DNA from: Escherichia phage vB_EcoS_VAH1
Sequence record: MK373792.1
Length of the DNA stretch: 64,000 nt
Strand: one strand, 5' to 3'
The number at the start of each line of letters is the position of its first letter. Within the stretch, counting starts at the first letter, position 1. Below are positions 1 through 64,000 of the stretch, piece after piece. The translations under genes were made by a program, and so were the position numbers. Under the pieces are notes generated by a model. That model worked only from the letters and a program-made list of their open reading frames with translations. It made no database searches and had not been told where the DNA came from.

Positions 1-17
1 GAAGAACCAAACAATAA

Positions 18-52
18 AGCCCCTAAGTCTTTCGACTAGGGGCTTTTCTTTT
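18..52 (+). terminator. Rho-independent terminator-like hairpin with T-run
   Basis: Stem AGCCCCTA/TAGGGGCT with inner GTC/GAC pairing, followed by TTTTCTTTT on the + strand. Confidence 0.45.
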
Positions 53-60
53 ATCTTAAA

Positions 61-99
61 TACAGAAAAGCCCTGCGCTCTCCAGGAAACGCAGGGCTT
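61..99 (-). terminator. Rho-independent terminator downstream of the SPFH gene
   Basis: Perfect 10-bp stem AAGCCCTGCG/CGCAGGGCTT; an A-run precedes it on + (a T-run on the - strand), just 3' of the CDS ending at 123. Confidence 0.5.
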
Positions 100-122
100 A
101 TTTCAGATGTTACATGCGGGTA

Positions 123-1070
123 TTATTTATTACGCATATCCATAATCATTTGGCCATCATAGCCAGTGCCAACCACAGTCTGCGGTACACCACCTTGGTA
201 TTTCTGAGCACGAATCATTTCAACTTCCAGTTGCTTCCAGCGAATCATCTCAGGAGTAATGGTACGTTGCAACGCGGCGTTAGCTTCAGCTTCTTTCTTA
301 GCTGCGTACAGTTTGGCATCTGCGTCACGCTCATTGGCAATAGCTTGGTTATTACGAGCTTCGCGATCTGCTTCTGCTTGTTTAACCTTCTGCTGTGCTT
401 CTTGTTCAACACGAGCCAGTTCAGCTTTCGCAGCATTAACTTGCTCTTCACGAACTTTGGTATTCTGTACCTGTTCCATGATTACCGGTGGCAAAGTAAT
501 ATCCTGAAGGAATACCTGCTTAACTGTATAACCATATGGGCGTGCATACTCTTCAACTTCCTGTTGAATTGCAGTTTGCAATTGAGCCTGAATTTTAGCA
601 TCAAACAAATCTTGTGCTTTAGGTACAGACTTACCAAACTCACGAATAGTAGACAGTAATTTTTCAGTTACATATTTATCTAGTGCTTGATCCTGGGTGC
701 CTGCGTTAATACGGTTAATCGGTGCCTTAGAACCATCAAATTGTAACATAACAGTCAGGTCAACAGTGGATTTAAACTTATCTTGGCTAGGAACCTGAAG
801 TTTATCTAATTTTACAGCAATATCTTTTGTACTAAAAGTATCGAAAGATGCAAATGGGTTTACAAGATGGAAACCAGGTAATACTGGGTTAGGATCTACT
901 TTACCTAGAAATGTTTGGGTTTTAACCGTACCATCAGAAACAATAGTATATGAATTAAAAGCTAGGATTAAACCTGCTAAACCAACTACAGCACCAATAC
1001 CCCAACGTTTAATAGTGCGAATTACTTTTTGCTCAGAAGTCAGTTCTTTCATATTTTTAGTATTAAACAT
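123..1070 (-). CDS. SPFH/band-7 (prohibitin/HflC-like) membrane protein
   Basis: 315 aa; N-terminal hydrophobic segment (IGAVVGLAGLILAF), band-7 core, then a Gln/Ala/Glu-rich coiled-coil tail; AAGGAA ribosome-binding site 5 nt before the ATG. Confidence 0.75.
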   Translation of the reverse strand: MFNTKNMKELTSEQKVIRTIKRWGIGAVVGLAGLILAFNSYTIVSDGTVKTQTFLGKVDPNPVLPGFHLVNPFASFDTFSTKDIAVKLDKLQVPSQDKFKSTVDLTVMLQFDGSKAPINRINAGTQDQALDKYVTEKLLSTIREFGKSVPKAQDLFDAKIQAQLQTAIQQEVEEYARPYGYTVKQVFLQDITLPPVIMEQVQNTKVREEQVNAAKAELARVEQEAQQKVKQAEADREARNNQAIANERDADAKLYAAKKEAEANAALQRTITPEMIRWKQLEVEMIRAQKYQGGVPQTVVGTGYDGQMIMDMRNK

Positions 1071-1104
1071 ATATTTCCTTTGTTTTAGTTACAGTTAATA
1101 AAAT

Positions 1105-1179
1105 TGGCCGAGGTGACAGGATTCGAACCTGCATAAAGGAATTTAGAAGACTCCTGCCTCTCCCTTAGACTACACCCCG
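1105..1179 (-). tRNA. tRNA-Arg (anticodon UCU), CCA encoded
   Basis: Hand-folded cloverleaf: acceptor CGGGGTG/CACCTCG, D-arm with GG, anticodon stem GGAGT/ATTCC with loop CUUCUAA, T-arm GCAGG-TTCGAAT-CCTGT, discriminator G plus CCA. Confidence 0.8.
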
Positions 1180-1682
1180 TTTAAGTATTTTTAAGAACTC
1201 TCGTAAAAACTCTTAAAAATACAGACGATACCGGGAGAGTCATAAGTCTCACTCATTAAGTATTTCAAGACAAAATACAGTAACGTCTATTATTTTCCAG
1301 TTTAAGTCAGGGTGACTTAGTGGTTATGTCCTGCGGTATATTGAGGACTCGGTTAGGCTTTGGGGTCATGACTTCCCGCCTTTTGCTGCTACTCAACAGG
1401 AGTTATCGCGAATTACCTGTGCTATTGTGCACCATTAGTGACATCTCTCATGTCAGCATTTCCCACTTTGTGGATAGCTTGAAAAACTACTCCGATATGG
1501 AGAAAGAACTTCACTATCCTAGAATACCTTCTAAAGTTCTTCTTTAGCCTGGACATAGTTAAATCGTAATAAAACTATTCAGCAGACTGGTTGGTTAGTC
1601 TGGAACCAACTACCGCGTGGTTTAGGCAGTGCGCAACTAACCTCGGAAGCTTTTACGTTAAAAGCATCAGTTATCCAGTTCT

Positions 1683-1754
1683 TACCGACCGTAGGATTCG
1701 AACCTACATCTTCCACCAGTTACGGCTTGATAATACCAATTATACTAGGACGGC
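1683..1754 (-). tRNA. tRNA-like element (possible pseudo-tRNA); anticodon arm not foldable by eye
   Basis: Canonical T-arm GTAGG-TTCGAAT-CCTAC, 6 of 7 acceptor pairs (GCCGTCC/GGTCGGT), D-loop AATTGGTA, but no 5-bp anticodon stem found. Confidence 0.35.
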
Positions 1755-1992
1755 AGTGTTACTACATAAGTGATTTCCACACCCCACTATCAGTAAATTA
1801 GAGAAGAGTTTAGGGGAGAGGTTTCAGACGCCTCATTTTACACGTTCTAGCCACTAACCGGGATTGCCGCCCCCTGTGTACTAGTTTTACAACTAACCCA
1901 CCGACTCTATTCAACGAATCTTAGTGCTCGACGCATCTTACATTAAGACAAGTTCAGCGTAATCGGCTCGCTGTTCCCTAATTTATGAATAT

Positions 1993-2021
1993 ATTATACA
2001 GAATTTAAAGGCATTTAGCAA
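1993..2021 (-). promoter_or_regulatory. T5-type early sigma70 promoter (TTGCTA-N17-TATAAT) reading leftward into the tRNA region
   Basis: On the - strand: TTGCTAAATGCCTTTAAATTCTGTATAAT with AT-rich flanks; one of a repeated promoter family. Confidence 0.6.
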
Positions 2022-2029
2022 ATAAATTT

Positions 2030-2473
2030 TTAATTAAATTCGCCAGCAATCTGAGCAGCAGTACCACCATCATAACGCCCAGGAAATTCTTCCTTAATCG
2101 CTTTCATCAGCATACCTTTTGTAATTCCAGGGTTTAGCTTAACTAATTCTGCAAAGTATTTACGAATCTCAGTATCAGATAACTGAGGAGGCAGATACTC
2201 CTGCAACCACTTATTTAGAATGTATTCATACTGAGCGGACTGCAAGCTATAACTATCAAGATCTTGACCATGAAGTTTAGCTTTCATCTGGTTAATGCTT
2301 TTTAGTTGAGCTTTGAGATAAGACACAAATTGTTCAGAAGTGATGAAATCTTTATCAATACGCTGAAGATCCCCGATTATGGTCTGATAGCTTTTAGCGA
2401 CTTCTTTATCAGAACCATTAAACTTAGAATCCTGCAAAGCTCTACGCAAAACATCTAAAATATTCTCTTCCAT
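2030..2473 (-). CDS. Hypothetical early protein
   Basis: 147-aa ORF; its ATG overlaps the stop of the upstream small ORF (TAATG), suggesting translational coupling. Confidence 0.6.
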   Translation of the reverse strand: MEENILDVLRRALQDSKFNGSDKEVAKSYQTIIGDLQRIDKDFITSEQFVSYLKAQLKSINQMKAKLHGQDLDSYSLQSAQYEYILNKWLQEYLPPQLSDTEIRKYFAELVKLNPGITKGMLMKAIKEEFPGRYDGGTAAQIAGEFN

Positions 2474-2643
2474 TATTTCATTCCTAACGCTTGGTTAAAA
2501 GATTGTTCCGTCATAACTGCTGAGACTTTGGCGAAATCAAACTTTTTAGGGTTCGTAGTGATCTCAGCAACGTTAGAAGTTTTAACAGTTTTCGTAGTAC
2601 GAATACCGCGAGTGTTAACACCAATAATTACAACTGATTTCAT
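2473..2643 (-). CDS. Small hypothetical protein (~56 aa), absent from the ORF track
   Basis: ATG at 2643 preceded by GAGAGGAAG and by the promoter at 2675-2703; stop overlaps the next gene's ATG. Confidence 0.45.
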   Translation of the reverse strand: MKSVVIIGVNTRGIRTTKTVKTSNVAEITTNPKKFDFAKVSAVMTEQSFNQALGMK

Positions 2644-2674
2644 ATTTCGCTTCCTCTCATTAATTTATGGAAGT

Positions 2675-2703
2675 ATTATACGGAAATTTAAGTATTTAAG
2701 CAA
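2675..2703 (-). promoter_or_regulatory. T5-type early promoter (TTGCTT-N17-TATAAT)
   Basis: The -35 and -10 hexamers are spaced 17 nt apart on the - strand, about 30 nt upstream of the ATG at 2643. Confidence 0.55.
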
Positions 2704-2711
2704 GTAAATTT

Positions 2712-3161
2712 TTAAGTTTTAGTGACAACAGGTTTATAAAACGTATGTCCCTTAATCTTAGTTGTTTTCTTAAACTTCTTTGTCCAGTAAGGTTTATCTT
2801 TACCACTATGGAAGTATAGTGCTCCATATGTAGGATCTTGTGGTAAATCAACGTAGTATATCACTCTAGCTAAATTCTTAGCGGTTTGCCAAGCCTCATC
2901 AGTTTTATCAACTTTTGGTCTCTTAGATACCCAAGAGAACTGGTTAGACTGATATACTACTTTACAGTAGGAATCTGGGAATTTACCGGAGTTTACACGG
3001 TTTTTAGTAACGTGTGCAATCGCCGTCATTCCCTTTATGCCCTCACCACGACTTTCGAAATAGATATTTTTAGCAATGCAATCTATTTCTTTTGCATCGT
3101 GCGATGCCTGACTACTAAAGCTGAAGGTAAGGGCAGCTACTAAAAGCAAAGCTGCCTTCAT
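2712..3161 (-). CDS. Secreted cell-wall hydrolase (SleB/Hydrolase_2-like) with signal peptide
   Basis: ORF-track frame 2712..3179; likely start is the ATG at 3161 (MKAALLLVAALTFSFSSQA signal peptide, AGGAG 8 nt upstream); mature region has the FESRGEG motif typical of SleB-type hydrolases. Confidence 0.65.
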   Translation of the reverse strand: MKAALLLVAALTFSFSSQASHDAKEIDCIAKNIYFESRGEGIKGMTAIAHVTKNRVNSGKFPDSYCKVVYQSNQFSWVSKRPKVDKTDEAWQTAKNLARVIYYVDLPQDPTYGALYFHSGKDKPYWTKKFKKTTKIKGHTFYKPVVTKT

Positions 3162-3166
3162 TCTTT

Positions 3167-3484
3167 TTACTCCTGCCAATCATATTCAACACGATTGGGA
3201 TTTTCTTTATACCCTAAGTCAAGCAAATCATTACGCATATTTTGCTTAGCTACTGGGTTCGAGGTTACTAGTACCACTTTCTTTGGTCTCTGCCCAAATT
3301 CTAAGAGTAAGCGAAGAATTTGATAACCTTCCATACCATCTACAGCCAAGTCATTATCCATATAAACGAAATGGCCTGTGGTATCAGTTTTATTCAGAAA
3401 CTCTACAGCGGCTTCTGGGGTTCGAATGATAATGTCCATTCCGTGAAGATTACGCACATCATCAATCAAAATATGAAAAGTCAT
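3167..3484 (-). CDS. Stand-alone receiver (CheY-like REC)-like small protein
   Basis: 105 aa; the pattern ILIDD...YMDNDL...VVLVTSNP resembles the acidic pocket, phospho-acceptor Asp and conserved Thr of receiver domains; weak, by eye. Confidence 0.45.
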   Translation of the reverse strand: MTFHILIDDVRNLHGMDIIIRTPEAAVEFLNKTDTTGHFVYMDNDLAVDGMEGYQILRLLLEFGQRPKKVVLVTSNPVAKQNMRNDLLDLGYKENPNRVEYDWQE

Positions 3485-3514
3485 AATAGCCTCGTTTCAT
3501 CAATTTAAAAATAT

Positions 3515-3543
3515 ATTATACAGATAACTTAGTAAATTAGCAA
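3515..3543 (-). promoter_or_regulatory. T5-type early promoter (TTGCTA-N17-TATAAT)
   Basis: Consensus hexamers with 17-nt spacer on the - strand, about 30 nt upstream of the start at 3484. Confidence 0.6.
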
Positions 3544-3926
3544 ATACATTTTTAAATTGTGAAACTAGTAAACCGATAAACAGCCTAGAGGCGCCACAGG
3601 CCATATCTTACGAGCCATGTACCTTTGATCTAGGGTTTGAATCATCAACGAATACTTTGCATCTTTTAGCTTTAGAAGTTTAGAAGTTTGAGTTCTTTAA
3701 ACTTTTCAGCTTTCATACTTAAATGTTGATCTTTGAAGTTGTGTCGGTAATATCAACGACGCTTTGTTTTTACGTGTCAGATTAAGTGTCTGATGTAATA
3801 AACATAATCTCCAATAGATTATACTTTATAGTATGGTCAGCGGTCTTATTTAACCTCGTATTTCAACCGCTGCTGCGAGGTAAGATGCTTGGGCTTTCGT
3901 CTACCGATTTACTAGCTTTTAAATTA

Positions 3927-4565
3927 TTACTCTACTTCAATGAAGGTAGAGGCGTTAGACTCGGACAGAACAAAGTCAACATTTGTTGCAAAGTCCTGGT
4001 ATTCCTCGTCATGCTGCTTAATCAGCTTTTCCAGTTCCAGCGGATCAATCAAGAATGGAGTATTCTTGAGTTCCAGCAGGTTGAGCTGCATTTTAACTTC
4101 ATCTTCGGAAGTTTTCTTATCGCGGGTAGCCATGCTATCCTGCAAACGCTCATATTTAGCATCAAACTGTGCTTTCTGCGTATTAAACTTAACCGTAGCG
4201 GCATGGAACTGCTTACGCATGTTAGCCAGCAGTTGGGCTTTAAGTTCCATAGAACGCTTAGCTTCAATTGCTTCCGCAACAGTCATCTTACGAGAGCCAA
4301 TCTCAACGATTGTTTCAGCATTGCTTTTAATCAGAGCAGCTTTGATACGATCACGCTGGGACATCATATCCAGGAGAGATTGGAAATCTGCCTTAATACG
4401 AGCGGACAGATCGTCTACTTCGATTGCAGCGCCAACTACAACCTTATTTTTATCCTTACCTTCACCAACAGCGATCAGAAGCTGTTGTTCAGTAGCTTTA
4501 CGGATTTTAGCTTCCAGAGATTTGATAGTTGCCAGAGCGCGAGTTTTAGAAATACGAGTAGTCAT
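3927..4565 (-). CDS. Hypothetical coiled-coil early protein
   Basis: 212-aa ORF with AAGGAA ribosome-binding site; charged, helical composition. Confidence 0.6.
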   Translation of the reverse strand: MTTRISKTRALATIKSLEAKIRKATEQQLLIAVGEGKDKNKVVVGAAIEVDDLSARIKADFQSLLDMMSQRDRIKAALIKSNAETIVEIGSRKMTVAEAIEAKRSMELKAQLLANMRKQFHAATVKFNTQKAQFDAKYERLQDSMATRDKKTSEDEVKMQLNLLELKNTPFLIDPLELEKLIKQHDEEYQDFATNVDFVLSESNASTFIEVE

Positions 4566-4618
4566 TATTTGCTTCCTTATATGAAGTTTGAGATTTGAAT
4601 TTGTTTAAACTTGGTTTA

Positions 4619-4801
4619 TTACAGACCAATTGCCAGCAGAGTGCGCAGAACAGTATCGTTACTGTTATCAATTTTAGGATTAGCACGATTTAGCAGATCA
4701 AAGATTTTCTGGACACCTGATTGACGTTCAGCCATACGACGGATACCCAGATTACGAGTAGCTTTCTTACCATTTTTACGAACATTTTTAGATACTGGCA
4801 T
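4619..4801 (-). CDS. Small basic hypothetical protein (60 aa)
   Basis: ATG with AAAGGAAA ribosome-binding site, directly downstream of the promoter at 4842-4870; Lys/Arg-rich. Confidence 0.5.
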   Translation of the reverse strand: MPVSKNVRKNGKKATRNLGIRRMAERQSGVQKIFDLLNRANPKIDNSNDTVLRTLLAIGL

Positions 4802-4841
4802 ATTTGTTTTCCTTTTATTGTTTTCTCAAATTTATGAATAT

Positions 4842-4870
4842 ATTATACAGAATTTTGGGGCCGGAAGCAA
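4842..4870 (-). promoter_or_regulatory. T5-type early promoter (TTGCTT-N17-TATAAT)
   Basis: Consensus -35/-10 on the - strand between the genes at 4801 and 4872. Confidence 0.6.
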
Positions 4871-4871
4871 A

Positions 4872-5573
4872 TCAAATTTTCATTTTTTCGATCATAGCTG
4901 CAACACAATAGCTTTCAACTAAGGCATCAAATGCAGGATCATGCTTAACCGGATAGATCCCATAACGAATAGTGTCCATCTTCTCCATTTTAGCTATTGC
5001 CCAGCTAATACCTTCGGTCTCTAGAGCCTTATAACTGTATCCAGCTTGCATCCAGAGATTACGAAGAGATCGAACATTACCCAAATTCCAGAATTTCCAC
5101 GGAACTACCTCTTCATTGGTTCCAGCATGGAACGTGTTTGCAGAGTAGATAGTCATATCAAACTCTGGACCATTGCCATAATACAAAGCATTTTCGCCTA
5201 GAGCCAACTCCATAATATTTTGAGCCATAGAGAAGGCAGCATAGTTAGAGCCGAGCTTATTAGTACAGTGATGTTTACCGTCTTGAAAAGCAATCAGCTT
5301 TGGATTGCATTCCCTCATAGCTTCCATAATATGTAGAGCTGATGGACTATTTTTAGCTTGATCCATCCAGAATGCTAGAGTAGATGCCGTAACTTTAGCT
5401 CCAGAATTAAGCTGATCTTGTACATCCAAAATAACAAACACTAGACCAGGATCTTTATCAATTCCGTGCATAGCCACAAAAGCGAAAGAAGGCATTACGA
5501 TATGAGTAGTACCACAATCTCCTGGAGTTCCTAAAGATTCAATATCTAGCATACCAAATGGTTTTACTTTCAT
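4872..5573 (-). CDS. DEDDh-type 3'-5' exonuclease-like protein
   Basis: 233 aa; Exo I-like DIESLG near the N-terminus and Exo III-like HDPAFDA near the C-terminus; AAAGGA ribosome-binding site. Confidence 0.5.
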   Translation of the reverse strand: MKVKPFGMLDIESLGTPGDCGTTHIVMPSFAFVAMHGIDKDPGLVFVILDVQDQLNSGAKVTASTLAFWMDQAKNSPSALHIMEAMRECNPKLIAFQDGKHHCTNKLGSNYAAFSMAQNIMELALGENALYYGNGPEFDMTIYSANTFHAGTNEEVVPWKFWNLGNVRSLRNLWMQAGYSYKALETEGISWAIAKMEKMDTIRYGIYPVKHDPAFDALVESYCVAAMIEKMKI

Positions 5574-5601
5574 AACTTATCCTTTATTGCGTAGAAAACT
5601 A

Positions 5602-5838
5602 TTAAAGAGCTGTCTCTTTAATAGACTCCCACTTCTTGGGGTCTTTAAAACCAGGAAGCATATCCTCACTGACATCCCAGTTCTCTTCCATAGAGAAGTC
5701 AGGCCATTCATTCCAGCTACCTTCCAATTCTTCATAACAGGTATCCATTACCTCATGACTAGAAAGTCGTGTATAATCTCTAGCGGACTTATGAGTGCTA
5801 GCACGGTTAAAATCATTCTTTGCTACAAAATTACGCAT
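5602..5838 (-). CDS. Hypothetical acidic small protein
   Basis: 78-aa ORF with GGAGAAACT ribosome-binding site; Trp/Glu/Asp-rich. Confidence 0.5.
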   Translation of the reverse strand: MRNFVAKNDFNRASTHKSARDYTRLSSHEVMDTCYEELEGSWNEWPDFSMEENWDVSEDMLPGFKDPKKWESIKETAL

Positions 5839-5852
5839 AGTTTCTCCAAACT

Positions 5853-5874
5853 AAGAGGGGCTTTCGCCCCTCTT
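5853..5874 (-). other. Intergenic GC-rich hairpin (attenuator or RNA-processing site) between two early genes
   Basis: Stem AAGAGGGGC/GCCCCTCTT with TTTC loop; no strong U-run, immediately followed by the ribosome-binding site of the next gene. Confidence 0.4.
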
Positions 5875-5879
5875 ATCTA

Positions 5880-6395
5880 TTACTTCGCTTTACATTTACG
5901 AGCTGGTTTAGCAGATTTATGAGCAGAATCGCCCGTGAATTTAATCCCTACACCGTAGCACAGAGCACGAACGTTATCTTTGCTATACTCTACACCGAAG
6001 ATATTTGGCTTAACAGAACCAAACTGTCCACGAGCATCACGCAGTACATCTGCCGTTGGTTTACGCTTCTGGTTAACTGCTTTCTCATAATCTTTCATGG
6101 CCATGCCATTACGAGAGAACAATTCAGCTCCAGCATTGAAACTCAGTGTTACTGGAACAGATTTGTGACCATAACCCTGTACATAGGTCACAAGGCGGGC
6201 TACAGAACGAGTAGCATTCTTAGCCTTCGGCTTTTGACGAATCGGAGCCGGACGATTCAGTGCCTGTGCAGCTTGAGCATCAGTAGGATGCTTGCGCAGG
6301 TGGCGTTCCAGACGAGCTTTGCGGTTAGCCTCAGTCTGCGGGAAAGTTTTAACTGTAGTAGCTGCTTGAGTTTTTGCGTTTTTCTGCTTAGCCAT
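5880..6395 (-). CDS. Hypothetical basic protein
   Basis: 171-aa ORF rich in Lys/Arg/Ala; preferred-codon usage; downstream of the promoter at 6434-6462. Confidence 0.55.
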   Translation of the reverse strand: MAKQKNAKTQAATTVKTFPQTEANRKARLERHLRKHPTDAQAAQALNRPAPIRQKPKAKNATRSVARLVTYVQGYGHKSVPVTLSFNAGAELFSRNGMAMKDYEKAVNQKRKPTADVLRDARGQFGSVKPNIFGVEYSKDNVRALCYGVGIKFTGDSAHKSAKPARKCKAK

Positions 6396-6433
6396 TATTT
6401 GTTTTCCTTTTTGTTTATCAATTTATGAAGTAT

Positions 6434-6462
6434 ATTATACGAGAATTTGAAGCGTTTAGCAA
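6434..6462 (-). promoter_or_regulatory. T5-type early promoter (TTGCTA-N17-TATAAT)
   Basis: Consensus hexamers on the - strand with AT-rich upstream element. Confidence 0.6.
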
Positions 6463-6478
6463 ATGAATTTTTTAAAAA

Positions 6479-6757
6479 TTATCTGCCGACCATCTTAGCT
6501 TGTTCTTCATCAGAAACGTATTGATATGCACCCTTGTTATACGCCGGAGCAGTGCACATCTTCTTACGCTCAATCTCTTCTTGAGCTTTTCTTTCGCGTT
6601 CAGCTAATTCTTCGTCCAGATAAACTAAACGTTGTTCTGGAGGGGGTGGAAGACGTGTTTCTGGCTCACCAATATTAGCCTTTCTTATTTGACGGGGTGA
6701 TTGTGCACGTTTTCTCAACGGTTTAAATCCTAATGAATTTGAGTTATAAATTCGCAT
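6479..6757 (-). CDS. Hypothetical protein
   Basis: 92-aa ORF with its own upstream promoter (6785-6813). Confidence 0.5.
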   Translation of the reverse strand: MRIYNSNSLGFKPLRKRAQSPRQIRKANIGEPETRLPPPPEQRLVYLDEELAERERKAQEEIERKKMCTAPAYNKGAYQYVSDEEQAKMVGR

Positions 6758-6784
6758 AAAGCCCTCCTCACTTTCAATACGAAT

Positions 6785-6813
6785 ATTATACTAAATTAGG
6801 GGGCTTTAAGCAA
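6785..6813 (-). promoter_or_regulatory. T5-type early promoter (TTGCTT-N17-TATAAT)
   Basis: Consensus hexamers on the - strand. Confidence 0.55.
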
Positions 6814-6833
6814 GAAGATTTTTAATTTATTTA

Positions 6834-7322
6834 TTACATCTCAGCCATTTCAGCTTCAGTAATAACTGTGTTACACAATGCATCTACAGCTTCATTACCA
6901 CTAATACCAGAATGTCCTTTAACCTTAATAAAGGTAGGATTAGTATTGTGAAAGTTGATATACTGCTGTGTTAATTTAAATGCTTCCTGCCAAAGTTCTA
7001 GATTAAGAGGGACTTCACCATCTGCTTTCTTCCAGCCTTTCCTTTGCCAAGAAAACATCCAACTTTCCATACCATTTTTGCAATAAGCAGAGTCAGTATA
7101 GATAGCAATTGGTCTATTATCTTTTTTAACAGACCAACGTAGGGCTTCTACGATAGCTGTGAGTTCCATCTCATTATTTGTAGTTTTAGGATTATAACCA
7201 GATTTAGAACCTAAACGATCGTCGTTATCATCATAGACAATAAAACCCCAAGCACCTGGACCTGGATTAGACTTACAAGCACCATCTGTGTAAATGTGGA
7301 AAACCGACATTATACCTCCCAA
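6834..7322 (-). CDS. rnhA: Ribonuclease HI
   Basis: 162 aa; the pattern TDGACKSNPGPGAWG...ELTAI...YTDS...VKGHSGISGNE matches the RNase H catalytic Asp/Glu/Asp/His motifs. Confidence 0.9.
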   Translation of the reverse strand: MGGIMSVFHIYTDGACKSNPGPGAWGFIVYDDNDDRLGSKSGYNPKTTNNEMELTAIVEALRWSVKKDNRPIAIYTDSAYCKNGMESWMFSWQRKGWKKADGEVPLNLELWQEAFKLTQQYINFHNTNPTFIKVKGHSGISGNEAVDALCNTVITEAEMAEM

Positions 7323-7591
7323 CTAATTTTAAGACCCATGTCTACAAAGGCGGCTTCTCGGTAGTATTGTGAGAGATGATACCCCTTATCCGATAAGGTT
7401 TTTAGTACCGATTTAGCTGCTCCTGGCATTTCTCTAGGATTATATAGCCACCTAGCGTAAGGATTATCTCGAATAATTACTTCTGTATTTCCAGACTTAG
7501 CAGCTTCTACAATCTTTTCTTCTATAAACTTTAGAAATGCGGGTACTTCTGTTAATCCTGCAAGTTCTTGGGCTTCTTTGGCTGAAATCAT
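7310..7591 (-). CDS. Hypothetical protein
   Basis: 93-aa ORF overlapping the RNase H start (operon-like), downstream of the promoter at 7617-7645. Confidence 0.5.
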   Translation of the reverse strand: MISAKEAQELAGLTEVPAFLKFIEEKIVEAAKSGNTEVIIRDNPYARWLYNPREMPGAAKSVLKTLSDKGYHLSQYYREAAFVDMGLKISWEV

Positions 7592-7616
7592 TGTATACCT
7601 CCAATTTATAAAATAT

Positions 7617-7645
7617 ATTATAGTTAAATTTCACTAAATAAGCAA
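7617..7645 (-). promoter_or_regulatory. T5-type early promoter (TTGCTT-N17-TATAAT)
   Basis: Consensus hexamers on the - strand. Confidence 0.55.
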
Positions 7646-7660
7646 ATGAAATTTAAATAT

Positions 7661-7680
7661 AATAGCCCCGAAGGGCTATT
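7661..7680 (-). terminator. Hairpin terminator after thyA
   Basis: Stem AATAGCCC/GGGCTATT with CGAA loop, immediately 3' of the thyA stop, AT-rich flank. Confidence 0.5.
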
Positions 7681-7684
7681 TAAG

Positions 7685-8524
7685 TTAAGAGGACATTTTA
7701 GCTTTAAGAGCCGGATGCGGATCATATCCTTCAAGCTGGAAGGACCAAGCTGCCGTATTATTTTCTAATAAATCGTAAAGATCTACAAACTCTGGCATTA
7801 CTAGAGTTGGTAAAGAGCGAGGTTTACGTTTTACCTGTTCTTCTACCTGTTCCATATGGTCATTATAGATATGAGTGTCACCACCACTAAAGATAAGATA
7901 GCGAGGTTTTAATCCTGTCAGTTTTGCTAATATATGCGTTAATAAAGCATAACTAGCGATATTGAAAGGTAAACCGAGGAAACAATCTACAGAACGTTGT
8001 GTCCATTTAAGATCTAGGTATCCATCGTTACTTACATAGCACTGGAAGCCGTAGTGACAGGGTGGTAATGCCATCTTATCCAGTTCAGCAACGTTCCATG
8101 CAGATACTAGATGTCTGCGGCCATGGGGGTTATTCTTGAGTCCTTCAATAAGTTCTAGAATCTGATCTCGTCCACCAAAGTTACGCCACTGTTTACCATA
8201 TACTGGTCCTAGATTACCCTTATCATACCCCATACTTATAGCTTGGTCTTCATAATTTGGAGTCCAGATGGTCCACTGTCCTTCGTCACGACCAAATGTG
8301 AATACACGTAGATCATGAAGATTTGTGGAACCAGACAAGAACCATAAAAGTTCTCCTACTACTGATTTCCAGGCTAGGCGTTTAGTAGTTACAGCCGGGA
8401 ACCCTTCACGTAGATCGAATTTAGCATAGGAATCAAAAATTGAAACTGTGCCTGTTCCTGTACGGTCATTACGGGGTTCACCTAGTAAAATTACATCTGT
8501 CAAAATTTTTAAGTATTGTTGCAT
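7685..8524 (-). CDS. thyA: Thymidylate synthase
   Basis: 279 aa; active-site region PPCHYGFQCYV and overall ThyA signature. Confidence 0.95.
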   Translation of the reverse strand: MQQYLKILTDVILLGEPRNDRTGTGTVSIFDSYAKFDLREGFPAVTTKRLAWKSVVGELLWFLSGSTNLHDLRVFTFGRDEGQWTIWTPNYEDQAISMGYDKGNLGPVYGKQWRNFGGRDQILELIEGLKNNPHGRRHLVSAWNVAELDKMALPPCHYGFQCYVSNDGYLDLKWTQRSVDCFLGLPFNIASYALLTHILAKLTGLKPRYLIFSGGDTHIYNDHMEQVEEQVKRKPRSLPTLVMPEFVDLYDLLENNTAAWSFQLEGYDPHPALKAKMSS

Positions 8525-9057
8525 TAATAAGTAACCAATTCCTGTACAAATCGCAGGCTGTTATCACTGTTTGCGCCAACTGCATAGACTAATCGAGTGG
8601 ATTCATAGTTATAATCCAGTATTATACTATCTAGGTGTATATCTGCCTCTAGCTTCTGTTCGCTAAAGATTGTAGATACAAAAGCACTTTCTATATGCCC
8701 ATGTTGGTACATTTCTAGAAGAAGATTAGCTCCGCCTAGAACTACTGTTTGCTGATCTTTTAGAAAGGTAGGTAATGTATCACCTATCATTGATATGGGA
8801 GTGTAAATATCATGTGTAATATCGTCTGGTAGTGGACGATCAGCACGAATAAATAGGTCAGAAGCTCCAATCATACGTTCCCTAACGGCATATGGAAGAG
8901 CTAAATAAGTACCTGCCCCAATAATAATATTATCAGGATTTAGTACATCTAATTGTGAATAAAAAGCATCTAGTTCTTCTTTAAAAGAACCCCAGGGAAG
9001 CTTACCTCGGAGGCCGAACTCCCCATTCGGCCCAACTGCATACATTGCTGTAATCAT
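8524..9057 (-). CDS. frd: Dihydrofolate reductase
   Basis: 177 aa; DHFR-like N-terminus (IGxxGxLPW pattern); stop/start overlaps with thyA and nrdB. Confidence 0.8.
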   Translation of the reverse strand: MITAMYAVGPNGEFGLRGKLPWGSFKEELDAFYSQLDVLNPDNIIIGAGTYLALPYAVRERMIGASDLFIRADRPLPDDITHDIYTPISMIGDTLPTFLKDQQTVVLGGANLLLEMYQHGHIESAFVSTIFSEQKLEADIHLDSIILDYNYESTRLVYAVGANSDNSLRFVQELVTY

Positions 9058-10199
9058 AGGAAATCTCCAAATTCATTGCCCAGATCTTTTAGAGTATCAG
9101 TAGAGGTCTCAGTTACCTGACCTACACGGTAGGCTGCACCAATCTGGATTTCTTGTGGAGCAGGCTGTAGAGAGGTAGTATCCAACCAGTTCATGATCCA
9201 CGGAATAGGGTTTTTAGTGATTACTGGTAAGTGACTAGGCCATTCTACGCCAATGTGCATAAACGCGTTGCGTCCCACAAAGTACAAGTATTCTTCTAGA
9301 AGTTCTGCATTCAAACCAATCAGACTACGACCTTTGAAGATGAAATGACCCCATTCAATTTCAGTTTTCAGAGTTTTCAGGAGCTGTGCTGGTGCTTTAG
9401 CCACTGCTTCATCTACCAGATCTTTGTCAAACTGCTGGAACATAATCTGGATGATTGTTTTAGACATCTGAGTATGTAGGGCTTCATCTTTAGCAATCAA
9501 TTGCAGATTTTTAGCAATACCTTGCAGAATATCGTTCTCTGCTAACGCAAAGGTACATGCAAAGGATGCGTAGAACTGCATTGCTTCCAGACCGTAGATT
9601 GCAAAATAAGCGTCTAATAACTTAGCCTGAGTTTCACGTTTAACTTCAGGAAACTCTGTTTCTGGGTAAGTATTATCACCACGATGATCGCGTACTGCGA
9701 TGAAATACTGACCTAACTGGTACAATTCATCGAACAGTTCAACAGAATCAGCGATACGTGCGAATGCTTCTTGGTTTTTAGTTACAGAATCAATAAATTC
9801 TGCCGGATCAGTCAGCACATTACGGATAATATTGCTATACGCACGACTATGCAGGTCTTCAAAATAGCTCCACTGCTTGAGCATACCTTCCAATTCTGGA
9901 CGACTTACAAGCGGCATAATAGCTGCTTCCGGGGCACGACTGATAAAGGAATCAGTTTGAGTCTGCCATGCTAAGTTCAGGAGTGTAATTTCCTGAATTT
10001 CACGTGGGAGATTAGGCCATTGTTTCTTATCTGCTTCCAGACTGATTTCAGTTTCAGTCCAAAATTGAGAGCGTTGCAGAAGTGCCAGACGTTCTAGTTC
10101 TGGATGTGCTACACGTACATAATCTGCGATACCGAGAGAATCTCCCAGGAAAAGGTCAGCGTTAGTATGATCCCAATTCAGGTTTAGTAAAGTAGTCAT
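9054..10199 (-). CDS. nrdB: Ribonucleotide reductase class Ia small (beta) subunit
   Basis: 381 aa with ferritin-like di-iron architecture; adjacent to nrdA. Confidence 0.85.
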   Translation of the reverse strand: MTTLLNLNWDHTNADLFLGDSLGIADYVRVAHPELERLALLQRSQFWTETEISLEADKKQWPNLPREIQEITLLNLAWQTQTDSFISRAPEAAIMPLVSRPELEGMLKQWSYFEDLHSRAYSNIIRNVLTDPAEFIDSVTKNQEAFARIADSVELFDELYQLGQYFIAVRDHRGDNTYPETEFPEVKRETQAKLLDAYFAIYGLEAMQFYASFACTFALAENDILQGIAKNLQLIAKDEALHTQMSKTIIQIMFQQFDKDLVDEAVAKAPAQLLKTLKTEIEWGHFIFKGRSLIGLNAELLEEYLYFVGRNAFMHIGVEWPSHLPVITKNPIPWIMNWLDTTSLQPAPQEIQIGAAYRVGQVTETSTDTLKDLGNEFGDFL

Positions 10200-10230
10200 T
10201 GATTTTCCTCTTTCTCACTATTTCAGGAAT

Positions 10231-10259
10231 ATTATAGCAAATCTGGTAGCGATTAGCAA
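10231..10259 (-). promoter_or_regulatory. T5-type early promoter (TTGCTA-N17-TATAAT) for nrdB
   Basis: Consensus hexamers on the - strand, about 30 nt upstream of the nrdB ATG. Confidence 0.6.
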
Positions 10260-10276
10260 GTAAAATTTCAAAGAAA

Positions 10277-10298
10277 AAGGAGACCCGAAGATCTCCTT
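10277..10298 (-). terminator. Hairpin terminator after nrdA
   Basis: Stem AAGGAGA/TCTCCTT; T-runs on both sides (GTTTTTATT on +, TTTCTTT on -). Confidence 0.5.
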
Positions 10299-10305
10299 GT
10301 TTTTA

Positions 10306-12636
10306 TTAAATAGTACAACCACCGGATGCACAACCGGCTGCTTCTTCTCCAGCACCTCCACCATTTGCGGTATTGAAGTTAGCATAATACCAAGTTTTCC
10401 ACCCATACTTAACAGCAGTCATGAAATCACGAACTACTACTGGGCCAGGAATTATTTCATTCTCAAACTTGGTGTAGTCATAGTACATATTCGTACTGAT
10501 AGACTGACTGAAGAATTTCTGCATAGTTGCTACCCACTTGATCCACTCGATACGATCTACATCATAAGCCAGTTTATAGCTCATTAACGTTTCCCAATCG
10601 GTTGCACCCGGAGCAATTGCAATTACTTTATTAACTGCACTACCCTTGATAGATACAATCTTACGAGGTGGTTCGATAGAGTTAGTAACGCCTAGCAGAA
10701 CAGAAGAGCTTTCTCCTGGCATCTGAGCAGTCAGAACAGAGTTCCGCATACCATATTTCAGAATATCTGCACGCAGAGACTCCCAATCCATTTCTAGACC
10801 TACGGATACCAGTTCATCAACAGTTTTCTTGTACGTGTCGATTACCAGAATTCCTTTAGATGGTTTAGTACGATCAAACCACTCACATGCACCCTGTTCT
10901 CTAGCTAGGCGTACAGAGGCTTTATGCAGGAAGTAGGACAGTTTTTCAGCCTCACGGTGAATCCAGTTACGGGCTTCAATACCTTCGTAAGCCAGACCTT
11001 CTGCTGCCATTGCACCTGCTGCGTTCATTAGGCCAATACCAACATTACGACGTTTCTTAGCTGTGTATTCCATAGTTGGGAACGGATAATCCTGAATTTC
11101 AATGATGGTATCAACGAATTTCAGAAGAATATAGCAAGTCTTTTCCCACTCAGCTAGAGATTCCATGCGTCCAAGTACAACACCACCTAAGTTACACAGA
11201 GATACTTCACCAATATCCTCCGGCTTCATTTGATCAAGCTGCTCTTTTGTCTTATACAGCTCTGTGATATGATGGAACGGGCGTGTAGGCTGAGTAATTT
11301 CAACACAAAGGTTTGTCATACGGATCGGATCAAGGAAATTACCATGACGATTAGATTCCCCAATGTGATGAGCATACATACGTCCTGTTTCCATTCGGAT
11401 ACGTAGCCAAGTATCTAGGATTTCTTTTGCAGAGACTTTAGGAGCTGCTGGAACTGTTTTTCCTTCGTGGTCGATCTTTGTAAGAGATGCCACACGTTTC
11501 TCCGCTGCCACATAGATTTCTTCAAATTTAGCCTCGTCATCACTATAAAACGCTTCATGAACTTCTGGAGCATAGAAGTATGACATTAGCGTAATATCTT
11601 CATTTTTCAGATAACGTTTTAACAAAAGATTGTTGAAGCTCAGAGAATAATCCATCTTATCGATTTTATTCTCATCTGTAGCACGTTGTTGCTTAACCTG
11701 CATCAATTGAATGATTTCAGGGTCAAAGTATGGATAAGACACTGTAGCAGAACCACCACGAGTTTGCTGAGTATTGGCCTTTACTGAGCGGTCAATGTGT
11801 CGATAATATGGCAGTTTTCCGGAATGCGGGAATGCCCCATTTCGCACCGGATCAGCAATTGATCTGCTTTCAAGATGATACCCGATTCCCGCTCTGGCTG
11901 CGACCATTTTGAAGACGATGTGCTCGGCGGTGTCGATTGAATCCAACGTGTCAGTGGAATCCACGAGGCAGCAACTAGCAAATCCACGGTCACTAGAGCG
12001 CAGGCCAACCAGTGGCGGCGTAGGAACGTTGATTTTGTGGAGTGACATTGCGTTGTAGAGGTCGATTGCATCTAGAATTGTCCAGTTAGGTTGAGATAGC
12101 ATCGCCATTGCCATACCCATGTAGGCAAACTGCGGAGTTTCATAAATTTCACCAGTGGCTATGTTACGCCGGGAATACTTATCAAAGAACTGCTTCAGTC
12201 CACCACTAGTAAAAAGACGGTCACGATCATGGTCGATAACCTGATTCAGAGCTTCAAATTGCTCATCGGTAATCCATGCACTCATGTCTTCCCATGCACC
12301 TACGCTAACCATATGGTCGTGGAAGAAGCGCAGAGAAGGCGGTTCGAAAGAGTCATAAAGGCGTTTACGCATTTGCGCAAGACGTAATTCCTTTGCTGGC
12401 ACATCGTATGCTGGGTTATCTTTGATAAGACTTTCAGCAGCTTTAATTAATGCGTCCATCAGAGTGTCGGAATCTACAACCCCTTTAGGTAGAGTTTTTT
12501 GAGCAGCCATAGTAATGGCTGACCAACTTACATCAACTGTTTTGCAACCATACTCTGCCCAACCATTGAGTTTTTCAGGAGCAAAGTCTTCTACAGTACC
12601 GTCACGTTTAATTACTTTTTCAATGCGATGGCTCAT
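10306..12636 (-). CDS. nrdA: Ribonucleotide reductase class Ia large (alpha) subunit
   Basis: Same frame as track ORF 10306..12741; likely start is the ATG at 12636 (MSHRIEKVIKRDGTVEDF, ATP-cone) with AAGGAAA ribosome-binding site and promoter at 12675-12703; Cys-rich C-terminal tail. Confidence 0.9.
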   Translation of the reverse strand: MSHRIEKVIKRDGTVEDFAPEKLNGWAEYGCKTVDVSWSAITMAAQKTLPKGVVDSDTLMDALIKAAESLIKDNPAYDVPAKELRLAQMRKRLYDSFEPPSLRFFHDHMVSVGAWEDMSAWITDEQFEALNQVIDHDRDRLFTSGGLKQFFDKYSRRNIATGEIYETPQFAYMGMAMAMLSQPNWTILDAIDLYNAMSLHKINVPTPPLVGLRSSDRGFASCCLVDSTDTLDSIDTAEHIVFKMVAARAGIGYHLESRSIADPVRNGAFPHSGKLPYYRHIDRSVKANTQQTRGGSATVSYPYFDPEIIQLMQVKQQRATDENKIDKMDYSLSFNNLLLKRYLKNEDITLMSYFYAPEVHEAFYSDDEAKFEEIYVAAEKRVASLTKIDHEGKTVPAAPKVSAKEILDTWLRIRMETGRMYAHHIGESNRHGNFLDPIRMTNLCVEITQPTRPFHHITELYKTKEQLDQMKPEDIGEVSLCNLGGVVLGRMESLAEWEKTCYILLKFVDTIIEIQDYPFPTMEYTAKKRRNVGIGLMNAAGAMAAEGLAYEGIEARNWIHREAEKLSYFLHKASVRLAREQGACEWFDRTKPSKGILVIDTYKKTVDELVSVGLEMDWESLRADILKYGMRNSVLTAQMPGESSSVLLGVTNSIEPPRKIVSIKGSAVNKVIAIAPGATDWETLMSYKLAYDVDRIEWIKWVATMQKFFSQSISTNMYYDYTKFENEIIPGPVVVRDFMTAVKYGWKTWYYANFNTANGGGAGEEAAGCASGGCTI

Positions 12637-12674
12637 TTGGCTTTCCTTTTTATAGTTATCAGGATTTAAGGAAT

Positions 12675-12703
12675 ATTCTACTTTATTATTGGTCATTAGG
12701 CAA
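12675..12703 (-). promoter_or_regulatory. Early promoter (TTGCCT-N17-TAGAAT) for nrdA
   Basis: Near-consensus hexamers on the - strand, about 35 nt upstream of the revised nrdA start. Confidence 0.45.
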
Positions 12704-12780
12704 ATAAAATTTTCTGATAGAAAAGGCCCGAGTATTTTCATACCCAGGCCCTGTATATTACCAGTCTAGTTTTTGGCCAC

Positions 12781-12978
12781 TTAAGTTCTCAGCAGAATAT
12801 CTATTGAGGTACTTAGTTCATTATAATTGAAGGGCCGATTTGGATTTGAGGTTACAATTTTCCACGCTAGGGTAGTCTTAGGACTTTCTTCCCCTTCCTT
12901 ACGTGTAATCATATTAGCAGCACTCAGTGAAGTACGATGTATTTTAGTTTTACGGTGTAGATGTACGACGTTTCCCAT
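12781..12978 (-). CDS. Small basic hypothetical protein (~65 aa)
   Basis: In-frame ATG at 12978 with GGAAGG ribosome-binding site directly after the phoH stop; the track ORF 12781..13047 starts at an upstream alternative codon inside phoH. Confidence 0.4.
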   Translation of the reverse strand: MGNVVHLHRKTKIHRTSLSAANMITRKEGEESPKTTLAWKIVTSNPNRPFNYNELSTSIDILLRT

Positions 12979-12979
12979 A

Positions 12980-13741
12980 TTACACCTTCCCCATGTCTTT
13001 AAAAATATCGTAGAATGCTTTAGACTCAGCAGAACGAACGTTATCAATCAATTCGATCATTGAGAATGGAGCATTTTCATATTTCTCATAAACTTCCATA
13101 AGAAGTGCTAGACCTGAGTCACCTTTAATGTCTTTCTGAGCTATATCTCCGCAGATAATTAAACGGCAGTCTTGTCCTACACGAGTTAGGAGACAAACCA
13201 TTGCCTCAACGGAAATATTCTGAGCTTCATCGACAATTACATAGGAGTTGTTGAAAGTTCTGCCACGAGCATGTTCTATAGCCAAAAATTTAATTTTCTG
13301 ACGTTCGACATATCCCTTATATGCATGATCACCGATGGCCCATTTCATACCATCAGCTATTGGCTCTAACCAAGGCTCTAGCTTTTCTGCTAGATCACCA
13401 GGAAGCATACCAAGAGACTTACCTAGAGGTTCATTAGGACGTACGAGAATTACTTGCTCAATATCTGAGTGAATGTCTACGAGTTCCTGAGCTGCAAGAA
13501 CAGACGGGATAAAGGTTTTACCAGTACCTGGCTCTCCGATACCCACAGTCACTGTGTTGTTCTTGATCATATTGATATATGATTTTTGCTCGCGGTTTTT
13601 ACCTACTAGGGATTTAGCAACTGGATTAGCGTAATCATTAGAAAAATCAGCCTGAATTACGTTATTCTCATATTTGTTGCCACGCTTTCTTGAACCATTG
13701 CGGTTCTCTCTTTTTTGACGTGCTTTTCCCATAAATAACAC
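12980..13741 (-). CDS. phoH: PhoH-like ATPase
   Basis: 253 aa; Walker A GEPGTGKT, Walker B VIVDEAQN. Confidence 0.85.
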   Translation of the reverse strand: MLFMGKARQKRENRNGSRKRGNKYENNVIQADFSNDYANPVAKSLVGKNREQKSYINMIKNNTVTVGIGEPGTGKTFIPSVLAAQELVDIHSDIEQVILVRPNEPLGKSLGMLPGDLAEKLEPWLEPIADGMKWAIGDHAYKGYVERQKIKFLAIEHARGRTFNNSYVIVDEAQNISVEAMVCLLTRVGQDCRLIICGDIAQKDIKGDSGLALLMEVYEKYENAPFSMIELIDNVRSAESKAFYDIFKDMGKV

Positions 13742-13808
13742 TCCTATAGTGTACTTCGCTTCTAACAGAGGATCAACAAAGAGATCTTGTTTATCAACTT
13801 ACAAATAT

Positions 13809-13837
13809 ATTATAACAAGGTTTACAGCAAAAAGCAA
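13809..13837 (-). promoter_or_regulatory. T5-type early promoter (TTGCTT-N17-TATAAT) for phoH
   Basis: Consensus hexamers on the - strand in an AT-rich divergent promoter region. Confidence 0.55.
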
Positions 13838-14009
13838 GTATAATTTTAAATAAACCTATGATATTGCTTTTAAGTAAAAAATTTACTTGCTTATAAAGGT
13901 AGAAATATGATACTAGATAATCATTTATTTATATGTAAAAATACTATGCTGTATAGCATCAATAAAAATTGATAAAAATCAAAAGTCAAATAGTATTAGA
14001 AAAATGTAG

Positions 14010-14038
14010 TTGACGTATGGGGTGGAATTATGTATAAT
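14010..14038 (+). promoter_or_regulatory. Sigma70 promoter (TTGACG-N17-TATAAT)
   Basis: Near-perfect consensus 21 nt upstream of the ATG at 14060. Confidence 0.65.
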
Positions 14039-14059
14039 ATGTGAATTAGGGAGAATTTA

Positions 14060-14731
14060 ATGGTAAGAAAGAAAATAACTACAGAAGATGTGAACTTAGC
14101 ACTTGCTCCCAGAGGAATAATTATGCTAAGCACGTATATATCAGCTAAATCCAATGCTATATTTAAGTGCTCTAATGGGCATAGTTGGGAGGCTAGAGTA
14201 GATAATGTAAAAGGTGGGAGAGGTTGCCCTTATTGTGCTAGTCGTACTTTAGATCTTAAAGAGGTAAATGAATCCTTAGCTGCTCGTGGAATAAAGATGG
14301 AAGGTAAATACATCAATTCTAAGAGTAAAATTATGTTCAGCTGTGAGAATAATCATAGGTGGGAGTCTACACTTGATAGTGTTAGAAACCATAGTTCTGG
14401 TTGTCCTATATGTTTATTAGAGAAGGATAATTATCCTACTAACGTATATATTTTAATAAGTAATGTGGGAACCAAAATAGGAGTGTCTAGCAGAACTAAA
14501 GATAGACTCAGAGATATTAAAACTTCTTCTAACATACATGATTTAAAAATATTTAAGGAATATAGCTTTTCAGATAGATCAAAAGCTATACGTATTGAAA
14601 GAGAGGTCCATTTACAGTTTAAGGAATATAATTGTCAGTACAAAGATTTTGATGGTGCTACAGAATTTTTTAATATTGAGCCAGAAGTAGTAGCAAGGTT
14701 TATTGAGGAAATAATTAATGACAGAGAATGA
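14060..14731 (+). CDS. T5orf172-domain (GIY-YIG-like) protein with two N-terminal zinc ribbons; putative homing or nicking endonuclease
   Basis: 223 aa; two repeats of C-x3-H...C-P-x-C, then a T5orf172-like C-terminal domain; sits between phoH and nrdD. Confidence 0.6.
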   Translation: MVRKKITTEDVNLALAPRGIIMLSTYISAKSNAIFKCSNGHSWEARVDNVKGGRGCPYCASRTLDLKEVNESLAARGIKMEGKYINSKSKIMFSCENNHRWESTLDSVRNHSSGCPICLLEKDNYPTNVYILISNVGTKIGVSSRTKDRLRDIKTSSNIHDLKIFKEYSFSDRSKAIRIEREVHLQFKEYNCQYKDFDGATEFFNIEPEVVARFIEEIINDRE

Positions 14732-16544
14732 ATTAATTGAGAATTGCAAAGGTCTGCTCACTCTAACTGCGGATAAGGACTTACAGCATAATAATGCTAA
14801 TAAGCCTAGTGAGATGTTCCATACTCAAAGAGACTTATTAGCTGGGGAAATTAACAAGTATTTAGTATCGCAAGAATTACCTAAACACCTGTTAGACGCA
14901 CATAATCTAGGTAAAATACACATTCATGACATGGACTACAGAGCACAAGGGTACACCAACTGTTGCTTAGTAGATCTAGGCGGTATGCTGAAAAATGGCA
15001 CTAAAATTGGTAACGCAAATATTGAAACTCCTAAATCCATAACTACTGCATGCGCGATTACTGCTCAGATTATTGCTCAAGTATCGGGTGCTCAGTATGG
15101 TGGCACTTCTATTGATCGTATCGATGAGGTTTTAGCCCCCTATGTCAGAAAGTCTTATGATAAGCACCTGGGTCGTGGTCTACGTTGGCTCAAGGATGAA
15201 AGGAAAGCTGCTGTATATGCTACTGAACTTACTGAAAAAGAGTGTTATGATGCATTCCAAGCCCTAGAGTATGAAACTAATTCATTATTTAACTCTAACG
15301 GACAGACTCCTTTTGTTACGCTTGGCTTTGGGCTAGGACAGGGGTGGGAGGAAAGGATGATTCAGAAAGCCATCCTCCAAAACCGTATTAAAGGTTTAGG
15401 TGCTGCTGAGTCAACCCCTATCTTCCCTAAACTAGTATTCTCAGTTAAAGAAGGGTTAAATAAAAATCCAGGCGATCCTAACTATGATATAAAACAGCTA
15501 GCACTTGAGTGTTCTGCTACCCGTATGTACCCGGACTATTTAAGTTACGAGAAAGTTGTAGCTGTTACTGGTGATTTTAAAGCACCTATGGGTTGTCGTA
15601 GTTTTTTATCCGCTATTCCTTCTGGGGAAACTGCCGGCCGTAATAATCTGGGTGTAGTGTCTATTAATCTACCTATGGTTGCTGCTGAGGCAGATGGGGT
15701 TTTTGAAGATTTCTGGGATATTCTGGACAAATATGTGGATGAGGCTTTTGAAGCTCATGATTTTTTCTTGGATAGACTTAAGAAAGTGAAGGCTAAACAA
15801 GCCCCTATTCTTTATATGCACGGTGGTTTTGGTGTGCGTTTAGATGGGGAAGAGTATGTATGGCCAATTTTTGAGGGTAGATCTTCTGTATCTCTTGGGT
15901 ATATTGGGGTCTATGAGATGTGCCAAATAATGTTTAGTTTACCGCAGACTCATAGGGACTGTATTGAATTTACAGAGGAAGTTCTTACTCACCTAAAAAA
16001 TCGTTGCGAAGTTAAAGCTAATGAGACTAATCTTGGGTTTAGCTTGTATGCTACTCCTAGTGAGTCTCTATGTAATCGCTTTAATAAACTACTGGAACGT
16101 AGGTTCCCTGAGTATTCTTGGCTAACAGATAAAGGCTATCTCACTAATAGTCATCATTTGGACGTAAGGGAGAAGGTAGCTCCGGATACTAAATTTGAGT
16201 ATGAAGCTCATTTCACCAAAATAGCTAATGGTGGTAATATATCGTTTGTGGAACTACCACAAATGAAAAAGTTCCATAAAGCTCTTGAATACGTAGTAGA
16301 TAAGGGATTAGAATGTAGCCATTATATTGGTGTTAATATACCAATTGATGAGTGCTTCAACTGTGGGTATATGGGTGAATCTGTTGCCTCTGAACGTGGG
16401 TTTGTATGTCCAAGTTGTGGGTCTGAAGAAATAGAGGTTACACGTAGGGTTTGCGGGTACCTGGGATCCCCGGGCAGTAGGCCTTTCAATTCTGGGAAAC
16501 AAAAAGAAGTGCTTGGTAGAGTAAAACACTTAAATCTTAAGTAA
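14718..16544 (+). CDS. nrdD: Anaerobic ribonucleoside-triphosphate reductase
   Basis: 608 aa; C-terminal glycyl-radical motif TRRVCGYLG and a Cys-rich zinc ribbon (CFNCGY...CPSCGS). Confidence 0.9.
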   Translation: MTENELIENCKGLLTLTADKDLQHNNANKPSEMFHTQRDLLAGEINKYLVSQELPKHLLDAHNLGKIHIHDMDYRAQGYTNCCLVDLGGMLKNGTKIGNANIETPKSITTACAITAQIIAQVSGAQYGGTSIDRIDEVLAPYVRKSYDKHLGRGLRWLKDERKAAVYATELTEKECYDAFQALEYETNSLFNSNGQTPFVTLGFGLGQGWEERMIQKAILQNRIKGLGAAESTPIFPKLVFSVKEGLNKNPGDPNYDIKQLALECSATRMYPDYLSYEKVVAVTGDFKAPMGCRSFLSAIPSGETAGRNNLGVVSINLPMVAAEADGVFEDFWDILDKYVDEAFEAHDFFLDRLKKVKAKQAPILYMHGGFGVRLDGEEYVWPIFEGRSSVSLGYIGVYEMCQIMFSLPQTHRDCIEFTEEVLTHLKNRCEVKANETNLGFSLYATPSESLCNRFNKLLERRFPEYSWLTDKGYLTNSHHLDVREKVAPDTKFEYEAHFTKIANGGNISFVELPQMKKFHKALEYVVDKGLECSHYIGVNIPIDECFNCGYMGESVASERGFVCPSCGSEEIEVTRRVCGYLGSPGSRPFNSGKQKEVLGRVKHLNLK

Positions 16545-16551
16545 GCTAATC

Positions 16552-16589
16552 AGCCGGGTTGCTAGTCGACCTGGCTTTTATTTTATTTG
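16552..16589 (+). terminator. Rho-independent terminator after nrdD
   Basis: Stem AGCCGGG/CCTGGCT followed by TTTTATTTTATTT; overlaps the -35 of the next promoter. Confidence 0.5.
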
Positions 16590-16615
16590 CTTTCAGCCAA
16601 AAATTTATATATAAT
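16587..16615 (+). promoter_or_regulatory. PN25-like strong early promoter (TTGCTT-N17-TATAAT, then AGATTTATAAATTTGAGAGGAG)
   Basis: Resembles the T5 N25 promoter as I recall it, including the downstream CATAAAT-like region and GAGAGGAG ribosome-binding site. Confidence 0.65.
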
Positions 16616-16643
16616 AGATTTATAAATTTGAGAGGAGAAAGCT

Positions 16644-16925
16644 ATGAGCGAATTGCTTCCTAAAGTAGATGTCTCCCATCTTGGGGAGCCTAGTGAAGAA
16701 CGTAAGGCTCTAGATTGGTTGGGCGGATTTGATTATCGTCGTGTTGTTGCAACATGGAATGATAAGAAAGTTAAGAAGTTTCGGGTACATTATGTAGGTA
16801 AAGACAAGTGGCTCTGGATTGATTATGAAGAATCGAAGGGGTCTACTAAGGCTGTGAAAATTTATCGTATGTATGGGTATTATTATGCTCACTGTGATAA
16901 GAATGAATTTACAGTACAGAACTAA
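16644..16925 (+). CDS. Hypothetical protein
   Basis: 93-aa ORF with GAGAGGAG ribosome-binding site; first gene after the PN25-like promoter. Confidence 0.55.
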   Translation: MSELLPKVDVSHLGEPSEERKALDWLGGFDYRRVVATWNDKKVKKFRVHYVGKDKWLWIDYEESKGSTKAVKIYRMYGYYYAHCDKNEFTVQN

Positions 16926-16934
16926 GGAACAAGA

Positions 16935-17138
16935 ATGAAAAACGTAAAACATCTTAAATATCGCTTAATTTACAACGGACGTATGGAAACAGAAGATCTG
17001 GCCCAGTTAGCTATTAATTCTAATGAGGTTACAGTGCGTGCGCTGGCAATTGAAAAGTTGCGTGCCTCTTATGAAAATCGTGTTATGGAACTAGAGGAGA
17101 AACTTTATGGCATTCTCGAAGCCGATGCTACCAGATAA
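16935..17138 (+). CDS. Hypothetical protein
   Basis: 67-aa ORF with AAGGAA ribosome-binding site. Confidence 0.5.
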   Translation: MKNVKHLKYRLIYNGRMETEDLAQLAINSNEVTVRALAIEKLRASYENRVMELEEKLYGILEADATR

Positions 17139-17328
17139 GGGTTTAAACGCCGCTTTGGAAAACGCATTAATGCAGCACTGGGAAACTGGCTATAAGGATG
17201 GTGTTGAATCCTGCGCTACTATGCTAGAAGTTATTGCTAATACCTTAATGGAGAAAGGCAATAAAGAATTAGCTGAGCTATTAGACAGTATTGGGCAAAA
17301 CTTCAGAGAACAGGTGAAAAATGCGTAG
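17107..17328 (+). CDS. Hypothetical protein
   Basis: 73-aa ORF with GGAG ribosome-binding site; overlaps both neighbours. Confidence 0.5.
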   Translation: MAFSKPMLPDKGLNAALENALMQHWETGYKDGVESCATMLEVIANTLMEKGNKELAELLDSIGQNFREQVKNA

Positions 17329-18136
17329 ATTAATTGTTATTAGCGGTGCAGGTTTGAGTGTTGAAAGTGGTGTACGAGCTTTTCGTACTGATACTGCTAG
17401 TGGTAAAGCATTGTGGGATGATTATGACTTAGAAGAGGTATGTAATATTCATGCCTTTCGTGGTAATTTTTATCATAAAACCCACACGTTTTACAACAAA
17501 CGTCGTGAAGAGTTAGAAACTGTTGAACCCAATCTTGCACACTTGCGTATTGGTGAATGGTATAAGAAATATCCAGGTCAAGTAGTAAACTTGACTACCA
17601 ACGTTGATGACCTTATTGAGCGTGCTGGCGTTCCACATAGTGACATTCTGCACATTCATGGGTATTTAAAAGAGGTTGTTGTAGCTGATAGCTACAATAG
17701 TAGTAATAAACGAATTATTGATGTTGGGTATAGCTCTATTGACCCAGATGATTATAAATGGGTTAAACCTAATGTAATCTTCTTCGGGGAACATGCTCCA
17801 GCATATGCAGAAATGTACAATGTTTTTGATGGTATTACCAGTCAAGATATGATCATTGTGGTTGGTTGCTCTAACCAAGTAATTAACTTCTACTGGGAAT
17901 TATTTCCTGTTCTTAATCTGACTGCTGCAAAACTTATGGTAGTTAACTACTATGATAGTGCTCTAGCGGTGGAACCAGGCTATCAAGGTATGACTCGTAG
18001 TGAGATGTACCAGCTGGAAGAACGTGGTATCCCTTACTGGAGTAAAGGTGCGATAGATGCTTTCAATGATCCTGATTTTATTGCTCGTGTAGAAGCTCAT
18101 TTAGAGGGTAGACCTTATGTGTCGGGAAATAAGTAA
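17321..18136 (+). CDS. Sir2-family (sirtuin-like) NAD-dependent protein lacking the zinc-ribbon module
   Basis: 271 aa; GAGLSVESGVRAFR (NAD-binding), TTNVDDLIERAG, catalytic HIHG, PNVIFFGE, VVGCS; no CxxC...CxxC. Confidence 0.8.
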   Translation: MRRLIVISGAGLSVESGVRAFRTDTASGKALWDDYDLEEVCNIHAFRGNFYHKTHTFYNKRREELETVEPNLAHLRIGEWYKKYPGQVVNLTTNVDDLIERAGVPHSDILHIHGYLKEVVVADSYNSSNKRIIDVGYSSIDPDDYKWVKPNVIFFGEHAPAYAEMYNVFDGITSQDMIIVVGCSNQVINFYWELFPVLNLTAAKLMVVNYYDSALAVEPGYQGMTRSEMYQLEERGIPYWSKGAIDAFNDPDFIARVEAHLEGRPYVSGNK

Positions 18137-18629
18137 TACTCCAATTATTTTTCTAGATATTGATGGGGTGCTCAATTCGAGCATCTCCCACCATCATGCG
18201 CCTGATGATGAAAAGATTTTCTTTGGAAGTGACTGGGTTTTCAAACCGCTTCTCAAGGCTTTTCAGGACTTTATTCGTCCTTCTCCAATAATGATTGTTG
18301 GGGTATCTTCATGGTTCTCTGTCAGGAATGAGATGGAGAACGTTCAGATTATGACCGGATTAGATCTTATCGATCGTTTTCTAGGTACAACGGATTTTAC
18401 TGGTGGTGGGCTATCTAGGGGTAATTCTGTTCTTCGCTTCGTTGAAAAGCATAAGCTCAAACATTGGTGTGTGCTGGATGACGCTGGTGCTATGATGTAT
18501 CAGTATCCAACGGTTATAGTCAACGGTAGAACTGGAATAAATCTTCAAGATTTAAGAGCTGTTAGCTATATGTTAGAATTTAGTCCAGATCTTGAAATGT
18601 GTAAAGCCCTACAACAATTTAAGGTATAA
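18117..18629 (+). CDS. HAD-superfamily phosphatase-like protein
   Basis: 170 aa; N-terminal FLDIDGVLN (HAD motif I, DxDG); start overlaps the Sir2 gene end. Confidence 0.55.
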   Translation: MCREISNTPIIFLDIDGVLNSSISHHHAPDDEKIFFGSDWVFKPLLKAFQDFIRPSPIMIVGVSSWFSVRNEMENVQIMTGLDLIDRFLGTTDFTGGGLSRGNSVLRFVEKHKLKHWCVLDDAGAMMYQYPTVIVNGRTGINLQDLRAVSYMLEFSPDLEMCKALQQFKV

Positions 18630-18631
18630 AT

Positions 18632-19060
18632 ATGTTCAATAATGTATTCTCTAAAGAAGCTAACCCAATATTGGTTAATTTTTGGCGTACTCTTCCAGCC
18701 AACCTGTACAATGAGGCTATTAATGCTCTGAAAATATGGTGTGAGAATAATGAAATCTCCTTTGCTTTTAAGGGTGAGATTGAAGAAGCTCCCTGTATTG
18801 GTTTAATTGTGCAGGTAGAGGATGGTCTGGAAGAGATTGTCGGCTGGAAAGAGTTGGATGAAATGGGGTTGGTTTTTGCATTAAACTATAAGCTATTTAT
18901 GCCCAATAAACACCGTATTGTTGTTAATTATAAAACCAGTGAATCTCCGGGCTTTCAAGTTAATGAACATTACGGTTGGTCTTACTCACCGGAAGAAGTA
19001 AATGATGGTATCCAGAAACTTCGTCGTTTTGGTTATCAAATTCCTGGTTTAACCGCCTAA
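18632..19060 (+). CDS. Hypothetical protein, paralog A of a tandem pair
   Basis: 142 aa; shares the motif PCIG...W.EL..MGL..ALN..LF...PGL with the next ORF. Confidence 0.6.
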   Translation: MFNNVFSKEANPILVNFWRTLPANLYNEAINALKIWCENNEISFAFKGEIEEAPCIGLIVQVEDGLEEIVGWKELDEMGLVFALNYKLFMPNKHRIVVNYKTSESPGFQVNEHYGWSYSPEEVNDGIQKLRRFGYQIPGLTA

Positions 19061-19069
19061 GGGGGCACA

Positions 19070-19462
19070 ATGGAACAAGTATATTGGCGTCAGATTGATC
19101 CTAGTTTGGTGAAGCGTGCGGAGAAGCTGCTACAACGTTGGTTGGGGGTAAGACAAGCTTCCTTCACTTTTCCGGAGCAGCAAATAGACGATCCCTGTAT
19201 TGGTGTTTTCCTATCAGGCTACGCTAGGGAATGGGAACTGGATTGGAATGAATTGTCTGCTATGGGTTTAATTGTTGCACTAAATTTCTCTTTGTTCCAT
19301 CCACGTGGTTTTGCCATATGTTGTGTGCCTGATGATGGTTGTTCGCCCCATCTTTTACAGGTGGAAGATGATATTTGGGAGTACACTCCAGATATTCTCA
19401 AAGAAGCTAAAGAACAATTAAATCGTGTTGGGATTTATGTTCCAGGCCTGAATGATGAATGA
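19070..19462 (+). CDS. Hypothetical protein, paralog B of a tandem pair
   Basis: 130 aa; AGGGGG ribosome-binding site; alignable by eye with 18632..19060. Confidence 0.6.
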   Translation: MEQVYWRQIDPSLVKRAEKLLQRWLGVRQASFTFPEQQIDDPCIGVFLSGYAREWELDWNELSAMGLIVALNFSLFHPRGFAICCVPDDGCSPHLLQVEDDIWEYTPDILKEAKEQLNRVGIYVPGLNDE

Positions 19463-19553
19463 TTTTTATTAGCTGAAGTTTGTAATCCGGGCTATTAGTG
19501 CTCGGATTATTACATAATCTTTCTAGTCGATTGACAGTCAAAATAAATTGTCG

Positions 19554-19584
19554 TTGACAATTTGGATGGATTATGTAATAATAT
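19554..19584 (+). promoter_or_regulatory. Putative promoter (TTGACA with AT-rich -10) upstream of the HNH gene
   Basis: Two TTGACA hexamers (about 19531 and 19554); the -10 is imperfect (TAATAA/TAATAT). Confidence 0.35.
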
Positions 19585-19601
19585 ATGTATTGGAGGTGAG
19601 G

Positions 19602-20054
19602 ATGTCATTCACACAGCAAGAACTTTTAGATAACTTCCGATATGAAGATGGTAAGTTATTTAGAACTACAGGAAGAAATGCAGGGAAAGAATGTTGTGTC
19701 TCTACTGGTAACGGATATTATCGTATATCTCTAGGGAATAGGACTATGCTTCGGCATAGAGCAATATTTTTAATGCATCATGGATACTTACCTGATTTAG
19801 TAGATCATGTGAATACTGTAAAAGGTGATGATCGTATTGAAAATCTTAGAGAGCAGACAGTATCCGGTAATCTAAGAAATATCAAATATAAGAAAGGAAT
19901 GCATGTTTACCCTTCTGGTAGTAATAACTGGCAAGTAGTATTTACTATTAACCGTAAACGTATAGTTAAAGGAACATATGACAACTATGAGGTTGCATGT
20001 TCTATGGCCAAGATGTTTAGAGGTCAACTATACGGTAGGGAATCAATCCAGTAA
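19602..20054 (+). CDS. HNH homing endonuclease (HNH_3/AP2-like)
   Basis: Start moved to the ATG at 19602 (GGAGGT ribosome-binding site); HNH region RHRAIFLMHHGYLPDLVDHVN. Confidence 0.8.
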   Translation: MSFTQQELLDNFRYEDGKLFRTTGRNAGKECCVSTGNGYYRISLGNRTMLRHRAIFLMHHGYLPDLVDHVNTVKGDDRIENLREQTVSGNLRNIKYKKGMHVYPSGSNNWQVVFTINRKRIVKGTYDNYEVACSMAKMFRGQLYGRESIQ

Positions 20055-20059
20055 AATTT

Positions 20060-20589
20060 CATTTGCAAGGGAGTATTATTTTATAGTATAATATTCCCAT
20101 AAATGAGAGACATTAGTAAAAATTGATTTTGCTAATTTTTCTTGTTTACAATCCGCGATACGGAACAGTTAGGCTGCCCCATTAAGGGTTGTTTTAACTG
20201 TTACGTGTTAGTTTTTAAACAAATAGTTAATAGAATACTTAGCGATCTGCGTCCCGTAGGAACCCTGGTAAGGCCTCGAAGCAACCTAGATAGAGGTGGT
20301 TGTGAAGTGAGACGGGAGGAGTGAAAAACTCCGAGACGTGATTCTGTAAGTTATATTGCATCTAGTATGAGCTAGTATATGAAGCATTAGGTGAGCAAAT
20401 CTGGCTTAGCGGCCATCCTCAAGGATTTGTGCGGTATAGCAAAGCAGCAGCGCAGCGTGAGAGTGGAAGTTGCCACCCCACTTCAGTATTTGAGATTAAT
20501 TTGTTGAGAAATTGACAGTAACAGTTGTTCTATTCTTTCTGAATAGTCCTAAAGAAAACTTATTTCATTTCCAACACAGGAGTATTGTT
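20060..20589 (+). other. ORF-free, GC-richer structured region (promoter plus long leader; candidate ncRNA, origin or intron remnant)
   Basis: About 520 bp without a credible ORF; promoter-like TTGCAA...TATAAT near 20075-20110; hairpins AACAGTTA/TAACTGTT, GGAGT-GAAAA-ACTCC, GAAGT/ACTTC; direct repeat GAGACG. Confidence 0.4.
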
Positions 20590-23379
20590 GTGTTTTCAAT
20601 CCTACAAGGTCATGCAGGATTTCATCGCGATTTAGCCACGGGCAATTGGCGAGAAGTTAAAGCAGAAGACTATCTTTTTGCTAAAAGATTTTCCTCAAAG
20701 CATCCTGAAGGTAAACCAGCTTCAATGCCCTTCAAGTTTGATGTAATTGATGAAGTTGATCCTCAAACCCTAGTAGAAATGCTTCCTCTTATGAGACGTT
20801 TAACGTCTGACCCTCATATCGTTGCGGTACGAGGTCGATGTCTTGCACCTAAAAATAATGTGCGACGTAAGAAGGGCAACTTTAATGTATCTAACCCAAG
20901 TCATATAATTGCAATGGACGTGGATGGTATTGTAGATACAGGTGGTTGTAACAAGTTTGATCTTGTTGGCATGGCTCGACACATTATTAGAATGTTAAAT
21001 AGTATTAGTGAGGATATGTTTCCTCTTGATGCAGGGTTTATCGCTCATGCATCGTCTTCGGCTGGGCTAAAACCAGGTATCCGAATGCACTTAATACTAG
21101 AATCTAATGTTAAAGTAACTCAGGGTCAAATCAAGTTCTTATTTACATCTATCAATGAAAGTAGTAGACAAAAGTATGGCTTTGATATTGCCGACTTAGC
21201 TTATTACTCTTCCGTACAGCTCCATTACTTTGCAGATCCTTTATTTATTGATGGTATAGTCGATCCGTTTAAAGCGGAGGGTGCTTCACGTCTGGTATTT
21301 GTTAAAGGCTCAAAAGTAAATTTACCTAATAATCTAGTTGACTATGAAACAACTAGAGGAGAGTTTAAAGAGGAATTCTACTCTTTACTCGATCAAATTA
21401 AAGGTAAAAAAGCTGCCTCTGATAAAGTAGAAGAAACTATCAGCGAACTAGAAGAAGCTGAGGATGGAGTGTATCTACGTATTATTCCTAAACTCTATCA
21501 CAGGGCTTTAGAGGATGGTGTTGATTTTGCATGGCTAGAAAAAGAAATCCGTCCAGCCTTATCAGAATATATTGCAACTAAAGATAATAGTCGTAATATT
21601 CAAGACTACTTTAATAACGGTCGTAAACAGGCTCTAAAAGCGTTTGTTAATAATTCTAAGCGTGAGATCCCTGAAGTATTAAAAGGTATCCCCCTTAAAA
21701 AGCTAGAAACTAATTCACTAGAGACCGACAACTTCTTGAAATTAAATACTGTACCACCAGAAGGCTATATGACTTTTGTAAAAGCAAGTCTAGGCACAGG
21801 TAAAACCACGGCGGTTGTGCGTTGGTTAGATTCAGGGGTTATTAAAGGTAATTTCTTAGCAATTACCAATACTAGAGCACTGGTATCTTCAAATGCTAAG
21901 AAATTTAGTGCAGGACAATATGATAAGTCTGTAGATATGCTTAATTTTAAGCGTGGTGCTATTGACCGTATGTCCACAACTATTCACTCTTTGCATAAAT
22001 TCAAGAGTTTTATTGGTCAAATTGATGCAATCTTTATCGATGAATGTGATGCAGTAATGAATGACCTATTATTCGCCCCGGTTGTTAAGCAACGTCGTGA
22101 ATGTATTCAGGTTCTTCGGGATATTCTTGCAACTGCAAAAATCATTATATTATCTGATGGTGATATTAGTGCAGAAACAATTGAAGCATATGGTTCTTTG
22201 ATTGAGTTTGATAAACCGGTCGCATTTTATAATCATCATCGTAAGATGTTGTCAAAAGCTCATGCTTATGAGTTCCCTGATGAATCTAGTATTTGGGTTG
22301 CACTTCAAACATCACTAGAGATGGGTGAGAAATCTATTCTAGTATCTGATTGCGGCCCAGATGAGCTGAATGAGAAAGGTATGGCATTACGTCGTAATAC
22401 GGGTGCATTAGTTAAAGAAATCCATTCAAACTCTACATCTGATGTGGATATTAGACGTATTCTGGATTACACAACTAATGAGCTAATTGATCAACAAATT
22501 GATTGCTTATTATGTAGTCCATCCGTAACGAGTGGTGTTGACTTCAACTATTTTGATAACGTATTCGTTATTACTAGAACCAGTAACCAGGCGCCGAACA
22601 TGCGTTTTCAAGCAATCAGGCGCGACCGTGGTGCTCAGAATATCTATTATTTTATTGATAAATCCACTAGTGGATTCTCCGCAGGTTCTGAGCAATATAA
22701 CATTGATGAAGGTTGGCTCGAATTAGCACAGCAGTTATATGCACGTCGTAGGGAATTAGAGTCTAGGAACTATACTAGTACCTTACGCTATTACTTGCTT
22801 GATCAGGGAGCAACTATTGATATTTTCAGTGAAAGCTGGGGAACTATTGAAGGTGCTGGTAAAGAGTACACAGAAGAGCGAATCAAAGCTATTCTGCACT
22901 CAACTCCTGATTATTGTGCTCCACGTCATGCGGATGCGTATGAAGCTAAACTACTTCTTGTTCGCTATTATCATCTTGAGTCTATTAAAGATGTAACAGT
23001 TGAGCATGTTGAACAATATATCAAAGATAAGCCGAATGATCGAGCTGCATTCTTCCATAAGATGCACGAGATGTTCTGGGAAGATATTAAGAAGTGTTCA
23101 AATGTGACCATTAAACCATTCATAGAAGCTCTGAAAGGTAAGAAGAAGGACTTCTTCCTTAAAACAGGTCAGAGTGCTAACCCAAAATATGCTAGAATGT
23201 ATCTTGGTATGATGGGTATTGGTAAAGATATGAACACGGAGAATATCGTAGACTGGTACAGAACCTATTGTAAAATCGAATGTATGCCAATTCCTTTCAA
23301 ATTTATGACAGAGGAAGAGAAGGCTATGGCAGAAGAAGCAATGTCAGAGCTAGGTGCTAGAAATGACAGTGAAGAATAA
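20590..23379 (+). CDS. Large P-loop NTPase, putative replication origin-binding or helicase-like protein
   Basis: Track ORF 20512..23379; likely start is the in-frame GTG at 20590 (GGAG 7 nt upstream); Walker A SLGTGKTT about aa 420. Confidence 0.55.
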   Translation: MFSILQGHAGFHRDLATGNWREVKAEDYLFAKRFSSKHPEGKPASMPFKFDVIDEVDPQTLVEMLPLMRRLTSDPHIVAVRGRCLAPKNNVRRKKGNFNVSNPSHIIAMDVDGIVDTGGCNKFDLVGMARHIIRMLNSISEDMFPLDAGFIAHASSSAGLKPGIRMHLILESNVKVTQGQIKFLFTSINESSRQKYGFDIADLAYYSSVQLHYFADPLFIDGIVDPFKAEGASRLVFVKGSKVNLPNNLVDYETTRGEFKEEFYSLLDQIKGKKAASDKVEETISELEEAEDGVYLRIIPKLYHRALEDGVDFAWLEKEIRPALSEYIATKDNSRNIQDYFNNGRKQALKAFVNNSKREIPEVLKGIPLKKLETNSLETDNFLKLNTVPPEGYMTFVKASLGTGKTTAVVRWLDSGVIKGNFLAITNTRALVSSNAKKFSAGQYDKSVDMLNFKRGAIDRMSTTIHSLHKFKSFIGQIDAIFIDECDAVMNDLLFAPVVKQRRECIQVLRDILATAKIIILSDGDISAETIEAYGSLIEFDKPVAFYNHHRKMLSKAHAYEFPDESSIWVALQTSLEMGEKSILVSDCGPDELNEKGMALRRNTGALVKEIHSNSTSDVDIRRILDYTTNELIDQQIDCLLCSPSVTSGVDFNYFDNVFVITRTSNQAPNMRFQAIRRDRGAQNIYYFIDKSTSGFSAGSEQYNIDEGWLELAQQLYARRRELESRNYTSTLRYYLLDQGATIDIFSESWGTIEGAGKEYTEERIKAILHSTPDYCAPRHADAYEAKLLLVRYYHLESIKDVTVEHVEQYIKDKPNDRAAFFHKMHEMFWEDIKKCSNVTIKPFIEALKGKKKDFFLKTGQSANPKYARMYLGMMGIGKDMNTENIVDWYRTYCKIECMPIPFKFMTEEEKAMAEEAMSELGARNDSEE

Positions 23380-23595
23380 AAAATGGGAAACAAGGAAGTT
23401 TCCAGTAAAAGAACGTAAAGTTCCTATTTATGATACTTCGGAAAAGCTATGTAGGGTGGTACCATCTAGATTAGCTGGCATCCCTAACATATCCGAGTGG
23501 TTACTTAAACAACGGAGGACTAGCGTATCCCTTCGCATAGGGTTTGAGTTAGATAAAGTATATGCTGAACTTTCTTCTTTGCTCAAGGAACAATA

Positions 23596-24168
23596 ATGTT
23601 TATAAGAATTCCCGAATTTCCTGACTATGCAGTGAATGAAAATGGAGAGGTGTACTCTTTTCTCTCCTACAAGTTTCTTACTCCAGGTCAAAATACTGCT
23701 GGGTACTTACAAGTTAATTTAATGAAGGACGGCACCCCTATAAATGTGAGGGTGCATAGGTTAGTAGCTTATTGTTTTGGGCTACTTCCTGGGTTAGAAT
23801 CAGAATTGGTAGTAGACCATATAAACGATGATAAGTTAGATCCTAGACTATCTAACTTGCAGGTATTAACCTACAGAGCTAATGCAATAAAATTTCATAA
23901 TAAAAATTGGAGAGAACATCCAGATTTCCTAGTAGAAATTAAGAAATTAGAAAGTATGGGCATAACTAAAGCAGCTGCATCTTATAGGCGCAGGGCTATG
24001 TTTAAATATATTGTGGCTGTTCCCTCTAGTGATACTCTAACCTTAGAATTAATAGAATCTACATATCAGAAAACCAATTCTTGGGGAAAAACTGCTAGGG
24101 CTCTAGGCTTTAACAGTGCTCCTGCTATTAGATACAGGTATAATAAGCTGAAAGCAGCTTCTTTATAA
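23596..24168 (+). CDS. HNH homing endonuclease (NUMOD4 + HNH_3)
   Basis: 190 aa; N-terminal IPEFPDYAVNENGEVYS, HNH core VHRLVAYCF...VVDHINDDKLDPRLSNLQ. Confidence 0.8.
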   Translation: MFIRIPEFPDYAVNENGEVYSFLSYKFLTPGQNTAGYLQVNLMKDGTPINVRVHRLVAYCFGLLPGLESELVVDHINDDKLDPRLSNLQVLTYRANAIKFHNKNWREHPDFLVEIKKLESMGITKAAASYRRRAMFKYIVAVPSSDTLTLELIESTYQKTNSWGKTARALGFNSAPAIRYRYNKLKAASL

Positions 24169-24174
24169 ATTTTC

Positions 24175-24203
24175 TTGCTTTACGATGAATTTTTCTGTAT
24201 AAT
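24175..24203 (+). promoter_or_regulatory. PN25-like strong early promoter
   Basis: TTGCTTTACGATGAATTTTTCTGTATAATAGATTCATAAATTTGAGAGAGGAGTT; matches the T5 N25 promoter as I recall it. Confidence 0.7.
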
Positions 24204-24234
24204 AGATTCATAAATTTGAGAGAGGAGTTTAAAT

Positions 24235-24939
24235 ATGGCTGGTTCTCGCAGAAAGAAACATATCCATGAAATCCCGGATGAAGTCTTTAAAAAAGTTATA
24301 GAGCATCTGGAGAACGGTGGTACTAAGAAAGCAGCATGTGAAATGCTCGGCGTATCATCCAACCCAACTATGGAAAGGATGATAGAAGAGTGGCAAGACC
24401 GCCAGATCCAAGTTGCCGAGATGAAGAAAAAGAAACGTGGTACACTCATTGAAGGTATTGAGTTGGCCAACGTTATTGAACAGTATCTATCTGGTGATTC
24501 TTTTGAAGAGATTGCCGATCGTAATTACCGCTCTGTAGCAATGGTTAAATCTGTTCTGGAACGCTATGGTGCTCTGCTTCGTTTGAACGATATTGTAGAT
24601 CCATTGAATCCACCAATTATTCCTGATGATGCTGTAGCAGAAGAATTTGAGGTAGGTGAGCTTGTTTGGGTTCCTGGATACCAGTGTATCGGTGAAATCA
24701 AAAAAGCAATGGATAACCCTGTTGGTTGTTACCGTGTATGGCTTCTATCAGAAGGCAAACAACAGAATGTTCATTATATGAATTATGAATTAGCTTCTGT
24801 AAAGCATTTGGAAAAGCTAGGGGTAGACGTAAAATCTCTGGGGTATAAATGGTCCCGGGAAGAAGTTATCACACTGATTAACGAAGCTGTTAAGGCCGCC
24901 TTGAAACTTGATAAAGAAAAAGGAAAACGCCGTGAGTAG
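24235..24939 (+). CDS. Putative DNA-binding regulator with two helix-turn-helix-like segments
   Basis: 234 aa directly downstream of the PN25-like promoter; helix-turn-helix-like TKKAACEMLGVSSNPTMERMI and SFEEIADRNYRSVAMVKSVLERYG. Confidence 0.55.
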   Translation: MAGSRRKKHIHEIPDEVFKKVIEHLENGGTKKAACEMLGVSSNPTMERMIEEWQDRQIQVAEMKKKKRGTLIEGIELANVIEQYLSGDSFEEIADRNYRSVAMVKSVLERYGALLRLNDIVDPLNPPIIPDDAVAEEFEVGELVWVPGYQCIGEIKKAMDNPVGCYRVWLLSEGKQQNVHYMNYELASVKHLEKLGVDVKSLGYKWSREEVITLINEAVKAALKLDKEKGKRRE

Positions 24940-25183
24940 ACTAACTGATTTACTTAAAGATGGGGAAGTAAAAACACTATATCGTAGAAGCTGGGATAAC
25001 GATAATAACGGCTTAGTGTTACTAACTTTAGATGCTGACTCAGATGTAGCTACTCAGCATACCTGGGTAGCCGGTAACTATCCATATAGCGAGGTTGTTT
25101 CATTAACAGTATGCGAAGCTATTGCAGACGATTGGGAGGTTGCCAGCATCGATGATATGCTTGCTGTTGGCCTGGTGGAGTAA
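24932..25183 (+). CDS. Hypothetical protein
   Basis: Track ORF 24908..25183; more likely start is the GTG at about 24932 with AAGGAA ribosome-binding site. Confidence 0.4.
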   Translation: MSRLTDLLKDGEVKTLYRRSWDNDNNGLVLLTLDADSDVATQHTWVAGNYPYSEVVSLTVCEAIADDWEVASIDDMLAVGLVE

Positions 25184-25200
25184 CTACTTAAAAATTTCAG

Positions 25201-25229
25201 TTGCTTAATCCTACAATTCTTGATATAAT
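25201..25229 (+). promoter_or_regulatory. Sigma70 promoter (TTGCTT-N17-TATAAT)
   Basis: Consensus hexamers upstream of the gene at 25287. Confidence 0.55.
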
Positions 25230-25286
25230 ATTCTCATAGTTTGAAAGAACTATTCTGTTTAATTCTTAATTAAGGAAATATAAAAT

Positions 25287-25697
25287 ATGACTACTCCAAC
25301 TCAGTGGACTGATGAACTATTCGAAAAAATGTCTTCCGAATACGTTGCTCGTATGGAGCAATTCCCAGAGGATGAACGTCCGAATGTTAGCATGGAAATT
25401 GTTAGCGAAATTGCCCAGGAAAATGGTGTAACTCCGAACGGTTTTCGTATGAAGCTGACTAAAGCAGGTTTGTATATCAAGAAAGCTGCTGGCTCTGCTT
25501 CTAAATCTAGCGCATCTACTGGAGAAAAAGCTTCCGGTGGTTCTCGTACCTCCAAAGCTCAAGCCCATGCCGACCTTCGTTCAGCTTTCTCTGATGCTGG
25601 CTTAGCACCAGATTTTCTGGATGATGCAATTATCGACAAACTGACCGGTAAAGCGGCTGCTCATCTGGCAGAAGCAATCCGAGCTATCACTAAGTAA
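25287..25697 (+). CDS. Hypothetical protein
   Basis: 136-aa ORF with AAGGAAA ribosome-binding site; preferred-codon usage. Confidence 0.6.
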   Translation: MTTPTQWTDELFEKMSSEYVARMEQFPEDERPNVSMEIVSEIAQENGVTPNGFRMKLTKAGLYIKKAAGSASKSSASTGEKASGGSRTSKAQAHADLRSAFSDAGLAPDFLDDAIIDKLTGKAAAHLAEAIRAITK

Positions 25698-25734
25698 TAT
25701 TTAGATAAATCCACCAACAAAAGGAACTATAGCT

Positions 25735-26031
25735 ATGACTAAAGCTGAAATTATTGCACAGTGCGAAAAATTTGGTGAGTTTTATCTTCATTACGAGAAA
25801 CTTCGTCAGAAAGGAACCACGTACCTTCAGGGTACAATGGAATTTGATCCGGCCCAAGATAAATATCTGGCTGAGCGTATTAAACGTGAACGTATTCGTA
25901 AAGCGAAAGATGATGAAATCCTTGTCTTCTCTCGTACTAATGATAGCTTCCGTTTTATTCCTGTCGAGAAAGTTCGTCGTGTGACTAGCCTCCAATCAGA
26001 GTTAGATCGTGCTTCTCCAGTAGGCCGATAA
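25735..26031 (+). CDS. Hypothetical protein
   Basis: 98-aa ORF with AAGGAA ribosome-binding site. Confidence 0.55.
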   Translation: MTKAEIIAQCEKFGEFYLHYEKLRQKGTTYLQGTMEFDPAQDKYLAERIKRERIRKAKDDEILVFSRTNDSFRFIPVEKVRRVTSLQSELDRASPVGR

Positions 26032-26041
26032 GAAAACAATT

Positions 26042-26063
26042 AGCCCCTATATGGGGCTTTTTG
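26042..26063 (+). terminator. Rho-independent terminator
   Basis: Stem AGCCCC/GGGGCT with TATAT loop, followed by TTTTT. Confidence 0.6.
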
Positions 26064-26081
26064 TGTATTTGGGATATGTAA

Positions 26082-26390
26082 ATGAGCGAACAGGTAAATC
26101 AAAACTATGAAGGACACGTTGATGACCAGTCCATCATACTTTGGGAGAAGGAGGGAGAACAAGTAAGATTAACAGTATCTGAATTTCGTGGGAATCTATA
26201 CATGGGTATTCGTTACTGGCTTCTTGATATTAATGATGAATGGTTTCCAACGAAATCTGGCTTCTCTTTTCCTTACACCCTAGAAACAACATCACAGCTT
26301 TTCTATGCGTTTACACAGATTCTTAGCGAATCTGAGGTTTTACATGAAGTACAGAAACGAGCTGAAGAACTCAAAGCCAAGAATGCCTAG
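26082..26390 (+). CDS. PC4-like ssDNA-binding protein
   Basis: 102 aa; VRLTVSEFRGNLYMGIRYWLLD...PTKSGFSF resembles the PC4/Sub1 fold. Confidence 0.65.
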   Translation: MSEQVNQNYEGHVDDQSIILWEKEGEQVRLTVSEFRGNLYMGIRYWLLDINDEWFPTKSGFSFPYTLETTSQLFYAFTQILSESEVLHEVQKRAEELKAKNA

Positions 26391-26407
26391 TTCTTGGCTT
26401 TTTCTTT
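26376..26407 (+). terminator. Rho-independent terminator overlapping the gene 3' end
   Basis: Stem GCCAAGAA/TTCTTGGC followed by TTTTTCTTT. Confidence 0.55.
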
Positions 26408-26417
26408 ATAAATGTAT

Positions 26418-26446
26418 TTGCTTTCAACTCAGTTTTGTTATATAAT
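26418..26446 (+). promoter_or_regulatory. Sigma70 promoter (TTGCTT-N17-TATAAT) for the ligase N-terminal ORF
   Basis: Consensus hexamers about 30 nt upstream of the ATG at 26478. Confidence 0.6.
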
Positions 26447-26477
26447 ATTTATATAAATTAATGAGAGATATAAATAA

Positions 26478-26747
26478 ATGACCAATGTAAAAGAATTTAT
26501 TAAACGCTGTCAAGAAGCATATTATCAAGGTATGTCTTTAATCTCTGATGAGGAATATGATTGCCTAGTAAAACGCTTCCCGTTAGAGGAAGAGATCGGG
26601 CCTAAGGGTGATATTCCACATCTGTATCGTATGTATTCTTTACAGAAAGTTTACTATAACCGTGGAGATAAACCACCATTCAATCCTTTAGGTCAGGTGG
26701 AAACCGATAAGTTAGATGGTTGTGCAATTTCTCTGCTATATATTTAA
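26478..26747 (+). CDS. lig: NAD-dependent DNA ligase, N-terminal fragment (ends just after the KxDG adenylation motif)
   Basis: 89 aa ending ...KLDGCAISLLYI*; the ligase continues in another frame from about 26746. Confidence 0.7.
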   Translation: MTNVKEFIKRCQEAYYQGMSLISDEEYDCLVKRFPLEEEIGPKGDIPHLYRMYSLQKVYYNRGDKPPFNPLGQVETDKLDGCAISLLYI

Positions 26748-27303
26748 TGGCGAATTTGTTCAAGCACTAACTCGTGGTAATGGTATTCTGGGGAATGATG
26801 TCACAAGCAACGTAAGATTGCTGAACATCCCTAAAAAGATTTCCCAAAAAGTACCTACTCAAATCACTGGTGAAGTTCTAATTACAAAAGAAGTAGAAAA
26901 TAAACGTAACTTTGCCTCTGGTGCTATTAACCTCAAAGATAGTGATGCTTTTGTACAACGTATCGGGGAAGGTGGTTTAATCTTCGTTGCATACGGTATC
27001 CAGTGTTCTGCTGAATCTGTAGGTATTACAGAAGCGTATTTAAAAGATATGCTTTGGCTAGAGAATGAGAACTTCTTAACAGTTGTTATGTGCGTTCCTC
27101 CTTTAAAATGGATTCCGACGGACGGTAAAGTTGTTCGTATTAATGACAACAACAAATTCTTCCGGGAAGGCTGGACTAATAAATTCCCTCGTGGGGCATT
27201 CGCTATTAAAGAGGATGAAGAAGGCGAGATTACAACTCTTACTAAAGTTGAATGGCAGGTAGGGGCTTCTGGTAAAGTTCCAGTTGGTTATTTCGAACCG
27301 TAA
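26716..27303 (+). CDS. lig: NAD-dependent DNA ligase, adenylation-domain fragment
   Basis: Frame contains NGEFVQALTRGNG... directly continuing the KLDG motif of the previous ORF; ends at tandem TAA TAA. Confidence 0.7.
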   Translation: MVVQFLCYIFNGEFVQALTRGNGILGNDVTSNVRLLNIPKKISQKVPTQITGEVLITKEVENKRNFASGAINLKDSDAFVQRIGEGGLIFVAYGIQCSAESVGITEAYLKDMLWLENENFLTVVMCVPPLKWIPTDGKVVRINDNNKFFREGWTNKFPRGAFAIKEDEEGEITTLTKVEWQVGASGKVPVGYFEP

Positions 27304-27306
27304 TAA

Positions 27307-27453
27307 TTGATTGATGCCACAATTGTTAAAGCGACTCTTAATAACGTTGATTATATTAACTCTCTCGATCTAGAGATCGGTTGCCAGATTCGAGTGATTC
27401 GTGCTGGTGGTGTAATCCCGTGCATAGTAGAGCGAGTATACGATTATACATAA
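27307..27453 (+). pseudogene. lig: NAD-dependent DNA ligase OB-fold segment lacking its own start
   Basis: Same frame as the previous fragment, right after TAA TAA; encodes [13 protein letters not shown]...[16 protein letters not shown] (compare ligase ATLHN...RAGDVIP). Confidence 0.5.
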
Positions 27454-27585
27454 CCCTTTGCTACCCATCTACCGTATCGGAATTATGGTTATTGACATTT
27501 CGCCGCTTAGGTATATATACTATTATCATTCAGTTGAGGGATAGAAAGTTATGGCGAGGGTAAGCAAAGTTAGTTAAAATTGTAG

Positions 27586-27614
27586 TTGCTAAATGCTTAA
27601 ATACTTGCTATAAT
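27586..27614 (+). promoter_or_regulatory. Sigma70 promoter (TTGCTA-N17-TATAAT) for the ligase C-terminal ORF
   Basis: Consensus hexamers in the 190-bp gap between the ligase parts. Confidence 0.6.
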
Positions 27615-27644
27615 ATTTATATAAATTGATAAGGAAGAAATTTG

Positions 27645-28424
27645 ATGAAAATCGAAATTCCAACACAATGTCCCTCTTGTGGTTCTAAGCTAGATCTTGT
27701 CAACGGACAATTATTCTGTCGTAATAAGTCCAACTGTCCAGCGCAATCAAGTAAGTTAATTGAGAACTTCTGTACAAAAATGAAGTTAAAGGGCTTTGGC
27801 CCGAAAACTATTGAGAAGCTGGAGCTGACGAAGATTTCAGAACTATTTTACCTAACCGAAGAAGATTTGGTTAGAGCAGTGGGTAGCAAGGTTGCCGCTA
27901 AATTAATTAGCGAATTAAATACTAAAGTTCGCGGAGACATTGACTTTGGTTCAGTTCTCGGTTCTTTAGGAATCCCTCTAATTGGAGAGGTTGCAGCAAA
28001 GAAATTATCCCAAAATTGCACTAGCTTCCACGATGTGAAGGCTGACGGCAAGGCTGGAGAAAACTATAAAGCCTGGCTAAATTCCCCACAAGGCAAGGAT
28101 GTTATCGAATTACCGTGGAAATTCACAACTGGTGTTAAAGGTGCTAAAGCTGAGGTCATCATTACTGATGGTCTAGTAGCCCAACCAAACGGAATAACGG
28201 TATGTATTACCGGATCTTTGCAAGATTTTGCAAATAGAACGGATGCAACAAACTATCTAGAAGGTCTAGGGTATACTGTTAAAAAATCAGTTACCAAAGA
28301 CGTTAAATACCTAATCTGTGAGGATGAATCTAAGCGTTCTTCCTCATCTTATAAGAAAGCCGAAACGAATGGGATAGAAATCCTGTCGATTAAAGAACTA
28401 TTGGAGAAAAATAATAATGTCTAA
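27645..28424 (+). CDS. lig: NAD-dependent DNA ligase, C-terminal part (Zn finger, HhH, BRCT)
   Basis: Track ORF 27642..28424; ATG at 27645 with AAGGAAG ribosome-binding site; CPSCGS...C...C zinc finger and BRCT-like C-terminus. Confidence 0.75.
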   Translation: MKIEIPTQCPSCGSKLDLVNGQLFCRNKSNCPAQSSKLIENFCTKMKLKGFGPKTIEKLELTKISELFYLTEEDLVRAVGSKVAAKLISELNTKVRGDIDFGSVLGSLGIPLIGEVAAKKLSQNCTSFHDVKADGKAGENYKAWLNSPQGKDVIELPWKFTTGVKGAKAEVIITDGLVAQPNGITVCITGSLQDFANRTDATNYLEGLGYTVKKSVTKDVKYLICEDESKRSSSSYKKAETNGIEILSIKELLEKNNNV

Positions 28425-29184
28425 ACTGAACTGGAACGTAGAAGGTGTAACCGAGTCTCTGAAAGCAAAAGCCACTGCTCTGGGTGTTGCTGTAATCTCT
28501 CAAGAACAAGTAGCTGCTATCGCTGCTGAACTGGCTGCTGAGACTGGCAAAGACGTTACCGCTCGCTCTGTTGGCTCTAAGCTGCGTAAAGAAGGTTTCG
28601 AAGTACAGAAAGCTAACGAAGTACAGAAATCTCCGTGGACTCCTGAGCAGGAAGCTGAACTGGTTGATTTCCTGAACGCTCATGCTGGTCAGTATACCTA
28701 TGCTGAAATCGCTGCTGCTGTAGCTGGTGGTCAGTTCGGTGCTAAACAGGTACAGGGTAAGATCCTGAGTCTGGAAATGACCGCTTCTGTTAAACCAACC
28801 GAAAAAGCTGCTGCTGTTCGTTCCTTCACTCCGGATGAAGAAACTGATTTTGTTAATCAGGTTGTTGCTGGGGCTACTATTGAAGCTATCGCTGCTCACT
28901 TCGGTCGTAATATCAAACAGATCCGTGGTAAAGCTCTGAGTCTGCTTCGTGAAGGTCGTATCGCTGCTATGCCGGTACAGGAAACTTCAAGTGCTAAAAC
29001 TCGTGAAGATCTGCTAGAAGGTCTGGATCTGGTTAACATGACCGTTGCTGAGATCGCTGAGAAAACTGGTAAATCTGAGCGCGGTGTTAAATCTATGCTG
29101 TCTCGTCGTGGTCTGGTTGCTAAGGACTATGATGGTGCCGCTAAGCGTGCTAAACTGGATGCAAAAGCTGCGGCTGCTGAATAA
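28417..29184 (+). CDS. Abundant DNA-binding-like protein with three internal helix-turn-helix-like repeats
   Basis: 255 aa; repeated modules (YAEIAAAVAGG...KQVQGKILSL; IEAIAAHFGRNIKQIRGKALSL; VAEIAEKTGKSERGVKSMLSRRG); strongly preferred codons. Confidence 0.55.
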   Translation: MSKLNWNVEGVTESLKAKATALGVAVISQEQVAAIAAELAAETGKDVTARSVGSKLRKEGFEVQKANEVQKSPWTPEQEAELVDFLNAHAGQYTYAEIAAAVAGGQFGAKQVQGKILSLEMTASVKPTEKAAAVRSFTPDEETDFVNQVVAGATIEAIAAHFGRNIKQIRGKALSLLREGRIAAMPVQETSSAKTREDLLEGLDLVNMTVAEIAEKTGKSERGVKSMLSRRGLVAKDYDGAAKRAKLDAKAAAAE

Positions 29185-29201
29185 TCTGGTAAATTAAACC
29201 T

Positions 29202-29235
29202 AAGGGGAGGGGGCTATGCTCCTTCCCCTTTTTGC
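29202..29235 (+). terminator. Rho-independent terminator
   Basis: Stem AAGGGGAGGG/CCTTCCCCTT (one mismatch) followed by a U-run; the track ORF's ATG at 29216 lies in the loop. Confidence 0.6.
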
Positions 29236-30739
29236 ATTTAGAAGGCACGAAAGCGTGCAAAGGAGAATGACCTTGTTTAACGTGCAAGCTGTAGTGTTGA
29301 AGATGCTTCTAGCTTCCGAACAGAAGCAAATAGCATTGGAAACATTCTCAAAACTGCATAAAGATCATTTTAATGACGCTTTCTCCTCAATTTACCAAGC
29401 CGTCCAGAATTATTATAAAAAATATAACACAATGCCGTCCATTGACGCACTTATGCTTGAAGCTAATAGGAACGCCCGCCTTTCTCAAGCTCTAGTCGTC
29501 TTAGCTAACACTCAAATTCCAGAAGTGAGCATGGAACAGGCACTTGAAGTCCTAGAGGCCGAATATACACAGGATTTATTCCTGAAGCTTCTAGAAACAG
29601 ACGTGCTTCAAGATTTAACAATGCTGGATCAGGGAGAAATTCTCAACCGAGTTGCCTCCCTTCACTTAAAATTAGAAGAGAAAGTAACGAATACTGGAAA
29701 AGTATTCAACGCAGATAACATGCGTATTTTCCAGAGAGAAGAAGATACCAAACTGAACTTAATCGCTCTTGGTATTTGTAATGAGTTCGACGCTCAAATC
29801 GGTTTAGCTCGCACAGAAACGTTACTGCTTGGTGGTTGGCGTGGTACTGGTAAATCCATTATCTGTTCAAACATACAGGTTCAGCAATATTTGAATGGGG
29901 ATATTGCTCCATACTTCTCAATTGAGATGAAAGAACATGAAGTATTTAGACGTAATCTAGCCATGTTAGCTGGTGTATCAGCATTAGCAATGCGTAATAA
30001 TACTCTAGAAGGTGCAGCTCTGTTGAGATTAGCCAGAACTAGAGCTAGAATGTTTAATGGTGGTGAAGAGCTTTTCGACAACTTCGTTAAACAGTATACA
30101 ATGGCTAAGATGAGTGATTTCTACGATATGGAGAGTAAGCTAATAGAGGGATATGAACTACATACTCCTATGATTATCGTTTATGACCCTGAACTGTCCA
30201 TTACAACAGTTGACGTAGAATTAAATAAATTAGTTGCTAGATATGGTGATAAAGTTACAGTAGCTCTACTTGACTATATTAACCAAACCCGACTTCCAGA
30301 CTCTAAAACCATTGATATGTATGACTGGAAAGAACAGATGGTTGTTAGCTCGTCTTTCAAATCTATCTGCCAGAAACATAACGTGGCTGGTGTAGCTCCT
30401 TACCAGATCGATCAAGATGGTAGAACACGTATGTCAAAGGGTATTCTTGATTCCGCAGATATGGCTGCTAATCTTAATGCTGCAAAAGCTGATAATGGTC
30501 AAGGTGCTATTATGTTTGACTTCGTTAAGACTCGTTCTTCTGATAGCGTGAAGTTTATGCCTAAAATGAACTGGGAAACCTTGCGGATGGATAACACTAC
30601 CAACCTAGCAATGGAAGATATATCTCAAATGGAAGCTGAGTTCATTATCCCTATTGAGAAGGATAAGCCGGCTCAACCTAAACGTGCTAAGAAAGACAAA
30701 ACTGAAAATTCAACAGGTGAACAGGCCAGCGATATATGA
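29216..30739 (+). CDS. DnaB/RecA-like P-loop ATPase, putative replicative helicase
   Basis: 507-aa frame; Walker A GGWRGTGKS; true start uncertain because 29216 is inside the terminator hairpin (alternatives near 29267-29273). Confidence 0.55.
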   Translation: MLLPLFAFRRHESVQRRMTLFNVQAVVLKMLLASEQKQIALETFSKLHKDHFNDAFSSIYQAVQNYYKKYNTMPSIDALMLEANRNARLSQALVVLANTQIPEVSMEQALEVLEAEYTQDLFLKLLETDVLQDLTMLDQGEILNRVASLHLKLEEKVTNTGKVFNADNMRIFQREEDTKLNLIALGICNEFDAQIGLARTETLLLGGWRGTGKSIICSNIQVQQYLNGDIAPYFSIEMKEHEVFRRNLAMLAGVSALAMRNNTLEGAALLRLARTRARMFNGGEELFDNFVKQYTMAKMSDFYDMESKLIEGYELHTPMIIVYDPELSITTVDVELNKLVARYGDKVTVALLDYINQTRLPDSKTIDMYDWKEQMVVSSSFKSICQKHNVAGVAPYQIDQDGRTRMSKGILDSADMAANLNAAKADNGQGAIMFDFVKTRSSDSVKFMPKMNWETLRMDNTTNLAMEDISQMEAEFIIPIEKDKPAQPKRAKKDKTENSTGEQASDI

Positions 30740-31269
30740 TAACACAGGAAAGGCTAAAAGAGTTATTTGATTACTCCCCAGGAACTGGGGAGTTTACTAG
30801 AAAAGTATCTAGAGGTAATCAGAAAGCTGGTAGTATAGCTGGTTCTTTAAGAAAAGATGATTATATATGTATATGGGTAGATGGAAAGCCTTACTATGCG
30901 CATCAACTAGCTTTTCTCTATATGGAAGGTTATTTACCTGAAGAAGTAGACCATATAAACCGTATACGAAGTGATAATCGTTGGGTTAACCTTAAAGATT
31001 CTTCTCACCAAGAGAATAGCAGGAATAAAGCAGCTAAAAGTAAATCAGGGTATATAGGAGTTAGTTGGAATAAACAAAGGCAAAAATGGCAAGTTCAACT
31101 AAGAGATACCAATAAAAAGAAAATATTCGGTGGATATTTTGAGTACCAGAATTTAGAATCAGCCGTAGATAAGATTAATAAGCTACGATTACAATTTCAT
31201 GGGGAAAATGCTATTCAAGAAATATTCGACCCGTCTAATTATCCTGCATTAGAGGAGATAAATTCATGA
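30736..31269 (+). CDS. HNH homing endonuclease (HNH_3 + AP2)
   Basis: 177 aa; N-terminus MITQERLKEL shared with the ORF at 38324; HQLAFLYMEGYLPEEVDHINR. Confidence 0.8.
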   Translation: MITQERLKELFDYSPGTGEFTRKVSRGNQKAGSIAGSLRKDDYICIWVDGKPYYAHQLAFLYMEGYLPEEVDHINRIRSDNRWVNLKDSSHQENSRNKAAKSKSGYIGVSWNKQRQKWQVQLRDTNKKKIFGGYFEYQNLESAVDKINKLRLQFHGENAIQEIFDPSNYPALEEINS

Positions 31270-32156
31270 GTAGAATAACAGAATTACTTGATCTTAAGGG
31301 AATTGAGTATAAAGATACTGGTGGAGATATTTTAATCTGTTGCTTAAATCCAGATCATGATGATAAACACCCAAGTTTGCGTATTGATCCTGAAACCGGG
31401 ATTATGCACTGCTTGAGTTGCGGGTTTGGCAAAGGTATACCTAGTATTTATCATTATTTTAATGAGACTCAATATAGACAATCTCCAAGACTATCCCAAG
31501 TACGTAAAAAGATTTCAGAGATTAGAAATGGATCTACGAATCTTGCAATCCCAGAATCTGCCTGCCTTTTCGAAGGTGATTTCCGAGGTATCAGTTCTAA
31601 GACCTTGAAGAAATATTTTGCTTTCCAACATCAAGAGAACTGGGAAGGCAGAATTGTATTCCCAATCACAGATGCTGTTGGACGCAATATCCTATTTTTG
31701 GGTCGTTCTATAAACAGTTCTGCCCCTCCTAAATACTTAGTAAAACCAAAACAAGTTTCACCACCGATTTTCCCTGTACGATATAATACTCCAGTTCTTG
31801 TTCTAGTTGAAGGTATCTTTGATATGCTGAACCTAGAGGATAATGGTATAGACTATGCTTCTTGCTGCTTTGGTACACATCAGTTTACCTCGGATAACAT
31901 TGCAGATAAGTTCAGTCCGTATATTATTGCTGGTGTTAAAGTTGTTGTTATCTTACTAGATAATGATGCTTCTGGTAATAAAGCCGCACAAGCACTGGCT
32001 AAGCTAATTCGTACAAAAACGCGTTTAACACCTGTAGTTGCTAACTTTCTTCTGCCTGAAGGTAAAGACCCAGGTGACTTAAATAAAGAAGAAATTGATA
32101 TGTTAGCAAAACGTATTGAAATTTTAGTTGCTGAATCGCTTAAAGATTTGGTATAA
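31266..32156 (+). CDS. DNA primase (DnaG-like, CHC2 zinc finger + Toprim)
   Basis: 296 aa; zinc finger CLNPDHDDKHPSLRI...CLSCGFGKG; Toprim-like EG..D region. Confidence 0.8.
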   Translation: MSRITELLDLKGIEYKDTGGDILICCLNPDHDDKHPSLRIDPETGIMHCLSCGFGKGIPSIYHYFNETQYRQSPRLSQVRKKISEIRNGSTNLAIPESACLFEGDFRGISSKTLKKYFAFQHQENWEGRIVFPITDAVGRNILFLGRSINSSAPPKYLVKPKQVSPPIFPVRYNTPVLVLVEGIFDMLNLEDNGIDYASCCFGTHQFTSDNIADKFSPYIIAGVKVVVILLDNDASGNKAAQALAKLIRTKTRLTPVVANFLLPEGKDPGDLNKEEIDMLAKRIEILVAESLKDLV

Positions 32157-32182
32157 TAGTCCTAAATAACTGAGGAGCTACT

Positions 32183-32512
32183 ATGGAATATGTATATATT
32201 TATGCGGATGTTCCAGTGTATGATAGTATAACACACAAAGAGGTTAAACTAGAGCGGTTTACAACACTGGAGTCCCTTAATAAACGAAAGAATTTCCATT
32301 TATTTGGTGATCCTAAATTACCTGCATCTTATATTTACTTTAAAGTAAAAGATACAGGTCAAGAGGTATACCTAACATATGATTGGGCTGTTGTAGAAAA
32401 TACTGAGCAATCTATGAAAGCGCTAGATGCTTTTCTGCGTATAGATGAAGAATTTCGGGTACTAGAAAAGCAGCGCAATGAAATGCGTAAATTACTACAT
32501 ACCTATAAATAG
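32183..32512 (+). CDS. Hypothetical protein
   Basis: 109-aa ORF with GAGGAG ribosome-binding site. Confidence 0.55.
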   Translation: MEYVYIYADVPVYDSITHKEVKLERFTTLESLNKRKNFHLFGDPKLPASYIYFKVKDTGQEVYLTYDWAVVENTEQSMKALDAFLRIDEEFRVLEKQRNEMRKLLHTYK

Positions 32513-32515
32513 TAT

Positions 32516-32544
32516 TTGCTATTATCCCAATATTTTGATATAAT
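32516..32544 (+). promoter_or_regulatory. Sigma70 promoter (TTGCTA-N17-TATAAT) upstream of the DNA polymerase gene
   Basis: Consensus hexamers about 60 nt upstream of the pol start. Confidence 0.6.
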
Positions 32545-32605
32545 ATATTGGTAAGTTAGAGAAGAAACACTGAAGTTATACTTACTTACCAAGAGGAGAT
32601 TAAAT

Positions 32606-35173
32606 TTGAAAATCGCAGTAGTTGATAAAGCTCTAAATAACACTCGTTATGATAAACATTTCCAGCTATACGGCGAGGAAGTTGATGTATTCCATATGTG
32701 TAACGAGAAGTTGTCCGGTCGTTTGCTCAAAAAGCATATTACTATAGGGACTCCGGAAAACCCATTTGACCCGAATGATTATGATTTTGTTATACTGGTA
32801 GGTGCCGAACCTTTCCTGTACTTTGCAGGTAAGAAAGGTATTGGTGATTATACTGGTAAACGTGTAGAGTATAATGGATATGCTAACTGGATTGCGAGTA
32901 TCAGCCCAGCCCAGTTACACTTTAAACCTGAAATGAAACCAGTTTTTGATGCAACAGTAGAGAATATCCACGATATTATCAATGGTCGTGAGAAGATTGC
33001 AAAAGCTGGTGATTACCGTCCTATTACTGACCCTGATGAGGCAGAAGAATATATCAAGATGGTGTATAATATGGTTATCGGACCTGTCGCATTCGACTCC
33101 GAAACCTCAGCACTATACTGTCGAGATGGTTATCTACTTGGTGTTTCTATATCTCACCAAGAGTATCAGGGTGTATATATCGATTCTGATTGCCTCACAG
33201 AGGTTGCAGTATATTACCTCCAGAAAATCCTGGATAGTGAAAACCACACTATTGTTTTTCACAACTTGAAGTTTGATATGCACTTTTATAAGTACCATCT
33301 GGGACTTACTTTTGATAAAGCACATAAAGAACGCAGGCTCCATGATACCATGTTGCAGCACTATGTTCTAGATGAACGTCGTGGTACTCATGGCTTGAAA
33401 TCTCTAGCAATGAAGTATACCGATATGGGTGACTATGACTTTGAACTAGATAAGTTCAAAGATGATTACTGCAAAGCACATAAAATCAAGAAAGAAGATT
33501 TCACCTATGATTTAATTCCGTTTGATATTATGTGGCCTTACGCTGCGAAAGATACAGATGCCACCATACGTTTGCACAACTTCTTCTTACCAAAGATTGA
33601 GAAGAATGAAAAACTTTGCAGTCTGTATTACGATGTTTTGATGCCTGGTTGCGTATTCTTGCAACGTGTTGAAGATCGTGGTGTACCTATTTCTATCGAT
33701 CGTTTAAAAGAAGCTCAGTATCAGTTAACCCATAATCTGAATAAAGCCCGTGAGAAACTGTACACTTATCCAGAAGTTAAACAGCTAGAACAAGATCAGA
33801 ATGAAGCGTTTAACCCGAACTCTGTTAAGCAGCTGCGCGTTCTTCTGTTTGATTACGTTGGCTTAACTCCAACAGGTAAACTGACGGATACTGGAGCAGA
33901 TTCTACAGATGCAGAAGCTCTGAATGAGCTGGCTACGCAGCATCCAATTGCTAAAACTCTACTAGAGATTCGTAAGCTGACTAAGCTGATCTCTACTTAT
34001 GTTGAGAAGATTCTACTGAGTATTGATGCAGATGGTTGCATTCGTACTGGTTTCCATGAACATATGACTACTTCTGGTCGTCTGAGTTCTTCTGGTAAAC
34101 TGAACCTGCAACAGCTACCTCGTGATGAATCTATTATCAAGGGTTGTGTAGTTGCACCACCTGGATACCGTGTAATCGCGTGGGACTTAACAACTGCGGA
34201 AGTTTACTATGCTGCTGTTCTATCTGGGGATAGAAATATGCAACAGGTATTTATCAACATGAGAAATGAACCCGATAAATACCCAGACTTCCACTCTAAC
34301 ATCGCCCACATGGTATTTAAATTGCAATGTGAACCTCGTGATGTTAAGAAGCTGTTCCCAGCTCTACGTCAGGCAGCTAAGGCAATTACCTTTGGTATTT
34401 TGTATGGTTCTGGCCCGGCTAAAGTAGCACATTCTGTTAACGAAGCATTGCTCGAACAAGCAGCCAAAACTGGGGAACCGTTTGTTGAATGTACTGTTGC
34501 AGATGCTAAAGAGTACATTGAGACTTACTTTGGTCAATTCCCACAGCTTAAGCGTTGGATTGATAAGTGCCACGATCAGATCAAGAATCATGGATTTATC
34601 TATAGTCACTTTGGTCGTAAACGTCGTCTGCATAATATCCATTCCGAAGACCGTGGTGTTCAGGGTGAAGAAATTCGTTCTGGATTTAACGCAATCATTC
34701 AGTCTGCTTCTTCTGATAGTCTCCTTTTAGGTGCTGTAGATGCAGATAATGAGATCATTTCTCTTGGTTTAGAACAAGAGATGAAGATTGTTATGTTGGT
34801 TCATGACTCCGTAGTTGCTATTGTTCGTGAGGATTTGATCGACCAATACAATGAAATCCTGATTCGTAATATTCAGAAAGACCGTGGTATCAGTATTCCT
34901 GGCTGTCCGATTGGTATTGATTCAGATTCTGAAGCCGGGGGTTCTCGTGACTATTCTTGTGGTAAGATGAAGAAACAGCACCCATCAATTGCTTGTATTG
35001 ATGATGATGAATATACTCGTTACGTTAAAGAAATGCTACTTGATGCAGATTTCGAGTATAAGAAACTAGCTGCGATGGATAAAGAGCATCCAGACCACAG
35101 CAAGTACAAGGATGATAAGTTTATTGCTGTATGTAAAGATCTGGATAACGTGAAAAGGATTCTCGGTGCTTAA
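32606..35173 (+). CDS. DNA polymerase, family A (T5-type, 855 aa), TTG start
   Basis: 855 aa from a TTG with AAGAGGAG ribosome-binding site; N-terminal 3'-5' exonuclease and C-terminal Pol I-like polymerase domains. Confidence 0.9.
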   Translation: MKIAVVDKALNNTRYDKHFQLYGEEVDVFHMCNEKLSGRLLKKHITIGTPENPFDPNDYDFVILVGAEPFLYFAGKKGIGDYTGKRVEYNGYANWIASISPAQLHFKPEMKPVFDATVENIHDIINGREKIAKAGDYRPITDPDEAEEYIKMVYNMVIGPVAFDSETSALYCRDGYLLGVSISHQEYQGVYIDSDCLTEVAVYYLQKILDSENHTIVFHNLKFDMHFYKYHLGLTFDKAHKERRLHDTMLQHYVLDERRGTHGLKSLAMKYTDMGDYDFELDKFKDDYCKAHKIKKEDFTYDLIPFDIMWPYAAKDTDATIRLHNFFLPKIEKNEKLCSLYYDVLMPGCVFLQRVEDRGVPISIDRLKEAQYQLTHNLNKAREKLYTYPEVKQLEQDQNEAFNPNSVKQLRVLLFDYVGLTPTGKLTDTGADSTDAEALNELATQHPIAKTLLEIRKLTKLISTYVEKILLSIDADGCIRTGFHEHMTTSGRLSSSGKLNLQQLPRDESIIKGCVVAPPGYRVIAWDLTTAEVYYAAVLSGDRNMQQVFINMRNEPDKYPDFHSNIAHMVFKLQCEPRDVKKLFPALRQAAKAITFGILYGSGPAKVAHSVNEALLEQAAKTGEPFVECTVADAKEYIETYFGQFPQLKRWIDKCHDQIKNHGFIYSHFGRKRRLHNIHSEDRGVQGEEIRSGFNAIIQSASSDSLLLGAVDADNEIISLGLEQEMKIVMLVHDSVVAIVREDLIDQYNEILIRNIQKDRGISIPGCPIGIDSDSEAGGSRDYSCGKMKKQHPSIACIDDDEYTRYVKEMLLDADFEYKKLAAMDKEHPDHSKYKDDKFIAVCKDLDNVKRILGA

Positions 35174-35181
35174 TTTCAAAT

Positions 35182-35208
35182 TGCCCGTATATGCTTTACG
35201 GGCATTTG
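35182..35208 (+). terminator. Terminator-like hairpin after the polymerase gene
   Basis: Stem TGCCCGTA/TACGGGCA followed by a weak TTTGTAT run. Confidence 0.4.
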
Positions 35209-35375
35209 TATCAATTGAGCAAGAAGGTGATTATTCCGTAATTACAACAAGATATAATAAATATGTGCTAGATAACAGGAAGTTGCCTGGTACTTTTTCT
35301 CAACGTAGGCTTATTCTATTTGAGAAACGGAAAGAATTACCATACAAGCTCTATCCTATTAGAGGTAGAATATCA

Positions 35376-35663
35376 ATGTTGTCTCAATTAGTTGGGTCAA
35401 AGCGTAGCCAATTTATAGATTCTGATGGAAATCTTATTAACTGGAAGAAAACTACGTTCTATGATGTTGTCACCTCTAAAGTTTTGCATTCAGCTAGAAT
35501 TTATAACGGAAAATACCAATGCTATGTAGCTAAAGTTCCATATCCATTTGTATTATCCTATGTTCCAGCTTATATAAGCTATATTCTGGTAAATAATAGC
35601 CCTGTTATTTATCAAGTCCATCAAGAGGAGCCTGAAATTCCTAGACTTAGAATAAAATTATGA
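35376..35663 (+). CDS. Hypothetical protein (start uncertain)
   Basis: Track ORF 35166..35663 begins over the terminator; the internal ATG at about 35376 has a GAGGT ribosome-binding site. Confidence 0.3.
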   Translation: MLSQLVGSKRSQFIDSDGNLINWKKTTFYDVVTSKVLHSARIYNGKYQCYVAKVPYPFVLSYVPAYISYILVNNSPVIYQVHQEEPEIPRLRIKL

Positions 35664-35812
35664 AGGTTGTTATATCTAATAAAGCCTATTTCAAGCCCGA
35701 TGATGAACTTTGGGATTATTGTAGTAAGCAAACCACTTATCACATAGAGACAATGACTAGTAAATACCCTATTATGTATAAGAATAGTGGTGTTGTTGCC
35801 CAAAGAGATTAA
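35660..35812 (+). CDS. DExH-box helicase, N-terminal fragment (about 50 aa; absent from the ORF track)
   Basis: ATG overlaps the upstream stop (ATGA); MKVVISNKAYFKPDDELWDYCSKQTTYHIETMTSKYPIMYKNSGVVAQRD*; the frame shifts at a GCCC run into the next fragment. Confidence 0.4.
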   Translation: MKVVISNKAYFKPDDELWDYCSKQTTYHIETMTSKYPIMYKNSGVVAQRD

Positions 35813-36239
35813 GTGGATTCCTATTACGCGTCTGGACTTATTAGATGCTAAAGGAATAAAATACGAATTAGTCGATAAACGCACATTAGCTCCAGTAGAT
35901 ATACCAAAACCTGAGTTCAAGCTGCGTGAAGAAGACCAGCTCCCAATATATAAAGAGTGTGATGATACCTGTATTATTAATGGTAAGCCTGGATTTGGTA
36001 AAACTATCCTAGCCCTTGCACTTGCGTATAAATTTGGCCAGAAAACTTTGGTAATCTGTACAAATACATCCATACGTGAAATGTGGGCGGCAGAAGTTCG
36101 TAAATGGTTTGGGTTTGAACCAGGCATCATAGGTTCTGGGAAGTACAATATTGATCCACCAATTGTAGTCAGCAATATTCAAACAGTAAATAAACATGCG
36201 AATAATCTTTCTAAAGTATTCGGTACTGTTTATAGTTGA
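35787..36239 (+). CDS. SF2 DExH-box helicase (D10-like), fragment with motif I
   Basis: No ribosome-binding site at the track start; Walker A GKPGFGKT; ends ...KVFGTVYS* at a GTTT run. Confidence 0.7.
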   Translation: MVLLPKEIKWIPITRLDLLDAKGIKYELVDKRTLAPVDIPKPEFKLREEDQLPIYKECDDTCIINGKPGFGKTILALALAYKFGQKTLVICTNTSIREMWAAEVRKWFGFEPGIIGSGKYNIDPPIVVSNIQTVNKHANNLSKVFGTVYS

Positions 36240-37014
36240 TGAAGTTCACCATTGTGTGGCTACAACTTTCACTAATTTCCTAGAAATATCATGTGCTCGC
36301 TATAAAATTGGACTATCCGGTACACTAAAACGAAAAGATGGTTTACAAGTTATGTTCAAAGATTTCTTTGGATATAAGATATTTAGCCCGCCGGTTAATA
36401 ATACTGTTGCACCTACAATCCATAGGTACTCCGTGCCTGTTGAGCTATCAGGAAACCAAAACGTGCCGTGGGCATTACGTGCTAACGATGTGTATAATCA
36501 TCCTGAATATCGAGAGACTATTATAAACCTAGCACATTTATATGTGAATATGGGGCATAAAGTACTCATTGTAAGTGATAGAACAGAGTTAATCCAAACA
36601 GTACTAGAAGCTCTTACGCAGCGGGGTGTTACAACATATGAAATTATAGGGGCAACCCACTTAGATGACCGATTAAAAATTCAGGAAGATATAGCAAAAG
36701 GTGGGCCTTGTGTACTTGCAGCAGCTCAAAGTATCTTCTCTGAAGGTATTTCTCTTAATGAGCTATCTTGTTTAATAATGGGAAGCCTCATTAATAATGA
36801 ATCTCTCATTGAACAGCTTGCAGGCCGTGTTCAACGTATTGTCGATGGTAAACTCGACCCTATTGTTGTAGATCTAATTATGAAAGGTGGCACTGGACTA
36901 AGACAGGCTTCTGGACGTATGGCAGTATATCGTAACAACGGGTGGAAAACTATTACTATGACCCCGGAGAAAGCAGTTCAATTAGCTAAAATTGCATTTG
37001 GCAACAGCTCATAA
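36196..37014 (+). CDS. SF2 DExH-box helicase (D10-like), fragment with motifs II-VI
   Basis: Begins ...FIVDEVHH (motif II), then SGT (motif III) and QLAGRVQR (motif VI); frame is +1 relative to the previous fragment. Confidence 0.7.
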   Translation: MRIIFLKYSVLFIVDEVHHCVATTFTNFLEISCARYKIGLSGTLKRKDGLQVMFKDFFGYKIFSPPVNNTVAPTIHRYSVPVELSGNQNVPWALRANDVYNHPEYRETIINLAHLYVNMGHKVLIVSDRTELIQTVLEALTQRGVTTYEIIGATHLDDRLKIQEDIAKGGPCVLAAAQSIFSEGISLNELSCLIMGSLINNESLIEQLAGRVQRIVDGKLDPIVVDLIMKGGTGLRQASGRMAVYRNNGWKTITMTPEKAVQLAKIAFGNSS

Positions 37015-37026
37015 ATGATGTATAAT
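36998..37026 (+). promoter_or_regulatory. Putative promoter (TTGGCA-N17-TATAAT) within the helicase 3' end
   Basis: Followed by CATAAATTTGAGAGAGAGAAAG, which resembles the PN25 downstream region. Confidence 0.45.
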
Positions 37027-37099
37027 ATATACATAAATTTGAGAGAGAGAAAGTTTCGGATTGATAAGAAAGTCCGAAGCAGAAAAATAAAAATTTTAG

Positions 37100-37129
37100 T
37101 TGCTAAATTCTCTCGAAATCTAGTATAAT
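37100..37129 (+). promoter_or_regulatory. Sigma70 promoter (TTGCTA-N18-TATAAT)
   Basis: Followed by CATAAATTCGAGGAG; upstream of the genes at 37237 and 37514. Confidence 0.55.
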
Positions 37130-37236
37130 ATATACATAAATTCGAGGAGAAAACAAAAATTAAATTCTTCGATTATGAAAAGCTATACTTACTAGCTAGA
37201 GGAAATTCCGACTTAATTATTAAGTTATTCAAAAGA

Positions 37237-37521
37237 ATGCTTACAGAGCCTGATGCTCACCAATTATTGGTCGGTTCCTCATTCATTTTGAATGAATCAA
37301 CAATAGTTGATAATCAAAATAAATTGTCTAATAGACAACTGGCAGAATATCTAGGAATTTTAAGTCTACGAAATTATGCCGAATACAAGTTTACAAACGA
37401 TCCTAGTTTGGACATACAATATGTTCCAGTATGGATACCTCGTTTAGTAATCGACACTAACCCACTAATCGCAATTAACAAATCGAAATTAATCTTTAAA
37501 GAGGAAATAAAATATGGCTAA
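37237..37521 (+). CDS. Hypothetical protein
   Basis: 94-aa ORF with a weak ribosome-binding site; overlaps the next gene's start. Confidence 0.35.
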   Translation: MLTEPDAHQLLVGSSFILNESTIVDNQNKLSNRQLAEYLGILSLRNYAEYKFTNDPSLDIQYVPVWIPRLVIDTNPLIAINKSKLIFKEEIKYG

Positions 37522-38287
37522 GTCTTGGGGCGAAACTACTGGCGGTTCTAACGATAAAATCGAATTCCTGAAGTTCAACAACGGTATCACTCATGTTCGT
37601 ATCGTTTCTGGTGTTCTTCCACGTTATGTCTACTGGCTGACTAATAAAGAGGGTAGCGTAGCTCCTTTCGAATGTCTCCGTTTTAACCGTGACAAAGAGA
37701 GCTTTGTTCGTGGTAAAGCTGATCCGGTTCATGAGATGGGCTTCTTTGAGAAAGAGCTGGATAAAGATGGTAATCGCGTTCCGCTGAAACCGAAGAAAAA
37801 CTATATCGCTTTTGTTATCGACCGTTCTGATAACAAACTGAAAGTAATGGAAGTCAAAGCTACTATTCTGAAAGGCATCCAGTCTATCATGAAGCAGTTG
37901 AGTCTGGCAACTCCGTTTGATATTGATATTTCTATCGAGAAAAAAGGTAAAGGTTTCGATACTGAGTATGATGTACAGCAGATTGCTGCTATGCAATTCC
38001 AGATTAAGCTGCAAGATCCTAACAGTGCAGAATCTAAGCAATATGCTGCGGATGTAGATCTGATTGGTGAAGCTATGTGTGATGAAGATGGCGACATCAT
38101 TAAGTTCGAGAAAGTTCCTTCTCTGGAGCAAACCTATCCGGTTCCTACCTATGAAGAGCAGAAAGAAGCAATTCAAGCCTTCATGGAAGGTCGTGAGAAT
38201 AAAGATGATGATGCCAAATCTGGTAACAGCAATGCTGGTTCCCAGAAAGGTATTGACCAAGAAGCTGCAAGCGATCTGGATGACTAA
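37514..38287 (+). CDS. Putative ssDNA-binding protein with acidic C-terminal tail
   Basis: 257 aa; strong AAAGAGGAAA ribosome-binding site; preferred codons; C-terminus ...QEAASDLDD is typical of SSB-type tails. Confidence 0.45.
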   Translation: MAKSWGETTGGSNDKIEFLKFNNGITHVRIVSGVLPRYVYWLTNKEGSVAPFECLRFNRDKESFVRGKADPVHEMGFFEKELDKDGNRVPLKPKKNYIAFVIDRSDNKLKVMEVKATILKGIQSIMKQLSLATPFDIDISIEKKGKGFDTEYDVQQIAAMQFQIKLQDPNSAESKQYAADVDLIGEAMCDEDGDIIKFEKVPSLEQTYPVPTYEEQKEAIQAFMEGRENKDDDAKSGNSNAGSQKGIDQEAASDLDD

Positions 38288-38294
38288 TAAATAG

Positions 38295-38318
38295 AGGGGC
38301 TTCGGCCCCTTTCTTTTT
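38295..38318 (+). terminator. Rho-independent terminator
   Basis: Stem AGGGGC/GCCCCT with TTCG loop, followed by TTCTTTTT. Confidence 0.7.
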
Positions 38319-38323
38319 AACCA

Positions 38324-38800
38324 ATGATTACACAAGAGCGATTAAAAGAGCTGTTAGATTATAATCCTGAGACTGGAGTATTTACCTGGAAAGTATCTCG
38401 TGGTAGAGTTTCAAAAGGATCTGTAGCTGGAACAGCAGTATCAGTAGGGAATAGGTACACCCGCTGGGAGATTCGAGTTGAAGGAAAAAGATATAAGGCG
38501 CATCAGTTAGCATTTCTATACGTTCATGGTTATATTCCACCTGAGATTGATCATGAAGATAGGAATCCATTGAATAATGCAATACTTAACCTAATAGACT
38601 CTTCAAAGTCTCGTAATCAATTAAATAAGAATAAAAACTTCGGTAAAGAAACACCAAAAGGAGTCTTTGTAAAAGCCTCTACTGGAAGATACTTCGTACA
38701 GATTCAAGGAAAGCACTACGGCTACTTTGATGACGTAGAACAGGCCAGAACTGTTGCTAATGAGGTATATGATAGGTTGTTAAATGAGAATACTGTTTAG
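38324..38800 (+). CDS. HNH homing endonuclease (paralog of 30736..31269)
   Basis: 158 aa; MITQERLKELLDY...HQLAFLYVHGYIPPEIDHEDRN. Confidence 0.8.
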   Translation: MITQERLKELLDYNPETGVFTWKVSRGRVSKGSVAGTAVSVGNRYTRWEIRVEGKRYKAHQLAFLYVHGYIPPEIDHEDRNPLNNAILNLIDSSKSRNQLNKNKNFGKETPKGVFVKASTGRYFVQIQGKHYGYFDDVEQARTVANEVYDRLLNENTV

Positions 38801-39761
38801 TGCTGATCACCATATCAAGCTAGGGCAGGATAAGGTACCTAAAGAGTTTCAGAAGCGTCGCTTCCTGATGCTAGGAGAACGGTTAAATGATATATTCCAT
38901 AATCATAACTGTGATCTTCATATTGCTGGTGGTGATATACTTGATGTTGCCGACCCGTCGTCAGAAGAAATAGAACTGCTTGAACAGTTCATGTCAAGAC
39001 TTGACCATCCAGGCAAAATCTTTACTGGAAATCATGAAATGTTAACTAAAACCATTTCATGTCTATACCATTATGCGGGAGTTATTAATAAAGTAACTAG
39101 TGGGAAGTGGGAAGTAATTACCAAACCATATCGTTCCCCTGAATTTGATATTGTTCCGTATGATGAGATTCATAAACCCAAGTGGAAACCTGCTGAATCA
39201 AAACTATGTTTCACGCATGTTCGTGGTGAAATCCCTCCACATGTAAAACCAGAAATTGATCTAACTAAGTACAACTGTTATGATACTGTAATTGCTGGCG
39301 ATTTACATTCTTATACTAATAGCCAGACTATCGGGTCTACTAGACTCCTTTACCCAGGGTCTCCATTAACTACATCGTTCCATAGAGAACGCACAAAAGG
39401 TACAAATGGTTGCTTTATCATTGATACCGACACATTAAAAGTAGAATGGATTGAACTAGGTGATTTACCACAACTGATTCGTAAAACAATCGGAGCTGGG
39501 GAAGAGATGGAACCTAGTGATTATGATCGTGTAGTCTACGAAGTTACTGGTGACGTTGTTCAATTAAAGTCTATCAAAGACTCTGATTTATTAGATAAGA
39601 AGATTAACCATCGAGTTACTAAAGATGCTAAGTTAAATCTTGTTGATCTTGATATGTTGGGCGAACTTGAACTTTACTTCCGTGAAGTCGAGAAGCTATC
39701 TCAAGGCGACATTGATAGAATCTTGGCTAGAGCTGCGAAATATGTCAAAGATTACAATTAA
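38784..39761 (+). CDS. SbcD/Mre11-like nuclease (D12-like)
   Basis: 325 aa; N-terminal calcineurin-like phosphoesterase motif ILFSADHH...GD. Confidence 0.75.
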   Translation: MRILFSADHHIKLGQDKVPKEFQKRRFLMLGERLNDIFHNHNCDLHIAGGDILDVADPSSEEIELLEQFMSRLDHPGKIFTGNHEMLTKTISCLYHYAGVINKVTSGKWEVITKPYRSPEFDIVPYDEIHKPKWKPAESKLCFTHVRGEIPPHVKPEIDLTKYNCYDTVIAGDLHSYTNSQTIGSTRLLYPGSPLTTSFHRERTKGTNGCFIIDTDTLKVEWIELGDLPQLIRKTIGAGEEMEPSDYDRVVYEVTGDVVQLKSIKDSDLLDKKINHRVTKDAKLNLVDLDMLGELELYFREVEKLSQGDIDRILARAAKYVKDYN

Positions 39762-41580
39762 GACACTAAAATTTAGTAACGTTATGTCTTACGGTAAGGA
39801 CATCGTAATTCATTTCGATAAGAATCCAGTTACTCAACTAATTGGTGGCAATGGGCTAGGGAAATCCACCATCGCTACTGTTATCGAGGAATTGTTTTAT
39901 AACAAGAACTCACGTGGTATTAAGAAGGATGCTCTATTCTCTTGGAATGCCCCTAAGAAAGAATATGATATGCACGCTTATTTCTCGAAAGATGATGATG
40001 AGTATGAGCTGCATAAAGTAGTTAAATCAACTGCTAAAGTAACGTTGATTAAGAATGGGGAAGATATTAGTGGACATACGGCAACCCAAACATATAAAAT
40101 GATTGAAGAGATTATGGGCGGTGACTTTCAAACGTTCACCAAACTGATTTATCAATCAGTGGGTTCCAACCTAGATTTTCTAAAAGCAACAGATGCAACA
40201 CGTAAGGCTTTTCTTGTCAACTTGTTTAATCAAGAACAATACAAAGAAATGTCGGAAACTATTAAGGCTGACCGTAAAGAAATAGCAAATACCTTAAATA
40301 ATTTGCAGGGCCAAATGGCTGTAATTACGAAAATCCTTAATGGAAAAAATAATCTAGGAACTTTGCAGGAACCTATAGAAGTACCGGAGTTTGATGAAGA
40401 GCCATTAGCACAAGAACTTACTGAATCGAAAATTAAGGCGGCATTAGCCAAGTCTCAAGAGGCTAATATTACTAAGTTGCGTAATTTGGACAAAGCTGTA
40501 CAAGTTGCCGAACAATCTTTCGAACCTTTCAAAAATTTGCCCGCGCCCACCGACCAAAGTGAAGAGATCTCGAGTGTTACGCGTGACCTAACGATTGTGA
40601 CCTCACGTGCGAGCGAAGTTAAGAAACGTTATCAGAAGTTCAAGCAAGAGGCTTCAAATACTGAATGCCCTACTTGTGGCACTCATCTGGATACAACTGC
40701 TGCTCAAAAAGCAATGGATATGGCTAGAATAGAATATGATCCTCTGTTCAAAGAGAAGCAATCTCTTGAAGCTAAGCTAGAACAGTTGAAGAAAGAACAA
40801 CTTGAGTACGTTGCGTATACTAGAGCAAAGGATGCTCTTGATAAAGCGGTGGTAGCTAGAGACGAGTTCAAAAATTCAATGAGTGATGCTTCTTTTGAAG
40901 AACTCAATGTGCAAATCCTACAGGTGCAAATACGACAATTAGAACAGGCAATCGCTGATGGACGTTCTAAGGTTGCAATTGCCAAAGAGCATAATGCAAA
41001 TGTCGAATTAGCCAATGCAAAATATAAAGCAAAGCTAGAACAGATTGAGAAAGCTGAAGCAGAAATGTCTGAGATTACTTCCAAACTGAATGGAGTATCT
41101 GAAGCTGTTGCTGATCTCGATATTCTGATTGCTGCATTGAAAAATCTGGTGGGATATAAGCTAGAACATAGTGTGAAAGTATTTGAAGAACTAATTAATA
41201 AATACCTTTCCATTATGACTGGTGGTAAATTCGCACTTGGATTCGAACTTGATGAAACGAAGTTACAAGTAGTAATCTTCAATGATGGAAACCGTACCAG
41301 TATGGAGAACTGCTCTACTGGTCAGCAAAGTCGAATTAATCTAGCAACCCTGTTAGCTATTCGAATGCTGTTAACATCTATTAGTAAAGTTAATATTAAT
41401 CTTCTATTCCTTGATGAAGTAATTAGCTTTATTGATACGAAAGGACTTGATACTCTCGTTGAATTATTAAATGAGGAAGAAAGTCTAAATTCTATCATTG
41501 TTTCTCATGGGCATACGCATCCATTAGCTCATAAGATTACTGTCAAAAAAGATGCAGAAGGATTTTCCTACTTAGAATAA
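39742..41580 (+). CDS. SbcC/Rad50-like ATPase (D13-like)
   Basis: Track ORF 39640..41580; likely start is the ATG at 39742 overlapping the SbcD stop; Walker A GGNGLGKST, long coiled coil, C-terminal LLFLDEV. Confidence 0.75.
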   Translation: MSKITIKTLKFSNVMSYGKDIVIHFDKNPVTQLIGGNGLGKSTIATVIEELFYNKNSRGIKKDALFSWNAPKKEYDMHAYFSKDDDEYELHKVVKSTAKVTLIKNGEDISGHTATQTYKMIEEIMGGDFQTFTKLIYQSVGSNLDFLKATDATRKAFLVNLFNQEQYKEMSETIKADRKEIANTLNNLQGQMAVITKILNGKNNLGTLQEPIEVPEFDEEPLAQELTESKIKAALAKSQEANITKLRNLDKAVQVAEQSFEPFKNLPAPTDQSEEISSVTRDLTIVTSRASEVKKRYQKFKQEASNTECPTCGTHLDTTAAQKAMDMARIEYDPLFKEKQSLEAKLEQLKKEQLEYVAYTRAKDALDKAVVARDEFKNSMSDASFEELNVQILQVQIRQLEQAIADGRSKVAIAKEHNANVELANAKYKAKLEQIEKAEAEMSEITSKLNGVSEAVADLDILIAALKNLVGYKLEHSVKVFEELINKYLSIMTGGKFALGFELDETKLQVVIFNDGNRTSMENCSTGQQSRINLATLLAIRMLLTSISKVNINLLFLDEVISFIDTKGLDTLVELLNEEESLNSIIVSHGHTHPLAHKITVKKDAEGFSYLE

Positions 41581-41583
41581 AAC

Positions 41584-42066
41584 ATGGCTGTAGATAGTAG
41601 AGAGAAAGGTAAACGTGGTGAATATCAGGTAAGAGATATTCTACGTGAGCGTACAGGTCTTGAGTGGGAACGTGTTCCTGGCTCTGGTGCTTTTGGCCAG
41701 AGCCACGGACTGAAGGGTGACATCTACCTTCCACCACAAAGCGGGCACATTAGTAAATACTGCTTCGAAGTTAAGTGGTATAAAGATGATAATATATCAA
41801 GTAATTTATTTAATGTTGGTGAATCCACTCTAGAGAAGTGGTGGCAGCAGTGCTCACGTGAAGGTGAGCAGATGAACTCCAAACCTGCATTAATATTCAA
41901 AAAAGACAGAGGACAGTGGTTAATAGCTTTGGATAGCTCAGACCCGATGGTTGACAACTTAATGAGTCGTACCCATATGGTGTTAAATAAGAAAGACATG
42001 GAAATCGTAATTGGTTTATTTGAGCCGTGGCTACATAATGCATCTGTTGAGGACTTAATTAAATAA
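41584..42066 (+). CDS. Putative Hjc-like / PD-(D/E)xK nuclease (D14-like)
   Basis: 160 aa; KGKRGEYQVRDIL...GSG...GDIY...EVKW resembles Holliday-junction-resolvase-type nuclease motifs. Confidence 0.4.
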   Translation: MAVDSREKGKRGEYQVRDILRERTGLEWERVPGSGAFGQSHGLKGDIYLPPQSGHISKYCFEVKWYKDDNISSNLFNVGESTLEKWWQQCSREGEQMNSKPALIFKKDRGQWLIALDSSDPMVDNLMSRTHMVLNKKDMEIVIGLFEPWLHNASVEDLIK

Positions 42067-42941
42067 TGAGTAAATCCTGGGGAAAATTTATTGAAGAAGA
42101 GGAAGCTGAAATGGCTTCTCGTCGTAACCTAATGATTGTCGATGGAACTAACTTAGGCTTTCGCTTCAAACATAACAATAGTAAAAAACCATTTGCCTCA
42201 AGTTATGTTTCCACTATTCAGTCTCTAGCAAAATCTTATTCTGCTAGAACTACAATAGTTTTAGGGGATAAAGGGAAGTCTGCATTCCGCTTAGAGCATC
42301 TCCCTGAGTATAAAGGGAATCGAGATGAGAAATACTCGCAGCGTACGGAAGAGGAGAAAGCGCTAGATGAGCAGTTCTTCGAGTATTTGAAAGATGCTTT
42401 CGAGCTGTGCGAAACCACATTCCCAACATTCACTATTCGTGGTGTAGAAGCAGATGATATGGCAGCTTATATTGTTAAGCTCATTGGTCATCTTTATGAT
42501 CACGTTTGGTTGATCTCTACTGATGGTGACTGGGATACTTTATTAACAGATAAAGTTTCTCGTTTCTCTTTCACAACACGTCGTGAATACCATCTTCGTG
42601 ATATGTATGAGCATCATAATGTTGACGATGTAGAGCAGTTTATCTCTCTAAAAGCAATTATGGGTGATTTAGGGGATAATATCCGTGGTGTTGAAGGTAT
42701 TGGGGCAAAACGCGGGTATAACATTATTCGTGAATTCGGTAACGTTCTGGATATTATTGATCAGCTTCCACTGCCTGGAAAACAGAAATATATACAGAAT
42801 TTAAATGCTTCGGAAGAATTGCTTTACCGAAACCTAATTCTGGTTGATTTACCTACCTACTGTGTGGATGCTATTGCTGCTGTAGGTCAAGACGTATTAG
42901 ATAAGTTTACAAAAGATATTTTGGAGATTGCAGAACAATGA
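42066..42941 (+). CDS. Flap endonuclease / 5'-3' exonuclease (T5 D15-type)
   Basis: 291 aa; the sequence closely matches my recollection of the T5 5'-exonuclease (MSKSWGKFIEEEEAEMASRRNLMIVDGTNLGFRF...). Confidence 0.9.
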   Translation: MSKSWGKFIEEEEAEMASRRNLMIVDGTNLGFRFKHNNSKKPFASSYVSTIQSLAKSYSARTTIVLGDKGKSAFRLEHLPEYKGNRDEKYSQRTEEEKALDEQFFEYLKDAFELCETTFPTFTIRGVEADDMAAYIVKLIGHLYDHVWLISTDGDWDTLLTDKVSRFSFTTRREYHLRDMYEHHNVDDVEQFISLKAIMGDLGDNIRGVEGIGAKRGYNIIREFGNVLDIIDQLPLPGKQKYIQNLNASEELLYRNLILVDLPTYCVDAIAAVGQDVLDKFTKDILEIAEQ

Positions 42942-43384
42942 TTAAAATTAAGTTAACTCATCCAGATTGTATGCCTAAGATTGGCTCTGAAGATGCCGCA
43001 GGTATGGATCTGCGAGCATTTTTTGGTACTAATCCTGCAGCGGATTTACGTGCTATTGCACCAGGCAAATCCCTAATGATTGACACCGGTGTCGCGGTAG
43101 AAATTCCACGAGGTTGGTTCGGTTTGGTGGTTCCGCGTAGTTCTTTAGGTAAGCGCCATCTGATGATTGCAAATACCGCAGGAGTGATCGACTCAGACTA
43201 TCGTGGGACTATTAAGATGAACCTCTATAACTACGGTTCTGAAATTCAAACTCTGGAGAATTTTGAAAGACTTTGTCAGCTAGTAGTAGTACCACACTAT
43301 TCAACTCATAATTTTGAAATCGTTGACGAACTAGAGGAGACTATTCGTGGAGAAGGTGGATTTGGAAGCTCAGGAAGCAAGTAA
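42938..43384 (+). CDS. dut: dUTPase
   Basis: 148 aa; dUTPase motifs AGMDLRA, RSSLG, GVIDSDYRG and the C-terminal RGEGGFGSSG. Confidence 0.9.
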   Translation: MIKIKLTHPDCMPKIGSEDAAGMDLRAFFGTNPAADLRAIAPGKSLMIDTGVAVEIPRGWFGLVVPRSSLGKRHLMIANTAGVIDSDYRGTIKMNLYNYGSEIQTLENFERLCQLVVVPHYSTHNFEIVDELEETIRGEGGFGSSGSK

Positions 43385-43610
43385 TTTTGTTGATCCTAAT
43401 ATGGTAGGTATTGATACTAATATGTCAACTTATCAGACTAAAACTACAGAACCAGAAACATTTGTGCTAAAAACAGACAAAGAAGGTAATGTTACTTTCT
43501 GGGATCCTGAAGGTTTTGTAGAACTTTGTACTAATACAGATAATGAGCAGTTAAAATTACTACTAACTATTTATAATCTTGGTATTATAGAAGGTTGTAG
43601 AAAAGAATAA
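43347..43610 (+). CDS. Hypothetical protein
   Basis: 87-aa ORF from a GTG with GAGGAG ribosome-binding site; overlaps the dut 3' end. Confidence 0.4.
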   Translation: MEKVDLEAQEASNFVDPNMVGIDTNMSTYQTKTTEPETFVLKTDKEGNVTFWDPEGFVELCTNTDNEQLKLLLTIYNLGIIEGCRKE

Positions 43611-43611
43611 C

Positions 43612-43653
43612 AGAAAAAACCCCAGTGGATTTTGTCCACTGGGGTTTCTTTTT
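43612..43653. terminator. Bidirectional rho-independent terminator between convergent early and late units
   Basis: A-run, stem CCCCAGTGG/CCACTGGGG with ATTTTGT loop, then TTTCTTTTT. Confidence 0.75.
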
Positions 43654-43654
43654 A

Positions 43655-46600
43655 CTATACCTTATTTGCTAGTAGAGAATTAACTACTAGGGTTAGGTCT
43701 GCAATTTGCTTTTTAAGATCAGATACTTCTGATTCTAGGGCTGAGATCCTGCTATCAGATTCTCTGCCTGCCTGTACTAATAGACCTGTTATAGCCGCAT
43801 AGTCAACAGAATAGAAACGTTCCTCACCAACTAGTTGCTCACCAGTAAGTGTAGGCCCTTCAAGATCTGTATATTTTGTAAACCCACTTACAGCTTCAGG
43901 TAGAGCTTCCATTACTTCCTGAGCTATAACACCAGCGTAAGGTAGCCCATTTTCCTTAAGGGTATAAGTATAGCCTTTCATTTTACGCAATGATTCAGTG
44001 GCGTTTTGGATTTCCTCAATATTATCCTTCAGATCTCTATCGGATGACTGGGTAATGTTTGTTGCTTCAACTTTTCCATTAACATTAAAAACACGGGATC
44101 CATCAGAGCTTTGCTGAGCATAAAACAAATAACCATCTGATAGCTTACATTCAACAACAGAGGGCCTCCCAGTAGTATTACCCCATAGCAAGATAGTAGC
44201 ACTTTTTGCGGCTGTCTGATTATTTTCGTAACTAAACGTCCTACCATTACCCCGCCGTACAACCACTGCAGATCCATCAGCAAATATACCCCCATTATAA
44301 TTAGGAGTTCTTAATGTGATATTATCGCTTACAGTTAGAGTACTGCTATTCATATCGTTATGTATGATAACATCCTTAGCAGCCCCACCTTTCCCCACAT
44401 ACCACAGTCTACCAGAATCTGTTCTACATGCTAAATAGCCAACTTGAGACGTATCGGTTCCGGTAAGTCTTATCGATAAGGCCTCACCAGCTTTAGTTAT
44501 CGAAACAGGCACACCAAAATCAGCAAATTTATCTGTAATTAATCTGTTCCATGCCCCAATAGTACCACCATCAATACTTCTAGCCCAGAATTTAGATCCA
44601 CGACCTGCAAACTGGGTAGCATAATTACCGCTAAACCCTACATGGATACCACCATATACAACATTGTTTTCCGGAGTATTAACTTGACCAGCAATACCAT
44701 AAAACTTATTGACAGTGTTATGTTGTGTATTCCAGTCTACACCAGTAGAAGATAGAATACCAGAAGGAGCTGAAAAAGTTCCTTCTTTATTGAAGTTAAA
44801 GAATTGATGGTTAATTCCTGCTGGATCTCTAACAATAACCTGACCAGCATTTTCACTAGCTCTAAACTCTGCACCATATATTGTATCTCCCACTCTATAC
44901 CTAGAATAGAAGGTGGCATTAGATACAGATATACCATCAGCAATAACACCATTACCAGCCGCTATAGTACCACTAAAAGTAATCTTAGGAGCATATAAAG
45001 ACAGTTCGTCCCCGACGTTCATACCGTTAGAAAGAACTATACGCTCACCATTTCCTATGTAATAGTTCCCTTCCGTTGTTGCTTGATAGAAACCTATACG
45101 GTTTAAAGAAAAATCAAACATAGTAAGAACATCAGTTGAATCTGTTGCAGGATTAGCGGTCCCCCATGCGTAAGTTGTATTTTTATACGTAAAGTTTGAC
45201 GTTGGTACAGTTACTTCACAGAATGCAGGAACACGTAGCTGAACAGGAAAACCACGGGCCTCAATATAAATTGCAACATATCTTTCAGCATCTTTGGAAG
45301 AAGAAAGAATACATTTCATTGCAATCTCACTTCTCGCATAGTTATTGAAGTACCCGTACCCACCATCTTTACGATCACTCCAGCCCCCGCACCTAATAAA
45401 GCCATTGAAGCTACAACAGTTCATAGGGTCATTGCCAGTAGAGGATCGTGTTTTTATATCAATAAAAGCACCAGAGGCATATAGTGAACGGTAAGCAAGA
45501 TCAATAATGACAGGATAATACTTTCCATCTTCAACACCAGCAGGTGCATTAAGTGTTACCCATTCACCACCACCTATAGAGGGTATCTGGAGGTTATTTT
45601 TTGCTTCTGATATAGAGCGGCCACCGGTACCTCCTTGTCCTACTGCAAGAGGTATATATGATCTATTCTCTATATCATAAGCTCCCCAAAGTTTACCACT
45701 AGTAATAATGATTTTAGCATTATTACCTGGGTTTAACAGTTGGGTCTCAGAGCTAAGCTGTACAAGCCTATTTACATCATCTATTCTAGCATTTTTTGTC
45801 CATAAAGGGCCGCTTTCTGGTCTCCAACGATATGAGTATATTGCTTTAGTGGACGAGCCTACAAATAAGCCTGCAAATGAAGGTACACCATCAGTACCTG
45901 AAATAAATCCTGTAAGAACTGTTTCACCTACTGCTATACTAGGAAAACCTGTAGCCGTTTCATATATTCTTAGAAACCCCAGGAAATTGGAGGGATTACC
46001 AGAAATATCTGGACAATCCCTTGGGGAATCCCCAAGACCGATAGAAGCTTTCATACCAGAAGCTACATTTTCAGCTTTAGTAGCAGATGCCGCCGCATTA
46101 GTTTCTGATGTTTTAGCATTGGTTTCTGATGCTTTAGCAGCATTAGCACTGTTAGCAGCAGCATTTTTACTATTATTAGCATTAGTTTCTGAAGTTTTAG
46201 CCGCAGCAGCCGAAGCACTGGCATTAGTTTCTGATGTTTTAGCTGCTGAAGCAGAAGCAGCCGCAGCAGTTTTGCTACTATTAGCATTGGTTTCTGAGGT
46301 TTTAGCTGCGGTTTCACTAGCCTTTGCTTTAGTTTCTGAAGTTTTAGCAGCAGTTTCACTAGCTTTTGCATTAGTTTCAGAAGTTTTTGCAGCTTTAGCG
46401 CTATTAGCAGAAGCAGTAGCAGAAGAAGCAGACTGAGTTGCAGACTGCTGAGAAGATGCCGCAGAAATTTCTGCTTCATTTTCAGAATCTTTGGCATTTA
46501 GCTCCGACTGTTTTGCATTAATTTCAGATTGCTTAGCTGCTGCAGCAGATGCTTTAGAAGACTCTATAGCAGAGACTAGCTCTCCTGCTGTAATAGAGCT

Positions 46601-46705
46601 GATTGTACTTCCCAGAACTATAGTATATTTAGGATATTTACTTGCAGTTATACTATTCTGGTCCATAGTGACCATTTGCTGTAAAATTATTTTAGTTATA
46701 GCCAT
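43655..46705 (-). CDS. L-shaped tail fibre protein (pb1-like) with C-terminal S74 intramolecular-chaperone domain
   Basis: 1016 aa; Ala/Thr/Ser/Glu-rich N-terminal repeats; C-terminus ...DLKDNIEEIQNATESLRKMKGYTYT... is typical of the auto-cleaving chaperone domain. Confidence 0.75.
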   Translation of the reverse strand: MAITKIILQQMVTMDQNSITASKYPKYTIVLGSTISSITAGELVSAIESSKASAAAAKQSEINAKQSELNAKDSENEAEISAASSQQSATQSASSATASANSAKAAKTSETNAKASETAAKTSETKAKASETAAKTSETNANSSKTAAAASASAAKTSETNASASAAAAKTSETNANNSKNAAANSANAAKASETNAKTSETNAAASATKAENVASGMKASIGLGDSPRDCPDISGNPSNFLGFLRIYETATGFPSIAVGETVLTGFISGTDGVPSFAGLFVGSSTKAIYSYRWRPESGPLWTKNARIDDVNRLVQLSSETQLLNPGNNAKIIITSGKLWGAYDIENRSYIPLAVGQGGTGGRSISEAKNNLQIPSIGGGEWVTLNAPAGVEDGKYYPVIIDLAYRSLYASGAFIDIKTRSSTGNDPMNCCSFNGFIRCGGWSDRKDGGYGYFNNYARSEIAMKCILSSSKDAERYVAIYIEARGFPVQLRVPAFCEVTVPTSNFTYKNTTYAWGTANPATDSTDVLTMFDFSLNRIGFYQATTEGNYYIGNGERIVLSNGMNVGDELSLYAPKITFSGTIAAGNGVIADGISVSNATFYSRYRVGDTIYGAEFRASENAGQVIVRDPAGINHQFFNFNKEGTFSAPSGILSSTGVDWNTQHNTVNKFYGIAGQVNTPENNVVYGGIHVGFSGNYATQFAGRGSKFWARSIDGGTIGAWNRLITDKFADFGVPVSITKAGEALSIRLTGTDTSQVGYLACRTDSGRLWYVGKGGAAKDVIIHNDMNSSTLTVSDNITLRTPNYNGGIFADGSAVVVRRGNGRTFSYENNQTAAKSATILLWGNTTGRPSVVECKLSDGYLFYAQQSSDGSRVFNVNGKVEATNITQSSDRDLKDNIEEIQNATESLRKMKGYTYTLKENGLPYAGVIAQEVMEALPEAVSGFTKYTDLEGPTLTGEQLVGEERFYSVDYAAITGLLVQAGRESDSRISALESEVSDLKKQIADLTLVVNSLLANKV
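46060..46480 (-). repeat. Tandem in-frame nucleotide repeats encoding the (AAKTSETNA)n-like low-complexity region of the tail fibre
   Basis: Repeated GCAGCAGTTTCACTAGC.../TTAGTTTCTGAAGTTTTAGC units; they also generate spurious ORFs on the + strand (45708..46436, 46063..46497). Confidence 0.6.
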
Positions 46706-47127
46706 TATTGAGTTACTCCATCACTAATATAAACTTTGCCTTCCATAATACGGAAAGAACTAGCAGCACTACCAACAGCTGTTCTAGTAATAATTACATC
46801 ATAGTATCCAGCTAATCTCTGTCTAGGATTATATCTATCCCTTTCTTTAGATGCTTTGGAAGCAATAGTTGTTACGGCACTAACAGGTAGACTTATAGAT
46901 GCTACACCTTGTGTAGCATCTACAATAGATGTAGTAAAAGATGCTAAAGTTTCAGCTCCATCTTCTAAACTACTTTTAATACTTCCTCTAAGAGAGAAGC
47001 CAGTAAGATCTACTGGCTTAGATGTAGCAGGATAAACACTATCATCTACATCCATAAATTGCATAAGTAAACCATAAGGTACGTTTTCGTCTACTACTAA
47101 ATCAATAACTCTATTTTCTGTACTCAT
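46705..47127 (-). CDS. Tail collar protein (p132-like)
   Basis: 140 aa, the same length as the T5 p132 collar protein as I recall it; positioned between the tail-fibre and pb4-like genes. Confidence 0.5.
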
Positions 47128-47132
47128 TATTT

Positions 47133-49235
47133 TTACCTTATATGGATATACCCGTTTTGCAGGTCTATCTTCATTTTGTAAGATCCCTCTGGATTAGAGG
47201 ATAGTGCTGCTGCACGATCATATATAATATTTACACCAATTTGTGATAAGAAAGCATTATTAGCAACAATTTTACTAGCAGTTACCGTACCATTAACTAT
47301 CATATCACCATGTAAAACCATTGCAGGGCTAGCCCATGCTGAACCATTCCACTGCCTAGTAAACGCTGTTCCTGGTGCTCCACTTTTATACTCGGTTAAT
47401 ACATCATATTTAACAGGGCCAGTACCAAAGTTAGATGTAAAGAATGAATTAGCTTGTGAATCATTCCATGCTGTTAAATTAGCGATAGCAAGAGAATACA
47501 TTCCAGGACCACGTTGTCCTGTATCTCCTGGCCTGCCATCGGCACCTGGTTTACCGTCTGCTCCAGGCCTACCATCAACACCTTCTGTACCGCTCCATTG
47601 AACCACGTCTGACCAACTAGTTCCAGATACTAACTGATTAGTAACAGGGTCTAAAGTACCTGTAGAACAGTAAATATTTTGAGTATTAGATGTTCTATTG
47701 GGTGGAGTCTTTGACCAACCTGAAGGTGGGTATGCAGGGCTTGTAGGTTTAGCAGGTAGTGAGGTTCCTAGAATATAGATAAATACTGTTTGCTTGCCCT
47801 GTATACCTGTCTGTATATCAATATCACCATTTGGTGTACCAATTACAACCCCGCTAGAAATCCTTAATGTATCTCCATCATAACGTATATACTGAGTAGC
47901 ATTACCAATATCTAGTTTTGGTTTAGCAGTAGCATTATCCATGCCCATCCAGATACCAGATTTTGTATCGCCCCAAGTTTTACCCTGAGTATAGATTGCT
48001 GGGTTATCTTGACCGGTTAAATTAGTCATGACAAAGTTAGCAGCGTTAATAGTTTTAGTTATTACACTTCCATCAACGTTAACTATCTTTTTAATAGGGT
48101 CGAAAGATATTGGTGCTTTTCCTTCAGCATCTAGAAGACCTATATTAATAGCACCGGTGGAGGCATCTATTAGGAAGGTTTGTTTCCAGGTAGATCCATC
48201 TTTAATTTTACCCTTAATGTACGCATAATTTACTTCGATACCAGTTTCATTAACAAAACTATTGTCTAACGGTGTGCTCTCATTTAATATAAATGTCTGT
48301 ACTGCGGAATCAGTAACATCTTGAGCGCCTGGTCCCCAGGCAATAGATGACACTTTAAATTTATGCTCTACTTTCCATGGGAATGATATAATTGTTGCCG
48401 ACTGAGCAGCCCCCACGTTGATTTTTTGTGCTTTAGTCCATCCAGTTCTTGCAAACTCTGCCGAATCTATATAAGATAGAACGAACTCACGAACATTAGC
48501 ACCTGCACCTCTATTCCAATCCCATTGTACACGCAAGTCATAGCGTTCTTTACCATCTGCAATACGCGCTGCTTTAAATTCAATATTAATAGGTGCAGTA
48601 GGGGGAACAAAATTATACTTAACTTCAAAAACAGTGGGATACTCATAGTATCCAGATGAATCAATAGTAACACCGTCTGGTAGGCTTATTTGACCAGAAA
48701 TTCTTACTTTATAGAACCCGATTGGCACACCACCAAACATAATAGTTGGCATTAGTGCACCAACGTAATATTTAACCCATGGATTATTGGCATTAGAATT
48801 ATTTTTTAATTCTATAGTGCAATAATCGGCCTCCCCTGTAGTATCTATATAAACTATTGGTGCTCCAACACCAACATCTACTAGTTCTGACTCGCATCTA
48901 GCACCCATGATTTTGGGTGCTGATTTCATTTTAAAGGTTTGCTTATCAGATAGGTTAATTCCTATCTGTGCATTAAGGAGTTCAGAGTCTATTATGGAAT
49001 CATAAAATGCACCCTGAACTTCATAAGTTGTTGTAGGTTTTAGATTATTAATAGTTACAGAGAAAGTATCAACACCCGTGAAGTCTCTACGAGTAATATT
49101 ACTACCTTCCTTTAGCCAAAAAGATCTGCCTATAACGTCATAATCTGAGTAAATAGAATGCTGGATATACGCCAACGTATACCCAGTTAAGACGCTATTT
49201 AGGACCATTTTAGCTGGTGCATTATTTGAAATCAT
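47133..49235 (-). CDS. Baseplate/tail-tip protein (pb4-like) with collagen-like Gly-X-Y repeat
   Basis: 700 aa; [27 protein letters not shown] segment. Confidence 0.6.
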
Positions 49236-52085
49236 TTAAATAGTAGCCCAACTAACAGATTGTTCTCCGCTTTCTCCTTCAGCCCGTATTCTAAATCGTA
49301 ATTTACGATTGATACCTAGAGCACTTGAGTTCAGCAAAGCAAAATCCGCCTTATTATATGTTAATAGGTAATCATAAGTATAGACATCTTCTATTCTAAC
49401 ACTACGAAGCATTCTATCTTGAGAATCATAAATTTCCAGAGTATAATAGATTTCAGGAATTATCTCCTCCTCTGGAATCTTATCCCAGGCAAGTTTGACA
49501 TCTGGACCAACAAATTCAGTCACATCTCCTGAAGCAGTATTAACAACTCTAAAGTTACTAACTACACTTAAGTTCTTAGCTGAATTAAGGTCTACAGATA
49601 GTGTAACTGGGGAACTACGTCTACCATTAATATCTACTGCGCGTAGCTCAAAAATAGCTAAACCAGCAGGCTCTCCTATAATCTCCTGAACCATTCTTTC
49701 ATTAGGATTATTTTCCAGTTGTTGAACTATATAGGGATCAACATGTCCAGAATGTGCAATAGAATAGTATACTACGTTATTTGTAAGACTAGGAAGCCAG
49801 GATAACTCACCATTCTTACCTATAGCACCAACTACGCCACCTGGAGTAGGGGTGTATTTAAAATCTCTAGGAGGTAGAACATTATTACTAATATCAGGAA
49901 TATCATTACCACTATTATCTACCTGTTCTGAATTAATAAATACATCTTCCCCATACTCTTGGAGAACTAGATTAATTTTACCATCACGAGTATTTTCTAC
50001 TTCGTCAACCAGGAAGAATTTGTCCTTCCAGCCATAACGTTCGTATGTGAAAGCAATAGGATCGTTAGGTTCTATACCTATAAATTTATATGGTACAGAA
50101 AAACTTAAAGTACGGGAGTATCTAGATTTCTTAAGTTCTCTATCTGCGTAACTCCTAGCGGTGTAGTAGTTAGTAATATTTGCAAAAGATAGCTGAAGTT
50201 TTTTGTCCAAACCCTTATCTTGTTCTTTAAACTTAGAGTTATAGAACGTAATAGAGTTTGTTTTCCAGCTTAGTGCAGGGTCTACTAGAGATGCTTGTAC
50301 TGAGTTAAACTTATTTCTACCAGTAGTATCAGATAAGTCTAAGTCCCCATAAGTATCTAGAAAACTTATCTTCAAAGGAGTTGTAGAATGTTTTTCTACT
50401 GTTATTCTATACTCACCTGATAGGTTATTTATAGCTCCGCCAAAAGAATCCAGTACTCCTTGAACATTTTTAAATACTGATTCGGAGGTATCTAATATAG
50501 TGTTTAACTGAACTACTTGGCGGTGTTCAGAGATAGAATCACTCCAACCAACATATCTCCAATATGGTTGCCAGCTAACCTGATAAGATTCATCAATTAT
50601 ATCTAGAATTTTTGCTTCTGATATAATCTTTTGTAGTGGGAACTGATCTAGAGTTATATTAGCTCCATAACGTTCAGAGGTTAGATAGTCCATAAGCTGC
50701 CAGATACCGTTAAGGCTAGTTTTATCAGCTTTAACAGACCCATCAGAACTATATACTTTGACTTTCTTACCTTGTACTTCAGCACTAATTTCTGGAATTT
50801 CAGTTCTATTCTCATTAATAGTAAATCTAACTACAGCGTAGGCTGTGTCTAAGAGCTTATAACGAGAATCCCAGTATTCTGGTCCATTGCCGTTTTGATT
50901 CTGTAAATAGAAACCTTTTCTTTTAGCAATATCCACTAATACTTGAGCTGCTGTCTGGTCTGGTTTGCCATGAAAGGTCCATATTCTTATGTCACCATTA
51001 CCATCATTATACTTATACTCCTGACCATGAACAGAAGGTTGAGAAGTGCTTGTACCCGCAGCTAATCTATGCATTGTATCACCCACTAGTTTCTTACGAC
51101 CGAAGCAGGTTCTAGCATTGGAATCCGTTTCATCGAAACAGATCATTGGGCTGTCCCCAATATAGAAATCTAGGAATCCGTCAATTTCTCCTTCCGAAAA
51201 AGCATAGACTACATACACTATATTAGGGTTATTTAGCTCAGTATCTGCAAAAATAGGGATACCAGGAATTTTCTGAACTCCATATACAACAGGTATAAAT
51301 TTAGCAGCTAAGTTAAAGTCTAAGTCAACTTCTTTAGTTACAGTCTCATAATACTTTTTAAGACTGTAACTTCTTGATAGACCAAAGAGTTTCTTCTTGG
51401 ACTGAAGTTTATAACGCTCTTCTTTTACTTGATACTTAGCTAAGATAGTGGTACTTTTATTAGAGTGGAAGAATCCATAGTCTTCTTGGTATTCAGGACG
51501 TTTAGCCCCATTAGAAGGCTGTAATTGCCCATTAACAACTTCAAGTCCTCGATGAGAAGCATCATCGGTATAACGACCATTCACCCTATCAAAGTCATAG
51601 AACTGGTTGGAACAGTTCCATGTGATAACAGAGGTTCCTATCCCTGAAGTAGTAACATTATCTTTTATTCCGCCTCCGGTAATTCTACCGCGGAAGAATA
51701 ATAAAGGCCCGTCTGTACTAGGATCTACGGGAAGAATATTTCCTTCTTCATCAATTATCGCTTGGTGTATAGTAATAGTTCTATCTAAGAAAGATACCCC
51801 ATTTTGAACTAGTTTTAACACTTCATCTTCTGCTGTACCAGTTATTGTAAAAGATAAGCTACCAATAGATAGTTGACGGTTCTGCTTATGGGAGCTTATA
51901 CTTTTTACTTTACCTGATCTGTACAAAATACCATTATATGTAACATCTCTAAAATAGTCTGTCAGGTAGATATAAGTAGCAGCAGAGCCAGATGAACTAG
52001 GAAGTTCTAAAGCTATAAGACAAGCTGTTTTTAGCTTGTCATGAGTATTAAGGTATGTTTTAGCACTATCGAGTATCTGCTTCAT
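49236..52085 (-). CDS. Baseplate hub protein (pb3-like)
   Basis: 949 aa, the same length as T5 pb3 as I recall it; precedes the pb4-like gene. Confidence 0.65.
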   Translation of the reverse strand: MKQILDSAKTYLNTHDKLKTACLIALELPSSSGSAATYIYLTDYFRDVTYNGILYRSGKVKSISSHKQNRQLSIGSLSFTITGTAEDEVLKLVQNGVSFLDRTITIHQAIIDEEGNILPVDPSTDGPLLFFRGRITGGGIKDNVTTSGIGTSVITWNCSNQFYDFDRVNGRYTDDASHRGLEVVNGQLQPSNGAKRPEYQEDYGFFHSNKSTTILAKYQVKEERYKLQSKKKLFGLSRSYSLKKYYETVTKEVDLDFNLAAKFIPVVYGVQKIPGIPIFADTELNNPNIVYVVYAFSEGEIDGFLDFYIGDSPMICFDETDSNARTCFGRKKLVGDTMHRLAAGTSTSQPSVHGQEYKYNDGNGDIRIWTFHGKPDQTAAQVLVDIAKRKGFYLQNQNGNGPEYWDSRYKLLDTAYAVVRFTINENRTEIPEISAEVQGKKVKVYSSDGSVKADKTSLNGIWQLMDYLTSERYGANITLDQFPLQKIISEAKILDIIDESYQVSWQPYWRYVGWSDSISEHRQVVQLNTILDTSESVFKNVQGVLDSFGGAINNLSGEYRITVEKHSTTPLKISFLDTYGDLDLSDTTGRNKFNSVQASLVDPALSWKTNSITFYNSKFKEQDKGLDKKLQLSFANITNYYTARSYADRELKKSRYSRTLSFSVPYKFIGIEPNDPIAFTYERYGWKDKFFLVDEVENTRDGKINLVLQEYGEDVFINSEQVDNSGNDIPDISNNVLPPRDFKYTPTPGGVVGAIGKNGELSWLPSLTNNVVYYSIAHSGHVDPYIVQQLENNPNERMVQEIIGEPAGLAIFELRAVDINGRRSSPVTLSVDLNSAKNLSVVSNFRVVNTASGDVTEFVGPDVKLAWDKIPEEEIIPEIYYTLEIYDSQDRMLRSVRIEDVYTYDYLLTYNKADFALLNSSALGINRKLRFRIRAEGESGEQSVSWATI

Positions 52086-52696
52086 AGACTTTCCCTCAAG
52101 GAAAGTGAAATACCAGAATAAGTACCATTGTTATTTAGGGTAGAACCGAAGGAATCTCCGTTCATTAGCTTAGTTCTAAATAAGATACCGTTAAAAACTG
52201 GTTTTTCACTACCCGTAGTAGTAATAAATAGATCAGGATACAGGGAAATATTCCATACGTTTCCTGAACTACTAAAATTTGTTATTTTATAAACTTTAGG
52301 ATGATTAGATAACTTAAATAAATCCCCAGCTTTTGGCTGCCCAGCTAATGTTCCATTAGTATTTAGTATAATTTGAGAACCTTTTTGACCGGCAGGTATG
52401 GTAACACTCTTAGTATCACCACGTACTCTAAATGCTTCATACTGAGGCAGGAGTACATCTAAATAATCTCCAGTTCTTTTATATTCTAAAAGCCTAGAGT
52501 CTAGAAATGCATATTCATCCGGGAAAAGTTCCGGGTATGAGATATTAATTCCCCAGTATTGAGCAGATATTTTAACCTCTTTGACTTTACCATTAGGTAA
52601 TTCATCACGAATCATAGGGTCGTTATCTACTAAATTGACGCTTTCAAAACCTAACCCTGGGTACTCTGGGTTCGTGTATGGATCTGGTAGTCTCAT
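52082..52696 (-). CDS. Distal tail protein (pb9-like)
   Basis: 204 aa, immediately downstream of the tape-measure gene; overlaps the pb3-like start. Confidence 0.6.
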   Translation of the reverse strand: MRLPDPYTNPEYPGLGFESVNLVDNDPMIRDELPNGKVKEVKISAQYWGINISYPELFPDEYAFLDSRLLEYKRTGDYLDVLLPQYEAFRVRGDTKSVTIPAGQKGSQIILNTNGTLAGQPKAGDLFKLSNHPKVYKITNFSSSGNVWNISLYPDLFITTTGSEKPVFNGILFRTKLMNGDSFGSTLNNNGTYSGISLSLRESL

Positions 52697-52779
52697 AGTT
52701 AATTTCTCCTCTTTAATAACAATATTATAATAGTATTGGAAAATTTTATCAAGAAATTTTTATTTTTCCATAAAGAAAA

Positions 52780-52798
52780 GGAGGACATAAAGTCCTCC
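52780..52798 (-). terminator. Hairpin terminator after the tape-measure gene
   Basis: Stem GGAGGAC/GTCCTCC; U-run on the - strand. Confidence 0.5.
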
Positions 52799-52805
52799 TC
52801 CAATA

Positions 52806-55800
52806 TTAAGAATTACCAAGAGATTTCAGGGTGGTTCCATTCTCATTAAGAGCCAGTTCCACGGCATCTCTGAAAGCAGTACTATTATTCGATGCAAAAT
52901 CTCTGAAGCTTGCTGCATCCATAGTGCTGATATTCAGGATAATAGGTCTACCAGAAGAGGACCTTGATCCTTCGGAAAGCTGATCATTAGGCGTAGCTTT
53001 CATAGGAACCATAGGAGTAATTACCTCGGTACCGTGCTCACCCATTTGATAGCTTACTCCAGGATACATCATACCGCCTTCCGCACGTGGAACAAAGGAG
53101 TTAGCATTACCGATACCTTTATCACCACGTAGATAGGATAATTCTCCTGAGCTAGCCTGCATAGATACATCAACGTTCTTCTGTCGTTCACCTAGGGTTA
53201 AATACTGAGTAGTATCTGCTCCAGAGTCAGCGATAGAAGACATACCAGATGCGGAAGATGCCTGAGCAAGAGCTAGTGCACCTGCCAAACCTGCCGCCAC
53301 CATTAGAGGAATAGAGAACGGATATGGTACAGCTGTTGCTGCTTGCATTACTGCTACTGCTGTCTGAATGATAATCTGTTTCTTAGCTGCATCCTGTTGA
53401 ATTTTAAGCTTTTCAGCTTCTAATTTCTTCAGTTTAGCTTTAGATGCCTCAGATTTACCATCACGCTTCTGTTCTGCGGCAATAGCCTGATCAATTGCAC
53501 TAACCTGCTGACTAGTACTGTATTGAATCATAGAAGCCACAGTTTGCATACCAGAAGCAATCATAGACGTAGTATCTAAAGATCCCTGAGAGAATTGAAT
53601 CATAGCATTAGTTAAATTACCCATGCTTTGAGCCACAGCGGTTGCTTCGGAATTTAATTCAGATAACTTAGAGATCGCCTGGTCATAAGAAGCCATTCTA
53701 TTTTGCATATCAGCAAAATCTTTATCTTCTCCGATTAACCCAGTAGTAGGAGTATAAGTAGCCCCAACAGAAGATCCTACCTGTTGCTGCATTTGACTTT
53801 CTCTCTGCTTTCTGAGTTGCTCTAGAGCAGCAACAGTTTTATAAATCTCATTACGATACTTAAGCTCTTCTTCCGTATTACCCTTAGATAGTTCCAGCTG
53901 TTGCTGCAGAATGGATAGTCTTTCCGTAAGAATTTGGGATTGGCCAGTAACATTTCTTTGTGTTTGGCTGACTTCTAGTGCATCCATGAGAGCTGATACA
54001 TGTGAGGCAGTTGCTTGTTTTTCTGCTTCCCATAGCTCTCTGCTTATTTGTGCTTGCGCACGTCTAGACTGTTCCGCCTCTTTTTGTTTATCTGCCTGTT
54101 TTGTATACCATTCGTACTTCTCTTTCTCTATAGTTAGTTCTAGTTTTAGCTGAGCTAATCTATATTGAGTAGTAGTCATAGTACGGTCATTCAGAAGAGC
54201 TATCTCACGATCTACACCAAGAATTTTATCTGTGTAATCCTTAACCTTCTTCTGAGCTTCCATACCCTGATTGGTAAGTTTAAGTTTCTCCAGCTGAATT
54301 TTTTCAATTTCTTTCTCAACAGCTTTATTTCCCTGGTTTGTTTGAAGAACACGTCGTAAAGCAGCTTCTTGCTCTTCTAACTGTTGCAACTCTAAACGTC
54401 TACCAGCTTCCTGAGCTTTTTCCTTATCCTTAGTTTGATTATACACATCAGCTATTTTCTGTTGAACTGCTAACTGATTTTTAGTTTCATTACCAGTTAG
54501 TTTAACATACTCAGATAGAGCCTGAGAAGCAGTTTTCATCTCAGATAACGTATTATAGCCTAAGTTAAGATTTTTAACGTACTCATCAGCACTTTTACCT
54601 GTTCCTATAGATAGGGACTCTATATTTTTTATAACAGCTACTAAAGTAGCGCTAGTTTTAGCCGCGGTATCTGTACTCTGAGCAACGTTCTGCATATCAT
54701 TAGCTAAGTCACCAGCTGTTTTCTTAGTTTGATTATACGCTTTCTGTTCTTCGGTTAGTCCTTTTAGTACTGCAGAGTTAAAATCATATACAGCACCAGG
54801 ATCAGTAGTATCCCTATGTAGGTTAATCTGTTTTTGGAATTCTGGGTTAGCTTTTGCAGCGGCAGCACCCGCAGCTTGATAGGCTGACTTCCAAGCATTA
54901 AGGTTTTCAGTAGAGTCATCAACTTCTTTGCTTAACCTTGCTATCTGTAGTCCCATAGCTGCGGTTTCCTCTACGAACTTTTTATTAGCTTCGGAAGAAC
55001 CTATGCGCATCCCTCCTACTTCAAATCCCCCAGCAGCTAACCCAACAGGCATTCCCTCACCCACCAACCTAATAGCGGCGGCAGTACTAGCGTCTGCTTG
55101 GGACATTCGTTTATCGAACTCAGATTTTAGCTTATTACGCTTATCAAGGGATTCCCTATACATATCTAGAGCTTTATTATACCCTTCTTCAGAAGCGGCT
55201 AAACTTAAAGCAACAGCACCAACGTTGGTAGGATCTATCTGTCTATTAGTCTTTTCTTGGGCTCTAGCTGCTTCAGCAGATACAGAAGCCTGAGAAGTAT
55301 AGAATACCGTATTGATGGCATCGATTACTGGTCCTAAATACTTAGCAGCAGCCTGCTGAATCTTTCTCAGTGCGGCATCAGCATTAGCGGCAAATTGCTC
55401 CCATGGAGTAGCTCGCAGAACTTCATCTAGATACCCAAAACGTCTGGTAGATTCTGCTATAACAGCATTGGCATACGCCTGCTGTTTCTGGAAAGTAGTA
55501 AGACTATTAATGTTATAAGTTATACCTGTGTTAGCAGCATTTAGCTGTTTAACATAGTCAGCATATGCGTCATTAAGACGAATAGTAACACCAAGTTCAT
55601 CCAGAAGTTCTATTTCCTGTTTTGATACACCCTTGATTACACGATTAAGCGCATCAGTCATATCAACACCAAGAACAGCAGCAGCACGACGAGCTACTAG
55701 ACCAAATTTATTAAGTTGTTCAGCATCAAATCCGTACGCAGAAGCAGAGGATGCTTGTCTCATTGCTTCTTCAAAGGAGATAGCATATCCGGCAGCTTCT

Positions 55801-56513
55801 TGTAGTGATCTAGCAAGAGACTGAACAGGAGTACCCGTCTGAGTACCTACTATAACACCAAATTTTTCTAGACGATTTAGCTGATCACCTAACTTAAGTT
55901 GCTCGAATGCAGATTGCAAAACGAAGATGTTGGAAGCAAGAGCTGCATACATAATAGGTAAACTACCACCGATCTTAGCCATTGCTGCAAAATCACGGGT
56001 AGCCCCACGTGCCGAACCAGAAGTATTACCAATAGCTCTAGAAGCTCTACCAGCGGCACTAGCAGTATCATTAAAACCTCTAGCTGTACCACCTAAAACT
56101 CTATTGGTGTCATACAATCTATCTTGAACTTTCTCTGTTGCAGCTGCAACATCATTACCCATTGCTTTAACAGATCTAGAAACTCCATCGAATCCAATTT
56201 CTAGTTTATCTGTTACTTCAATAAGTTGGATAGCCAGGTAATCTAGCTTATCACCAATACCATCAATGGATTTAGTGATACCAGCCATACCCCTACTAGC
56301 CTGCATTTTAGTAAGACTTCTTGCTGCTCTATCTGCTGCCCTCTCAATGGAGTATAGAGTTTTGGGCATTTTACCTAACTGTTCGTTTGTTAGTTCAGAA
56401 GCAGCAGCAGCGTTCTCTAATGCATCAGCTACGTTTTCAATAGACTTTGCAGTACGGGTTGCCCCCTTCTGTTTAACGTCTATTAATAATTCTCGTATTA
56501 GCTTATCAGTCAT
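52806..56513 (-). CDS. Tail tape measure protein (pb2-like)
   Basis: 1235 aa, largely alpha-helical and coiled-coil, with hydrophobic segments. Confidence 0.85.
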   Translation of the reverse strand: MTDKLIRELLIDVKQKGATRTAKSIENVADALENAAAASELTNEQLGKMPKTLYSIERAADRAARSLTKMQASRGMAGITKSIDGIGDKLDYLAIQLIEVTDKLEIGFDGVSRSVKAMGNDVAAATEKVQDRLYDTNRVLGGTARGFNDTASAAGRASRAIGNTSGSARGATRDFAAMAKIGGSLPIMYAALASNIFVLQSAFEQLKLGDQLNRLEKFGVIVGTQTGTPVQSLARSLQEAAGYAISFEEAMRQASSASAYGFDAEQLNKFGLVARRAAAVLGVDMTDALNRVIKGVSKQEIELLDELGVTIRLNDAYADYVKQLNAANTGITYNINSLTTFQKQQAYANAVIAESTRRFGYLDEVLRATPWEQFAANADAALRKIQQAAAKYLGPVIDAINTVFYTSQASVSAEAARAQEKTNRQIDPTNVGAVALSLAASEEGYNKALDMYRESLDKRNKLKSEFDKRMSQADASTAAAIRLVGEGMPVGLAAGGFEVGGMRIGSSEANKKFVEETAAMGLQIARLSKEVDDSTENLNAWKSAYQAAGAAAAKANPEFQKQINLHRDTTDPGAVYDFNSAVLKGLTEEQKAYNQTKKTAGDLANDMQNVAQSTDTAAKTSATLVAVIKNIESLSIGTGKSADEYVKNLNLGYNTLSEMKTASQALSEYVKLTGNETKNQLAVQQKIADVYNQTKDKEKAQEAGRRLELQQLEEQEAALRRVLQTNQGNKAVEKEIEKIQLEKLKLTNQGMEAQKKVKDYTDKILGVDREIALLNDRTMTTTQYRLAQLKLELTIEKEKYEWYTKQADKQKEAEQSRRAQAQISRELWEAEKQATASHVSALMDALEVSQTQRNVTGQSQILTERLSILQQQLELSKGNTEEELKYRNEIYKTVAALEQLRKQRESQMQQQVGSSVGATYTPTTGLIGEDKDFADMQNRMASYDQAISKLSELNSEATAVAQSMGNLTNAMIQFSQGSLDTTSMIASGMQTVASMIQYSTSQQVSAIDQAIAAEQKRDGKSEASKAKLKKLEAEKLKIQQDAAKKQIIIQTAVAVMQAATAVPYPFSIPLMVAAGLAGALALAQASSASGMSSIADSGADTTQYLTLGERQKNVDVSMQASSGELSYLRGDKGIGNANSFVPRAEGGMMYPGVSYQMGEHGTEVITPMVPMKATPNDQLSEGSRSSSGRPIILNISTMDAASFRDFASNNSTAFRDAVELALNENGTTLKSLGNS

Positions 56514-56530
56514 ATTTTATTTTTCCCAAT

Positions 56531-56561
56531 AAAAAAGGCTCTGGGCAAATCACCCAGAGCC
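56531..56561 (-). terminator. Rho-independent terminator upstream of the tape-measure gene
   Basis: Stem GGCTCTGGG/CCCAGAGCC, then TTTTTT on the - strand; part of a motif repeated at 61519-61558. Confidence 0.6.
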
Positions 56562-56596
56562 AAGCCTCATCGTGGAACGCCCATTGGAGGAAACTT

Positions 56597-56965
56597 TTAC
56601 CGTGCTCGAGATTTGGCGTGCGGCTTAACGTTAGGTATTCTACCGTTTTGCGGCTTATGCTTCTCAGCACGTTTACGTGCAGCGTCTACAGCTTTAGCAT
56701 CAAATATATTGATGATGTGTAGAACAAATTCTTTTTCTATAGGATCGGTAATCCCATAAATATCGAATAAAACACCTAAAGCAGCTTTGTCTTTACCTAT
56801 AAATATAGGAAAGTCGCCAGGTATGAAACAGTCAACTAGACTATTATAAATATTCATACTAATAGCTACAATAGGTGGAAAATCTTCAAGTTCAACAGGC
56901 ATAGCCTTAGGATCAGGTTCTATACCCATTGATTCACAAAGTATTAAATATTGTTGTTTAGTCAT
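56597..56965 (-). CDS. Putative tail assembly chaperone (second ORF)
   Basis: 122 aa; this frame is open for about 87 nt upstream of its ATG and overlaps the 3' end of the ORF at 57027..57431 in the +1 frame. Confidence 0.4.
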   Translation of the reverse strand: MTKQQYLILCESMGIEPDPKAMPVELEDFPPIVAISMNIYNSLVDCFIPGDFPIFIGKDKAALGVLFDIYGITDPIEKEFVLHIINIFDAKAVDAARKRAEKHKPQNGRIPNVKPHAKSRAR

Positions 56966-57026
56966 TTTAGATGCTGAGCTTTTAATACACTTATCTGCAA
57001 AATCAGCAACAGCATCTAGTAATTCT

Positions 57027-57431
57027 TTACGCTTTTGAGCTACGAAAAGTGTCTAAATGGAACACTGTCTGGTTGATCCAAGAATCAAACGCAGCAGAGT
57101 TCTGCATAAGCATTACAGCATTATCACGACTAAATGGAACTTCAGTAGCAGGATCAGCATCTGTTTCAATCAGCATCAGTTTTTCAACGTCACCTACAGT
57201 CAAACCAGTCCAACCTTTAATCGCAGCATCAACGAAAGCTTCAATAAACTTATCATCATCTTGTACCTGAATCAAAGTACCATTAACCCACTCGTCACGC
57301 TTAGCAGAGGTGATAACTCGTTTAGAAGTAGCACGAGACATATAATTAAGCTCTAGCTTAAAGTTCGGCATACCTGGGTATGAAAGAGTGACAGTACGAG
57401 TTTCTAGAGTAATATCTTTTAAGTTAATCAT
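57027..57431 (-). CDS. Putative tail assembly chaperone (first ORF)
   Basis: 134 aa, acidic, in the canonical position between the tail tube and tape-measure genes. Confidence 0.45.
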   Translation of the reverse strand: MINLKDITLETRTVTLSYPGMPNFKLELNYMSRATSKRVITSAKRDEWVNGTLIQVQDDDKFIEAFVDAAIKGWTGLTVGDVEKLMLIETDADPATEVPFSRDNAVMLMQNSAAFDSWINQTVFHLDTFRSSKA

Positions 57432-58327
57432 TATTTTCTTTCTCCAAAGAAGTTTATTTCTACAGGATCTGAATCAGCAGTAGGAATTACATCATACTCT
57501 ACCTGATACAAATCTGAGAAGTTTAGGCGTTTTGAAATACGTGCTAAAGGGAATGTTATAGAAACATACTTATTTTTAATAATTAGTGGAGTTCTTGTTT
57601 CAGGGTCTAGATTCAAGAACTTATCTCCTACCAATCTCTTAACGTAATAGAAAGCTAGTGTTGCGGAAGCATTCATTTCATTGACATAAGCTCGTTTATT
57701 AGTATAAACTTTGTTTATATCAAATATACTTCTATCTTCTCTCCAAGAACATTGTTGTTGGAAGGACATAGATGCTGAAATTAATGCCGGCAGCGGCGCG
57801 CTATTAGTATACACAGCTGGAGGACTATACGGAAGTACTTCACCTTGTGTAATTGTATATCCATCACGGAAAGTAGATACTTCAGAGAATTTTCCAGACT
57901 CAATACCAACATTTAGAATTGGTACACTCTTATCTAGAGAAAAATCAACTGTTGATACATAACAGTTTTCGAAATAAATACAGCTATTATTATAATTAAT
58001 AATATACATATTGAACATAATAGGTTCAATATTAGGAGTATTTCTTGGCAAAAATAAAGAATTTCCCTCACGCGTGAATCCCATCCAATCAAAGAAATTA
58101 GACTCAATAAGCGTAGTACTGAAATTTATTGCCAATGAAATAGATGAAGGATCTTGAGCATTAATAATAGAGTCTGCATAGTTAGTACGATTATGGATAG
58201 TACGTCTAAGAGTCTTAAACTCTTGAAAAGACGTACTAGCATCATAGTTAGAGAGGGCATCGAAATGATACCCCCTACCATCGTACTCAATAACTATTTT
58301 AGACTCTCGCATGAGAGAATAAAACAT
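57431..58327 (-). CDS. Tail tube-associated protein (p140-like)
   Basis: 298 aa, immediately downstream of the tail-tube gene. Confidence 0.5.
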   Translation of the reverse strand: MFYSLMRESKIVIEYDGRGYHFDALSNYDASTSFQEFKTLRRTIHNRTNYADSIINAQDPSSISLAINFSTTLIESNFFDWMGFTREGNSLFLPRNTPNIEPIMFNMYIINYNNSCIYFENCYVSTVDFSLDKSVPILNVGIESGKFSEVSTFRDGYTITQGEVLPYSPPAVYTNSAPLPALISASMSFQQQCSWREDRSIFDINKVYTNKRAYVNEMNASATLAFYYVKRLVGDKFLNLDPETRTPLIIKNKYVSITFPLARISKRLNFSDLYQVEYDVIPTADSDPVEINFFGERK

Positions 58328-58331
58328 TTAA

Positions 58332-59723
58332 TTAACCACCTGTTACAGTAATCTGTTTAGTACCTTTAACTCCAGAACCATCTTTAGCAGTAGCTTCTAC
58401 AGTTACTGCACCAGTTTTACTAGCATGTGCTGTTAATAGTCCTGTTGCACTGATAGTAGCTGCATCGCCAGCAGTAATAGCCCAGGTAACATCCTTATTC
58501 CTTGCGGAAGAAGGAGTAACTTCAACGCTCATCTGAAGAGTTTGTCCAGTCCGAACAGAAGTAGCATCACCGGCAGATTTAACAGTAATTGCGGTTACAG
58601 CATCAATAGCACCATCACCATTAACAATCAAATTATTAATAGTTGTTTTGGTATATTTACTAGAGAAGCCCAAGTAACCCTCATCACCAGCATCCAGATC
58701 TGACGGAATAGCCTTAAATTCTACCGAAGTACCAAGTACATCATCAGTCTCAATAGTAGGAATATTAACGTGTGCCTGTTTAGCTACCAGAATAGCGGCA
58801 GGACGTTCATCATCGTATTCACCACCAAGTACCAGAGCGATTTCGAAGCGGTTAACTACTTTCAGAGTTTTGATAAGATCTTTATACAGTTCCATAGAAC
58901 CAAGAGATTTATCATTCAGATAGGCAGTTAATGAACCAGTTAATTCAAAAGCACCAGTAAAGGAACCAATTGGAATAGTAACACGGGACATTACATTAGG
59001 TGTTAGGTAAGTAATGTTGTTGTTAATAGTAAAAGTACCACCGGTAATTGGTATGTCATAAGACTTATTGGTATCCATATCCTTGATCTTCAAGACGGTT
59101 AGTTTGTTCTTAATGTAAGAACCCTGGATAGTCATATAAGTTTCATCATCAATACCTATTTCATCCGGATCAAATGGTTGCTCATCCAGCGGGATTAACT
59201 GGTTACCATTACCAGACCAAGTTACACGACCAATATCTTCGATATCAACGTTAACTTCTGCCTGATTAATCTGACAGGAATCAATATAACTCCATGCTTT
59301 ATCAGTCAGAATATAAATATGTAACATTGCTAACTCATGATAGGAGTTATCTTTGAAGTTAACCATGAAGTTAGTTGCGTTATTGTGTGCCCCTGTATTA
59401 CCTTCTAAGTTAATAGCTTTACCACTAGAAAGTGCATGCCATAACATATAGTCAGGAACAATTTGTTTGCTAGTAGTTTTATCTTTATACGGTAGGATGT
59501 AAGTAGAGAAACTCCACTCAGCTGCGTTTAAAGAATCGTTAAAACGTTTAGAACCACGAGTTGGACGCGGACCAGCTTCATTAACAGTAATATCTGTTGA
59601 GTTACTGTCCTGACCCCAAGAAATATCATCCTGAACTAGAATCTCTTGCGTGTTGGTCTTATTATGACCAGTCTTAACCGTAGACACGAAGATTCGAGTA
59701 TTACGTAATAGTTGTAAAGACAT
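58332..59723 (-). CDS. Major tail tube protein (pb6-like) with C-terminal Ig-like domain
   Basis: 463 aa; C-terminal Big_2-like segment (...VTWAITAGDAATISATGLLTAHASKTGAVTVEATAKDG...). Confidence 0.75.
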   Translation of the reverse strand: MSLQLLRNTRIFVSTVKTGHNKTNTQEILVQDDISWGQDSNSTDITVNEAGPRPTRGSKRFNDSLNAAEWSFSTYILPYKDKTTSKQIVPDYMLWHALSSGKAINLEGNTGAHNNATNFMVNFKDNSYHELAMLHIYILTDKAWSYIDSCQINQAEVNVDIEDIGRVTWSGNGNQLIPLDEQPFDPDEIGIDDETYMTIQGSYIKNKLTVLKIKDMDTNKSYDIPITGGTFTINNNITYLTPNVMSRVTIPIGSFTGAFELTGSLTAYLNDKSLGSMELYKDLIKTLKVVNRFEIALVLGGEYDDERPAAILVAKQAHVNIPTIETDDVLGTSVEFKAIPSDLDAGDEGYLGFSSKYTKTTINNLIVNGDGAIDAVTAITVKSAGDATSVRTGQTLQMSVEVTPSSARNKDVTWAITAGDAATISATGLLTAHASKTGAVTVEATAKDGSGVKGTKQITVTGG

Positions 59724-59749
59724 TTAATTATTTTCTCCTAATCTGTAAC

Positions 59750-60235
59750 TTATCTGCGAAGTGACCTACGTGGAGGCTGATACCTCACTGTTACATTTAT
59801 TTCTGCTAAACCATATGGGGCCAGTAGACCCTCATCTGTACTAACTGATGTAATGATCATATCAGTTACCTCACATGGGAAGGTCGATCCATTAGGTTTA
59901 CTAACAGTATATTCTAAATTTCCACCTGTGTCAATAACGGTTTTTATATCCGCTACGAGTTTTTCAAGTTGCTCTTGAATGTCTGTTTTCTCTTTATCGT
60001 ACACCAGGATTGGAAGTTCTAAAAACATCCACTGTTGGCCTGAAGGAAGATACTGCCCAGTTTCAGTTCCGATATGAACTGCTACATAAGGAAACTCTCG
60101 TATTTCCTCAAATTTATAAGTTTGACGAGAAACGTTTCCATATAGGTTATTAAAATATTCGTCAGGTTGAGAACCATCCATTTGTTTAGAGATTCGGTCA
60201 ACCATAGCTTGTGCAATACTTGTTCTATGGTCCAT
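59750..60235 (-). CDS. Tail terminator / tail completion protein
   Basis: 161 aa, between the neck genes and the tail tube gene. Confidence 0.45.
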   Translation of the reverse strand: MDHRTSIAQAMVDRISKQMDGSQPDEYFNNLYGNVSRQTYKFEEIREFPYVAVHIGTETGQYLPSGQQWMFLELPILVYDKEKTDIQEQLEKLVADIKTVIDTGGNLEYTVSKPNGSTFPCEVTDMIITSVSTDEGLLAPYGLAEINVTVRYQPPRRSLRR

Positions 60236-60238
60236 TTA

Positions 60239-61006
60239 CTAGGTTCCTTGATTAACCTTAATTTTATATCTGGAGTGAATTAGGTCTCTTGCAGCTTTTG
60301 CTATAGCCTCACCAATAAGTTTTTGTGGGTTTCTAGCGCCAGGATAAGGTCGTAGGGATAATCTTCTGTATGTAGATACTGCCGGATTGAACACAGAATA
60401 TGGACGAGTCATATAATTATATGTTACGTTTAGTTCAGGAGAGCCTTTACTAGTTTCAGAATCACGAAGCATAACATCTTTAATTTTTAAAGAGTTTGCA
60501 AAGCGACCGGTTCTAAACTTTAATGGTGCTCCAGCTTTTTTCATATCCTTTATTAAGTATTCTTTAGCAACTATCTCTAGTATAATCTTCATATTGCTGT
60601 TAGACACGAAACGTCCAGAAGCACCTGTTACTGCACCAGAATATCCATCTTCAACATCACTAGGATCACCAAAGTTTACCTGCACTCTACCAGTAGAACG
60701 TTTTTTACCTACTGAGGATTTTTTACCAGCGGTTGCTTGTATTAGATTCTCCAGAGCACCTAAATCTCCAGAAAGATCTAAACTAGAGGATACAGCTTTT
60801 AATATAGAAGCTGTTCTAATATTAAGGAGATCTTGTGATACAGGTTTTGAAAACTTAAAAGATACTTGAGCAACAGTACCATCTCGGGTAGGATCTTTTA
60901 ACCCTGTTTCAACAGAATATACAACGGTATTCTTATTGTTTTCAGATCGGCTTGCAGTATCTAGCTGCTCTTTAATAATTTGTCTAGCTAGATCAGAAAG
61001 AGACAT
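60239..61006 (-). CDS. Putative neck / head-tail joining protein
   Basis: 255-aa ORF in the head-tail junction module. Confidence 0.45.
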   Translation of the reverse strand: MSLSDLARQIIKEQLDTASRSENNKNTVVYSVETGLKDPTRDGTVAQVSFKFSKPVSQDLLNIRTASILKAVSSSLDLSGDLGALENLIQATAGKKSSVGKKRSTGRVQVNFGDPSDVEDGYSGAVTGASGRFVSNSNMKIILEIVAKEYLIKDMKKAGAPLKFRTGRFANSLKIKDVMLRDSETSKGSPELNVTYNYMTRPYSVFNPAVSTYRRLSLRPYPGARNPQKLIGEAIAKAARDLIHSRYKIKVNQGT

Positions 61007-61518
61007 TATACTCTCCTATATACTTCAATAATAGTACGAATATGCTCTGGAATACCAGATTTAGTGTTATTGAAGGTTACTGTTTCACCACCAATTGTTC
61101 TAGCTTGGCGATAATCTTGTTTGTGCCAATGATCTACTAGCATACATGCTGCAAGTTTGAGATCTTCAGGAATTGGGTTAAATCCACCTTGTGTGTACTC
61201 TACATCCATATAACCTTCTGGAGGACTAAATTTAAGAAGTATAACCCCATCAGAGTATAACTTATACTGTTCGGGATCTATCTCCTTATCATTAATAGTC
61301 ATTTTGGTTACTGAAGTAGCTGAGGGAGAACTTAAAAAATATTTTTTTCTAGTAGGTTTTGTATTGATTAACTGGTCTACCGCATCAGCATCATCCATAC
61401 CTAAAAGGCTAGTAATCAGCGCATTGGCAGCAGTAATCATCATCTCTACTCCAGATTCTAGTTCAGGTCGTTTTAACCCGCCGTATAATCTATAGTCTTC
61501 AGCTGTGATTATTTGCAT
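61006..61518 (-). CDS. Putative head completion / head-tail connector protein
   Basis: 170-aa ORF directly downstream of the capsid gene. Confidence 0.45.
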   Translation of the reverse strand: MQIITAEDYRLYGGLKRPELESGVEMMITAANALITSLLGMDDADAVDQLINTKPTRKKYFLSSPSATSVTKMTINDKEIDPEQYKLYSDGVILLKFSPPEGYMDVEYTQGGFNPIPEDLKLAACMLVDHWHKQDYRQARTIGGETVTFNNTKSGIPEHIRTIIEVYRRV

Positions 61519-61532
61519 TTATTTTTCCCAAT

Positions 61533-61558
61533 AAAAAAGGAGAGCCGAAGCTCTCCTT
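61533..61558 (-). terminator. Rho-independent terminator after the major capsid gene
   Basis: Stem AAGGAGAGC/GCTCTCCTT with CGAA loop, then TTTTTT on the - strand. Confidence 0.6.
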
Positions 61559-61577
61559 ATCGGCTGAAAAGCCTGTA

Positions 61578-62954
61578 TTAAACGGAAGCGTAAGCACCAG
61601 ATACAACGCCATTATTAAAGTAACGTTGCAGGTTAACACGCTGAGTAACGTAGTATGCGTCACGCTGTTTACCAGCTTGGCGCTCACGTTCAACAGTAAC
61701 AGCACGCTGACGTGGCATTACGAAGTTATCTTTATAAACAATAACTGCGAACTCTTTATCAGCCGCTTTAGCTGGGAAGTACTCAGAAACTACAACCGGC
61801 AGACCGTAAATACGACCAACTTGACCTTGCAGTTTAACAGCATCATTACCAACCTGGGAAACATCCTGCCATTCTTCATCTTCCAGCAGATCGTAGTAAG
61901 CATCCATAGATACAATCAGTACCAGTTTGCTTAGCTTCAGACCATGACGGCCCAGTTTACGACGCAGTTTAGAGATAGTTTTAGCAGTTACCAGAACAGA
62001 ACCATCAGCTTTAGCTTCGGTAGTAACTTTAGCACTATCTTCACTAGCAAGAGTCAGCAGACCTTTCGGTTTACCAGAACCATCACCAGTCATGAAAGCT
62101 TCTTCGATAGAAACAGCATGTGCTTCAATCAGACGCTTACGCAGCAGCGGCAGCAGGGAGAAGATTGCATCTTCTTCAGTTTCATCAGTAATAAAGGACT
62201 TAGCAGCCAGTTTATAGGTCTTAAACTGGATTTCTTTAAGAGCGCCTTTAACTTCGTTACCAGTAGTTGTATCATTACCATAAGTAGAAGCATCTACCCA
62301 AGTAGCTTTACCAGCTTCTGGTTCAACCAGCATAGTAAGAATCTTACTGGACATCGGCAGTTCTTCGAACAGTGCACCAACTACCAGCTCTTTCTGCAGG
62401 TCACGAATGATACGCTGAGAGAAGATAGTTTCATAGCTTTCACTAGAAACTTCTACAGAAGAAGAGTTATTTACTGCCTTAAGATGATTCTGACCGTGTT
62501 CGGTTTCGAATACACCTTTTTCCATTACGTAAGACAACAGAACCAGTTTTTCTACTTCATCTTCAAAGTTTTCCTGAGTACCATACAGTGCTTTAGCTAC
62601 GCTATCACCGACGAAGGAACGACCTTCACGAGCTGTCAGCAGGGATTTGATTTCATCCTGAAGACCAACAATAGTTTCCTGCTGTTTTTCTACGGTTTGT
62701 GCAAACAGTTCTGCACTCTTCTTAGATTTCTCATCCAGCGACTTAACCAGTTCCAGAGCCTCTTCCAGACGCTTACGGTCTTCGCCAACTGCTTTAGAAA
62801 CCAGGTCATTCATACGAGCCAGTTCTTTTTCTTCCTGCTCTTTACGCATACGTTCAGCTTCCTGAGCTTTCTGAGCAGCGGTCAGACCTTCCAGAGATTT
62901 AGCCAGATCACCCAGACCAAGTTCTTCTTTCAGCTTATTAATATCAATAGTCAT
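61578..62954 (-). CDS. Major capsid protein (HK97 fold, pb8-like) with N-terminal scaffold domain
   Basis: 458 aa; N-terminal coiled-coil delta-like domain of about 150 aa, then an HK97-like capsid region. Confidence 0.85.
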   Translation of the reverse strand: MTIDINKLKEELGLGDLAKSLEGLTAAQKAQEAERMRKEQEEKELARMNDLVSKAVGEDRKRLEEALELVKSLDEKSKKSAELFAQTVEKQQETIVGLQDEIKSLLTAREGRSFVGDSVAKALYGTQENFEDEVEKLVLLSYVMEKGVFETEHGQNHLKAVNNSSSVEVSSESYETIFSQRIIRDLQKELVVGALFEELPMSSKILTMLVEPEAGKATWVDASTYGNDTTTGNEVKGALKEIQFKTYKLAAKSFITDETEEDAIFSLLPLLRKRLIEAHAVSIEEAFMTGDGSGKPKGLLTLASEDSAKVTTEAKADGSVLVTAKTISKLRRKLGRHGLKLSKLVLIVSMDAYYDLLEDEEWQDVSQVGNDAVKLQGQVGRIYGLPVVVSEYFPAKAADKEFAVIVYKDNFVMPRQRAVTVERERQAGKQRDAYYVTQRVNLQRYFNNGVVSGAYASV

Positions 62955-62971
62955 TTTTAAATAATTCTCCG

Positions 62972-63604
62972 TTATTCTTTAACGTAGCCTAAAGCTATCG
63001 CAAGTTTTTCTAGTTCAGAAAGATTACGTTCTTGAGCTGGGACAGCTTTAGAACTTATTGCAGTAAAAGATTTACGCCATTCAGTATAATCATGACCATT
63101 CATGCTCTTAGCGAGATTGAACGTTGAGTCCTGATTACAAGGTACAGAAACTACCGAAACTTCGTATAGTTCTAAATCTTTAATAATAAATATATCAGTA
63201 GCTTCATCCCACTCTGCATCTAGGCAGCGGAATCCGATACTAAAAGTTTTCAGTACACCGTTTTTAATTAGTGAAAAGATAGCCGGGTCAGAACTTTCAT
63301 AGATCTCGCATTCGATTTCGAGACCCATTTCAGTAGGGTTAAGATCAATACACTTGCCGATTGGACGACGATGATCGTGTCCGAAAAGAATAATCGGGTT
63401 TTTCATGTAGTTAGCAAGTGCATTAGATGTTTTCCACGCAGAAGCAGGAATTACATCACCAGCGCGATCTTTACTAATTGTGTTAGCGAATCCACGGATT
63501 TTTACAACACCTTCTTTGGATTCGCTATCAATAGATTTAATATAAGCATCTAAATGAACGGGTGCTGATTTTAACTTGTTATAGTCAATAGCAGCTTGTG
63601 TCAT
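62972..63604 (-). CDS. Prohead protease (HK97-family, pb11-like)
   Basis: 210 aa; ILFGHDH active-site region; upstream of the capsid gene. Confidence 0.8.
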   Translation of the reverse strand: MTQAAIDYNKLKSAPVHLDAYIKSIDSESKEGVVKIRGFANTISKDRAGDVIPASAWKTSNALANYMKNPIILFGHDHRRPIGKCIDLNPTEMGLEIECEIYESSDPAIFSLIKNGVLKTFSIGFRCLDAEWDEATDIFIIKDLELYEVSVVSVPCNQDSTFNLAKSMNGHDYTEWRKSFTAISSKAVPAQERNLSELEKLAIALGYVKE

Positions 63605-63607
63605 TTA

Positions 63608-64000
63608 TTAGCCTCCAACACCAGGATTAACTGTAGTTACACACTCGTTAGAGGTTAAACTAGCTTGTTTACTATCAGTAACTACTACTTTATAAGTACC
63701 AGCGTCATCCTCAGCAGCACTAGCCTTAGTAAAGTTAGGTCCTGATGCTTCTTCTAGAGGGGAACCATCCTTAGTCCAAGCATACGTATATGGGGCTGTA
63801 CCGCCACTAACTGTTACGCTTAGATTAATTGCCGCTCCAGTATCAACTGCCAAAGTTTTCTCTAGATTCTTGGTAAAAGCCAGCGGAGGGGTAGGAGGAG
63901 CAGGAGGAACTGCTTTACCATAAGCCTCTACAAATTTCTTCCATACTTTACGGTTAGTATGCGCAGATGAAAGCCCTAGTTCTCTACGCAGAAAAGCATA
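63608..64000 (-). CDS. Capsid decoration protein (pb10-like), 5' end beyond the window
   Basis: The frame is open to the window edge; Pro-rich linker PPAPPTPP then an Ig-like C-terminal domain; the track's start at 63853 is a TTG. Confidence 0.65.
   Translation of the reverse strand, partial: YAFLRRELGLSSAHTNRKVWKKFVEAYGKAVPPAPPTPPLAFTKNLEKTLAVDTGAAINLSVTVSGGTAPYTYAWTKDGSPLEEASGPNFTKASAAEDDAGTYKVVVTDSKQASLTSNECVTTVNPGVGG

What the first reader, a model, noticed from the sequence alone, without database searches (positions are those of the whole stretch)
1080..2030. tRNA-Arg(UCU) plus a degenerate tRNA-like element in an ORF-poor segment under an early promoter
One well-folded tRNA (anticodon UCU, reading rare AGA) and a second element with intact T-arm, acceptor and D-loop but an unfoldable anticodon arm lie in about 900 bp lacking credible ORFs. 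The element may be a pseudo-tRNA, or a tRNA-like structure with another role (processing signal or nick site). The surrounding 1180-1680 and 1760-1985 stretches may hold further decayed tRNAs or small RNAs.
Basis: seen in the sequence. Interest (0 to 1): 0.4.

Follow-up and report, generated by a model that had tools for sequence, protein, structure and literature searches.

The report
Large structured phage RNA, tRNA-shaped module
The "ORF-poor" stretch is the T5-family gene for RNAX, an ~800-base folded non-coding RNA of unknown function that ends at a genuine tRNA-Arg, and the "degenerate tRNA" is a tRNA-shaped module clamped inside that RNA, not a decaying gene.

Summary
tRNA-Arg(UCU) lies at 1105-1179(-). 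A tRNA-like element with a non-canonical anticodon arm lies at 1683-1754(-). Both sit under a sigma-70 promoter (2021-1993) in a stretch with no conserved ORFs.

The window is a T5-like phage (Tequintavirus). In the T5 reference the same interval is annotated as rnaX, "stable RNA with unknown functions". Another T5 record marks the element as a pseudo-tRNA.

Comparison across Demerecviridae shows a chain of closed RNA domains supported by compensatory base changes. No further decayed tRNAs were found.
- A leader is closed by a 12-bp helix.
- The tRNA-like module is clamped by a 12-bp helix formed by its own flanks (100% paired in 24 distinct sequences, 5 pairs with compensatory changes).
- A multibranch domain carries a hairpin loop containing GAGUCAUGA (palindromic core), found in every lineage checked.
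- A 17-bp terminal hairpin abuts tRNA-Arg.

The element's anticodon arm is a variable stub. Its T and D arms covary. Two lineages replace the whole module but keep the clamp.

Most likely it is a structural or recognition module of one large RNA. That RNA is analogous to, but not homologous with, GOLLD/ROOL and Y RNAs. Its function is unknown.

The parts
1993..2021 (-). Sigma-70 early promoter (TTGCTA-17-TATAAT). It is the orthologue of T5 promoter P16-17 and overlaps the 3' end of the YqeY-like gene. The transcription start is inferred near 1986.
   Evidence: Promoter scan. T5 annotation. The promoter block is conserved in all lineages.
1180..1986 (-). RNAX orthologue: a non-coding RNA of about 805 nt made of serial closed domains. 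The 5' end is inferred from the promoter. The 3' end is inferred from the RNase P site of tRNA-Arg.
   Evidence: T5 misc_RNA rnaX 40848..41566, 'stable RNA with unknown functions'. Identity to T5 is 92-99% over most of the length. No Rfam family other than tRNA matches at E<=10.
1795..1985 (-). Domain D1 (leader), closed by the 12-bp helix P0 (1985-1974 with 1806-1795). Inside is the hairpin CAGCG-loop-CGCUG (1973-1955). Its loop GCCGAUU (1967-1961) can pair with AGUCGGU (1906-1900), forming a pseudoknot.
   Evidence: P0 forms in every leader variant, with compensatory changes. T5, Kenya-K44 and L039 keep only P0 closed by a short loop. The pseudoknot pairing changes C-G to U-A in Pantoea AAS21. 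The MFE of this sequence alone gives no signal (z = +0.49).
1779..1788 (-). Near-invariant single-stranded motif AGUGGGGUGU, 5' of the clamp helix.
   Evidence: Alignment A1: most of these columns are invariant or nearly so in 24 distinct sequences. The motif is also kept in lineages that lack the tRNA-like module.
1761..1774 (-). Clamp helix P1, 5' strand. It pairs with 1666-1679.
   Evidence: 12 pairs, 100% of cells paired in 24 distinct sequences, 5 pairs with changes on both sides. Slid controls pair at 30-45%. RNAalifold predicts the helix independently.
It has an acceptor-like stem, a D arm with GG and a canonical T arm. The 'anticodon' arm is a register-shifted 4-bp stub with a UAAC tetraloop. 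No CCA is encoded.
   Evidence: Rfam tRNA 35.5 bits with the anticodon arm skipped. ARAGORN is silent. T stem: 2 covarying pairs. D stem: 2 covarying pairs. Pairs 1-72 and 5-68 are mostly unpaired. The arm is hypervariable between lineages.
1666..1679 (-). Clamp helix P1, 3' strand (contains the invariant GAUAACU).
1649..1665 (-). Hairpin H2 (GCUUUUA-ACG-UAAAAGC), immediately 3' of the clamp.
   Evidence: 5 pairs, 100% paired, 2 with compensatory changes.
1473..1545 (-). Domain D3 (nested hairpins: GAAGAACUU...AAGUUCUUU, an inner CUAGAA/UUCUAG hairpin, and CUCC/GGAG).
   Evidence: 83.6% identical to Klebsiella Sugarlandvirus, where neighbouring coding DNA is about 68-70% identical. The inner stem changes AA/UU to GC/GC. 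The domain behaves as a cassette, absent in some lineages.
1320..1466 (-). Domain D4: a multibranch domain closed by GUGG (1466-1463) pairing with CCAC (1323-1320). It holds four inner helices.
   Evidence: RNAalifold and pair counts on alignment A3, which covers D4 plus the adjacent small hairpin (1304-1318): 39 pairs, 94.9% paired, 11 pairs with changes on both sides, 0 of 500 shuffles reach this, slid controls 34-49%. The closing helix is essentially invariant (one G-C to G.U change), so covariation cannot support it.
1364..1373 (-). Strictly conserved motif AGUCAUGACC; its UCAUGA / GUCAUGAC palindromic core lies in the loop of a hairpin in D4.
   Evidence: Present in RNAX of every lineage examined, including Sugarlandvirus, Pantoea AAS21 and Yersinia phiR2-01. 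The stem around it is completely rewritten between lineages.
1304..1318 (-). Small conserved hairpin AAGUCA-CCC-UGACUU, followed by AAACUGGAA.
   Evidence: About 89% conserved as far as the Yersinia phage. Duplicated in T5.
1185..1222 (-). Terminal 17-bp A/U-rich hairpin with a UACG tetraloop. It is the inferred 3'-end protector of RNAX, or an RNase III-type site.
   Evidence: About 90% conserved in all genera. U-A changes to C-G, and further compensatory changes occur in polluks. It contains G.U pairs, so it is specific to the RNA-sense strand. It stays with RNAX even where ORFs separate it from tRNA-Arg.
1105..1179 (-). tRNA-Arg(UCU) with encoded CCA. It is co-transcribed downstream of RNAX.
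   Evidence: ARAGORN. Rfam 49.3 bits. T5 tRNAR. AGA codon usage in the window.

Best explanation
**What is shown.** Window 1080-2030 is a single early transcription unit of a T5-like phage, read on the minus strand. The order is: sigma-70 promoter, then an ~805-nt highly structured non-coding RNA (the orthologue of T5 rnaX/RNAX), then tRNA-Arg(UCU), then the SPFH/band-7 gene, then a terminator.

RNAX is a chain of independently closed RNA domains:
- a leader closed by helix P0;
- a clamp domain;
- a nested-hairpin domain;
- a multibranch domain whose hairpin loop carries a strictly conserved palindromic sequence;
- a small hairpin;
- a 17-bp terminal hairpin.

The 'degenerate tRNA' is a tRNA-shaped module. 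It keeps the T arm and the D/T elbow, and most of the acceptor-like stem. Its anticodon arm has been replaced by a short variable stub, so it cannot decode.

**What is inferred.**
- The module is clamped by a 12-bp helix formed by its own flanks, it lacks CCA, and it has a weakened acceptor stem. It therefore most likely stays inside RNAX as a structural or recognition module. Its L-shaped elbow could be read by tRNA-binding factors or used as a docking surface. It is probably not released as a tRNA.
- RNase P cleavage at the 5' end of tRNA-Arg would create the 3' end of RNAX. The long terminal hairpin would protect that end from 3' exonucleases and so explain its stability.

**What is unknown.** The biological role of RNAX. 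The nearest working analogies are the large ornate phage RNAs found next to tRNA islands (GOLLD, ROOL) and the Y RNAs built from a stem plus a tRNA-like module.
For: **Identity and synteny.**
- The stretch is 99% identical to Tequintavirus genomes.
- T5 annotates the promoter-to-tRNA-Arg interval as rnaX, a 'stable RNA with unknown functions'.
- T5 record AY587007 marks the element as a pseudo-tRNA.

**Selection on the RNA.**
- RNAX islands are 82-92% identical to Sugarlandvirus, while neighbouring coding DNA is 68-70% identical.

**Structure.**
- Clamp helix P1 is 100% paired in 24 distinct sequences, with 5 compensatory pairs. The T, D and H2 stems also covary. No shuffle out of 500 reaches the observed covariation.
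- RNAalifold finds P1 independently.
- The 3' multibranch domain has 11 compensatory pairs out of 39.
- P0 and the leader pseudoknot are supported.
- The terminal hairpin covaries.
- Many helices contain G.U pairs, which fit only the transcribed strand.

**The module does not decode.**
- The anticodon arm differs by lineage: a UAAC tetraloop stub here, a GAGA tetraloop in Pantoea AAS21, and a long bulged hairpin in Sugarland and Kenya-K44.
- Pairs 1-72 and 5-68 are mostly unpaired.

**The clamp is the core.**
- INF11 and BSP22A replace the module with a ~47-nt insert that lacks a T arm. They keep AGUGGGGUGU, P1, the linkers and H2.

**Not coding.**
- No ORF is conserved.

**Analogies from the literature.**
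- GOLLD and ROOL are encoded in phages near tRNA islands, and tRNAs sometimes sit in the GOLLD linker (PMC12286853).
- Y RNAs combine a stem with a tRNA-like module (PMC4201824).
Against: - No expression or end-mapping data could be found. 'Stable RNA' rests on the wording of a GenBank annotation, and the annotated ends may simply be the interval between the promoter and tRNA-Arg.
- Sequence diversity is limited to about 10 truly distinct lineages of one phage family, and those lineages are related. The shuffle controls therefore overstate significance.
- The leader gives no thermodynamic signal on its own (z = +0.49).
- The module still passes Rfam's tRNA threshold and has five acceptor pairs that are kept in nearly all sequences. 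RNase P cleavage, and so fragmentation of RNAX, cannot be excluded.
- Several parts are dispensable in some lineages. T5 lacks domain D1, some Epseptimaviruses lack the tRNA-like module, and D3 behaves as a cassette. The 'one RNA, one function' picture may therefore be too simple.
- The long-range GUGG/CCAC closures are essentially invariant, so covariation cannot support them.
Confidence: 0.7

Rival explanations
1. **Processing punctuation.** The tRNA-like element is kept only as an RNase P / RNase E cleavage signal, like a t-element. It would cut the early transcript into separate stable small RNAs: the leader RNA, a tRNA-sized RNA and a ~500-nt 3' RNA. 'RNAX' would then be a precursor, not the working molecule.
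For: - The T arm, the D-loop GG and five acceptor pairs are conserved with covariation.
- The element passes the Rfam tRNA gathering score.
- In T5 the acceptor stem is a perfect 7 bp, and ARAGORN calls it a tRNA.
- M. smegmatis YrlA shows that an embedded tRNA-like module can be cut by RNase P and receive CCA (PMC4201824).
- T5's other annotated stable RNAs sit in the tRNA gene region, and several directly abut tRNAs or one another.
Against: - The flanks form a covarying 12-bp clamp. It would hold the halves together even after cleavage.
- No CCA is encoded, and pairs 1-72 and 5-68 are unpaired in most sequences.
- Lineages that replace the module with a non-tRNA insert keep everything around it.
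- T5 annotates one RNA spanning the element.
Confidence: 0.2
2. **Neutral relic.** The element is a decaying tRNA pseudogene and the rest is non-functional spacer left by tRNA-gene turnover and homing-endonuclease traffic.
For: - The region is mosaic. Whole domains are lost or swapped between lineages, and HNH endonuclease genes are inserted in it.
- Against Epseptimavirus it is less conserved (72-75%) than neighbouring genes (85-88%).
Against: - Islands are more conserved than coding DNA across genera.
- Compensatory changes are numerous in at least six helices.
- A loop carrying a strictly conserved sequence is kept while its stem is rewritten.
- Three different tetraloop or stub solutions occupy the anticodon position, which implies long persistence without decoding.
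Confidence: 0.04
3. **DNA-level or coding element.** Conservation reflects homing-endonuclease target sites, a replication or nick signal, or small proteins.
For: - Endonuclease ORFs insert at two fixed junctions.
- Some annotators call small CDSs here.
Against: - G.U pairs and covariation are strand-specific and preserve helices, not sequence.
- The ORFs are not conserved and are broken by 1-2-nt indels or stop codons.
- The T5 nick consensus maps elsewhere, near 75-78.
Confidence: 0.04

Closest known systems
T5 rnaX / RNAX (misc_RNA T5s08, NC_005859 40848..41566) and the pseudo-tRNA of AY587007
   Same: Orthologous locus. It has the same promoter (P16-17) and the same downstream tRNA-Arg and SPFH gene. 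Identity is 92-99% over the shared part.
   Different: T5 lacks about 165 nt of the leader domain and keeps only its closing helix P0. T5 also carries a duplicated small hairpin. T5's acceptor stem is perfect, whereas the window has U.U at pair 5-68. No function or structure is given in the annotation, and no paper on RNAX was found in the library.
GOLLD and ROOL large ornate RNAs (Rfam families; PMC12286853)
   Same: - A large (~0.6-0.8 kb), multi-domain, heavily structured RNA.
- Encoded by phages beside a tRNA island.
- GOLLD can carry tRNAs in its linker and has a variable 5' part and a conserved 3' part.
- Function unknown.
   Different: No detectable homology: no Rfam hit at E<=10. Oligomerisation is untested here. 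The only hint is a strictly conserved palindromic loop sequence. The family is restricted to Demerecviridae in the collections searched.
Bacterial Y RNAs (YrlA, D. radiodurans Yrn1; PMC4201824)
   Same: - A modular design of a stem formed by flanking strands plus a tRNA-like module.
- The module keeps the T and D arms but has a non-standard anticodon arm (Yrn1 has a 6-nt loop).
- It is not aminoacylated as a rule.
   Different: YrlA is circularly permuted: its ends enter at the anticodon position and its acceptor is a closed hairpin. Here the ends enter through the acceptor side. No Rfam match. A Ro60/TROVE partner was not looked for. The RNA here is about 8 times longer.
Canonical phage tRNAs and tRNA pseudogenes of the T5 tRNA cluster
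   Same: T arm, D-loop GG, overall 72-nt size and position at the edge of the tRNA gene region.
   Different: The anticodon arm is register-shifted with a 4-nt loop. There is no CCA. The element is clamped by its flanks, and the flanks are as conserved as the element.

Membership tests
Canonical tRNA | 5-bp anticodon stem with a 7-nt loop in the standard register | tested here: not met
   cmscan skips 18 nt of the arm. ARAGORN makes no call. Covariation supports a register shifted by one, with 4-6-nt loops. The arm is replaced by other hairpins in relatives.
Canonical tRNA | T arm with the UUCRAxY loop, D loop with G18G19, and a 7-bp acceptor stem | tested here: inconclusive
   The T arm and the GG are conserved, with compensatory T- and D-stem changes. 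Acceptor pairs 1-72 and 5-68 are non-standard in 14 and 20 of 24 sequences respectively. The Rfam tRNA score is 35.5, above the gathering score of 29.
Canonical tRNA | Released by RNase P and 3' processing, given CCA and aminoacylated | not testable with these tools
   No CCA is encoded. The flanks are paired. This needs an RNase P assay and end mapping.
T5 rnaX (RNAX) orthologue group | Lies between promoter P16-17 (the 3' end of the YqeY-like gene) and tRNA-Arg(UCU), with sequence similarity to T5 40848-41566 | tested here: met
   92% identity over 517 nt and 99% over 238-286 nt to T5, with the same flanking genes.
T5 rnaX (RNAX) orthologue group | Accumulates as a stable RNA in infected cells | not testable with these tools
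   Only the annotation note is available. No paper was found.
GOLLD / ROOL | Match to the Rfam covariance models | tested here: not met
   No hit at E<=10 in 900-2200, nor at the gathering score in the whole window.
GOLLD / ROOL | Large structured phage RNA beside a tRNA island, sometimes with embedded tRNA | tested here: met
   set against the description in PMC12286853. This is a functional resemblance only.
GOLLD / ROOL | Homo-oligomeric assembly | not testable with these tools
   Only a strictly conserved palindromic loop sequence, GAGUCAUGA.
Y RNA (YrlA / Yrn1) | Ro60-binding stem and an adjacent Ro60/TROVE gene | not tested
   No Rfam Y-RNA hit. The window's proteins were not screened for a TROVE domain.
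Y RNA (YrlA / Yrn1) | tRNA-like module joined to a stem formed by the flanking strands | tested here: met
   P1 clamp plus tRNA-like module. The topology differs from YrlA, which is permuted.
tmRNA | tRNA-like domain plus a tag reading frame, detected by ARAGORN or the Rfam clan | tested here: not met
   ARAGORN reports no tmRNA. Only the tRNA model is reported from the clan.

The most novel reading that the evidence does not exclude
RNAX is the T5-family counterpart of the ornate phage RNAs GOLLD and ROOL. It would be an abundant RNA that self-associates through its strictly conserved palindromic loop (GAGUCAUGA) and displays a clamped tRNA-shaped elbow. That elbow would serve as a docking or decoy surface for tRNA-recognising factors. 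Candidates are host tRNA-targeting defence nucleases, RNase P, tRNA-modifying enzymes, or the phage's own YqeY-like protein encoded immediately upstream. If so, a genetically tractable coliphage would offer a route to the long-open question of what such giant phage RNAs do.
Probability: 0.15. Interest if true: 0.85.

Novelty: new member of a known kind. Interest (0 to 1): 0.55.

Why it matters
T5 is a classic model phage, yet its annotated "RNAX" has no published structure or function that I could find, and it is absent from Rfam.

This analysis shows that RNAX is a conserved, multi-domain, covariation-supported RNA of about 0.8-1.3 kb. It occurs across the Demerecviridae examined: Escherichia, Salmonella, Klebsiella, Yersinia and Pantoea phages. 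It contains a tRNA-shaped module that is built into the fold and probably not released.

That places RNAX alongside GOLLD, ROOL and Y RNAs, whose roles are still open. Unlike most of those, it sits in a phage-host pair where deletions, pull-downs and structure probing are routine.

There is also a practical consequence for annotation. Pipelines label this element inconsistently as tRNA-OTHER, tRNA-Sec, tRNA-Ser, tRNA-Pro or a pseudo-tRNA. They also call spurious small CDSs across the RNA.

Tried and rejected
- **More decayed tRNAs in the flanks.** Rejected. The Rfam E<=10 scan and a custom model find only the two known elements.
- **Small ORFs on either strand.** This covers the 44-aa and 34-aa minus-strand ORFs, the 60-75-aa plus-strand ORF annotated in phage Baret, and the ~57-aa CDS annotated in Sugarland. 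Rejected. Start codons are not conserved, stop codons appear, and 1-2-nt indels occur among relatives.
- **tmRNA, GOLLD, ROOL or YrlA homology.** No hits.
- **Canonical-register anticodon arm.** Rejected in favour of a register shifted by one, on the basis of the JIPh_Kp127 and chee158 variants.
- **Pairing of AGUGGGGUGU with the linker CACU, or with ACCCCA in domain D4.** Not supported in phiR2-01 or the Epseptimavirus variants, so dropped.
- **Further copies of the clamp domain.** I looked in the window, in the T5 tRNA region (including T5 RNA1, RNA2 and RNA3) and in bacterial genomes. There are none. Three motif hits in bacterial genomes and one in an unrelated 97-kb viral contig are chance matches.
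- **More diversity from public collections.** IMG/VR and metagenome scans returned almost only T5-like phages already represented.
- **Literature on RNAX.** Searches gave nothing usable.
- **Long perfect inverted repeats elsewhere in the window.** No other element resembles the terminal hairpin.
Full report
**1. What the window is**

Window 1000-2100 is 99% identical to Tequintavirus genomes such as Salmonella phage oldekolle and phage NBEco001. It matches 443 phage records, almost all T5-like. Genes here run on the minus strand.

Neighbouring annotations, and my own Pfam scan, give this gene order in the direction of transcription:
- cREC_REC-domain protein (3484-3167);
- SleB-type endolysin (3179-2712);
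- DUF7616 (2643-2473);
- YqeY-like protein (2473-2030; 25.4 bits, just under Pfam's cut-off of 27);
- the region of interest;
- SPFH/band-7 protein (1070-123);
- a hairpin terminator (99-68).

**2. Checking the observation**

- ARAGORN finds exactly one tRNA in the 64 kb: tRNA-Arg(tct) at 1105-1179(-). Rfam scores it 49.3 bits.
- Rfam also scores 1683-1754(-) as tRNA at 35.5 bits, above the gathering score of 29. The alignment skips 18 nt where the anticodon arm should be. ARAGORN is silent there.
- A TTGCTA-17-TATAAT promoter lies at 2021-1993(-).
- Only short ORFs occur in the interval.
- AGA makes up 26.7% of Arg codons in 45 long ORFs of the window. This fits the usual rationale for a phage tRNA-Arg(UCU).

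No further tRNA-like match exists in 900-2200 even at E<=10.

**3. It is an annotated but uncharacterised locus**

- The T5 reference NC_005859 annotates the whole interval between promoter P16-17 and tRNA-Arg as misc_RNA rnaX, 'RNAX: stable RNA with unknown functions' (40848..41566, 719 nt).
- T5 record AY587007 marks the tRNA-like element as a pseudo-tRNA.
- Other records call it tRNA-OTHER, tRNA-Sec, tRNA-Ser or tRNA-Pro(CGG).
- ARAGORN itself gives Ser-ACU, SeC-UCA and Ser-CGA on different orthologues.
- I found no paper describing RNAX.

**4. Conservation pattern**

- Against Klebsiella Sugarlandvirus, neighbouring coding DNA is 68-70% identical. Blocks of the non-coding interval are 82-92% identical: 2035-1894, 1842-1795, 1790-1659, 1545-1473 and 1222-1184.
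- Against Epseptimavirus the interval as a whole is less conserved (72-75%) than its neighbours (85-88%).
- The region therefore evolves fast overall but contains islands under strong constraint.

**5. The tRNA-like element is a clamped module**

I aligned 24 distinct sequences from Tequintavirus, Epseptimavirus, Sugarlandvirus, Yersinia phiR2-01, Pantoea AAS21 and metagenomic contigs (alignment A1).

- The 5' flank (window 1774-1761) pairs with the 3' flank (1679-1666) in a 12-bp helix, P1.
- P1 is 100% paired in all 24 sequences. Five pairs change on both sides and two change on one side only. Slid controls pair at only 30-45%.
- RNAalifold predicts P1 without guidance.
- The T stem (2 pairs), the D stem (2 pairs) and the adjacent hairpin H2 (1665-1649, 2 pairs) also covary.
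- Acceptor pairs 1-72 and 5-68 are non-standard in 14 and 20 of the 24 sequences. No CCA is encoded.
- The 'anticodon' arm pairs in a register shifted by one. Its form is lineage-specific:
  - a 4-bp stub with a UAAC tetraloop here and in T5;
  - a GAGA tetraloop in Pantoea AAS21;
  - a 6-nt loop read as 'UCA' in some Epseptimaviruses;
  - a stem of 5 bp, a 3x3 internal loop and 5 bp in Sugarland and Kenya-K44.
- A covariance model of the domain scores 174 bits in the window (1788-1638) and 132-172 bits in the other full-length copies searched.
- INF11 and BSP22A score 90-96 bits. They have replaced the tRNA-like part with a ~47-nt insert that lacks a T arm. They keep AGUGGGGUGU, P1, both linkers and H2.

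The conserved core is the clamp platform. The tRNA-shaped part is a long-lived but replaceable insert that does not decode.

**6. The rest is structured RNA, not tRNA debris**

*Leader domain (D1).*
- The leader (1985-1795) is closed by a 12-bp helix, P0. P0 forms in every variant and shows compensatory changes.
- T5, Kenya-K44 and others have lost the ~165-nt interior and keep only P0 as a hairpin.
- A hairpin loop inside the leader (GCCGAUU) can pair with AGUCGGU downstream. Pantoea AAS21 shows a C-G to U-A change at this pairing.
- On thermodynamics alone the leader gives no signal (z = +0.49). The 503-nt 3' part gives z = -2.65.

*Nested-hairpin domain (D3).*
- Window 1545-1473 forms nested hairpins. 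The inner stem changes AA/UU to GC/GC.

*Multibranch domain (D4).*
- Window 1466-1320 is a multibranch domain.
- Alignment A3, which also includes the adjacent small hairpin at 1318-1304, gives 39 pairs, 94.9% paired, with 11 pairs changed on both sides. None of 500 shuffles reaches this, and slid controls pair at 34-49%.
- The closing GUGG/CCAC helix is essentially invariant, so covariation cannot test it.
- One D4 hairpin carries the loop GAGUCAUGA, with a palindromic core. The sequence AGUCAUGACC is present in every lineage examined, while the stem beneath it is completely rewritten.

*Terminal hairpin.*
- A 17-bp A/U-rich hairpin with a UACG tetraloop (1222-1185) is about 90% conserved in all genera and covaries.
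- It stays with RNAX even where ORFs separate it from tRNA-Arg. This marks it as the RNAX 3' element.

*Other points.*
- The many G.U pairs would be C.A mismatches on the other strand. The structure therefore belongs to the minus-strand transcript.
- The middle of the RNA is a mosaic of hairpin cassettes that differ between lineages.
- Klebsiella and some Epseptimavirus versions carry extra modules. These are not conserved ORFs.

**7. Distribution**

- Motif scans of IMG/VR, metagenomes and 185,579 bacterial species genomes recover the domain only in T5-like phages.
- Hits in bacteria and in one unrelated viral contig are chance matches.

**8. Mechanism**

Shown:
- one promoter, with no internal minus-strand terminator;
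- a chain of covariation-supported domains;
- a genuine tRNA-Arg at the end.

Inferred:
- RNase P cleavage at the tRNA-Arg 5' end releases RNAX, and the long terminal hairpin protects its 3' end.
- The tRNA-shaped module stays in the RNA as an L-shaped recognition or docking element.

The main rival is that the module is a processing signal. The Y-RNA precedent, in which M. smegmatis YrlA is cut by RNase P, keeps this alive. Even then P1 would hold the pieces together.

A neutral relic, a coding role and a DNA-level role are all disfavoured (sections 4-6).

**9. Comparison with known systems**

- Orthology with T5 rnaX is established.
- RNAX resembles GOLLD and ROOL in size, phage origin, position beside a tRNA island, an embedded tRNA(-like) element and variable versus conserved halves. 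There is no detectable homology.
- It resembles Y RNAs in having a stem plus a tRNA-like module. YrlA is permuted, and no Ro60 link is known here.

**10. Verdict**

The 'degenerate tRNA in ORF-poor DNA' is better described as a module of a large, conserved, multi-domain phage RNA.

The structural model (the P0 and P1 clamps, domain D4, the strictly conserved palindromic loop and the terminal hairpin) appears to be new. The function remains unknown.

Interest is moderate to high for RNA and phage specialists. It is limited by the absence of expression data and by the narrow phylogenetic sampling.

Noticed in passing
window 68-99 (GCGC at about 75-78): The bidirectional terminator hairpin downstream of the SPFH gene contains the T5 nick consensus (Pu-GCGC). 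It sits at the position where the T5 reference annotates a 'major DNA single-chain interruption', 44 nt past the gene end.
   Followed up: partly
L012 1545-2027, L018 1545-2027 (relatives); corresponds to window about 1980-1800: In polluks, MSP1, SE19 and H8 an HNH_3 homing-endonuclease gene replaces the RNAX leader domain. The promoter and the clamp domain stay intact.
   Followed up: partly
L006 2508-3017, L046 2147-2647 (relatives); junction at window 1180/1181: A 166-169-aa ORF with no Pfam match is inserted exactly between the RNAX terminal hairpin and tRNA-Arg in several Epseptimaviruses and in Kenya-K44. It is probably another mobile nuclease-type insertion.
   Followed up: partly
window 2030-2473(-) and 3167-3484(-): Two RNA-related small proteins lie just upstream of RNAX. 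One is a YqeY-like protein (GatB-tail family, just below the Pfam cut-off). The other is a cREC_REC 'cyclic-phosphate processing receiver' domain protein. A functional link to the tRNA-shaped module or to tRNA repair is possible but untested. Sugarlandvirus lacks the YqeY gene at this position.
   Followed up: partly
L003 about 15930-16110 / L032 5793-5900 (phage T5): T5 itself carries a tandem duplication of the small AGUCACCUUGAC(U/A)UAAACUGG hairpin of RNAX. It also lacks about 165 nt of the leader present in the window.
   Followed up: partly
window 1980-2033, 2640-2724, 3502-3558, 4824-4887: A promoter block of about 55 nt is repeated at about 80% identity in front of several early genes. 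This matches the extended T5 early-promoter consensus.
   Followed up: no
window 1397-1419(-): A conserved hairpin loop in D4, UAAUUCGCGAUAACU, contains a second palindrome: UCGCGA here, CGCG or CGCGCG in relatives. It also repeats the GAUAACU heptamer of the clamp's 3' strand. This could allow alternative or intermolecular pairing.
   Followed up: no
many GenBank records (e.g. L001 3368-3547 and 3810-3914; L004 2803-2976 and 3085-3405): Annotation pipelines place hypothetical CDSs across RNAX. They also label the tRNA-shaped module variously as tRNA-OTHER, tRNA-Sec, tRNA-Ser or tRNA-Pro(CGG). These are likely mis-annotations.
   Followed up: yes
T5 coordinates 29191-38625 against rnaX 40848-41566: The published viable T5 deletions in the tRNA region (T5Mos, T5-123; PMC11464382) stop short of rnaX and tRNA-Arg. 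Whether rnaX is dispensable is therefore not known from those mutants. The BF23 genome paper (PMC10644984) says BF23 encodes no tRNA-Arg, so BF23 may lack this locus.
   Followed up: no

Follow-up and report, generated by a model that had tools for sequence, protein, structure and literature searches.

We found that about 22 sites in the first 43.6 kb of a 64,000-nucleotide stretch of Escherichia phage vB_EcoS_VAH1 DNA (the window) are, with a probability of roughly 94%, early-class promoters of the T5 type, which the unmodified sigma70 RNA polymerase of the host reads after entry of the bulk of the genome into the cell. The sequence pattern, the placement and orientation of the sites and their orthology to promoters annotated in T5, of which a number have been mapped experimentally, are direct observations; their function in VAH1 is predicted from the T5 orthology. 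The 22 sites are given below from -35 to -10 box, together with their T5 counterparts and neighbouring features.

1993..2021, minus strand: early promoter, exact motif, equal to T5 P16-17; serves an RNAX-equivalent non-coding stretch and a tRNA-like element, then tRNA-Arg, and no protein gene.
2675..2703, minus strand: early promoter, exact motif, orthologue of T5 P-D/E33 (alignment score 67 of 75).
3515..3543, minus strand: early promoter, exact motif, orthologue of T5 putative promoter 34860-34927 (score 71 of 75).
4842..4870, minus strand: early promoter, exact motif, orthologue of T5 putative promoter 36186-36253.
6434..6462, minus strand: early promoter, orthologue of T5 P-H207 (75/75 nt identical).
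6785..6813, minus strand: early promoter, exact motif, orthologue of T5 putative promoter 38131-38197 (score 73 of 75).
7617..7645, minus strand: early promoter, exact motif, positional equivalent of T5 putative promoter 38720-38785; terminator-like hairpin just upstream (7661-7680).
10231..10259, minus strand: early promoter of nrdB-dhfR-thyA, exact motif, orthologue of T5 putative promoter 41858-41921; terminator-like hairpin upstream (10277-10298).
12675..12703, minus strand: probable weaker promoter of nrdA, TTGCCT-17-TAGAAT, matrix score 12.4, no T5 annotation; strong terminator hairpin ahead of it (12723-12752; -24.2 kcal/mol, z = -5.4).
13809..13837, minus strand: early promoter at the head of the leftward block (phoH-like gene), exact motif, orthologue of T5 putative promoter 45431-45497.
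14010..14038, plus strand: promoter at the head of the rightward block, TTGACG-17-TATAAT without TTGCTW, positional equivalent of T5 putative promoter 45686-45752.
16587..16615, plus strand: PN25-like early promoter, exact motif, orthologue of T5 putative promoter 47660-47727 (AY692264); terminator upstream (16552-16576).
20063..20092, plus strand: promoter in front of D2 (helicase/origin-binding gene), TTGCAA-18-TATAAT, positional equivalent of T5 putative promoter 50951-51018.
24175..24203, plus strand: promoter upstream of D3, positional orthologue of T5 P-N25.
25201..25229, plus strand: promoter, orthologue of T5 P-N26 (75/75 nt identical).
26418..26446, plus strand: early promoter of ligA, orthologue of T5 putative promoter 57237-57304 (75/75 nt identical); terminator upstream (26373-26401).
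27492..27521, plus strand: promoter in tandem with P-K28a, TTGACA-18-TATACT, orthologue of T5 P-K28b.
27586..27614, plus strand: promoter upstream of ligB, orthologue of T5 P-K28a (75/75 nt identical).
32128..32157, plus strand: promoter for a 109-aa ORF cassette, TTGCTG-18-TATAAT, containing the upstream half of T5 Ppol (T5 62954-63022).
32516..32544, plus strand: promoter immediately ahead of the DNA polymerase gene, exact motif, equal from the -10 box onward to the downstream half of T5 Ppol.
36998..37026, plus strand: first promoter of a tandem pair ahead of the D11 operon, TTGGCA-17-TATAAT, matrix score 47, no T5 annotation; the 3' end of D10 (helicase gene) reaches across its -35 box into the spacer.
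37100..37129, plus strand: second tandem promoter of the D11 operon, TTGCTA-18-TATAAT, matrix score 51.9, orthologue of T5 putative promoter 67535-67603 (full-length match, alignment score 76 over a 76-nt segment).

The motif TTGCTW-N17-TATAAT occurs in 15 exact copies in the window, nine on the minus strand (1993-13837) and six on the plus strand (16587-32544), against 0.10 expected, and dinucleotide-preserving shuffles never contained more than one. Allowing one mismatch added just two sites, both unrelated. An earlier note on this DNA had assigned the motif to 19 near-identical sites; the sites at 12675, 14010, 36998 and 37100 exist but deviate from it, and the mean pairwise identity of the copies is only 55% over 79 nt (47% without the hexamers). 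The note had also proposed a position weight matrix scan, and such a scan, based on the 15 exact copies, added the site at 32128. Beyond the exact copies, only 32128, 36998 and 37100 scored above 20 in the whole 64 kb, while the top score in shuffled sequence was 10; the sites at 12675 and 13887 are weak, with scores of 12-13. Combined with the T5 comparison, the scan yielded the set of ∼22 early promoters between 1 and 43.6 kb, and it found zero early-type sites in the late block (43.7-64 kb). The sites at 20063, 27492 and 32128, all on the plus strand, were absent from the earlier list. A loose generic sigma70 scan revealed no overall enrichment (42, 64 and 34 sites versus 56, 60 and 62 expected), and the signal therefore lies wholly in the specific T5-type motif.

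Conservation extends well beyond the hexamers. The motif spans ∼75 nt: a tract of A residues is centred near -43, the discriminator reads ATATT, and the transcribed part opens with ATAAATTtGAGAGG and continues into the ribosome-binding site. Considering only columns that were not used in site selection, the 15 exact sites carry 14.3 bits of information in the upstream flank, 9.3 bits in the spacer and 19.6 bits in the downstream flank, compared to 3.2, 2.7 and 4.7 bits for random 15-site sets (z = 12-21). Two sites, 14010 and 27492, could represent a separate kinetic class, given their -35 boxes of the TTGAC type and the absence of the ATATT/ATAAATT signature. Essential genes in the window show 1-nt indels relative to T5, so that individual spacer lengths could be off by one; the 18-bp spacers at 32128 and 37100 have the same length in T5.

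All 15 exact copies are non-coding and co-oriented with the local gene block (nominal chance ∼3e-16 for location and 3e-5 for orientation). For the complete set, the -10 box falls within non-coding DNA, which makes up 9.3% of positions 1-43650, at 21 of the 22 sites, and all 22 point in the same direction as the genes. The leader to the next start codon measures 15-61 nt at 17 of the 22 sites and rarely 100-200 nt, and there are no orphan copies among them: each lies upstream of a co-oriented gene or RNA operon that needs to be expressed. The promoter at 12675 is masked in public annotations by an over-extended nrdA ORF; the ATG at 12636 aligns with the NrdA N-terminus of relatives. The two early blocks are divergent (1-13.9 kb leftward, 14-43.6 kb rightward), and terminator-like hairpins precede five or six of the promoters. 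Contrary to the previous idea of one promoter per early gene, ∼22 promoters serve ∼57 protein genes and an RNA operon, or about one per 2.6 genes, in transcription units of 1 to ∼9 genes.

The window is T5-like (Tequintavirus), being ∼95% identical to T5 across most of 2.4-43.7 kb, and its nearest record is phage ESCO40 (95.8% identity, 94% of the query covered). The T5 records AY692264 or AY543070 carry a promoter feature for 20 of the 22 sites, the exceptions being 12675 and 36998. The named T5 promoters matched are P16-17, P-D/E33, P-H207, P-N25, P-N26, P-K28a and P-K28b, and wild-type T5 (AY543070) has P16-17, RNAX and tRNA-Arg annotated at the place homologous to 1993. Within the originally listed 19 sites, 17 coincide with an annotated T5 promoter (six named, 11 labelled "putative promoter"). 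Their earlier designation as sigma70-type early promoters is supported, and the interpretation given in the note was right in large part. Two of these had been regarded as PN25-like: 24175 is indeed the PN25 orthologue, whereas 16587 resembles PN25 (50/75 nt) but has another T5 promoter as its orthologue. The PN25 promoter is in use in laboratory expression plasmids.

The T5 early promoters stand at matching positions beside the same genes and share the extended consensus, and the differences are local only. The PN25 promoter at 24175 matches T5 P-N25 at 62 of 75 nt overall and at 42 of 42 from -22 to +20, with its start predicted at the A at 24210 (+1 set from the -12/+2 oligonucleotide in PMC7472727); its upstream half is unlike that of T5 owing to an HNH endonuclease gene (23596-24168) inserted right next to the promoter. 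The 109-aa ORF cassette divides the polymerase promoter into two, and the 7617 and 14010 promoters have diverged from their counterparts, 7617 departing from T5 past ∼+2 because a 93-aa ORF cassette is located there. Five sites (P-H207, P-N26, P-K28a and the ligA and D11-operon promoters) are identical to T5 over the full compared segment. Four more distant phages (Klebsiella phage Sealy, Providencia phage PR1 and Vibrio phages phi3 and D116; 49-78% protein identity in the polymerase) show the same promoter architecture at the syntenic spots ahead of ligB, pol, the D11 operon and D3; tandem promoters at the 36998 position are also present in the Klebsiella, Providencia and Vibrio relatives.

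These observations are in agreement with published work. The T5 early promoters were defined by the Bujard and Ksenzenko laboratories (Gentz & Bujard 1985, as cited in PMC7472727), host sigma70 RNA polymerase transcribes all three temporal classes of T5, and ATATT is the discriminator in all known T5 early promoters (PMC7472727). Primer extension in T5 detected 11 of 19 tested in-vitro-defined promoters plus four additional products, and the product of Ppol, an early promoter, was among those detected (PMC7472727). By the time the early-promoter DNA of T5 enters the cell, pre-early functions from the first-step-transfer DNA have already switched off host expression and broken down the host DNA (T5 A1 annotation; PMC10644984, PMC7472727).

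By analogy, unmodified sigma70 host polymerase would read the VAH1 early promoters once the main part of the genome is inside the cell. The A-tract near -43 would act like an UP element, ahead of a non-consensus -35 box (TTGCTW), a spacer of 17 or, in some copies, 18 bp, a -10 box that fits the consensus perfectly (TATAAT(A)) and the A/T-rich ATATT discriminator, with transcription predicted to start at an A ∼7 nt past the -10 box. The conserved initial transcribed sequence ATAAATTtGAGAGG would lead into the Shine-Dalgarno sequence, giving leaders of ∼20-35 nt, and the ∼22 units, several directly behind an intrinsic-terminator hairpin, would cut the two divergent blocks into short operons of 1 to ∼9 genes. 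The T5 literature and established promoter biology suggest that these sites initiate transcription in VAH1 and bind RNA polymerase very fast, and that the discriminator and transcribed region may act in promoter escape and early-to-late switching.

Compatible with this explanation, it is possible, though we consider it tentative, that phage-encoded regulators which end early transcription recognise, or act through, the ATATT discriminator and the ATAAATTtGAGAG start, the array then being a regulon signature and not a strength signature alone. The discriminator and start columns are strongly conserved outside the hexamers and across the family. They are missing from the late promoters P-G25 and P-J5 (52723-52752 and 59905-59934, respectively, both on the minus strand in the late structural block), which are also of sigma70 type and 75/75 identical to T5 but, unlike the early set, have TTGATA and TTGACA as -35 boxes and neither the ATATT discriminator nor the ATAAATT start. 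Moreover, gpT5.026, a T5 protein that binds RNA polymerase, loosens the contacts of the enzyme with the -5/+2 region, and loss of gpT5.026 raises early and lowers late transcripts; however, its in vitro effect is small (two-fold or less) and the early-late switch still occurs without it (PMC7472727). The conserved transcribed region also shares sequence with the 5' UTR and the ribosome-binding site, so its conservation could reflect translation signals or promoter-escape kinetics.

A less likely additional role is that the promoter units, with or without a terminator hairpin, serve as recombination linkers that shuffle gene cassettes among T5-like genomes. The precedent is the PeSL (promoter-early stem-loop) cassettes of T4-type phages, in which repeated early sigma70 promoters, often by a stem-loop terminator, border small variable genes (PMC2839356, PMC4122927). 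The window has one such cassette between two promoter copies, the 109-aa ORF (32158-32544): the single T5 promoter joins the upstream half of 32128 to the downstream half of 32516 at a crossover within TATAATA, and the single-promoter state was seen in 37 of 37 IMG/VR relatives examined. Three further differences from T5 or ESCO40 (7609, 10224-10229 and 26467) start a few nt from a promoter +1, and five or six promoters have the hairpins mentioned above. Yet 6-7 of 14 distinct indel or replacement events relative to T5 and ESCO40 touch a promoter, a share that, unlike in PeSL, is no significant excess (binomial P = 0.19-0.36) because ∼35% of gene boundaries carry a promoter anyway. In addition, the variable cassettes are mostly HNH or T5orf172-type homing endonuclease genes, again unlike PeSL, and these genes account for mosaic junctions without a promoter role. 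The 109-aa ORF shows no sign of movement between promoters: it occurs once in each of 50 phage records, and at the primase-polymerase junction in all three checked against polymerase coordinates (ESCO40, SP15 and DaisyDussoix).

It is improbable that the array chiefly acts as a sink titrating host RNA polymerase off host promoters. Each genome copy does offer ∼22 strong sites, but every one of them lies at leader distance from a co-oriented gene or RNA operon, the T5 pre-early functions would leave little competing host template by the time the promoter DNA enters (PMC10644984, PMC7472727), and a sink function is unneeded to account for the array. Finally, a chance origin of the matches in A/T-rich intergenic DNA can be discarded: although the promoter segments are 77% A+T and loose sigma70-like matches are no commoner than in shuffles, the counts of exact copies already refute it, flank information is far above that around the remaining 73 TATAAT hexamers of the window, orientation is perfect and the sites are kept in distant relatives.

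The early-promoter array of VAH1 is thus a correct but ordinary finding, with nothing new in the promoters or the consensus. The consensus reported for the T5-like phage AKFV33 (TTGCTw, 17-18 bp spacer, TATAATA, AAAAATT at -43 and TAAATT at +1; PMC3326045) is identical to that derived from the window and differs in nothing of substance; its 32 promoters cover a whole genome including pre-early and late ones, while the window holds ∼22 early and two named late promoters. The observation is confirmed, and the array represents a promoter set long known from T5, with a consensus already published for T5-like phages (PMC3326045, PMC7472727).

The promoter array that the earlier note had proposed was confirmed and its core interpretation was right: it is the classic T5 early promoter set, which is annotated and published. 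Megablast searches with 14-24 kb and 1-25 kb of the window returned several hundred T5-like phages of E. coli and Salmonella, with Escherichia phage ESCO40 as the top match (95.8% identity over 94% of the query). When T5 st0 (AY692264) was compared directly with the window, colinear alignments of 94-97% identity covered most of 2440-43720. GC skew and the ORF map divided the window into three blocks.

Gene blocks and promoters of the window. Early sites are named by their start coordinate; exact, TTGCTW-N17-TATAAT; 75/75, all 75 nt identical to T5; putative, 'putative promoter' feature in the T5 records.
1-13.9 kb, -: leftward early block, nucleotide metabolism (thyA, dhfR, nrdAB, phoH-like)
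1993, -: exact; T5 P16-17, which drives RNAX and tRNA-Arg in T5
2675, -: exact; T5 P-D/E33
3515, -: exact; putative
4842, -: exact; putative
6434, -: exact; T5 P-H207, 75/75
6785, -: exact; putative
7617, -: exact; putative
10231, -: exact; putative
12675, -: TTGCCT/TAGAAT, deviating -35 box
13809, -: exact; putative
14-43.6 kb, +: rightward early block (nrdD, D2, D3, ligase, helicase, primase, polymerase, D10-D15, dUTPase)
14010, +: TTGACG, deviating -35 box; putative
16587, +: exact; putative
20063, +: deviating -35 box; putative; added through the T5 comparison
24175, +: exact; T5 P-N25, upstream of D3
25201, +: exact; T5 P-N26, 75/75
26418, +: exact; putative
27492, +: TTGACA/TATACT type; T5 P-K28b; added through the T5 comparison
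27586, +: exact; T5 P-K28a, 75/75
32128, +: TTGCTG, 18-bp spacer; putative (with 32516)
32516, +: exact; putative (with 32128)
36998, +: TTGGCA, deviating -35 box
37100, +: TTGCTw -35 box, 18-bp spacer; putative
From 43.7 kb, -: leftward late structural block
52723-52752, -: T5 late promoter P-G25, 75/75
59905-59934, -: T5 late promoter P-J5, 75/75

The motif TTGCTW-N17-TATAAT occurred as 15 exact copies in the window, against 0.10 expected and never more than one in a shuffled sequence, and allowing one mismatch added merely two further, unrelated sites. All 15 coordinates agree with those in the earlier note. The four other sites that it had listed under the same consensus (12675, 14010, 36998 and 37100) are present as well, but they deviate from it. 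As the note had suggested, we scanned both strands with a position matrix, built in two blocks from the 15 exact copies. This recovered the 15 copies, followed by 37100 (score 51.9), 36998 (47.0) and 32128 (24.8), while the highest score in 30 shuffles was 10; 52724, 13887 and 12675 were weak matches. Together, the matrix and the T5 comparison brought the number of early-block sites to about 22. The exact copies plus 37100 and 32128 belong to the class defined by TTGCTw and TATAAT(A) 17-18 bp apart. A generic sigma70 scan was rejected as a promoter finder: it showed no enrichment over shuffles and therefore cannot pick out these promoters, which only the T5-type motif or matrix does. Loose sigma70-like hexamer pairs were depleted at 40001-60000, in the late region (34 versus 62 ± 8 in shuffles), and mildly depleted in 1-20 kb (42 versus 56 ± 6), which suggests selection against spurious promoters.

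Conservation extended beyond the two hexamers. An A-tract lies ~7-10 nt 5' of the -35 box, with A in 11-15 of the 15 copies at columns -10 to -7 (numbered from the start of the -35 box), and is part of an A/T-rich block around -43 (AAAAATT). Following TATAAT, the discriminator has the consensus A-T-A-T-T of the T5-type early class, with 15, 12, 9, 11 and 10 of the 15 copies agreeing at the successive positions. Columns 36-47 carry the start region, ATAAATT (TAAATT at ~+1 to +8), followed by a purine-rich run, the ribosome-binding site. Column information amounted to 14.3, 9.3 and 19.6 bits for the upstream, spacer and downstream segments, compared with 3.2, 2.7 and 4.7 bits in random 15-site sets; the flanks of 73 other TATAAT occurrences were equally low. 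The description of the copies as near-identical went too far, as their mean pairwise identity was just 55% over 79 nt.

The sites are placed as promoters of the early genes. By the gene list for 1-43650 (57 protein genes), 21 of the 22 -10 boxes fall in the 9.3% of the DNA that is non-coding. Every site lies in an early block on the gene strand, co-directed with its block, and no copy in the window is without a downstream gene or RNA operon. The leader, taken as the distance between the predicted +1 and the following start codon, was 15-61 nt long at 17 of the 22 sites. Because a transcription unit spans between 1 and about 9 genes, the idea of one promoter per early gene was wrong. The early block (dUTPase end) and the late block (tail fibre) converge on a strong bidirectional terminator hairpin at 43614-43650 (14-16 bp stem, T-runs on both strands), which separates them.

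Two gene annotations in the early blocks deserve comment. The annotated start of the 811-aa NrdA ORF (AY692264 T5p094; ESCO40_00092) appears, judged from alignment, to lie 35 codons too far upstream (window 12637-12752, minus strand). The NrdA proteins of the Klebsiella, Providencia and Vibrio relatives begin to align at the window's ATG at 12636 (MSHRIEKVIKRDG...), 3' of a Shine-Dalgarno sequence, and both promoter 12675 and a strong terminator hairpin (12723-12752, -24 kcal/mol) fall within the apparent extension. Relative to T5, ligA (26478-27452) carries six single-base indels and a 3-nt deletion, and the D10 helicase gene (35660-37014) two single-base insertions. Several of these changes fall at short homopolymer runs, and together they split both essential genes into 2-3 ORFs. 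Errors in sequencing or assembly seem a better explanation than true pseudogenes, and exact promoter spacer lengths should therefore be read with caution.

Alignment of each site to the T5 records (AY692264 and AY543070) gave a one-to-one map to T5 promoter features for 20 of the 22 sites; those records contain no promoter feature matching 12675 or 36998. The sites thus lie before early genes, in the same orientation, and are positional orthologues of mapped T5 promoters. The likeness to PN25 that had been noticed at 24175 and 16587 held for both. At 24175, 62 of 75 nt match P-N25, including 42 of 42 from -22 to +20, and the upstream part departs from it owing to the insertion of an HNH endonuclease gene (23596-24168) against the promoter. 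Site 16587 matches PN25 at 50 of 75 nt; its T5 orthologue is the promoter at 47660, itself PN25-like. The TTGCTW, ATATT and ATAAATT signature of the early sites is missing from the late promoters P-G25 and P-J5. Promoter 1993 drives ~800 nt without a convincing ORF (1180-1990, minus strand) and then tRNA-Arg (1105-1179); the homologous stretch of T5 is annotated as 'RNAX, stable RNA with unknown functions'. An Rfam scan of 1-44 kb revealed no known RNA family overlapping the promoters, and yielded only the tRNA-Arg, one tRNA-like element (1683-1754; 35.5 bits, above the gathering score, not called by ARAGORN) and sub-threshold noise.

Since the late 1970s and 1980s, the early promoters of T5 have served as textbook cases of very strong sigma70 promoters, and expression vectors in wide use are built on PN25. 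For the T5-like phage AKFV33, Niu et al. (2012) reported 32 promoters with the consensus TTGCTw and TATAATA at 17-18 bp spacing and AT-rich sequences at -43 (AAAAATT) and +1 (TAAATT), and described T5-like promoters as having high affinity for the host polymerase (PMC3326045). Klimuk et al. (2020) stated that host sigma70 polymerase transcribes all three temporal classes of T5 genes, that an UP element is present in T5 early promoters, and that the ATATT discriminator occurs in all known T5 early promoters and sets them apart from late ones; the RNA-polymerase-binding protein gpT5.026 modulates contacts with the discriminator region (PMC7472727). Initiation by E. coli sigma70 holoenzyme at the predicted +1, with early kinetics in infection, would be expected of the window's sites too, as it is known for the T5 orthologues from in vitro transcription and primer extension. 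Of 19 promoters that Gentz and Bujard had defined in vitro, primer extension detected 11, plus four additional products (PMC7472727); our literature search found no genome-wide transcription-start map of T5. Since consensus and promoter classes are already in these two papers, the pattern is a published one, and nothing in it is biologically new.

To study conservation over larger distances, we fetched ~42 kb around the polymerase gene from four relatives, namely Klebsiella phage Sealy (78% polymerase identity), Providencia phage PR1 (67%), Vibrio phage phi3 (58%) and Vibrio phage D116 (49%), and scanned them with the window-derived matrix. Each locus contained 5-12 matches, all on the gene strand, several of them syntenic (before ligB, polymerase, the D11 operon and D3, and in the divergent phoH/nrdD region), and sharing the A-tract, a TTGC-type -35 box, the 17-bp spacer, TATAAT and an ATAAATT-like start. 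Syntenic sites of the same architecture in four relatives mark it as a family trait under selection. The four records annotate few or none of their T5-type early promoters. Promoters before the D11 operon are tandem in Sealy, PR1 and phi3, and single in D116. Between the tandem promoters 36998 and 37100 lies a hairpin (37054-37079, TTTCGGA...TCCGAA), followed by an A-rich run without a U-tail, which could be a processing site or leader element. Its 3' arm and the downstream sequence are conserved in Sealy (locus L004, ~24546-24565), where the loop is shorter and the pairing is kept.

In a further reading, which we consider unlikely, the conserved 75-nt early promoter units, some with terminator hairpins, would double as homology patches for recombination, through which T5-like phages could gain or lose small gene cassettes. 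To our knowledge, no mechanism of this type has been described for these phages. The precedent comes from the promoter-early stem-loop (PeSL) cassettes of T4-type phages (PMC2839356, PMC4122927). Terminator-like hairpins lie directly upstream of 7617, 10231, 12675, 16587 and 26418, with a weaker one at 24175 and one lacking a U-tail at 37100; about 15 other promoters have no hairpin there. Among 14 indel or replacement events relative to T5 and ESCO40, 6-7 had junctions touching a promoter, where 35% would be expected at gene boundaries; the excess was not significant (P = 0.19-0.36), and preferential junctions at promoters were rejected. Most of the variable cassettes were HNH or T5orf172 homing endonuclease genes, which together with the non-significant excess leaves a PeSL-like role possible but unsupported. 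Five homing-endonuclease-type ORFs (14060-14731, 19548-20054, 23596-24168, 30736-31269 and 38324-38800; one with T5orf172/treble-clef domains, four HNH_3) represent most insertions relative to T5 or ESCO40, and three adjoin promoters (14010, 20063 and 24175).

One case does favour recombination at promoters: the ORF109 cassette (a 109-aa ORF, phrog_35630, at 32158-32544 between primase and polymerase), the sole cassette with promoters on both sides (32128 and 32516). T5 differs at this locus in having one promoter, made of the upstream half of 32128 and the downstream half of 32516 joined inside TATAATA. The single-promoter state at the polymerase, with ORF109 absent, was found in 37 of 37 IMG/VR relatives fetched. 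ORF109 occurred in 50 phage records, once in each, and at the primase-polymerase junction in the three records checked against polymerase coordinates. Given one copy per record and its absence from the 37 relatives, movement of ORF109 between promoter loci was not supported.

For the T5 early promoter set itself, motif, placement and orthology were established in the window, and the mechanism is drawn from studies of T5 and from what is generally known about promoters. The A-tract would provide a UP-like contact, and the perfect -10 box with optimal spacing would offset a -35 box matching consensus at 4 of 6 positions. The A/T-rich discriminator and start would favour rapid open-complex formation, and the conserved transcribed region may influence escape and would also form a leader that is rich in A/U and has a strong ribosome-binding site. 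Sequestration of RNA polymerase, which had been suggested as an effect of the density of the array, is not needed: in T5, first-step-transfer genes have degraded host DNA and shut off host expression by the time these promoters enter the cell.

With these results the window can be assigned to the early and late parts of a T5-like phage genome, and a ready transcription-unit map is available that comprises ~22 early promoters, two named late ones and several terminators. Small but useful by-products are the correction to the nrdA annotation and the conservation of the promoter architecture as far as the Vibrio members of the Demerecviridae.

Follow-up and report, generated by a model that had tools for sequence, protein, structure and literature searches.

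A small receiver-like protein encoded directly upstream of a predicted exported cell-wall hydrolase in the early region of a phage raises two questions: whether the receiver interferes with host two-component signalling, and whether the two genes act together. Both possibilities, the second by implication, came from a sequence-only reading of Escherichia phage vB_EcoS_VAH1 (MK373792.1), in which the genes lie on the minus strand of a 64,000-nt stretch of DNA, here called the window. The window is from a T5-like phage (99% identity to Phage NBSal005), and the locus holds a gene pair already catalogued in T5-like phages as T5.084/T5.083. Both genes are real; their products share 99–100% identity with orthologs from T5-like phages already deposited. 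In T5 itself the genes are at NC_005859 42745-43062 (T5.084) and 42290-42739 (T5.083), and over 400 T5-like phages with sequenced genomes carry orthologs. The T5 locus matches in gene content and order, in the 5-nt spacing and in both promoters, the upstream one and the downstream P-D/E 33, with no difference of substance, and the window is a further isolate of that locus. The pair is thus ordinary, being annotated in T5 and hundreds of relatives with its domains filed in Pfam and PHROGs; neither T5.083 nor T5.084 was found mentioned by name in the main texts of the literature. As it stands, the locus matters little, and no sign was seen of phage interference with host two-component signalling. 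The reading that we favour, and place slightly on the probable side, is that a T5-type early promoter drives two accessory genes, one for a phosphate enzyme of the cREC family (cyclic-phosphate processing receiver domain, Pfam PF20274; Iyer, Anantharaman, Krishnan, Burroughs and Aravind 2021, PMC7824862) and one for an exported hydrolase, which are neighbours by lineage history and not through joint work.

Gene layout

The upstream gene (3484..3167, minus strand, ATG to TAA), a T5.084 homolog, encodes a 105-aa cytoplasmic protein with a divergent receiver domain of the cREC type. The downstream gene (3161..2712, minus strand, ATG start), a T5.083 homolog, encodes a hydrolase of 149 aa. The stop codon of the first occupies 3169..3167 and the ATG of the second begins at 3161, leaving a gap of exactly 5 nt (3166..3162), as the sequence-only reading had stated. 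A Shine-Dalgarno sequence, AGGAG (3170..3174, minus strand), was read from the sequence within the last codons of the 105-aa gene, 8 nt before the hydrolase ATG. A TTG at 3179, given as the hydrolase start in the list of open reading frames, was rejected: the position of the Shine-Dalgarno sequence and the N termini of homologs, all of which start MKAALLL, favour the ATG at 3161. The genes at the locus include those for the SleB-like hydrolase, a DUF7616 protein and a YqeY-like protein, and tRNA genes are 1.4–2 kb away.

Promoters and timing of expression

The promoter of the two-gene operon (3510..3543, minus strand) is of the T5 early sigma-70 class and consists of TTGCTA (-35), a 17-nt spacer, TATAAT (-10) and an ATATT discriminator, with a 10/12 match to consensus. 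The ATATT discriminator is the rule for the T5 early class (PMC7472727), and a promoter is annotated at the corresponding position of the T5 record (43067-43141). With up to 2 mismatches allowed, the class motif TTGCT-N18-TATAATATATT gave 12 matches in the window against 0.21 expected, all within the early region (1988-32549) and all oriented with the genes; the promoter at 3543..3510 is a zero-mismatch member, which bears out the early-type promoter of the sequence-only reading. In phylogenetic footprinting across T5-like phages, the hexamers and ATATT were invariant, the spacer was variable and the flanks were conserved. The class-motif test and footprinting replaced a generic sigma-70 scan, which was dropped as promoter evidence because it found 10 sites where 13.3 were expected, not above chance.

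The next promoter (2675..2703, minus strand), TTGCTT-17-TATAAT, was identified from sequence and T5 annotation as the equivalent of T5 P-D/E 33; it lies just past the hydrolase stop codon and drives the DUF7616 and YqeY-like genes. A terminator scan found no terminator-like site between the hydrolase stop and this promoter. The core of the operon promoter is bracketed by a 17-nt inverted repeat, CAATTTAAAAATNTATT (3501..3559, no strand assigned; arms 3501-3517 and 3543-3559), with exact copies only here in the window; it is possibly an operator, or possibly a mere feature of A/T-rich flanks. Promoter class and map position suggest that both genes are expressed early; a literature search returned no time-resolved T5 expression data and a single 20-min time point for Bas33.

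The SleB-type hydrolase and its predicted export

The sequence-only reading had recognized a signal-peptide-bearing SleB-like hydrolase in the early region, and profile, fold and homolog comparisons agree. Codons 1–19 (3105..3161, minus strand) encode a predicted Sec signal peptide, MKAALLLVAALTFSFSSQA, with cleavage predicted after SQA and before SHD. Its N terminus carries a Lys, the hydrophobic core spans 13 residues (KD mean 2.69) and the -3 and -1 positions hold small residues, and almost every full-length homolog retains this n/h/c-region layout despite sequence drift; the assignment was made from these heuristic features and their conservation. The remainder of the gene (2712..3104, minus strand, including the stop codon) encodes a mature SleB/CwlJ-type catalytic domain (Hydrolase_2), which matched PF07486 with 89 bits (cutoff 27; E 3.4e-25) and SleB structure 4f55 with E 3.6e-8, with ESRGE aligned to Bacillus cereus SleB. 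The predicted catalytic residue, E36 in YFESRGE, is invariant among homologs, as is a Cys pair, C28 and C66. In a Foldseek search with the AF2 model (pLDDT 91), the only matches at E<=0.001 were the SleB catalytic-domain chains 4f55, 4fet_A and 4fet_B (TM 0.62-0.79). The SleB equivalog profile TIGR02869 reached 50.4 bits against a cutoff of 236.5, with the match limited to the C-terminal catalytic part (profile positions 79-201).

The hydrolase thus shares its fold and ESRGE catalytic motif with the Bacillus SleB spore-cortex lytic transglycosylase (PDB 4F55, 4FET) but lacks the N-terminal peptidoglycan-binding domain of SleB, carries a predicted Gram-negative Sec signal peptide and has the Cys pair, which SleB does not; unlike that of SleB, its substrate cannot be muramic-lactam cortex. 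Small secreted Hydrolase_2 proteins also occur as second muralytic enzymes in rV5-like phages (Vequintavirinae: CB7_83, CR3_087, PVP-SE1, BME3), where they too are encoded away from structural genes. These signal-peptide SleB-like proteins sit in replication modules and are only ~35-40% identical to the window hydrolase; in CB7 a candidate holin gene overlaps the SleB-like gene, whereas none was seen at the window locus.

We infer that the T5.083 homolog is a Sec-exported, disulfide-stabilised muramidase or lytic transglycosylase of the SleB type, a reading that is also favoured by the toxicity in E. coli of a SleB-like homolog with a signal peptide from another phage (PMC7344957). It would get to the periplasm without a holin, cut host peptidoglycan from early in infection and serve as an auxiliary wall-weakening or remodelling enzyme, apart from the lys/holin/spanin cassette. 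An active muramidase exported early should harm its host cell and would have to be kept in check; how the phage would avoid premature lysis is a question that such holin-independent export raises. On envelope remodelling and superinfection exclusion, the roles that the sequence-only reading had offered for the hydrolase, the results are neutral, neither supporting nor excluding them.

Relation to the lysis cassette

In T5, lys and the holin gene are at 19.9-21.0 kb and the spanin genes at 22.5-23.2 kb, ~22 kb from the hydrolase gene, which is flanked by the cREC and DUF7616 genes with no holin or spanin gene nearby. The hydrolase is not the lysis-cassette endolysin, and its early-class promoter speaks against the case in which it would be the only endolysin, expressed late. 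That the gene is not beside the late structural genes is true, as these begin ~40 kb off within the window; the distance is not distinctive, since the early region also houses the true lys, holin and spanin genes of T5.

In a published T5 knock-down screen (PMC11879866 supplement), T5.083 had a fitness of -3.97 (p 0.73) and T5.084 of -4.20 (p 0.88), both scored 'Not Fit', a call that rests on one host (DH10B) and is contradicted by one sentence of the same supplement; holin C1 was scored 'Fit'. Taking that screen as it stands, both genes are dispensable in the laboratory (PMC11879866). Virion proteomics of AKFV33 reported four major bands only and is uninformative on either protein.

The hydrolase may instead be a true second endolysin, which we consider unlikely but with an appreciable chance of being right. 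It would be Sec-exported and held inactive (by low activity, a membrane tether or redox state) and would affect lysis timing or host range, mattering for hosts or conditions in which the L-Ala-D-Glu peptidase endolysin performs poorly. PHROG and RefSeq label the protein an endolysin, a second endolysin has been remarked in several genome papers, with 'multiple endolysins' noted by several authors in T5-like Salmonella phages (PMC11180984), and the signal-peptide SleB-like proteins of rV5-like phages have been considered as lysis enzymes, one such homolog from another phage being toxic on expression in E. coli (PMC7344957, PMC12210895). Against this reading, the canonical cassette is elsewhere, the promoter is early-class and not late, T5.083 was 'Not Fit' where holin C1 was 'Fit' (PMC11879866), and the 13-residue core with its conserved cleavage site suggests a cleaved signal peptide, not a SAR anchor.

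Fold and active-site pocket of the 105-aa protein

The 105-aa protein matched PF20274 with 56.8 bits against a gathering cutoff of 27 (E 3.8e-15, profile positions 2-86 of 88), and all of its homologs carry this domain. The general receiver profile, PF00072, gave 12.5 bits, below its threshold (cutoff 30.2; E 0.17), and response regulators in the PDB scored only E about 1 with the cREC family profile. The top PDB matches to that profile, TAL effectors (E 1e-16), were rejected as the sum of ~16 weak repeat matches, each with E >100. Defence-system and NCBIfam libraries gave no match for the protein.

The AF2 model (pLDDT 93.3) has the topology β1-loop-β2-α-β3-α-β4-α-β5-β, a flavodoxin-like receiver fold, so that the receiver suspected from sequence was recovered in structure prediction as the divergent cREC type. 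By DSSP, a loop (residues 8-17) takes the place of α1 and a short β-hairpin that of α5. In receivers, α1 is the main docking element for histidine kinases. The acidic pattern that had suggested CheY is genuine: the pocket is intact, with D8, D9, D43 and T74 aligned to CheY D12, D13, D57 and T87, and the hhalign register pairs D43 with D57, D45 with N59, T74 with T87, N76 with E89, Y92 with Y106 and N95 with K109. Across 41 sequences, down to ~33% identity, D8, D43 and D45 never vary and D9 is at least 90% conserved; the family invariants are D8, R11, D43, D45, G53, P67 and N76, and the T74 position is Ser or Thr throughout. Compared with CheY and other PF00072 receivers, the protein lacks α1, α5, K109 and an output domain, and has R11, D45 and N76 as additional invariants.

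The T5.084 homolog would accordingly be a small, stripped-down cytoplasmic receiver fold that has lost α1, α5 and the conserved Lys and retains a pocket predicted to bind Mg2+ and phosphate (D8, D9, D43), the T74/Y92 pair, R11, D45 and N76. It is most likely a stand-alone phosphate-handling enzyme acting through an aspartyl-phosphate intermediate, in which the invariant D45, two residues past the nucleophile, may serve as acid/base in the manner of HAD phosphatases, an analogy of our own. A phosphoesterase activity of cREC is likewise a published prediction, also in the paper that defined the family (PMC7824862). Conservation of T74 and Y92, which correspond to T87 and Y106 of CheY, also fits a phospho-switch rather than an enzyme.

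Distribution and neighbours of the cREC family

The 431 cREC cluster representatives are mostly stand-alone proteins of ~100 aa, and apart from unannotated extensions and HNH endonuclease read-throughs, no fusions were observed. When 185,579 prokaryotic species genomes were scanned with sequence patterns, a first pass found none and a second a single relative, on a 3.3-kb MAG contig; the patterns were narrow, and the absence is indicative only. On this indication the family appears to be phage-restricted and essentially absent from prokaryotic genomes. The 105-aa protein resembles the family in passing the Pfam threshold, in its receiver active-site Asp residues, and in being stand-alone, phage-borne and free of a kinase partner. 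It differs in context: the published cREC contexts are NAD+/ADP-ribose enzymes, RNA ligases and WYL proteins (PMC7824862), all absent at the window locus.

Neighbouring genes were surveyed in 68 cREC locus groups. A set of 150 neighbour proteins matched 41 Pfam families, and among the best 25 of these there were no kinase domains and no NAD+/ADP-ribose, RNA-ligase or cyclic-nucleotide-sensing families, the sample being biased towards the T5.084-like subfamily and the Pfam scan mostly empty; genes of the latter three kinds are also absent at the locus. When 760 neighbour ORFs of the same groups were clustered de novo, no family was present in more than 4 groups. The family lies at the edge of the tRNA cluster in T5 and KVP40-like phages, and its neighbours elsewhere include translation-related proteins (L12-like, PTH2 and YqeY-like).

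The probable substrate of the 105-aa protein would be an RNA end or a small molecule bearing a phosphate or cyclic phosphate, and the role counter-defence or repair, not that of a decoy for host histidine kinases. A bolder form of this proposal, to which we give a rather low probability, is that cREC is a new counter-defence or RNA-repair class built on the receiver fold: a phosphodiesterase, working through an aspartyl-phosphate, that would degrade a cyclic-phosphate immune signal or open the 2′,3′-cyclic-phosphate tRNA ends left by host anticodon nucleases. The position at the tRNA cluster edge in T5 and KVP40-like phages and the translation-related neighbours fit such a reading; a variant in which cREC acts with the exported transglycosylase on cell-wall metabolites is less likely. 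For receiver folds turned enzymes in phage-host conflict, T5 would be a tractable model, with a non-essential gene, a strong early promoter and genome-editing tools, and cREC is a receiver derivative, apparently confined to phages, whose active-site pocket is conserved.

The 105-aa protein could also be a pseudo-receiver without catalytic activity that attaches to a partner from host or phage, or soaks up a nucleotide ligand as a sponge, its pocket serving to bind ligand or metal only. Small size, stand-alone form and the lack of the Lys fit this, as do very variable neighbourhoods, typical of phage anti-host binders, but the invariance of 3–4 acidic residues with R11 and N76 round the phosphorylation site to ~33% identity is more typical of chemistry and makes this quite improbable.

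Conservation of the gene pair

We assessed the association of cREC with Hydrolase_2 by scanning cREC loci (45 viral, 80 metagenomic) and 7 hydrolase loci with HMMs of our own. Every Markadamsvirinae locus examined, 27 from IMG/VR and those of T5, NBSal005 and AAS21, showed strict adjacency. Outside that subfamily, My1 (Myunavirus) has five genes between the two, Sugarland (Sugarlandvirus) has the hydrolase and no cREC, and five hydrolase loci were without cREC; none of the 80 metagenomic cREC loci adjoined a Hydrolase_2 gene, and one had such a gene within 5 kb. Phage records with the hydrolase number 1,273 and those with cREC 493, overlapping essentially only in T5-like phages. The adjacency that the sequence-only reading had pointed to is real; it is synteny inside T5's own subfamily, and because it is not conserved beyond, the functional link that a 5-nt spacing might suggest is weak.

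A general preference of cREC for wall hydrolases was likewise absent. Such enzymes were not enriched in the Pfam scan of the 150 neighbours, and two were found near cREC among the 68 locus groups against an estimated expectation of roughly 4, about chance; one cREC locus adjoins an SLT transglycosylase. The sole independent adjacency was in L046, an unrelated T4-like myovirus contig in which Hydrolase_2 is followed directly by cREC, the reverse of the T5 order; its hydrolase has no signal peptide and its cREC is frameshifted. A family-wide cREC-Hydrolase_2 link was rejected, bar T5's subfamily and L046; the adjacency in L046 hints at a possible functional connection.

That the pair is nonetheless a functional unit, with cREC acting on a phosphorylated wall precursor or recycling intermediate, or controlling the hydrolase, in a joint reprogramming of peptidoglycan metabolism, is very doubtful. 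The single promoter, 5-nt spacing and Shine-Dalgarno sequence inside the upstream gene speak for such a unit, as does strict adjacency across Markadamsvirinae, and the L046 contig and the SLT neighbour point the same way; separation in My1, hydrolases elsewhere without cREC (Sugarland included), the metagenomic loci, the chance-level count of wall hydrolases and the defects of the L046 genes argue against it.

The proposed role of the receiver as a signalling decoy

The proposal that this lone receiver domain diverts host two-component signalling, as a decoy or as a sink for phosphate taken from acetyl phosphate or the host's histidine kinases, and so rewires signalling early in infection, would fit the receiver fold, the intact D-D...D pocket, the conserved Thr and Tyr switch residues and the early-class promoter, but it was not supported and is the least probable reading here, given the sub-threshold PF00072 score, the apparently phage-restricted family, the lack of a histidine kinase or Hpt partner in the window and of kinases among the neighbour families listed, the describers' report that the family was never found in histidine-kinase systems (PMC7824862), the lack of a fitness effect in E. 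coli (PMC11879866), a model without α5 or the kinase-docking α1, and a residue other than Lys at the K109 position. That residue, N95, is at a position that is Asn or variable in the family, and the β5 lysine, K93, varies among K, Q, T and V.

One early-class promoter and two tightly packed genes

This is a previously described and annotated locus. In nucleotide comparison, positions 2000-4700 of the window were 99.0% identical to Phage NBSal005 and shared 80% identity or more with 442 phage records in the databases; nearly all of these are T5-like phages of Salmonella or Escherichia. The window starts at approximately T5 coordinate 39.7 kb. The T5 counterparts, T5.084 (42745-43062) and T5.083 (42290-42739), lie in the early region, with nucleotide-metabolism genes on one side and the tRNA/RNAX block on the other.

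One early-class promoter precedes two tightly packed genes, which encode a cytoplasmic cREC-family receiver-fold protein and a hydrolase of SleB fold that carries predicted export signals. The 105-aa ORF (3484..3167, minus strand) ends in TAA (3169..3167), exactly 5 nt before the hydrolase ATG at 3161, the spacing given by the sequence-only reading. The hydrolase start was placed at 3161, yielding 149 aa (3161..2712, likewise minus strand), because AGGAG (3174..3170) is at 8-nt distance and all homologs begin with MKAALLL; TTG at 3179, the listed ORF start, was rejected on these grounds. Scanning between the two genes and after the hydrolase revealed no terminator-like site.

Upstream of the 105-aa gene, TTGCTA-17-TATAAT (hexamers 3543..3515, minus strand) is followed by ATATT (3543..3510 in total), which is found in the discriminator of all known T5 early promoters, according to Klimuk et al. 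(PMC7472727). A generic sigma-70 scan of the window was uninformative (10 sites, 13.3 expected). The motif TTGCT-N18-TATAATATATT, corresponding to the T5 early-promoter class with ATATT, was present at 12 sites with up to 2 mismatches (0.21 expected). All 12 fell within 1988-32549, each oriented with the local genes (for example 2021..1988, 3543..3510, 4870..4837, 7645..7612 and 13837..13804, minus strand, and 32516-32549, plus strand), and the late region of the window contained none; these sites can serve directly to map the early transcription units of the window. The site before the 105-aa gene matches the motif perfectly. Among the T5-like phages compared, the hexamers and ATATT were invariant and the 17-nt spacer varied, which we read as the footprint of a working promoter, and the T5 record has a promoter annotated at the equivalent place. 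The early-type promoter proposed earlier is thus confirmed. The placement away from the late structural genes also held, as these begin at ~43.6 kb of the window, but is not distinctive, since the T5 lys, holin and spanin genes are likewise in the early region.

A 17-nt inverted repeat (CAATTTAAAAATNTATT, 94% complementary; arms 3501-3517 and 3543-3559) brackets the promoter core. Exact copies were absent elsewhere in the window; in T5-like phages, the flanks holding the repeat are conserved and the spacer between them is variable. An operator for a dimeric regulator is one possible reading, A/T-rich promoter flanks the other. Upstream of the operon, the 440-nt non-coding gap (3485-3926) shows a short tandem TTTAGAAG repeat near 3670-3690. 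It also has a second TATAAT, with GGAG and a mini-ORF of 7 codons after it (~3826-3790, minus strand), and, near 3590, a conserved GGCGCC similar to the T5 nick consensus. Beyond it, the T5.085 homolog (3927-4565, minus strand) is labeled "tail fiber protein" in PHROGs and RefSeq despite its early region and early-type promoters; no Pfam match exceeded threshold (best E 0.068), and the label looks like annotation carry-over.

After the hydrolase, a second promoter (TTGCTT-17-TATAAT, 2703..2675, minus strand), equivalent to T5 P-D/E 33, serves the next two genes, encoding a 56-aa DUF7616 protein (2473-2643, minus strand) and a YqeY-like protein (2030-2473, minus strand). There is no gap between these ORFs (ATG at 2473, stop at 2473-2475). 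The YqeY-like protein scores just below threshold for PF09424 and has the database label "tRNA amidotransferase".

The hydrolase is a putatively exported SleB-type protein distinct from the lysis endolysin

The hydrolase matched Pfam Hydrolase_2 (E 3.4e-25) and is labeled "endolysin" in PHROGs. A PDB sequence search returned SleB catalytic domains only (4f55, E 3.6e-8), with YFESRGE aligned on SleB YGESRGE, and the only significant structural neighbors of the AF2 model (pLDDT 91.0) were SleB structures (TM 0.62-0.79). Assignment to SleB proper was ruled out (TIGR02869 equivalog, 50.4 bits, cutoff 236.5), and unlike SleB, the protein lacks an N-terminal peptidoglycan-binding domain. Residues C28, Y34, E36, G44, R55, C66, V68, V69, Q74, W77, H139 and F141 were invariant in 35 diverse homologs. 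The C28/C66 pair, which is absent from Bacillus SleB, suggests a periplasmic disulfide. In nearly all full-length homologs the N-terminus is basic and precedes a hydrophobic core, with small -3/-1 residues (SQA, SHA, AYA, VQA, VVA and others), an architecture retained despite sequence drift. This is strong comparative evidence for the predicted cleaved Sec signal peptide and is in line with the earlier description of the hydrolase.

The hydrolase occurs in 1,273 phage records, among them those of T5-like, rV5-like and Pakpunavirus phages. In other phages the gene again has early or nucleotide-metabolism neighbors (ThyX, Metallophos and dGTP_diPhyd_N, for example), and in one case it lies within a structural module. 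A signal-peptide SleB-like "second endolysin" was already remarked in the T5-like early region (PMC3326045, PMC11180984) and in the replication module of rV5-like phages, of which one member was toxic in E. coli, data not shown (PMC7344957, PMC12210895).

The hydrolase is not the lysis endolysin, as T5 has lys (T5.040) and holin C1 (T5.041) at 19.9-21.0 kb and spanins at 22.5-23.2 kb. In a published dCas13d knock-down screen of T5, T5.083 (-3.97, p 0.73) and T5.084 (-4.20, p 0.88) were both "Not Fit", marking them as dispensable in the laboratory, with holin C1 among the 17 "Fit" genes (PMC11879866). One sentence of the CRISPRi-ART supplementary note calls T5.084 and T5.090 "Fit", of unknown function, contradicting that note's own 17-gene list and data table, where both are "Not Fit" (PMC11879866). 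Once exported by Sec and stabilized by a disulfide, as predicted, the hydrolase would cut glycan strands from early infection, probably as an auxiliary wall-weakening or remodeling activity.

The 105-aa protein is a cREC-family receiver

Pfam assigned the 105-aa protein to cREC_REC (PF20274) with 56.8 bits, well over the cutoff of 27; with the classical Response_reg model it reached 12.5 bits, under the cutoff of 30.2, and its PHROG is phrog_1479, function unknown. Word-indexed searches yielded 61 relatives, all with PF20274, and a HMMER pass over 1.84 billion cluster representatives gave 431 members at E ≤ 0.001. Almost all of these are ~100 aa and stand-alone; the few longer proteins are HNH-endonuclease read-throughs or carry unannotated extensions. 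L6, D8, R11, D43, D45, G53, P67, V73 and N76 are invariant, and D9, D17, R21, Y41 and Y92 are conserved at 90% or above. Aligned to CheY by profile, the family gives a weak match (E 0.006), in a register (D43-D57, D45-N59, T74-T87, N76-E89, Y92-Y106, N95-K109) consistent with predicted strand ends. From this register and the invariants, the acidic pocket and Thr/Tyr pair are retained, so the receiver-like acidic pattern noticed earlier was correctly recognized. A likeness of the cREC profile to TAL effectors (whole-sequence E 1e-16) was rejected as spurious, being summed from many weak repeat matches. At profile positions 53-84, P-x-x-V-V-L-V-T-S-N-P-V-A resembles the TAL repeat core P-x-Q-V-V-A-I-A-S-N, a trap for automated annotation.

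The proposal that the protein titrates or mimics host two-component signaling is not supported. In contrast to CheY-type receivers, the cREC protein lacks the conserved Lys, α1 and α5, and has three extra invariant residues around the pocket (R11, D45, N76). In response regulators, α1 is the docking element for kinase DHp helices, and the loss of α1, Lys and α5 argues against kinase mimicry. The 150 nearest neighbors of 68 distinct cREC loci matched 41 Pfam families, with no kinase family among the best 25. Narrow sequence patterns were also run against 185,579 prokaryotic species, one genome per species, and the only relative recovered was on a MAG contig of 3.3 kb. These results agree that the cREC protein is not a two-component part.

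HAD phosphatases have a DxD motif I in which the second Asp acts as acid/base. In cREC, the invariant pocket points to chemistry at D43, and by analogy the invariant Asp at D+2 (D45) would convert the slow self-dephosphorylation of a receiver into turnover. Such a reading would be in line with the phosphoesterase prediction of Iyer et al., who defined cREC as a divergent type of receiver absent from histidine-kinase systems, described its links with NAD+/ADP-ribose enzymes, WYL domains and RNA ligases, and predicted that cyclic phosphates are opened by it (PMC7824862). A literature search found no mention of cREC beyond PMC7824862, and the published NAD+/RNA-ligase neighborhoods were not reproduced among the best 25 of the 41 Pfam families of our neighbor sample, which leans towards the T5.084-like subfamily. 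That cREC is a receiver-fold counter-defense or RNA-repair enzyme is conceivable but improbable.

Adjacency of the two genes reflects synteny

cREC was directly followed by the hydrolase in all Markadamsvirinae loci examined (27 IMG/VR loci, T5, NBSal005 and Pantoea phage AAS21), one with an extra insertion of ~470 bp between them. Within the same family, five genes separate the two in Pectobacterium phage My1 (Myunavirus), and in Klebsiella phage Sugarland the 3 kb around the hydrolase contain no cREC. Five further hydrolase loci had no cREC. In 80 metagenomic cREC loci (402 kb), Hydrolase_2 never adjoined cREC and was present in one, 4.6 kb away. Wall hydrolases among the neighbors of 68 cREC locus groups numbered two (Hydrolase_2 and SLT), about chance level by a rough estimate (4 expected, taking ~1.5 in every 100 phage genes as muralytic and four neighbors per locus). 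We conclude that the adjacency is synteny within the T5 subfamily, and the coupling that it had been taken to imply was not upheld. A functional link is possible but unlikely, kept alive by a single recurrence. Among the viral cREC loci examined from outside the T5-like phages, a Hydrolase_2 gene was present in L046 alone (IMGVR_UViG_3300038652_000127), a contig from an unrelated T4-like myovirus that also encodes PolB and a sheath stabilizer. In the L046 pair (L046:5468-6213), the hydrolase lacks a signal peptide and lies 6 nt ahead of a cREC gene split by a frameshift; the order is reversed relative to T5, and this is the sole independent recurrence found. Overall, the earlier reading holds for the receiver fold and for a non-canonical early hydrolase, and does not hold for two-component interference or for coupling of the genes.

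cREC neighbors were highly variable and mostly unannotated, with any family shared by at most 4 of the 68 locus groups; scattered matches included Ribosomal_L12-like (twice), PTH2, L33, Metallophos and SprT-like. There is a weak translation/tRNA theme. In cREC loci of other phages (L007:5306-5659, L068:5285-5677, L039:6300-6659 and others), the neighbors include Ribosomal_L12 C-terminal-like proteins (two locus groups), a PTH2 peptidyl-tRNA hydrolase and an L33-like protein. In T5, a YqeY/GatB-like protein and tRNA genes come after the operon, and Vibrio phage phi-pp2 has a tRNA cluster ~2 kb from cREC.

The window has tRNA-Arg(TCT) at 1105-1179 (minus strand). A second, tRNA-like element ~500 nt away (1683-1754, minus strand) received no ARAGORN call, passed the Rfam tRNA threshold (35.5 bits) and lies in the region equivalent to T5 stable "RNAX".
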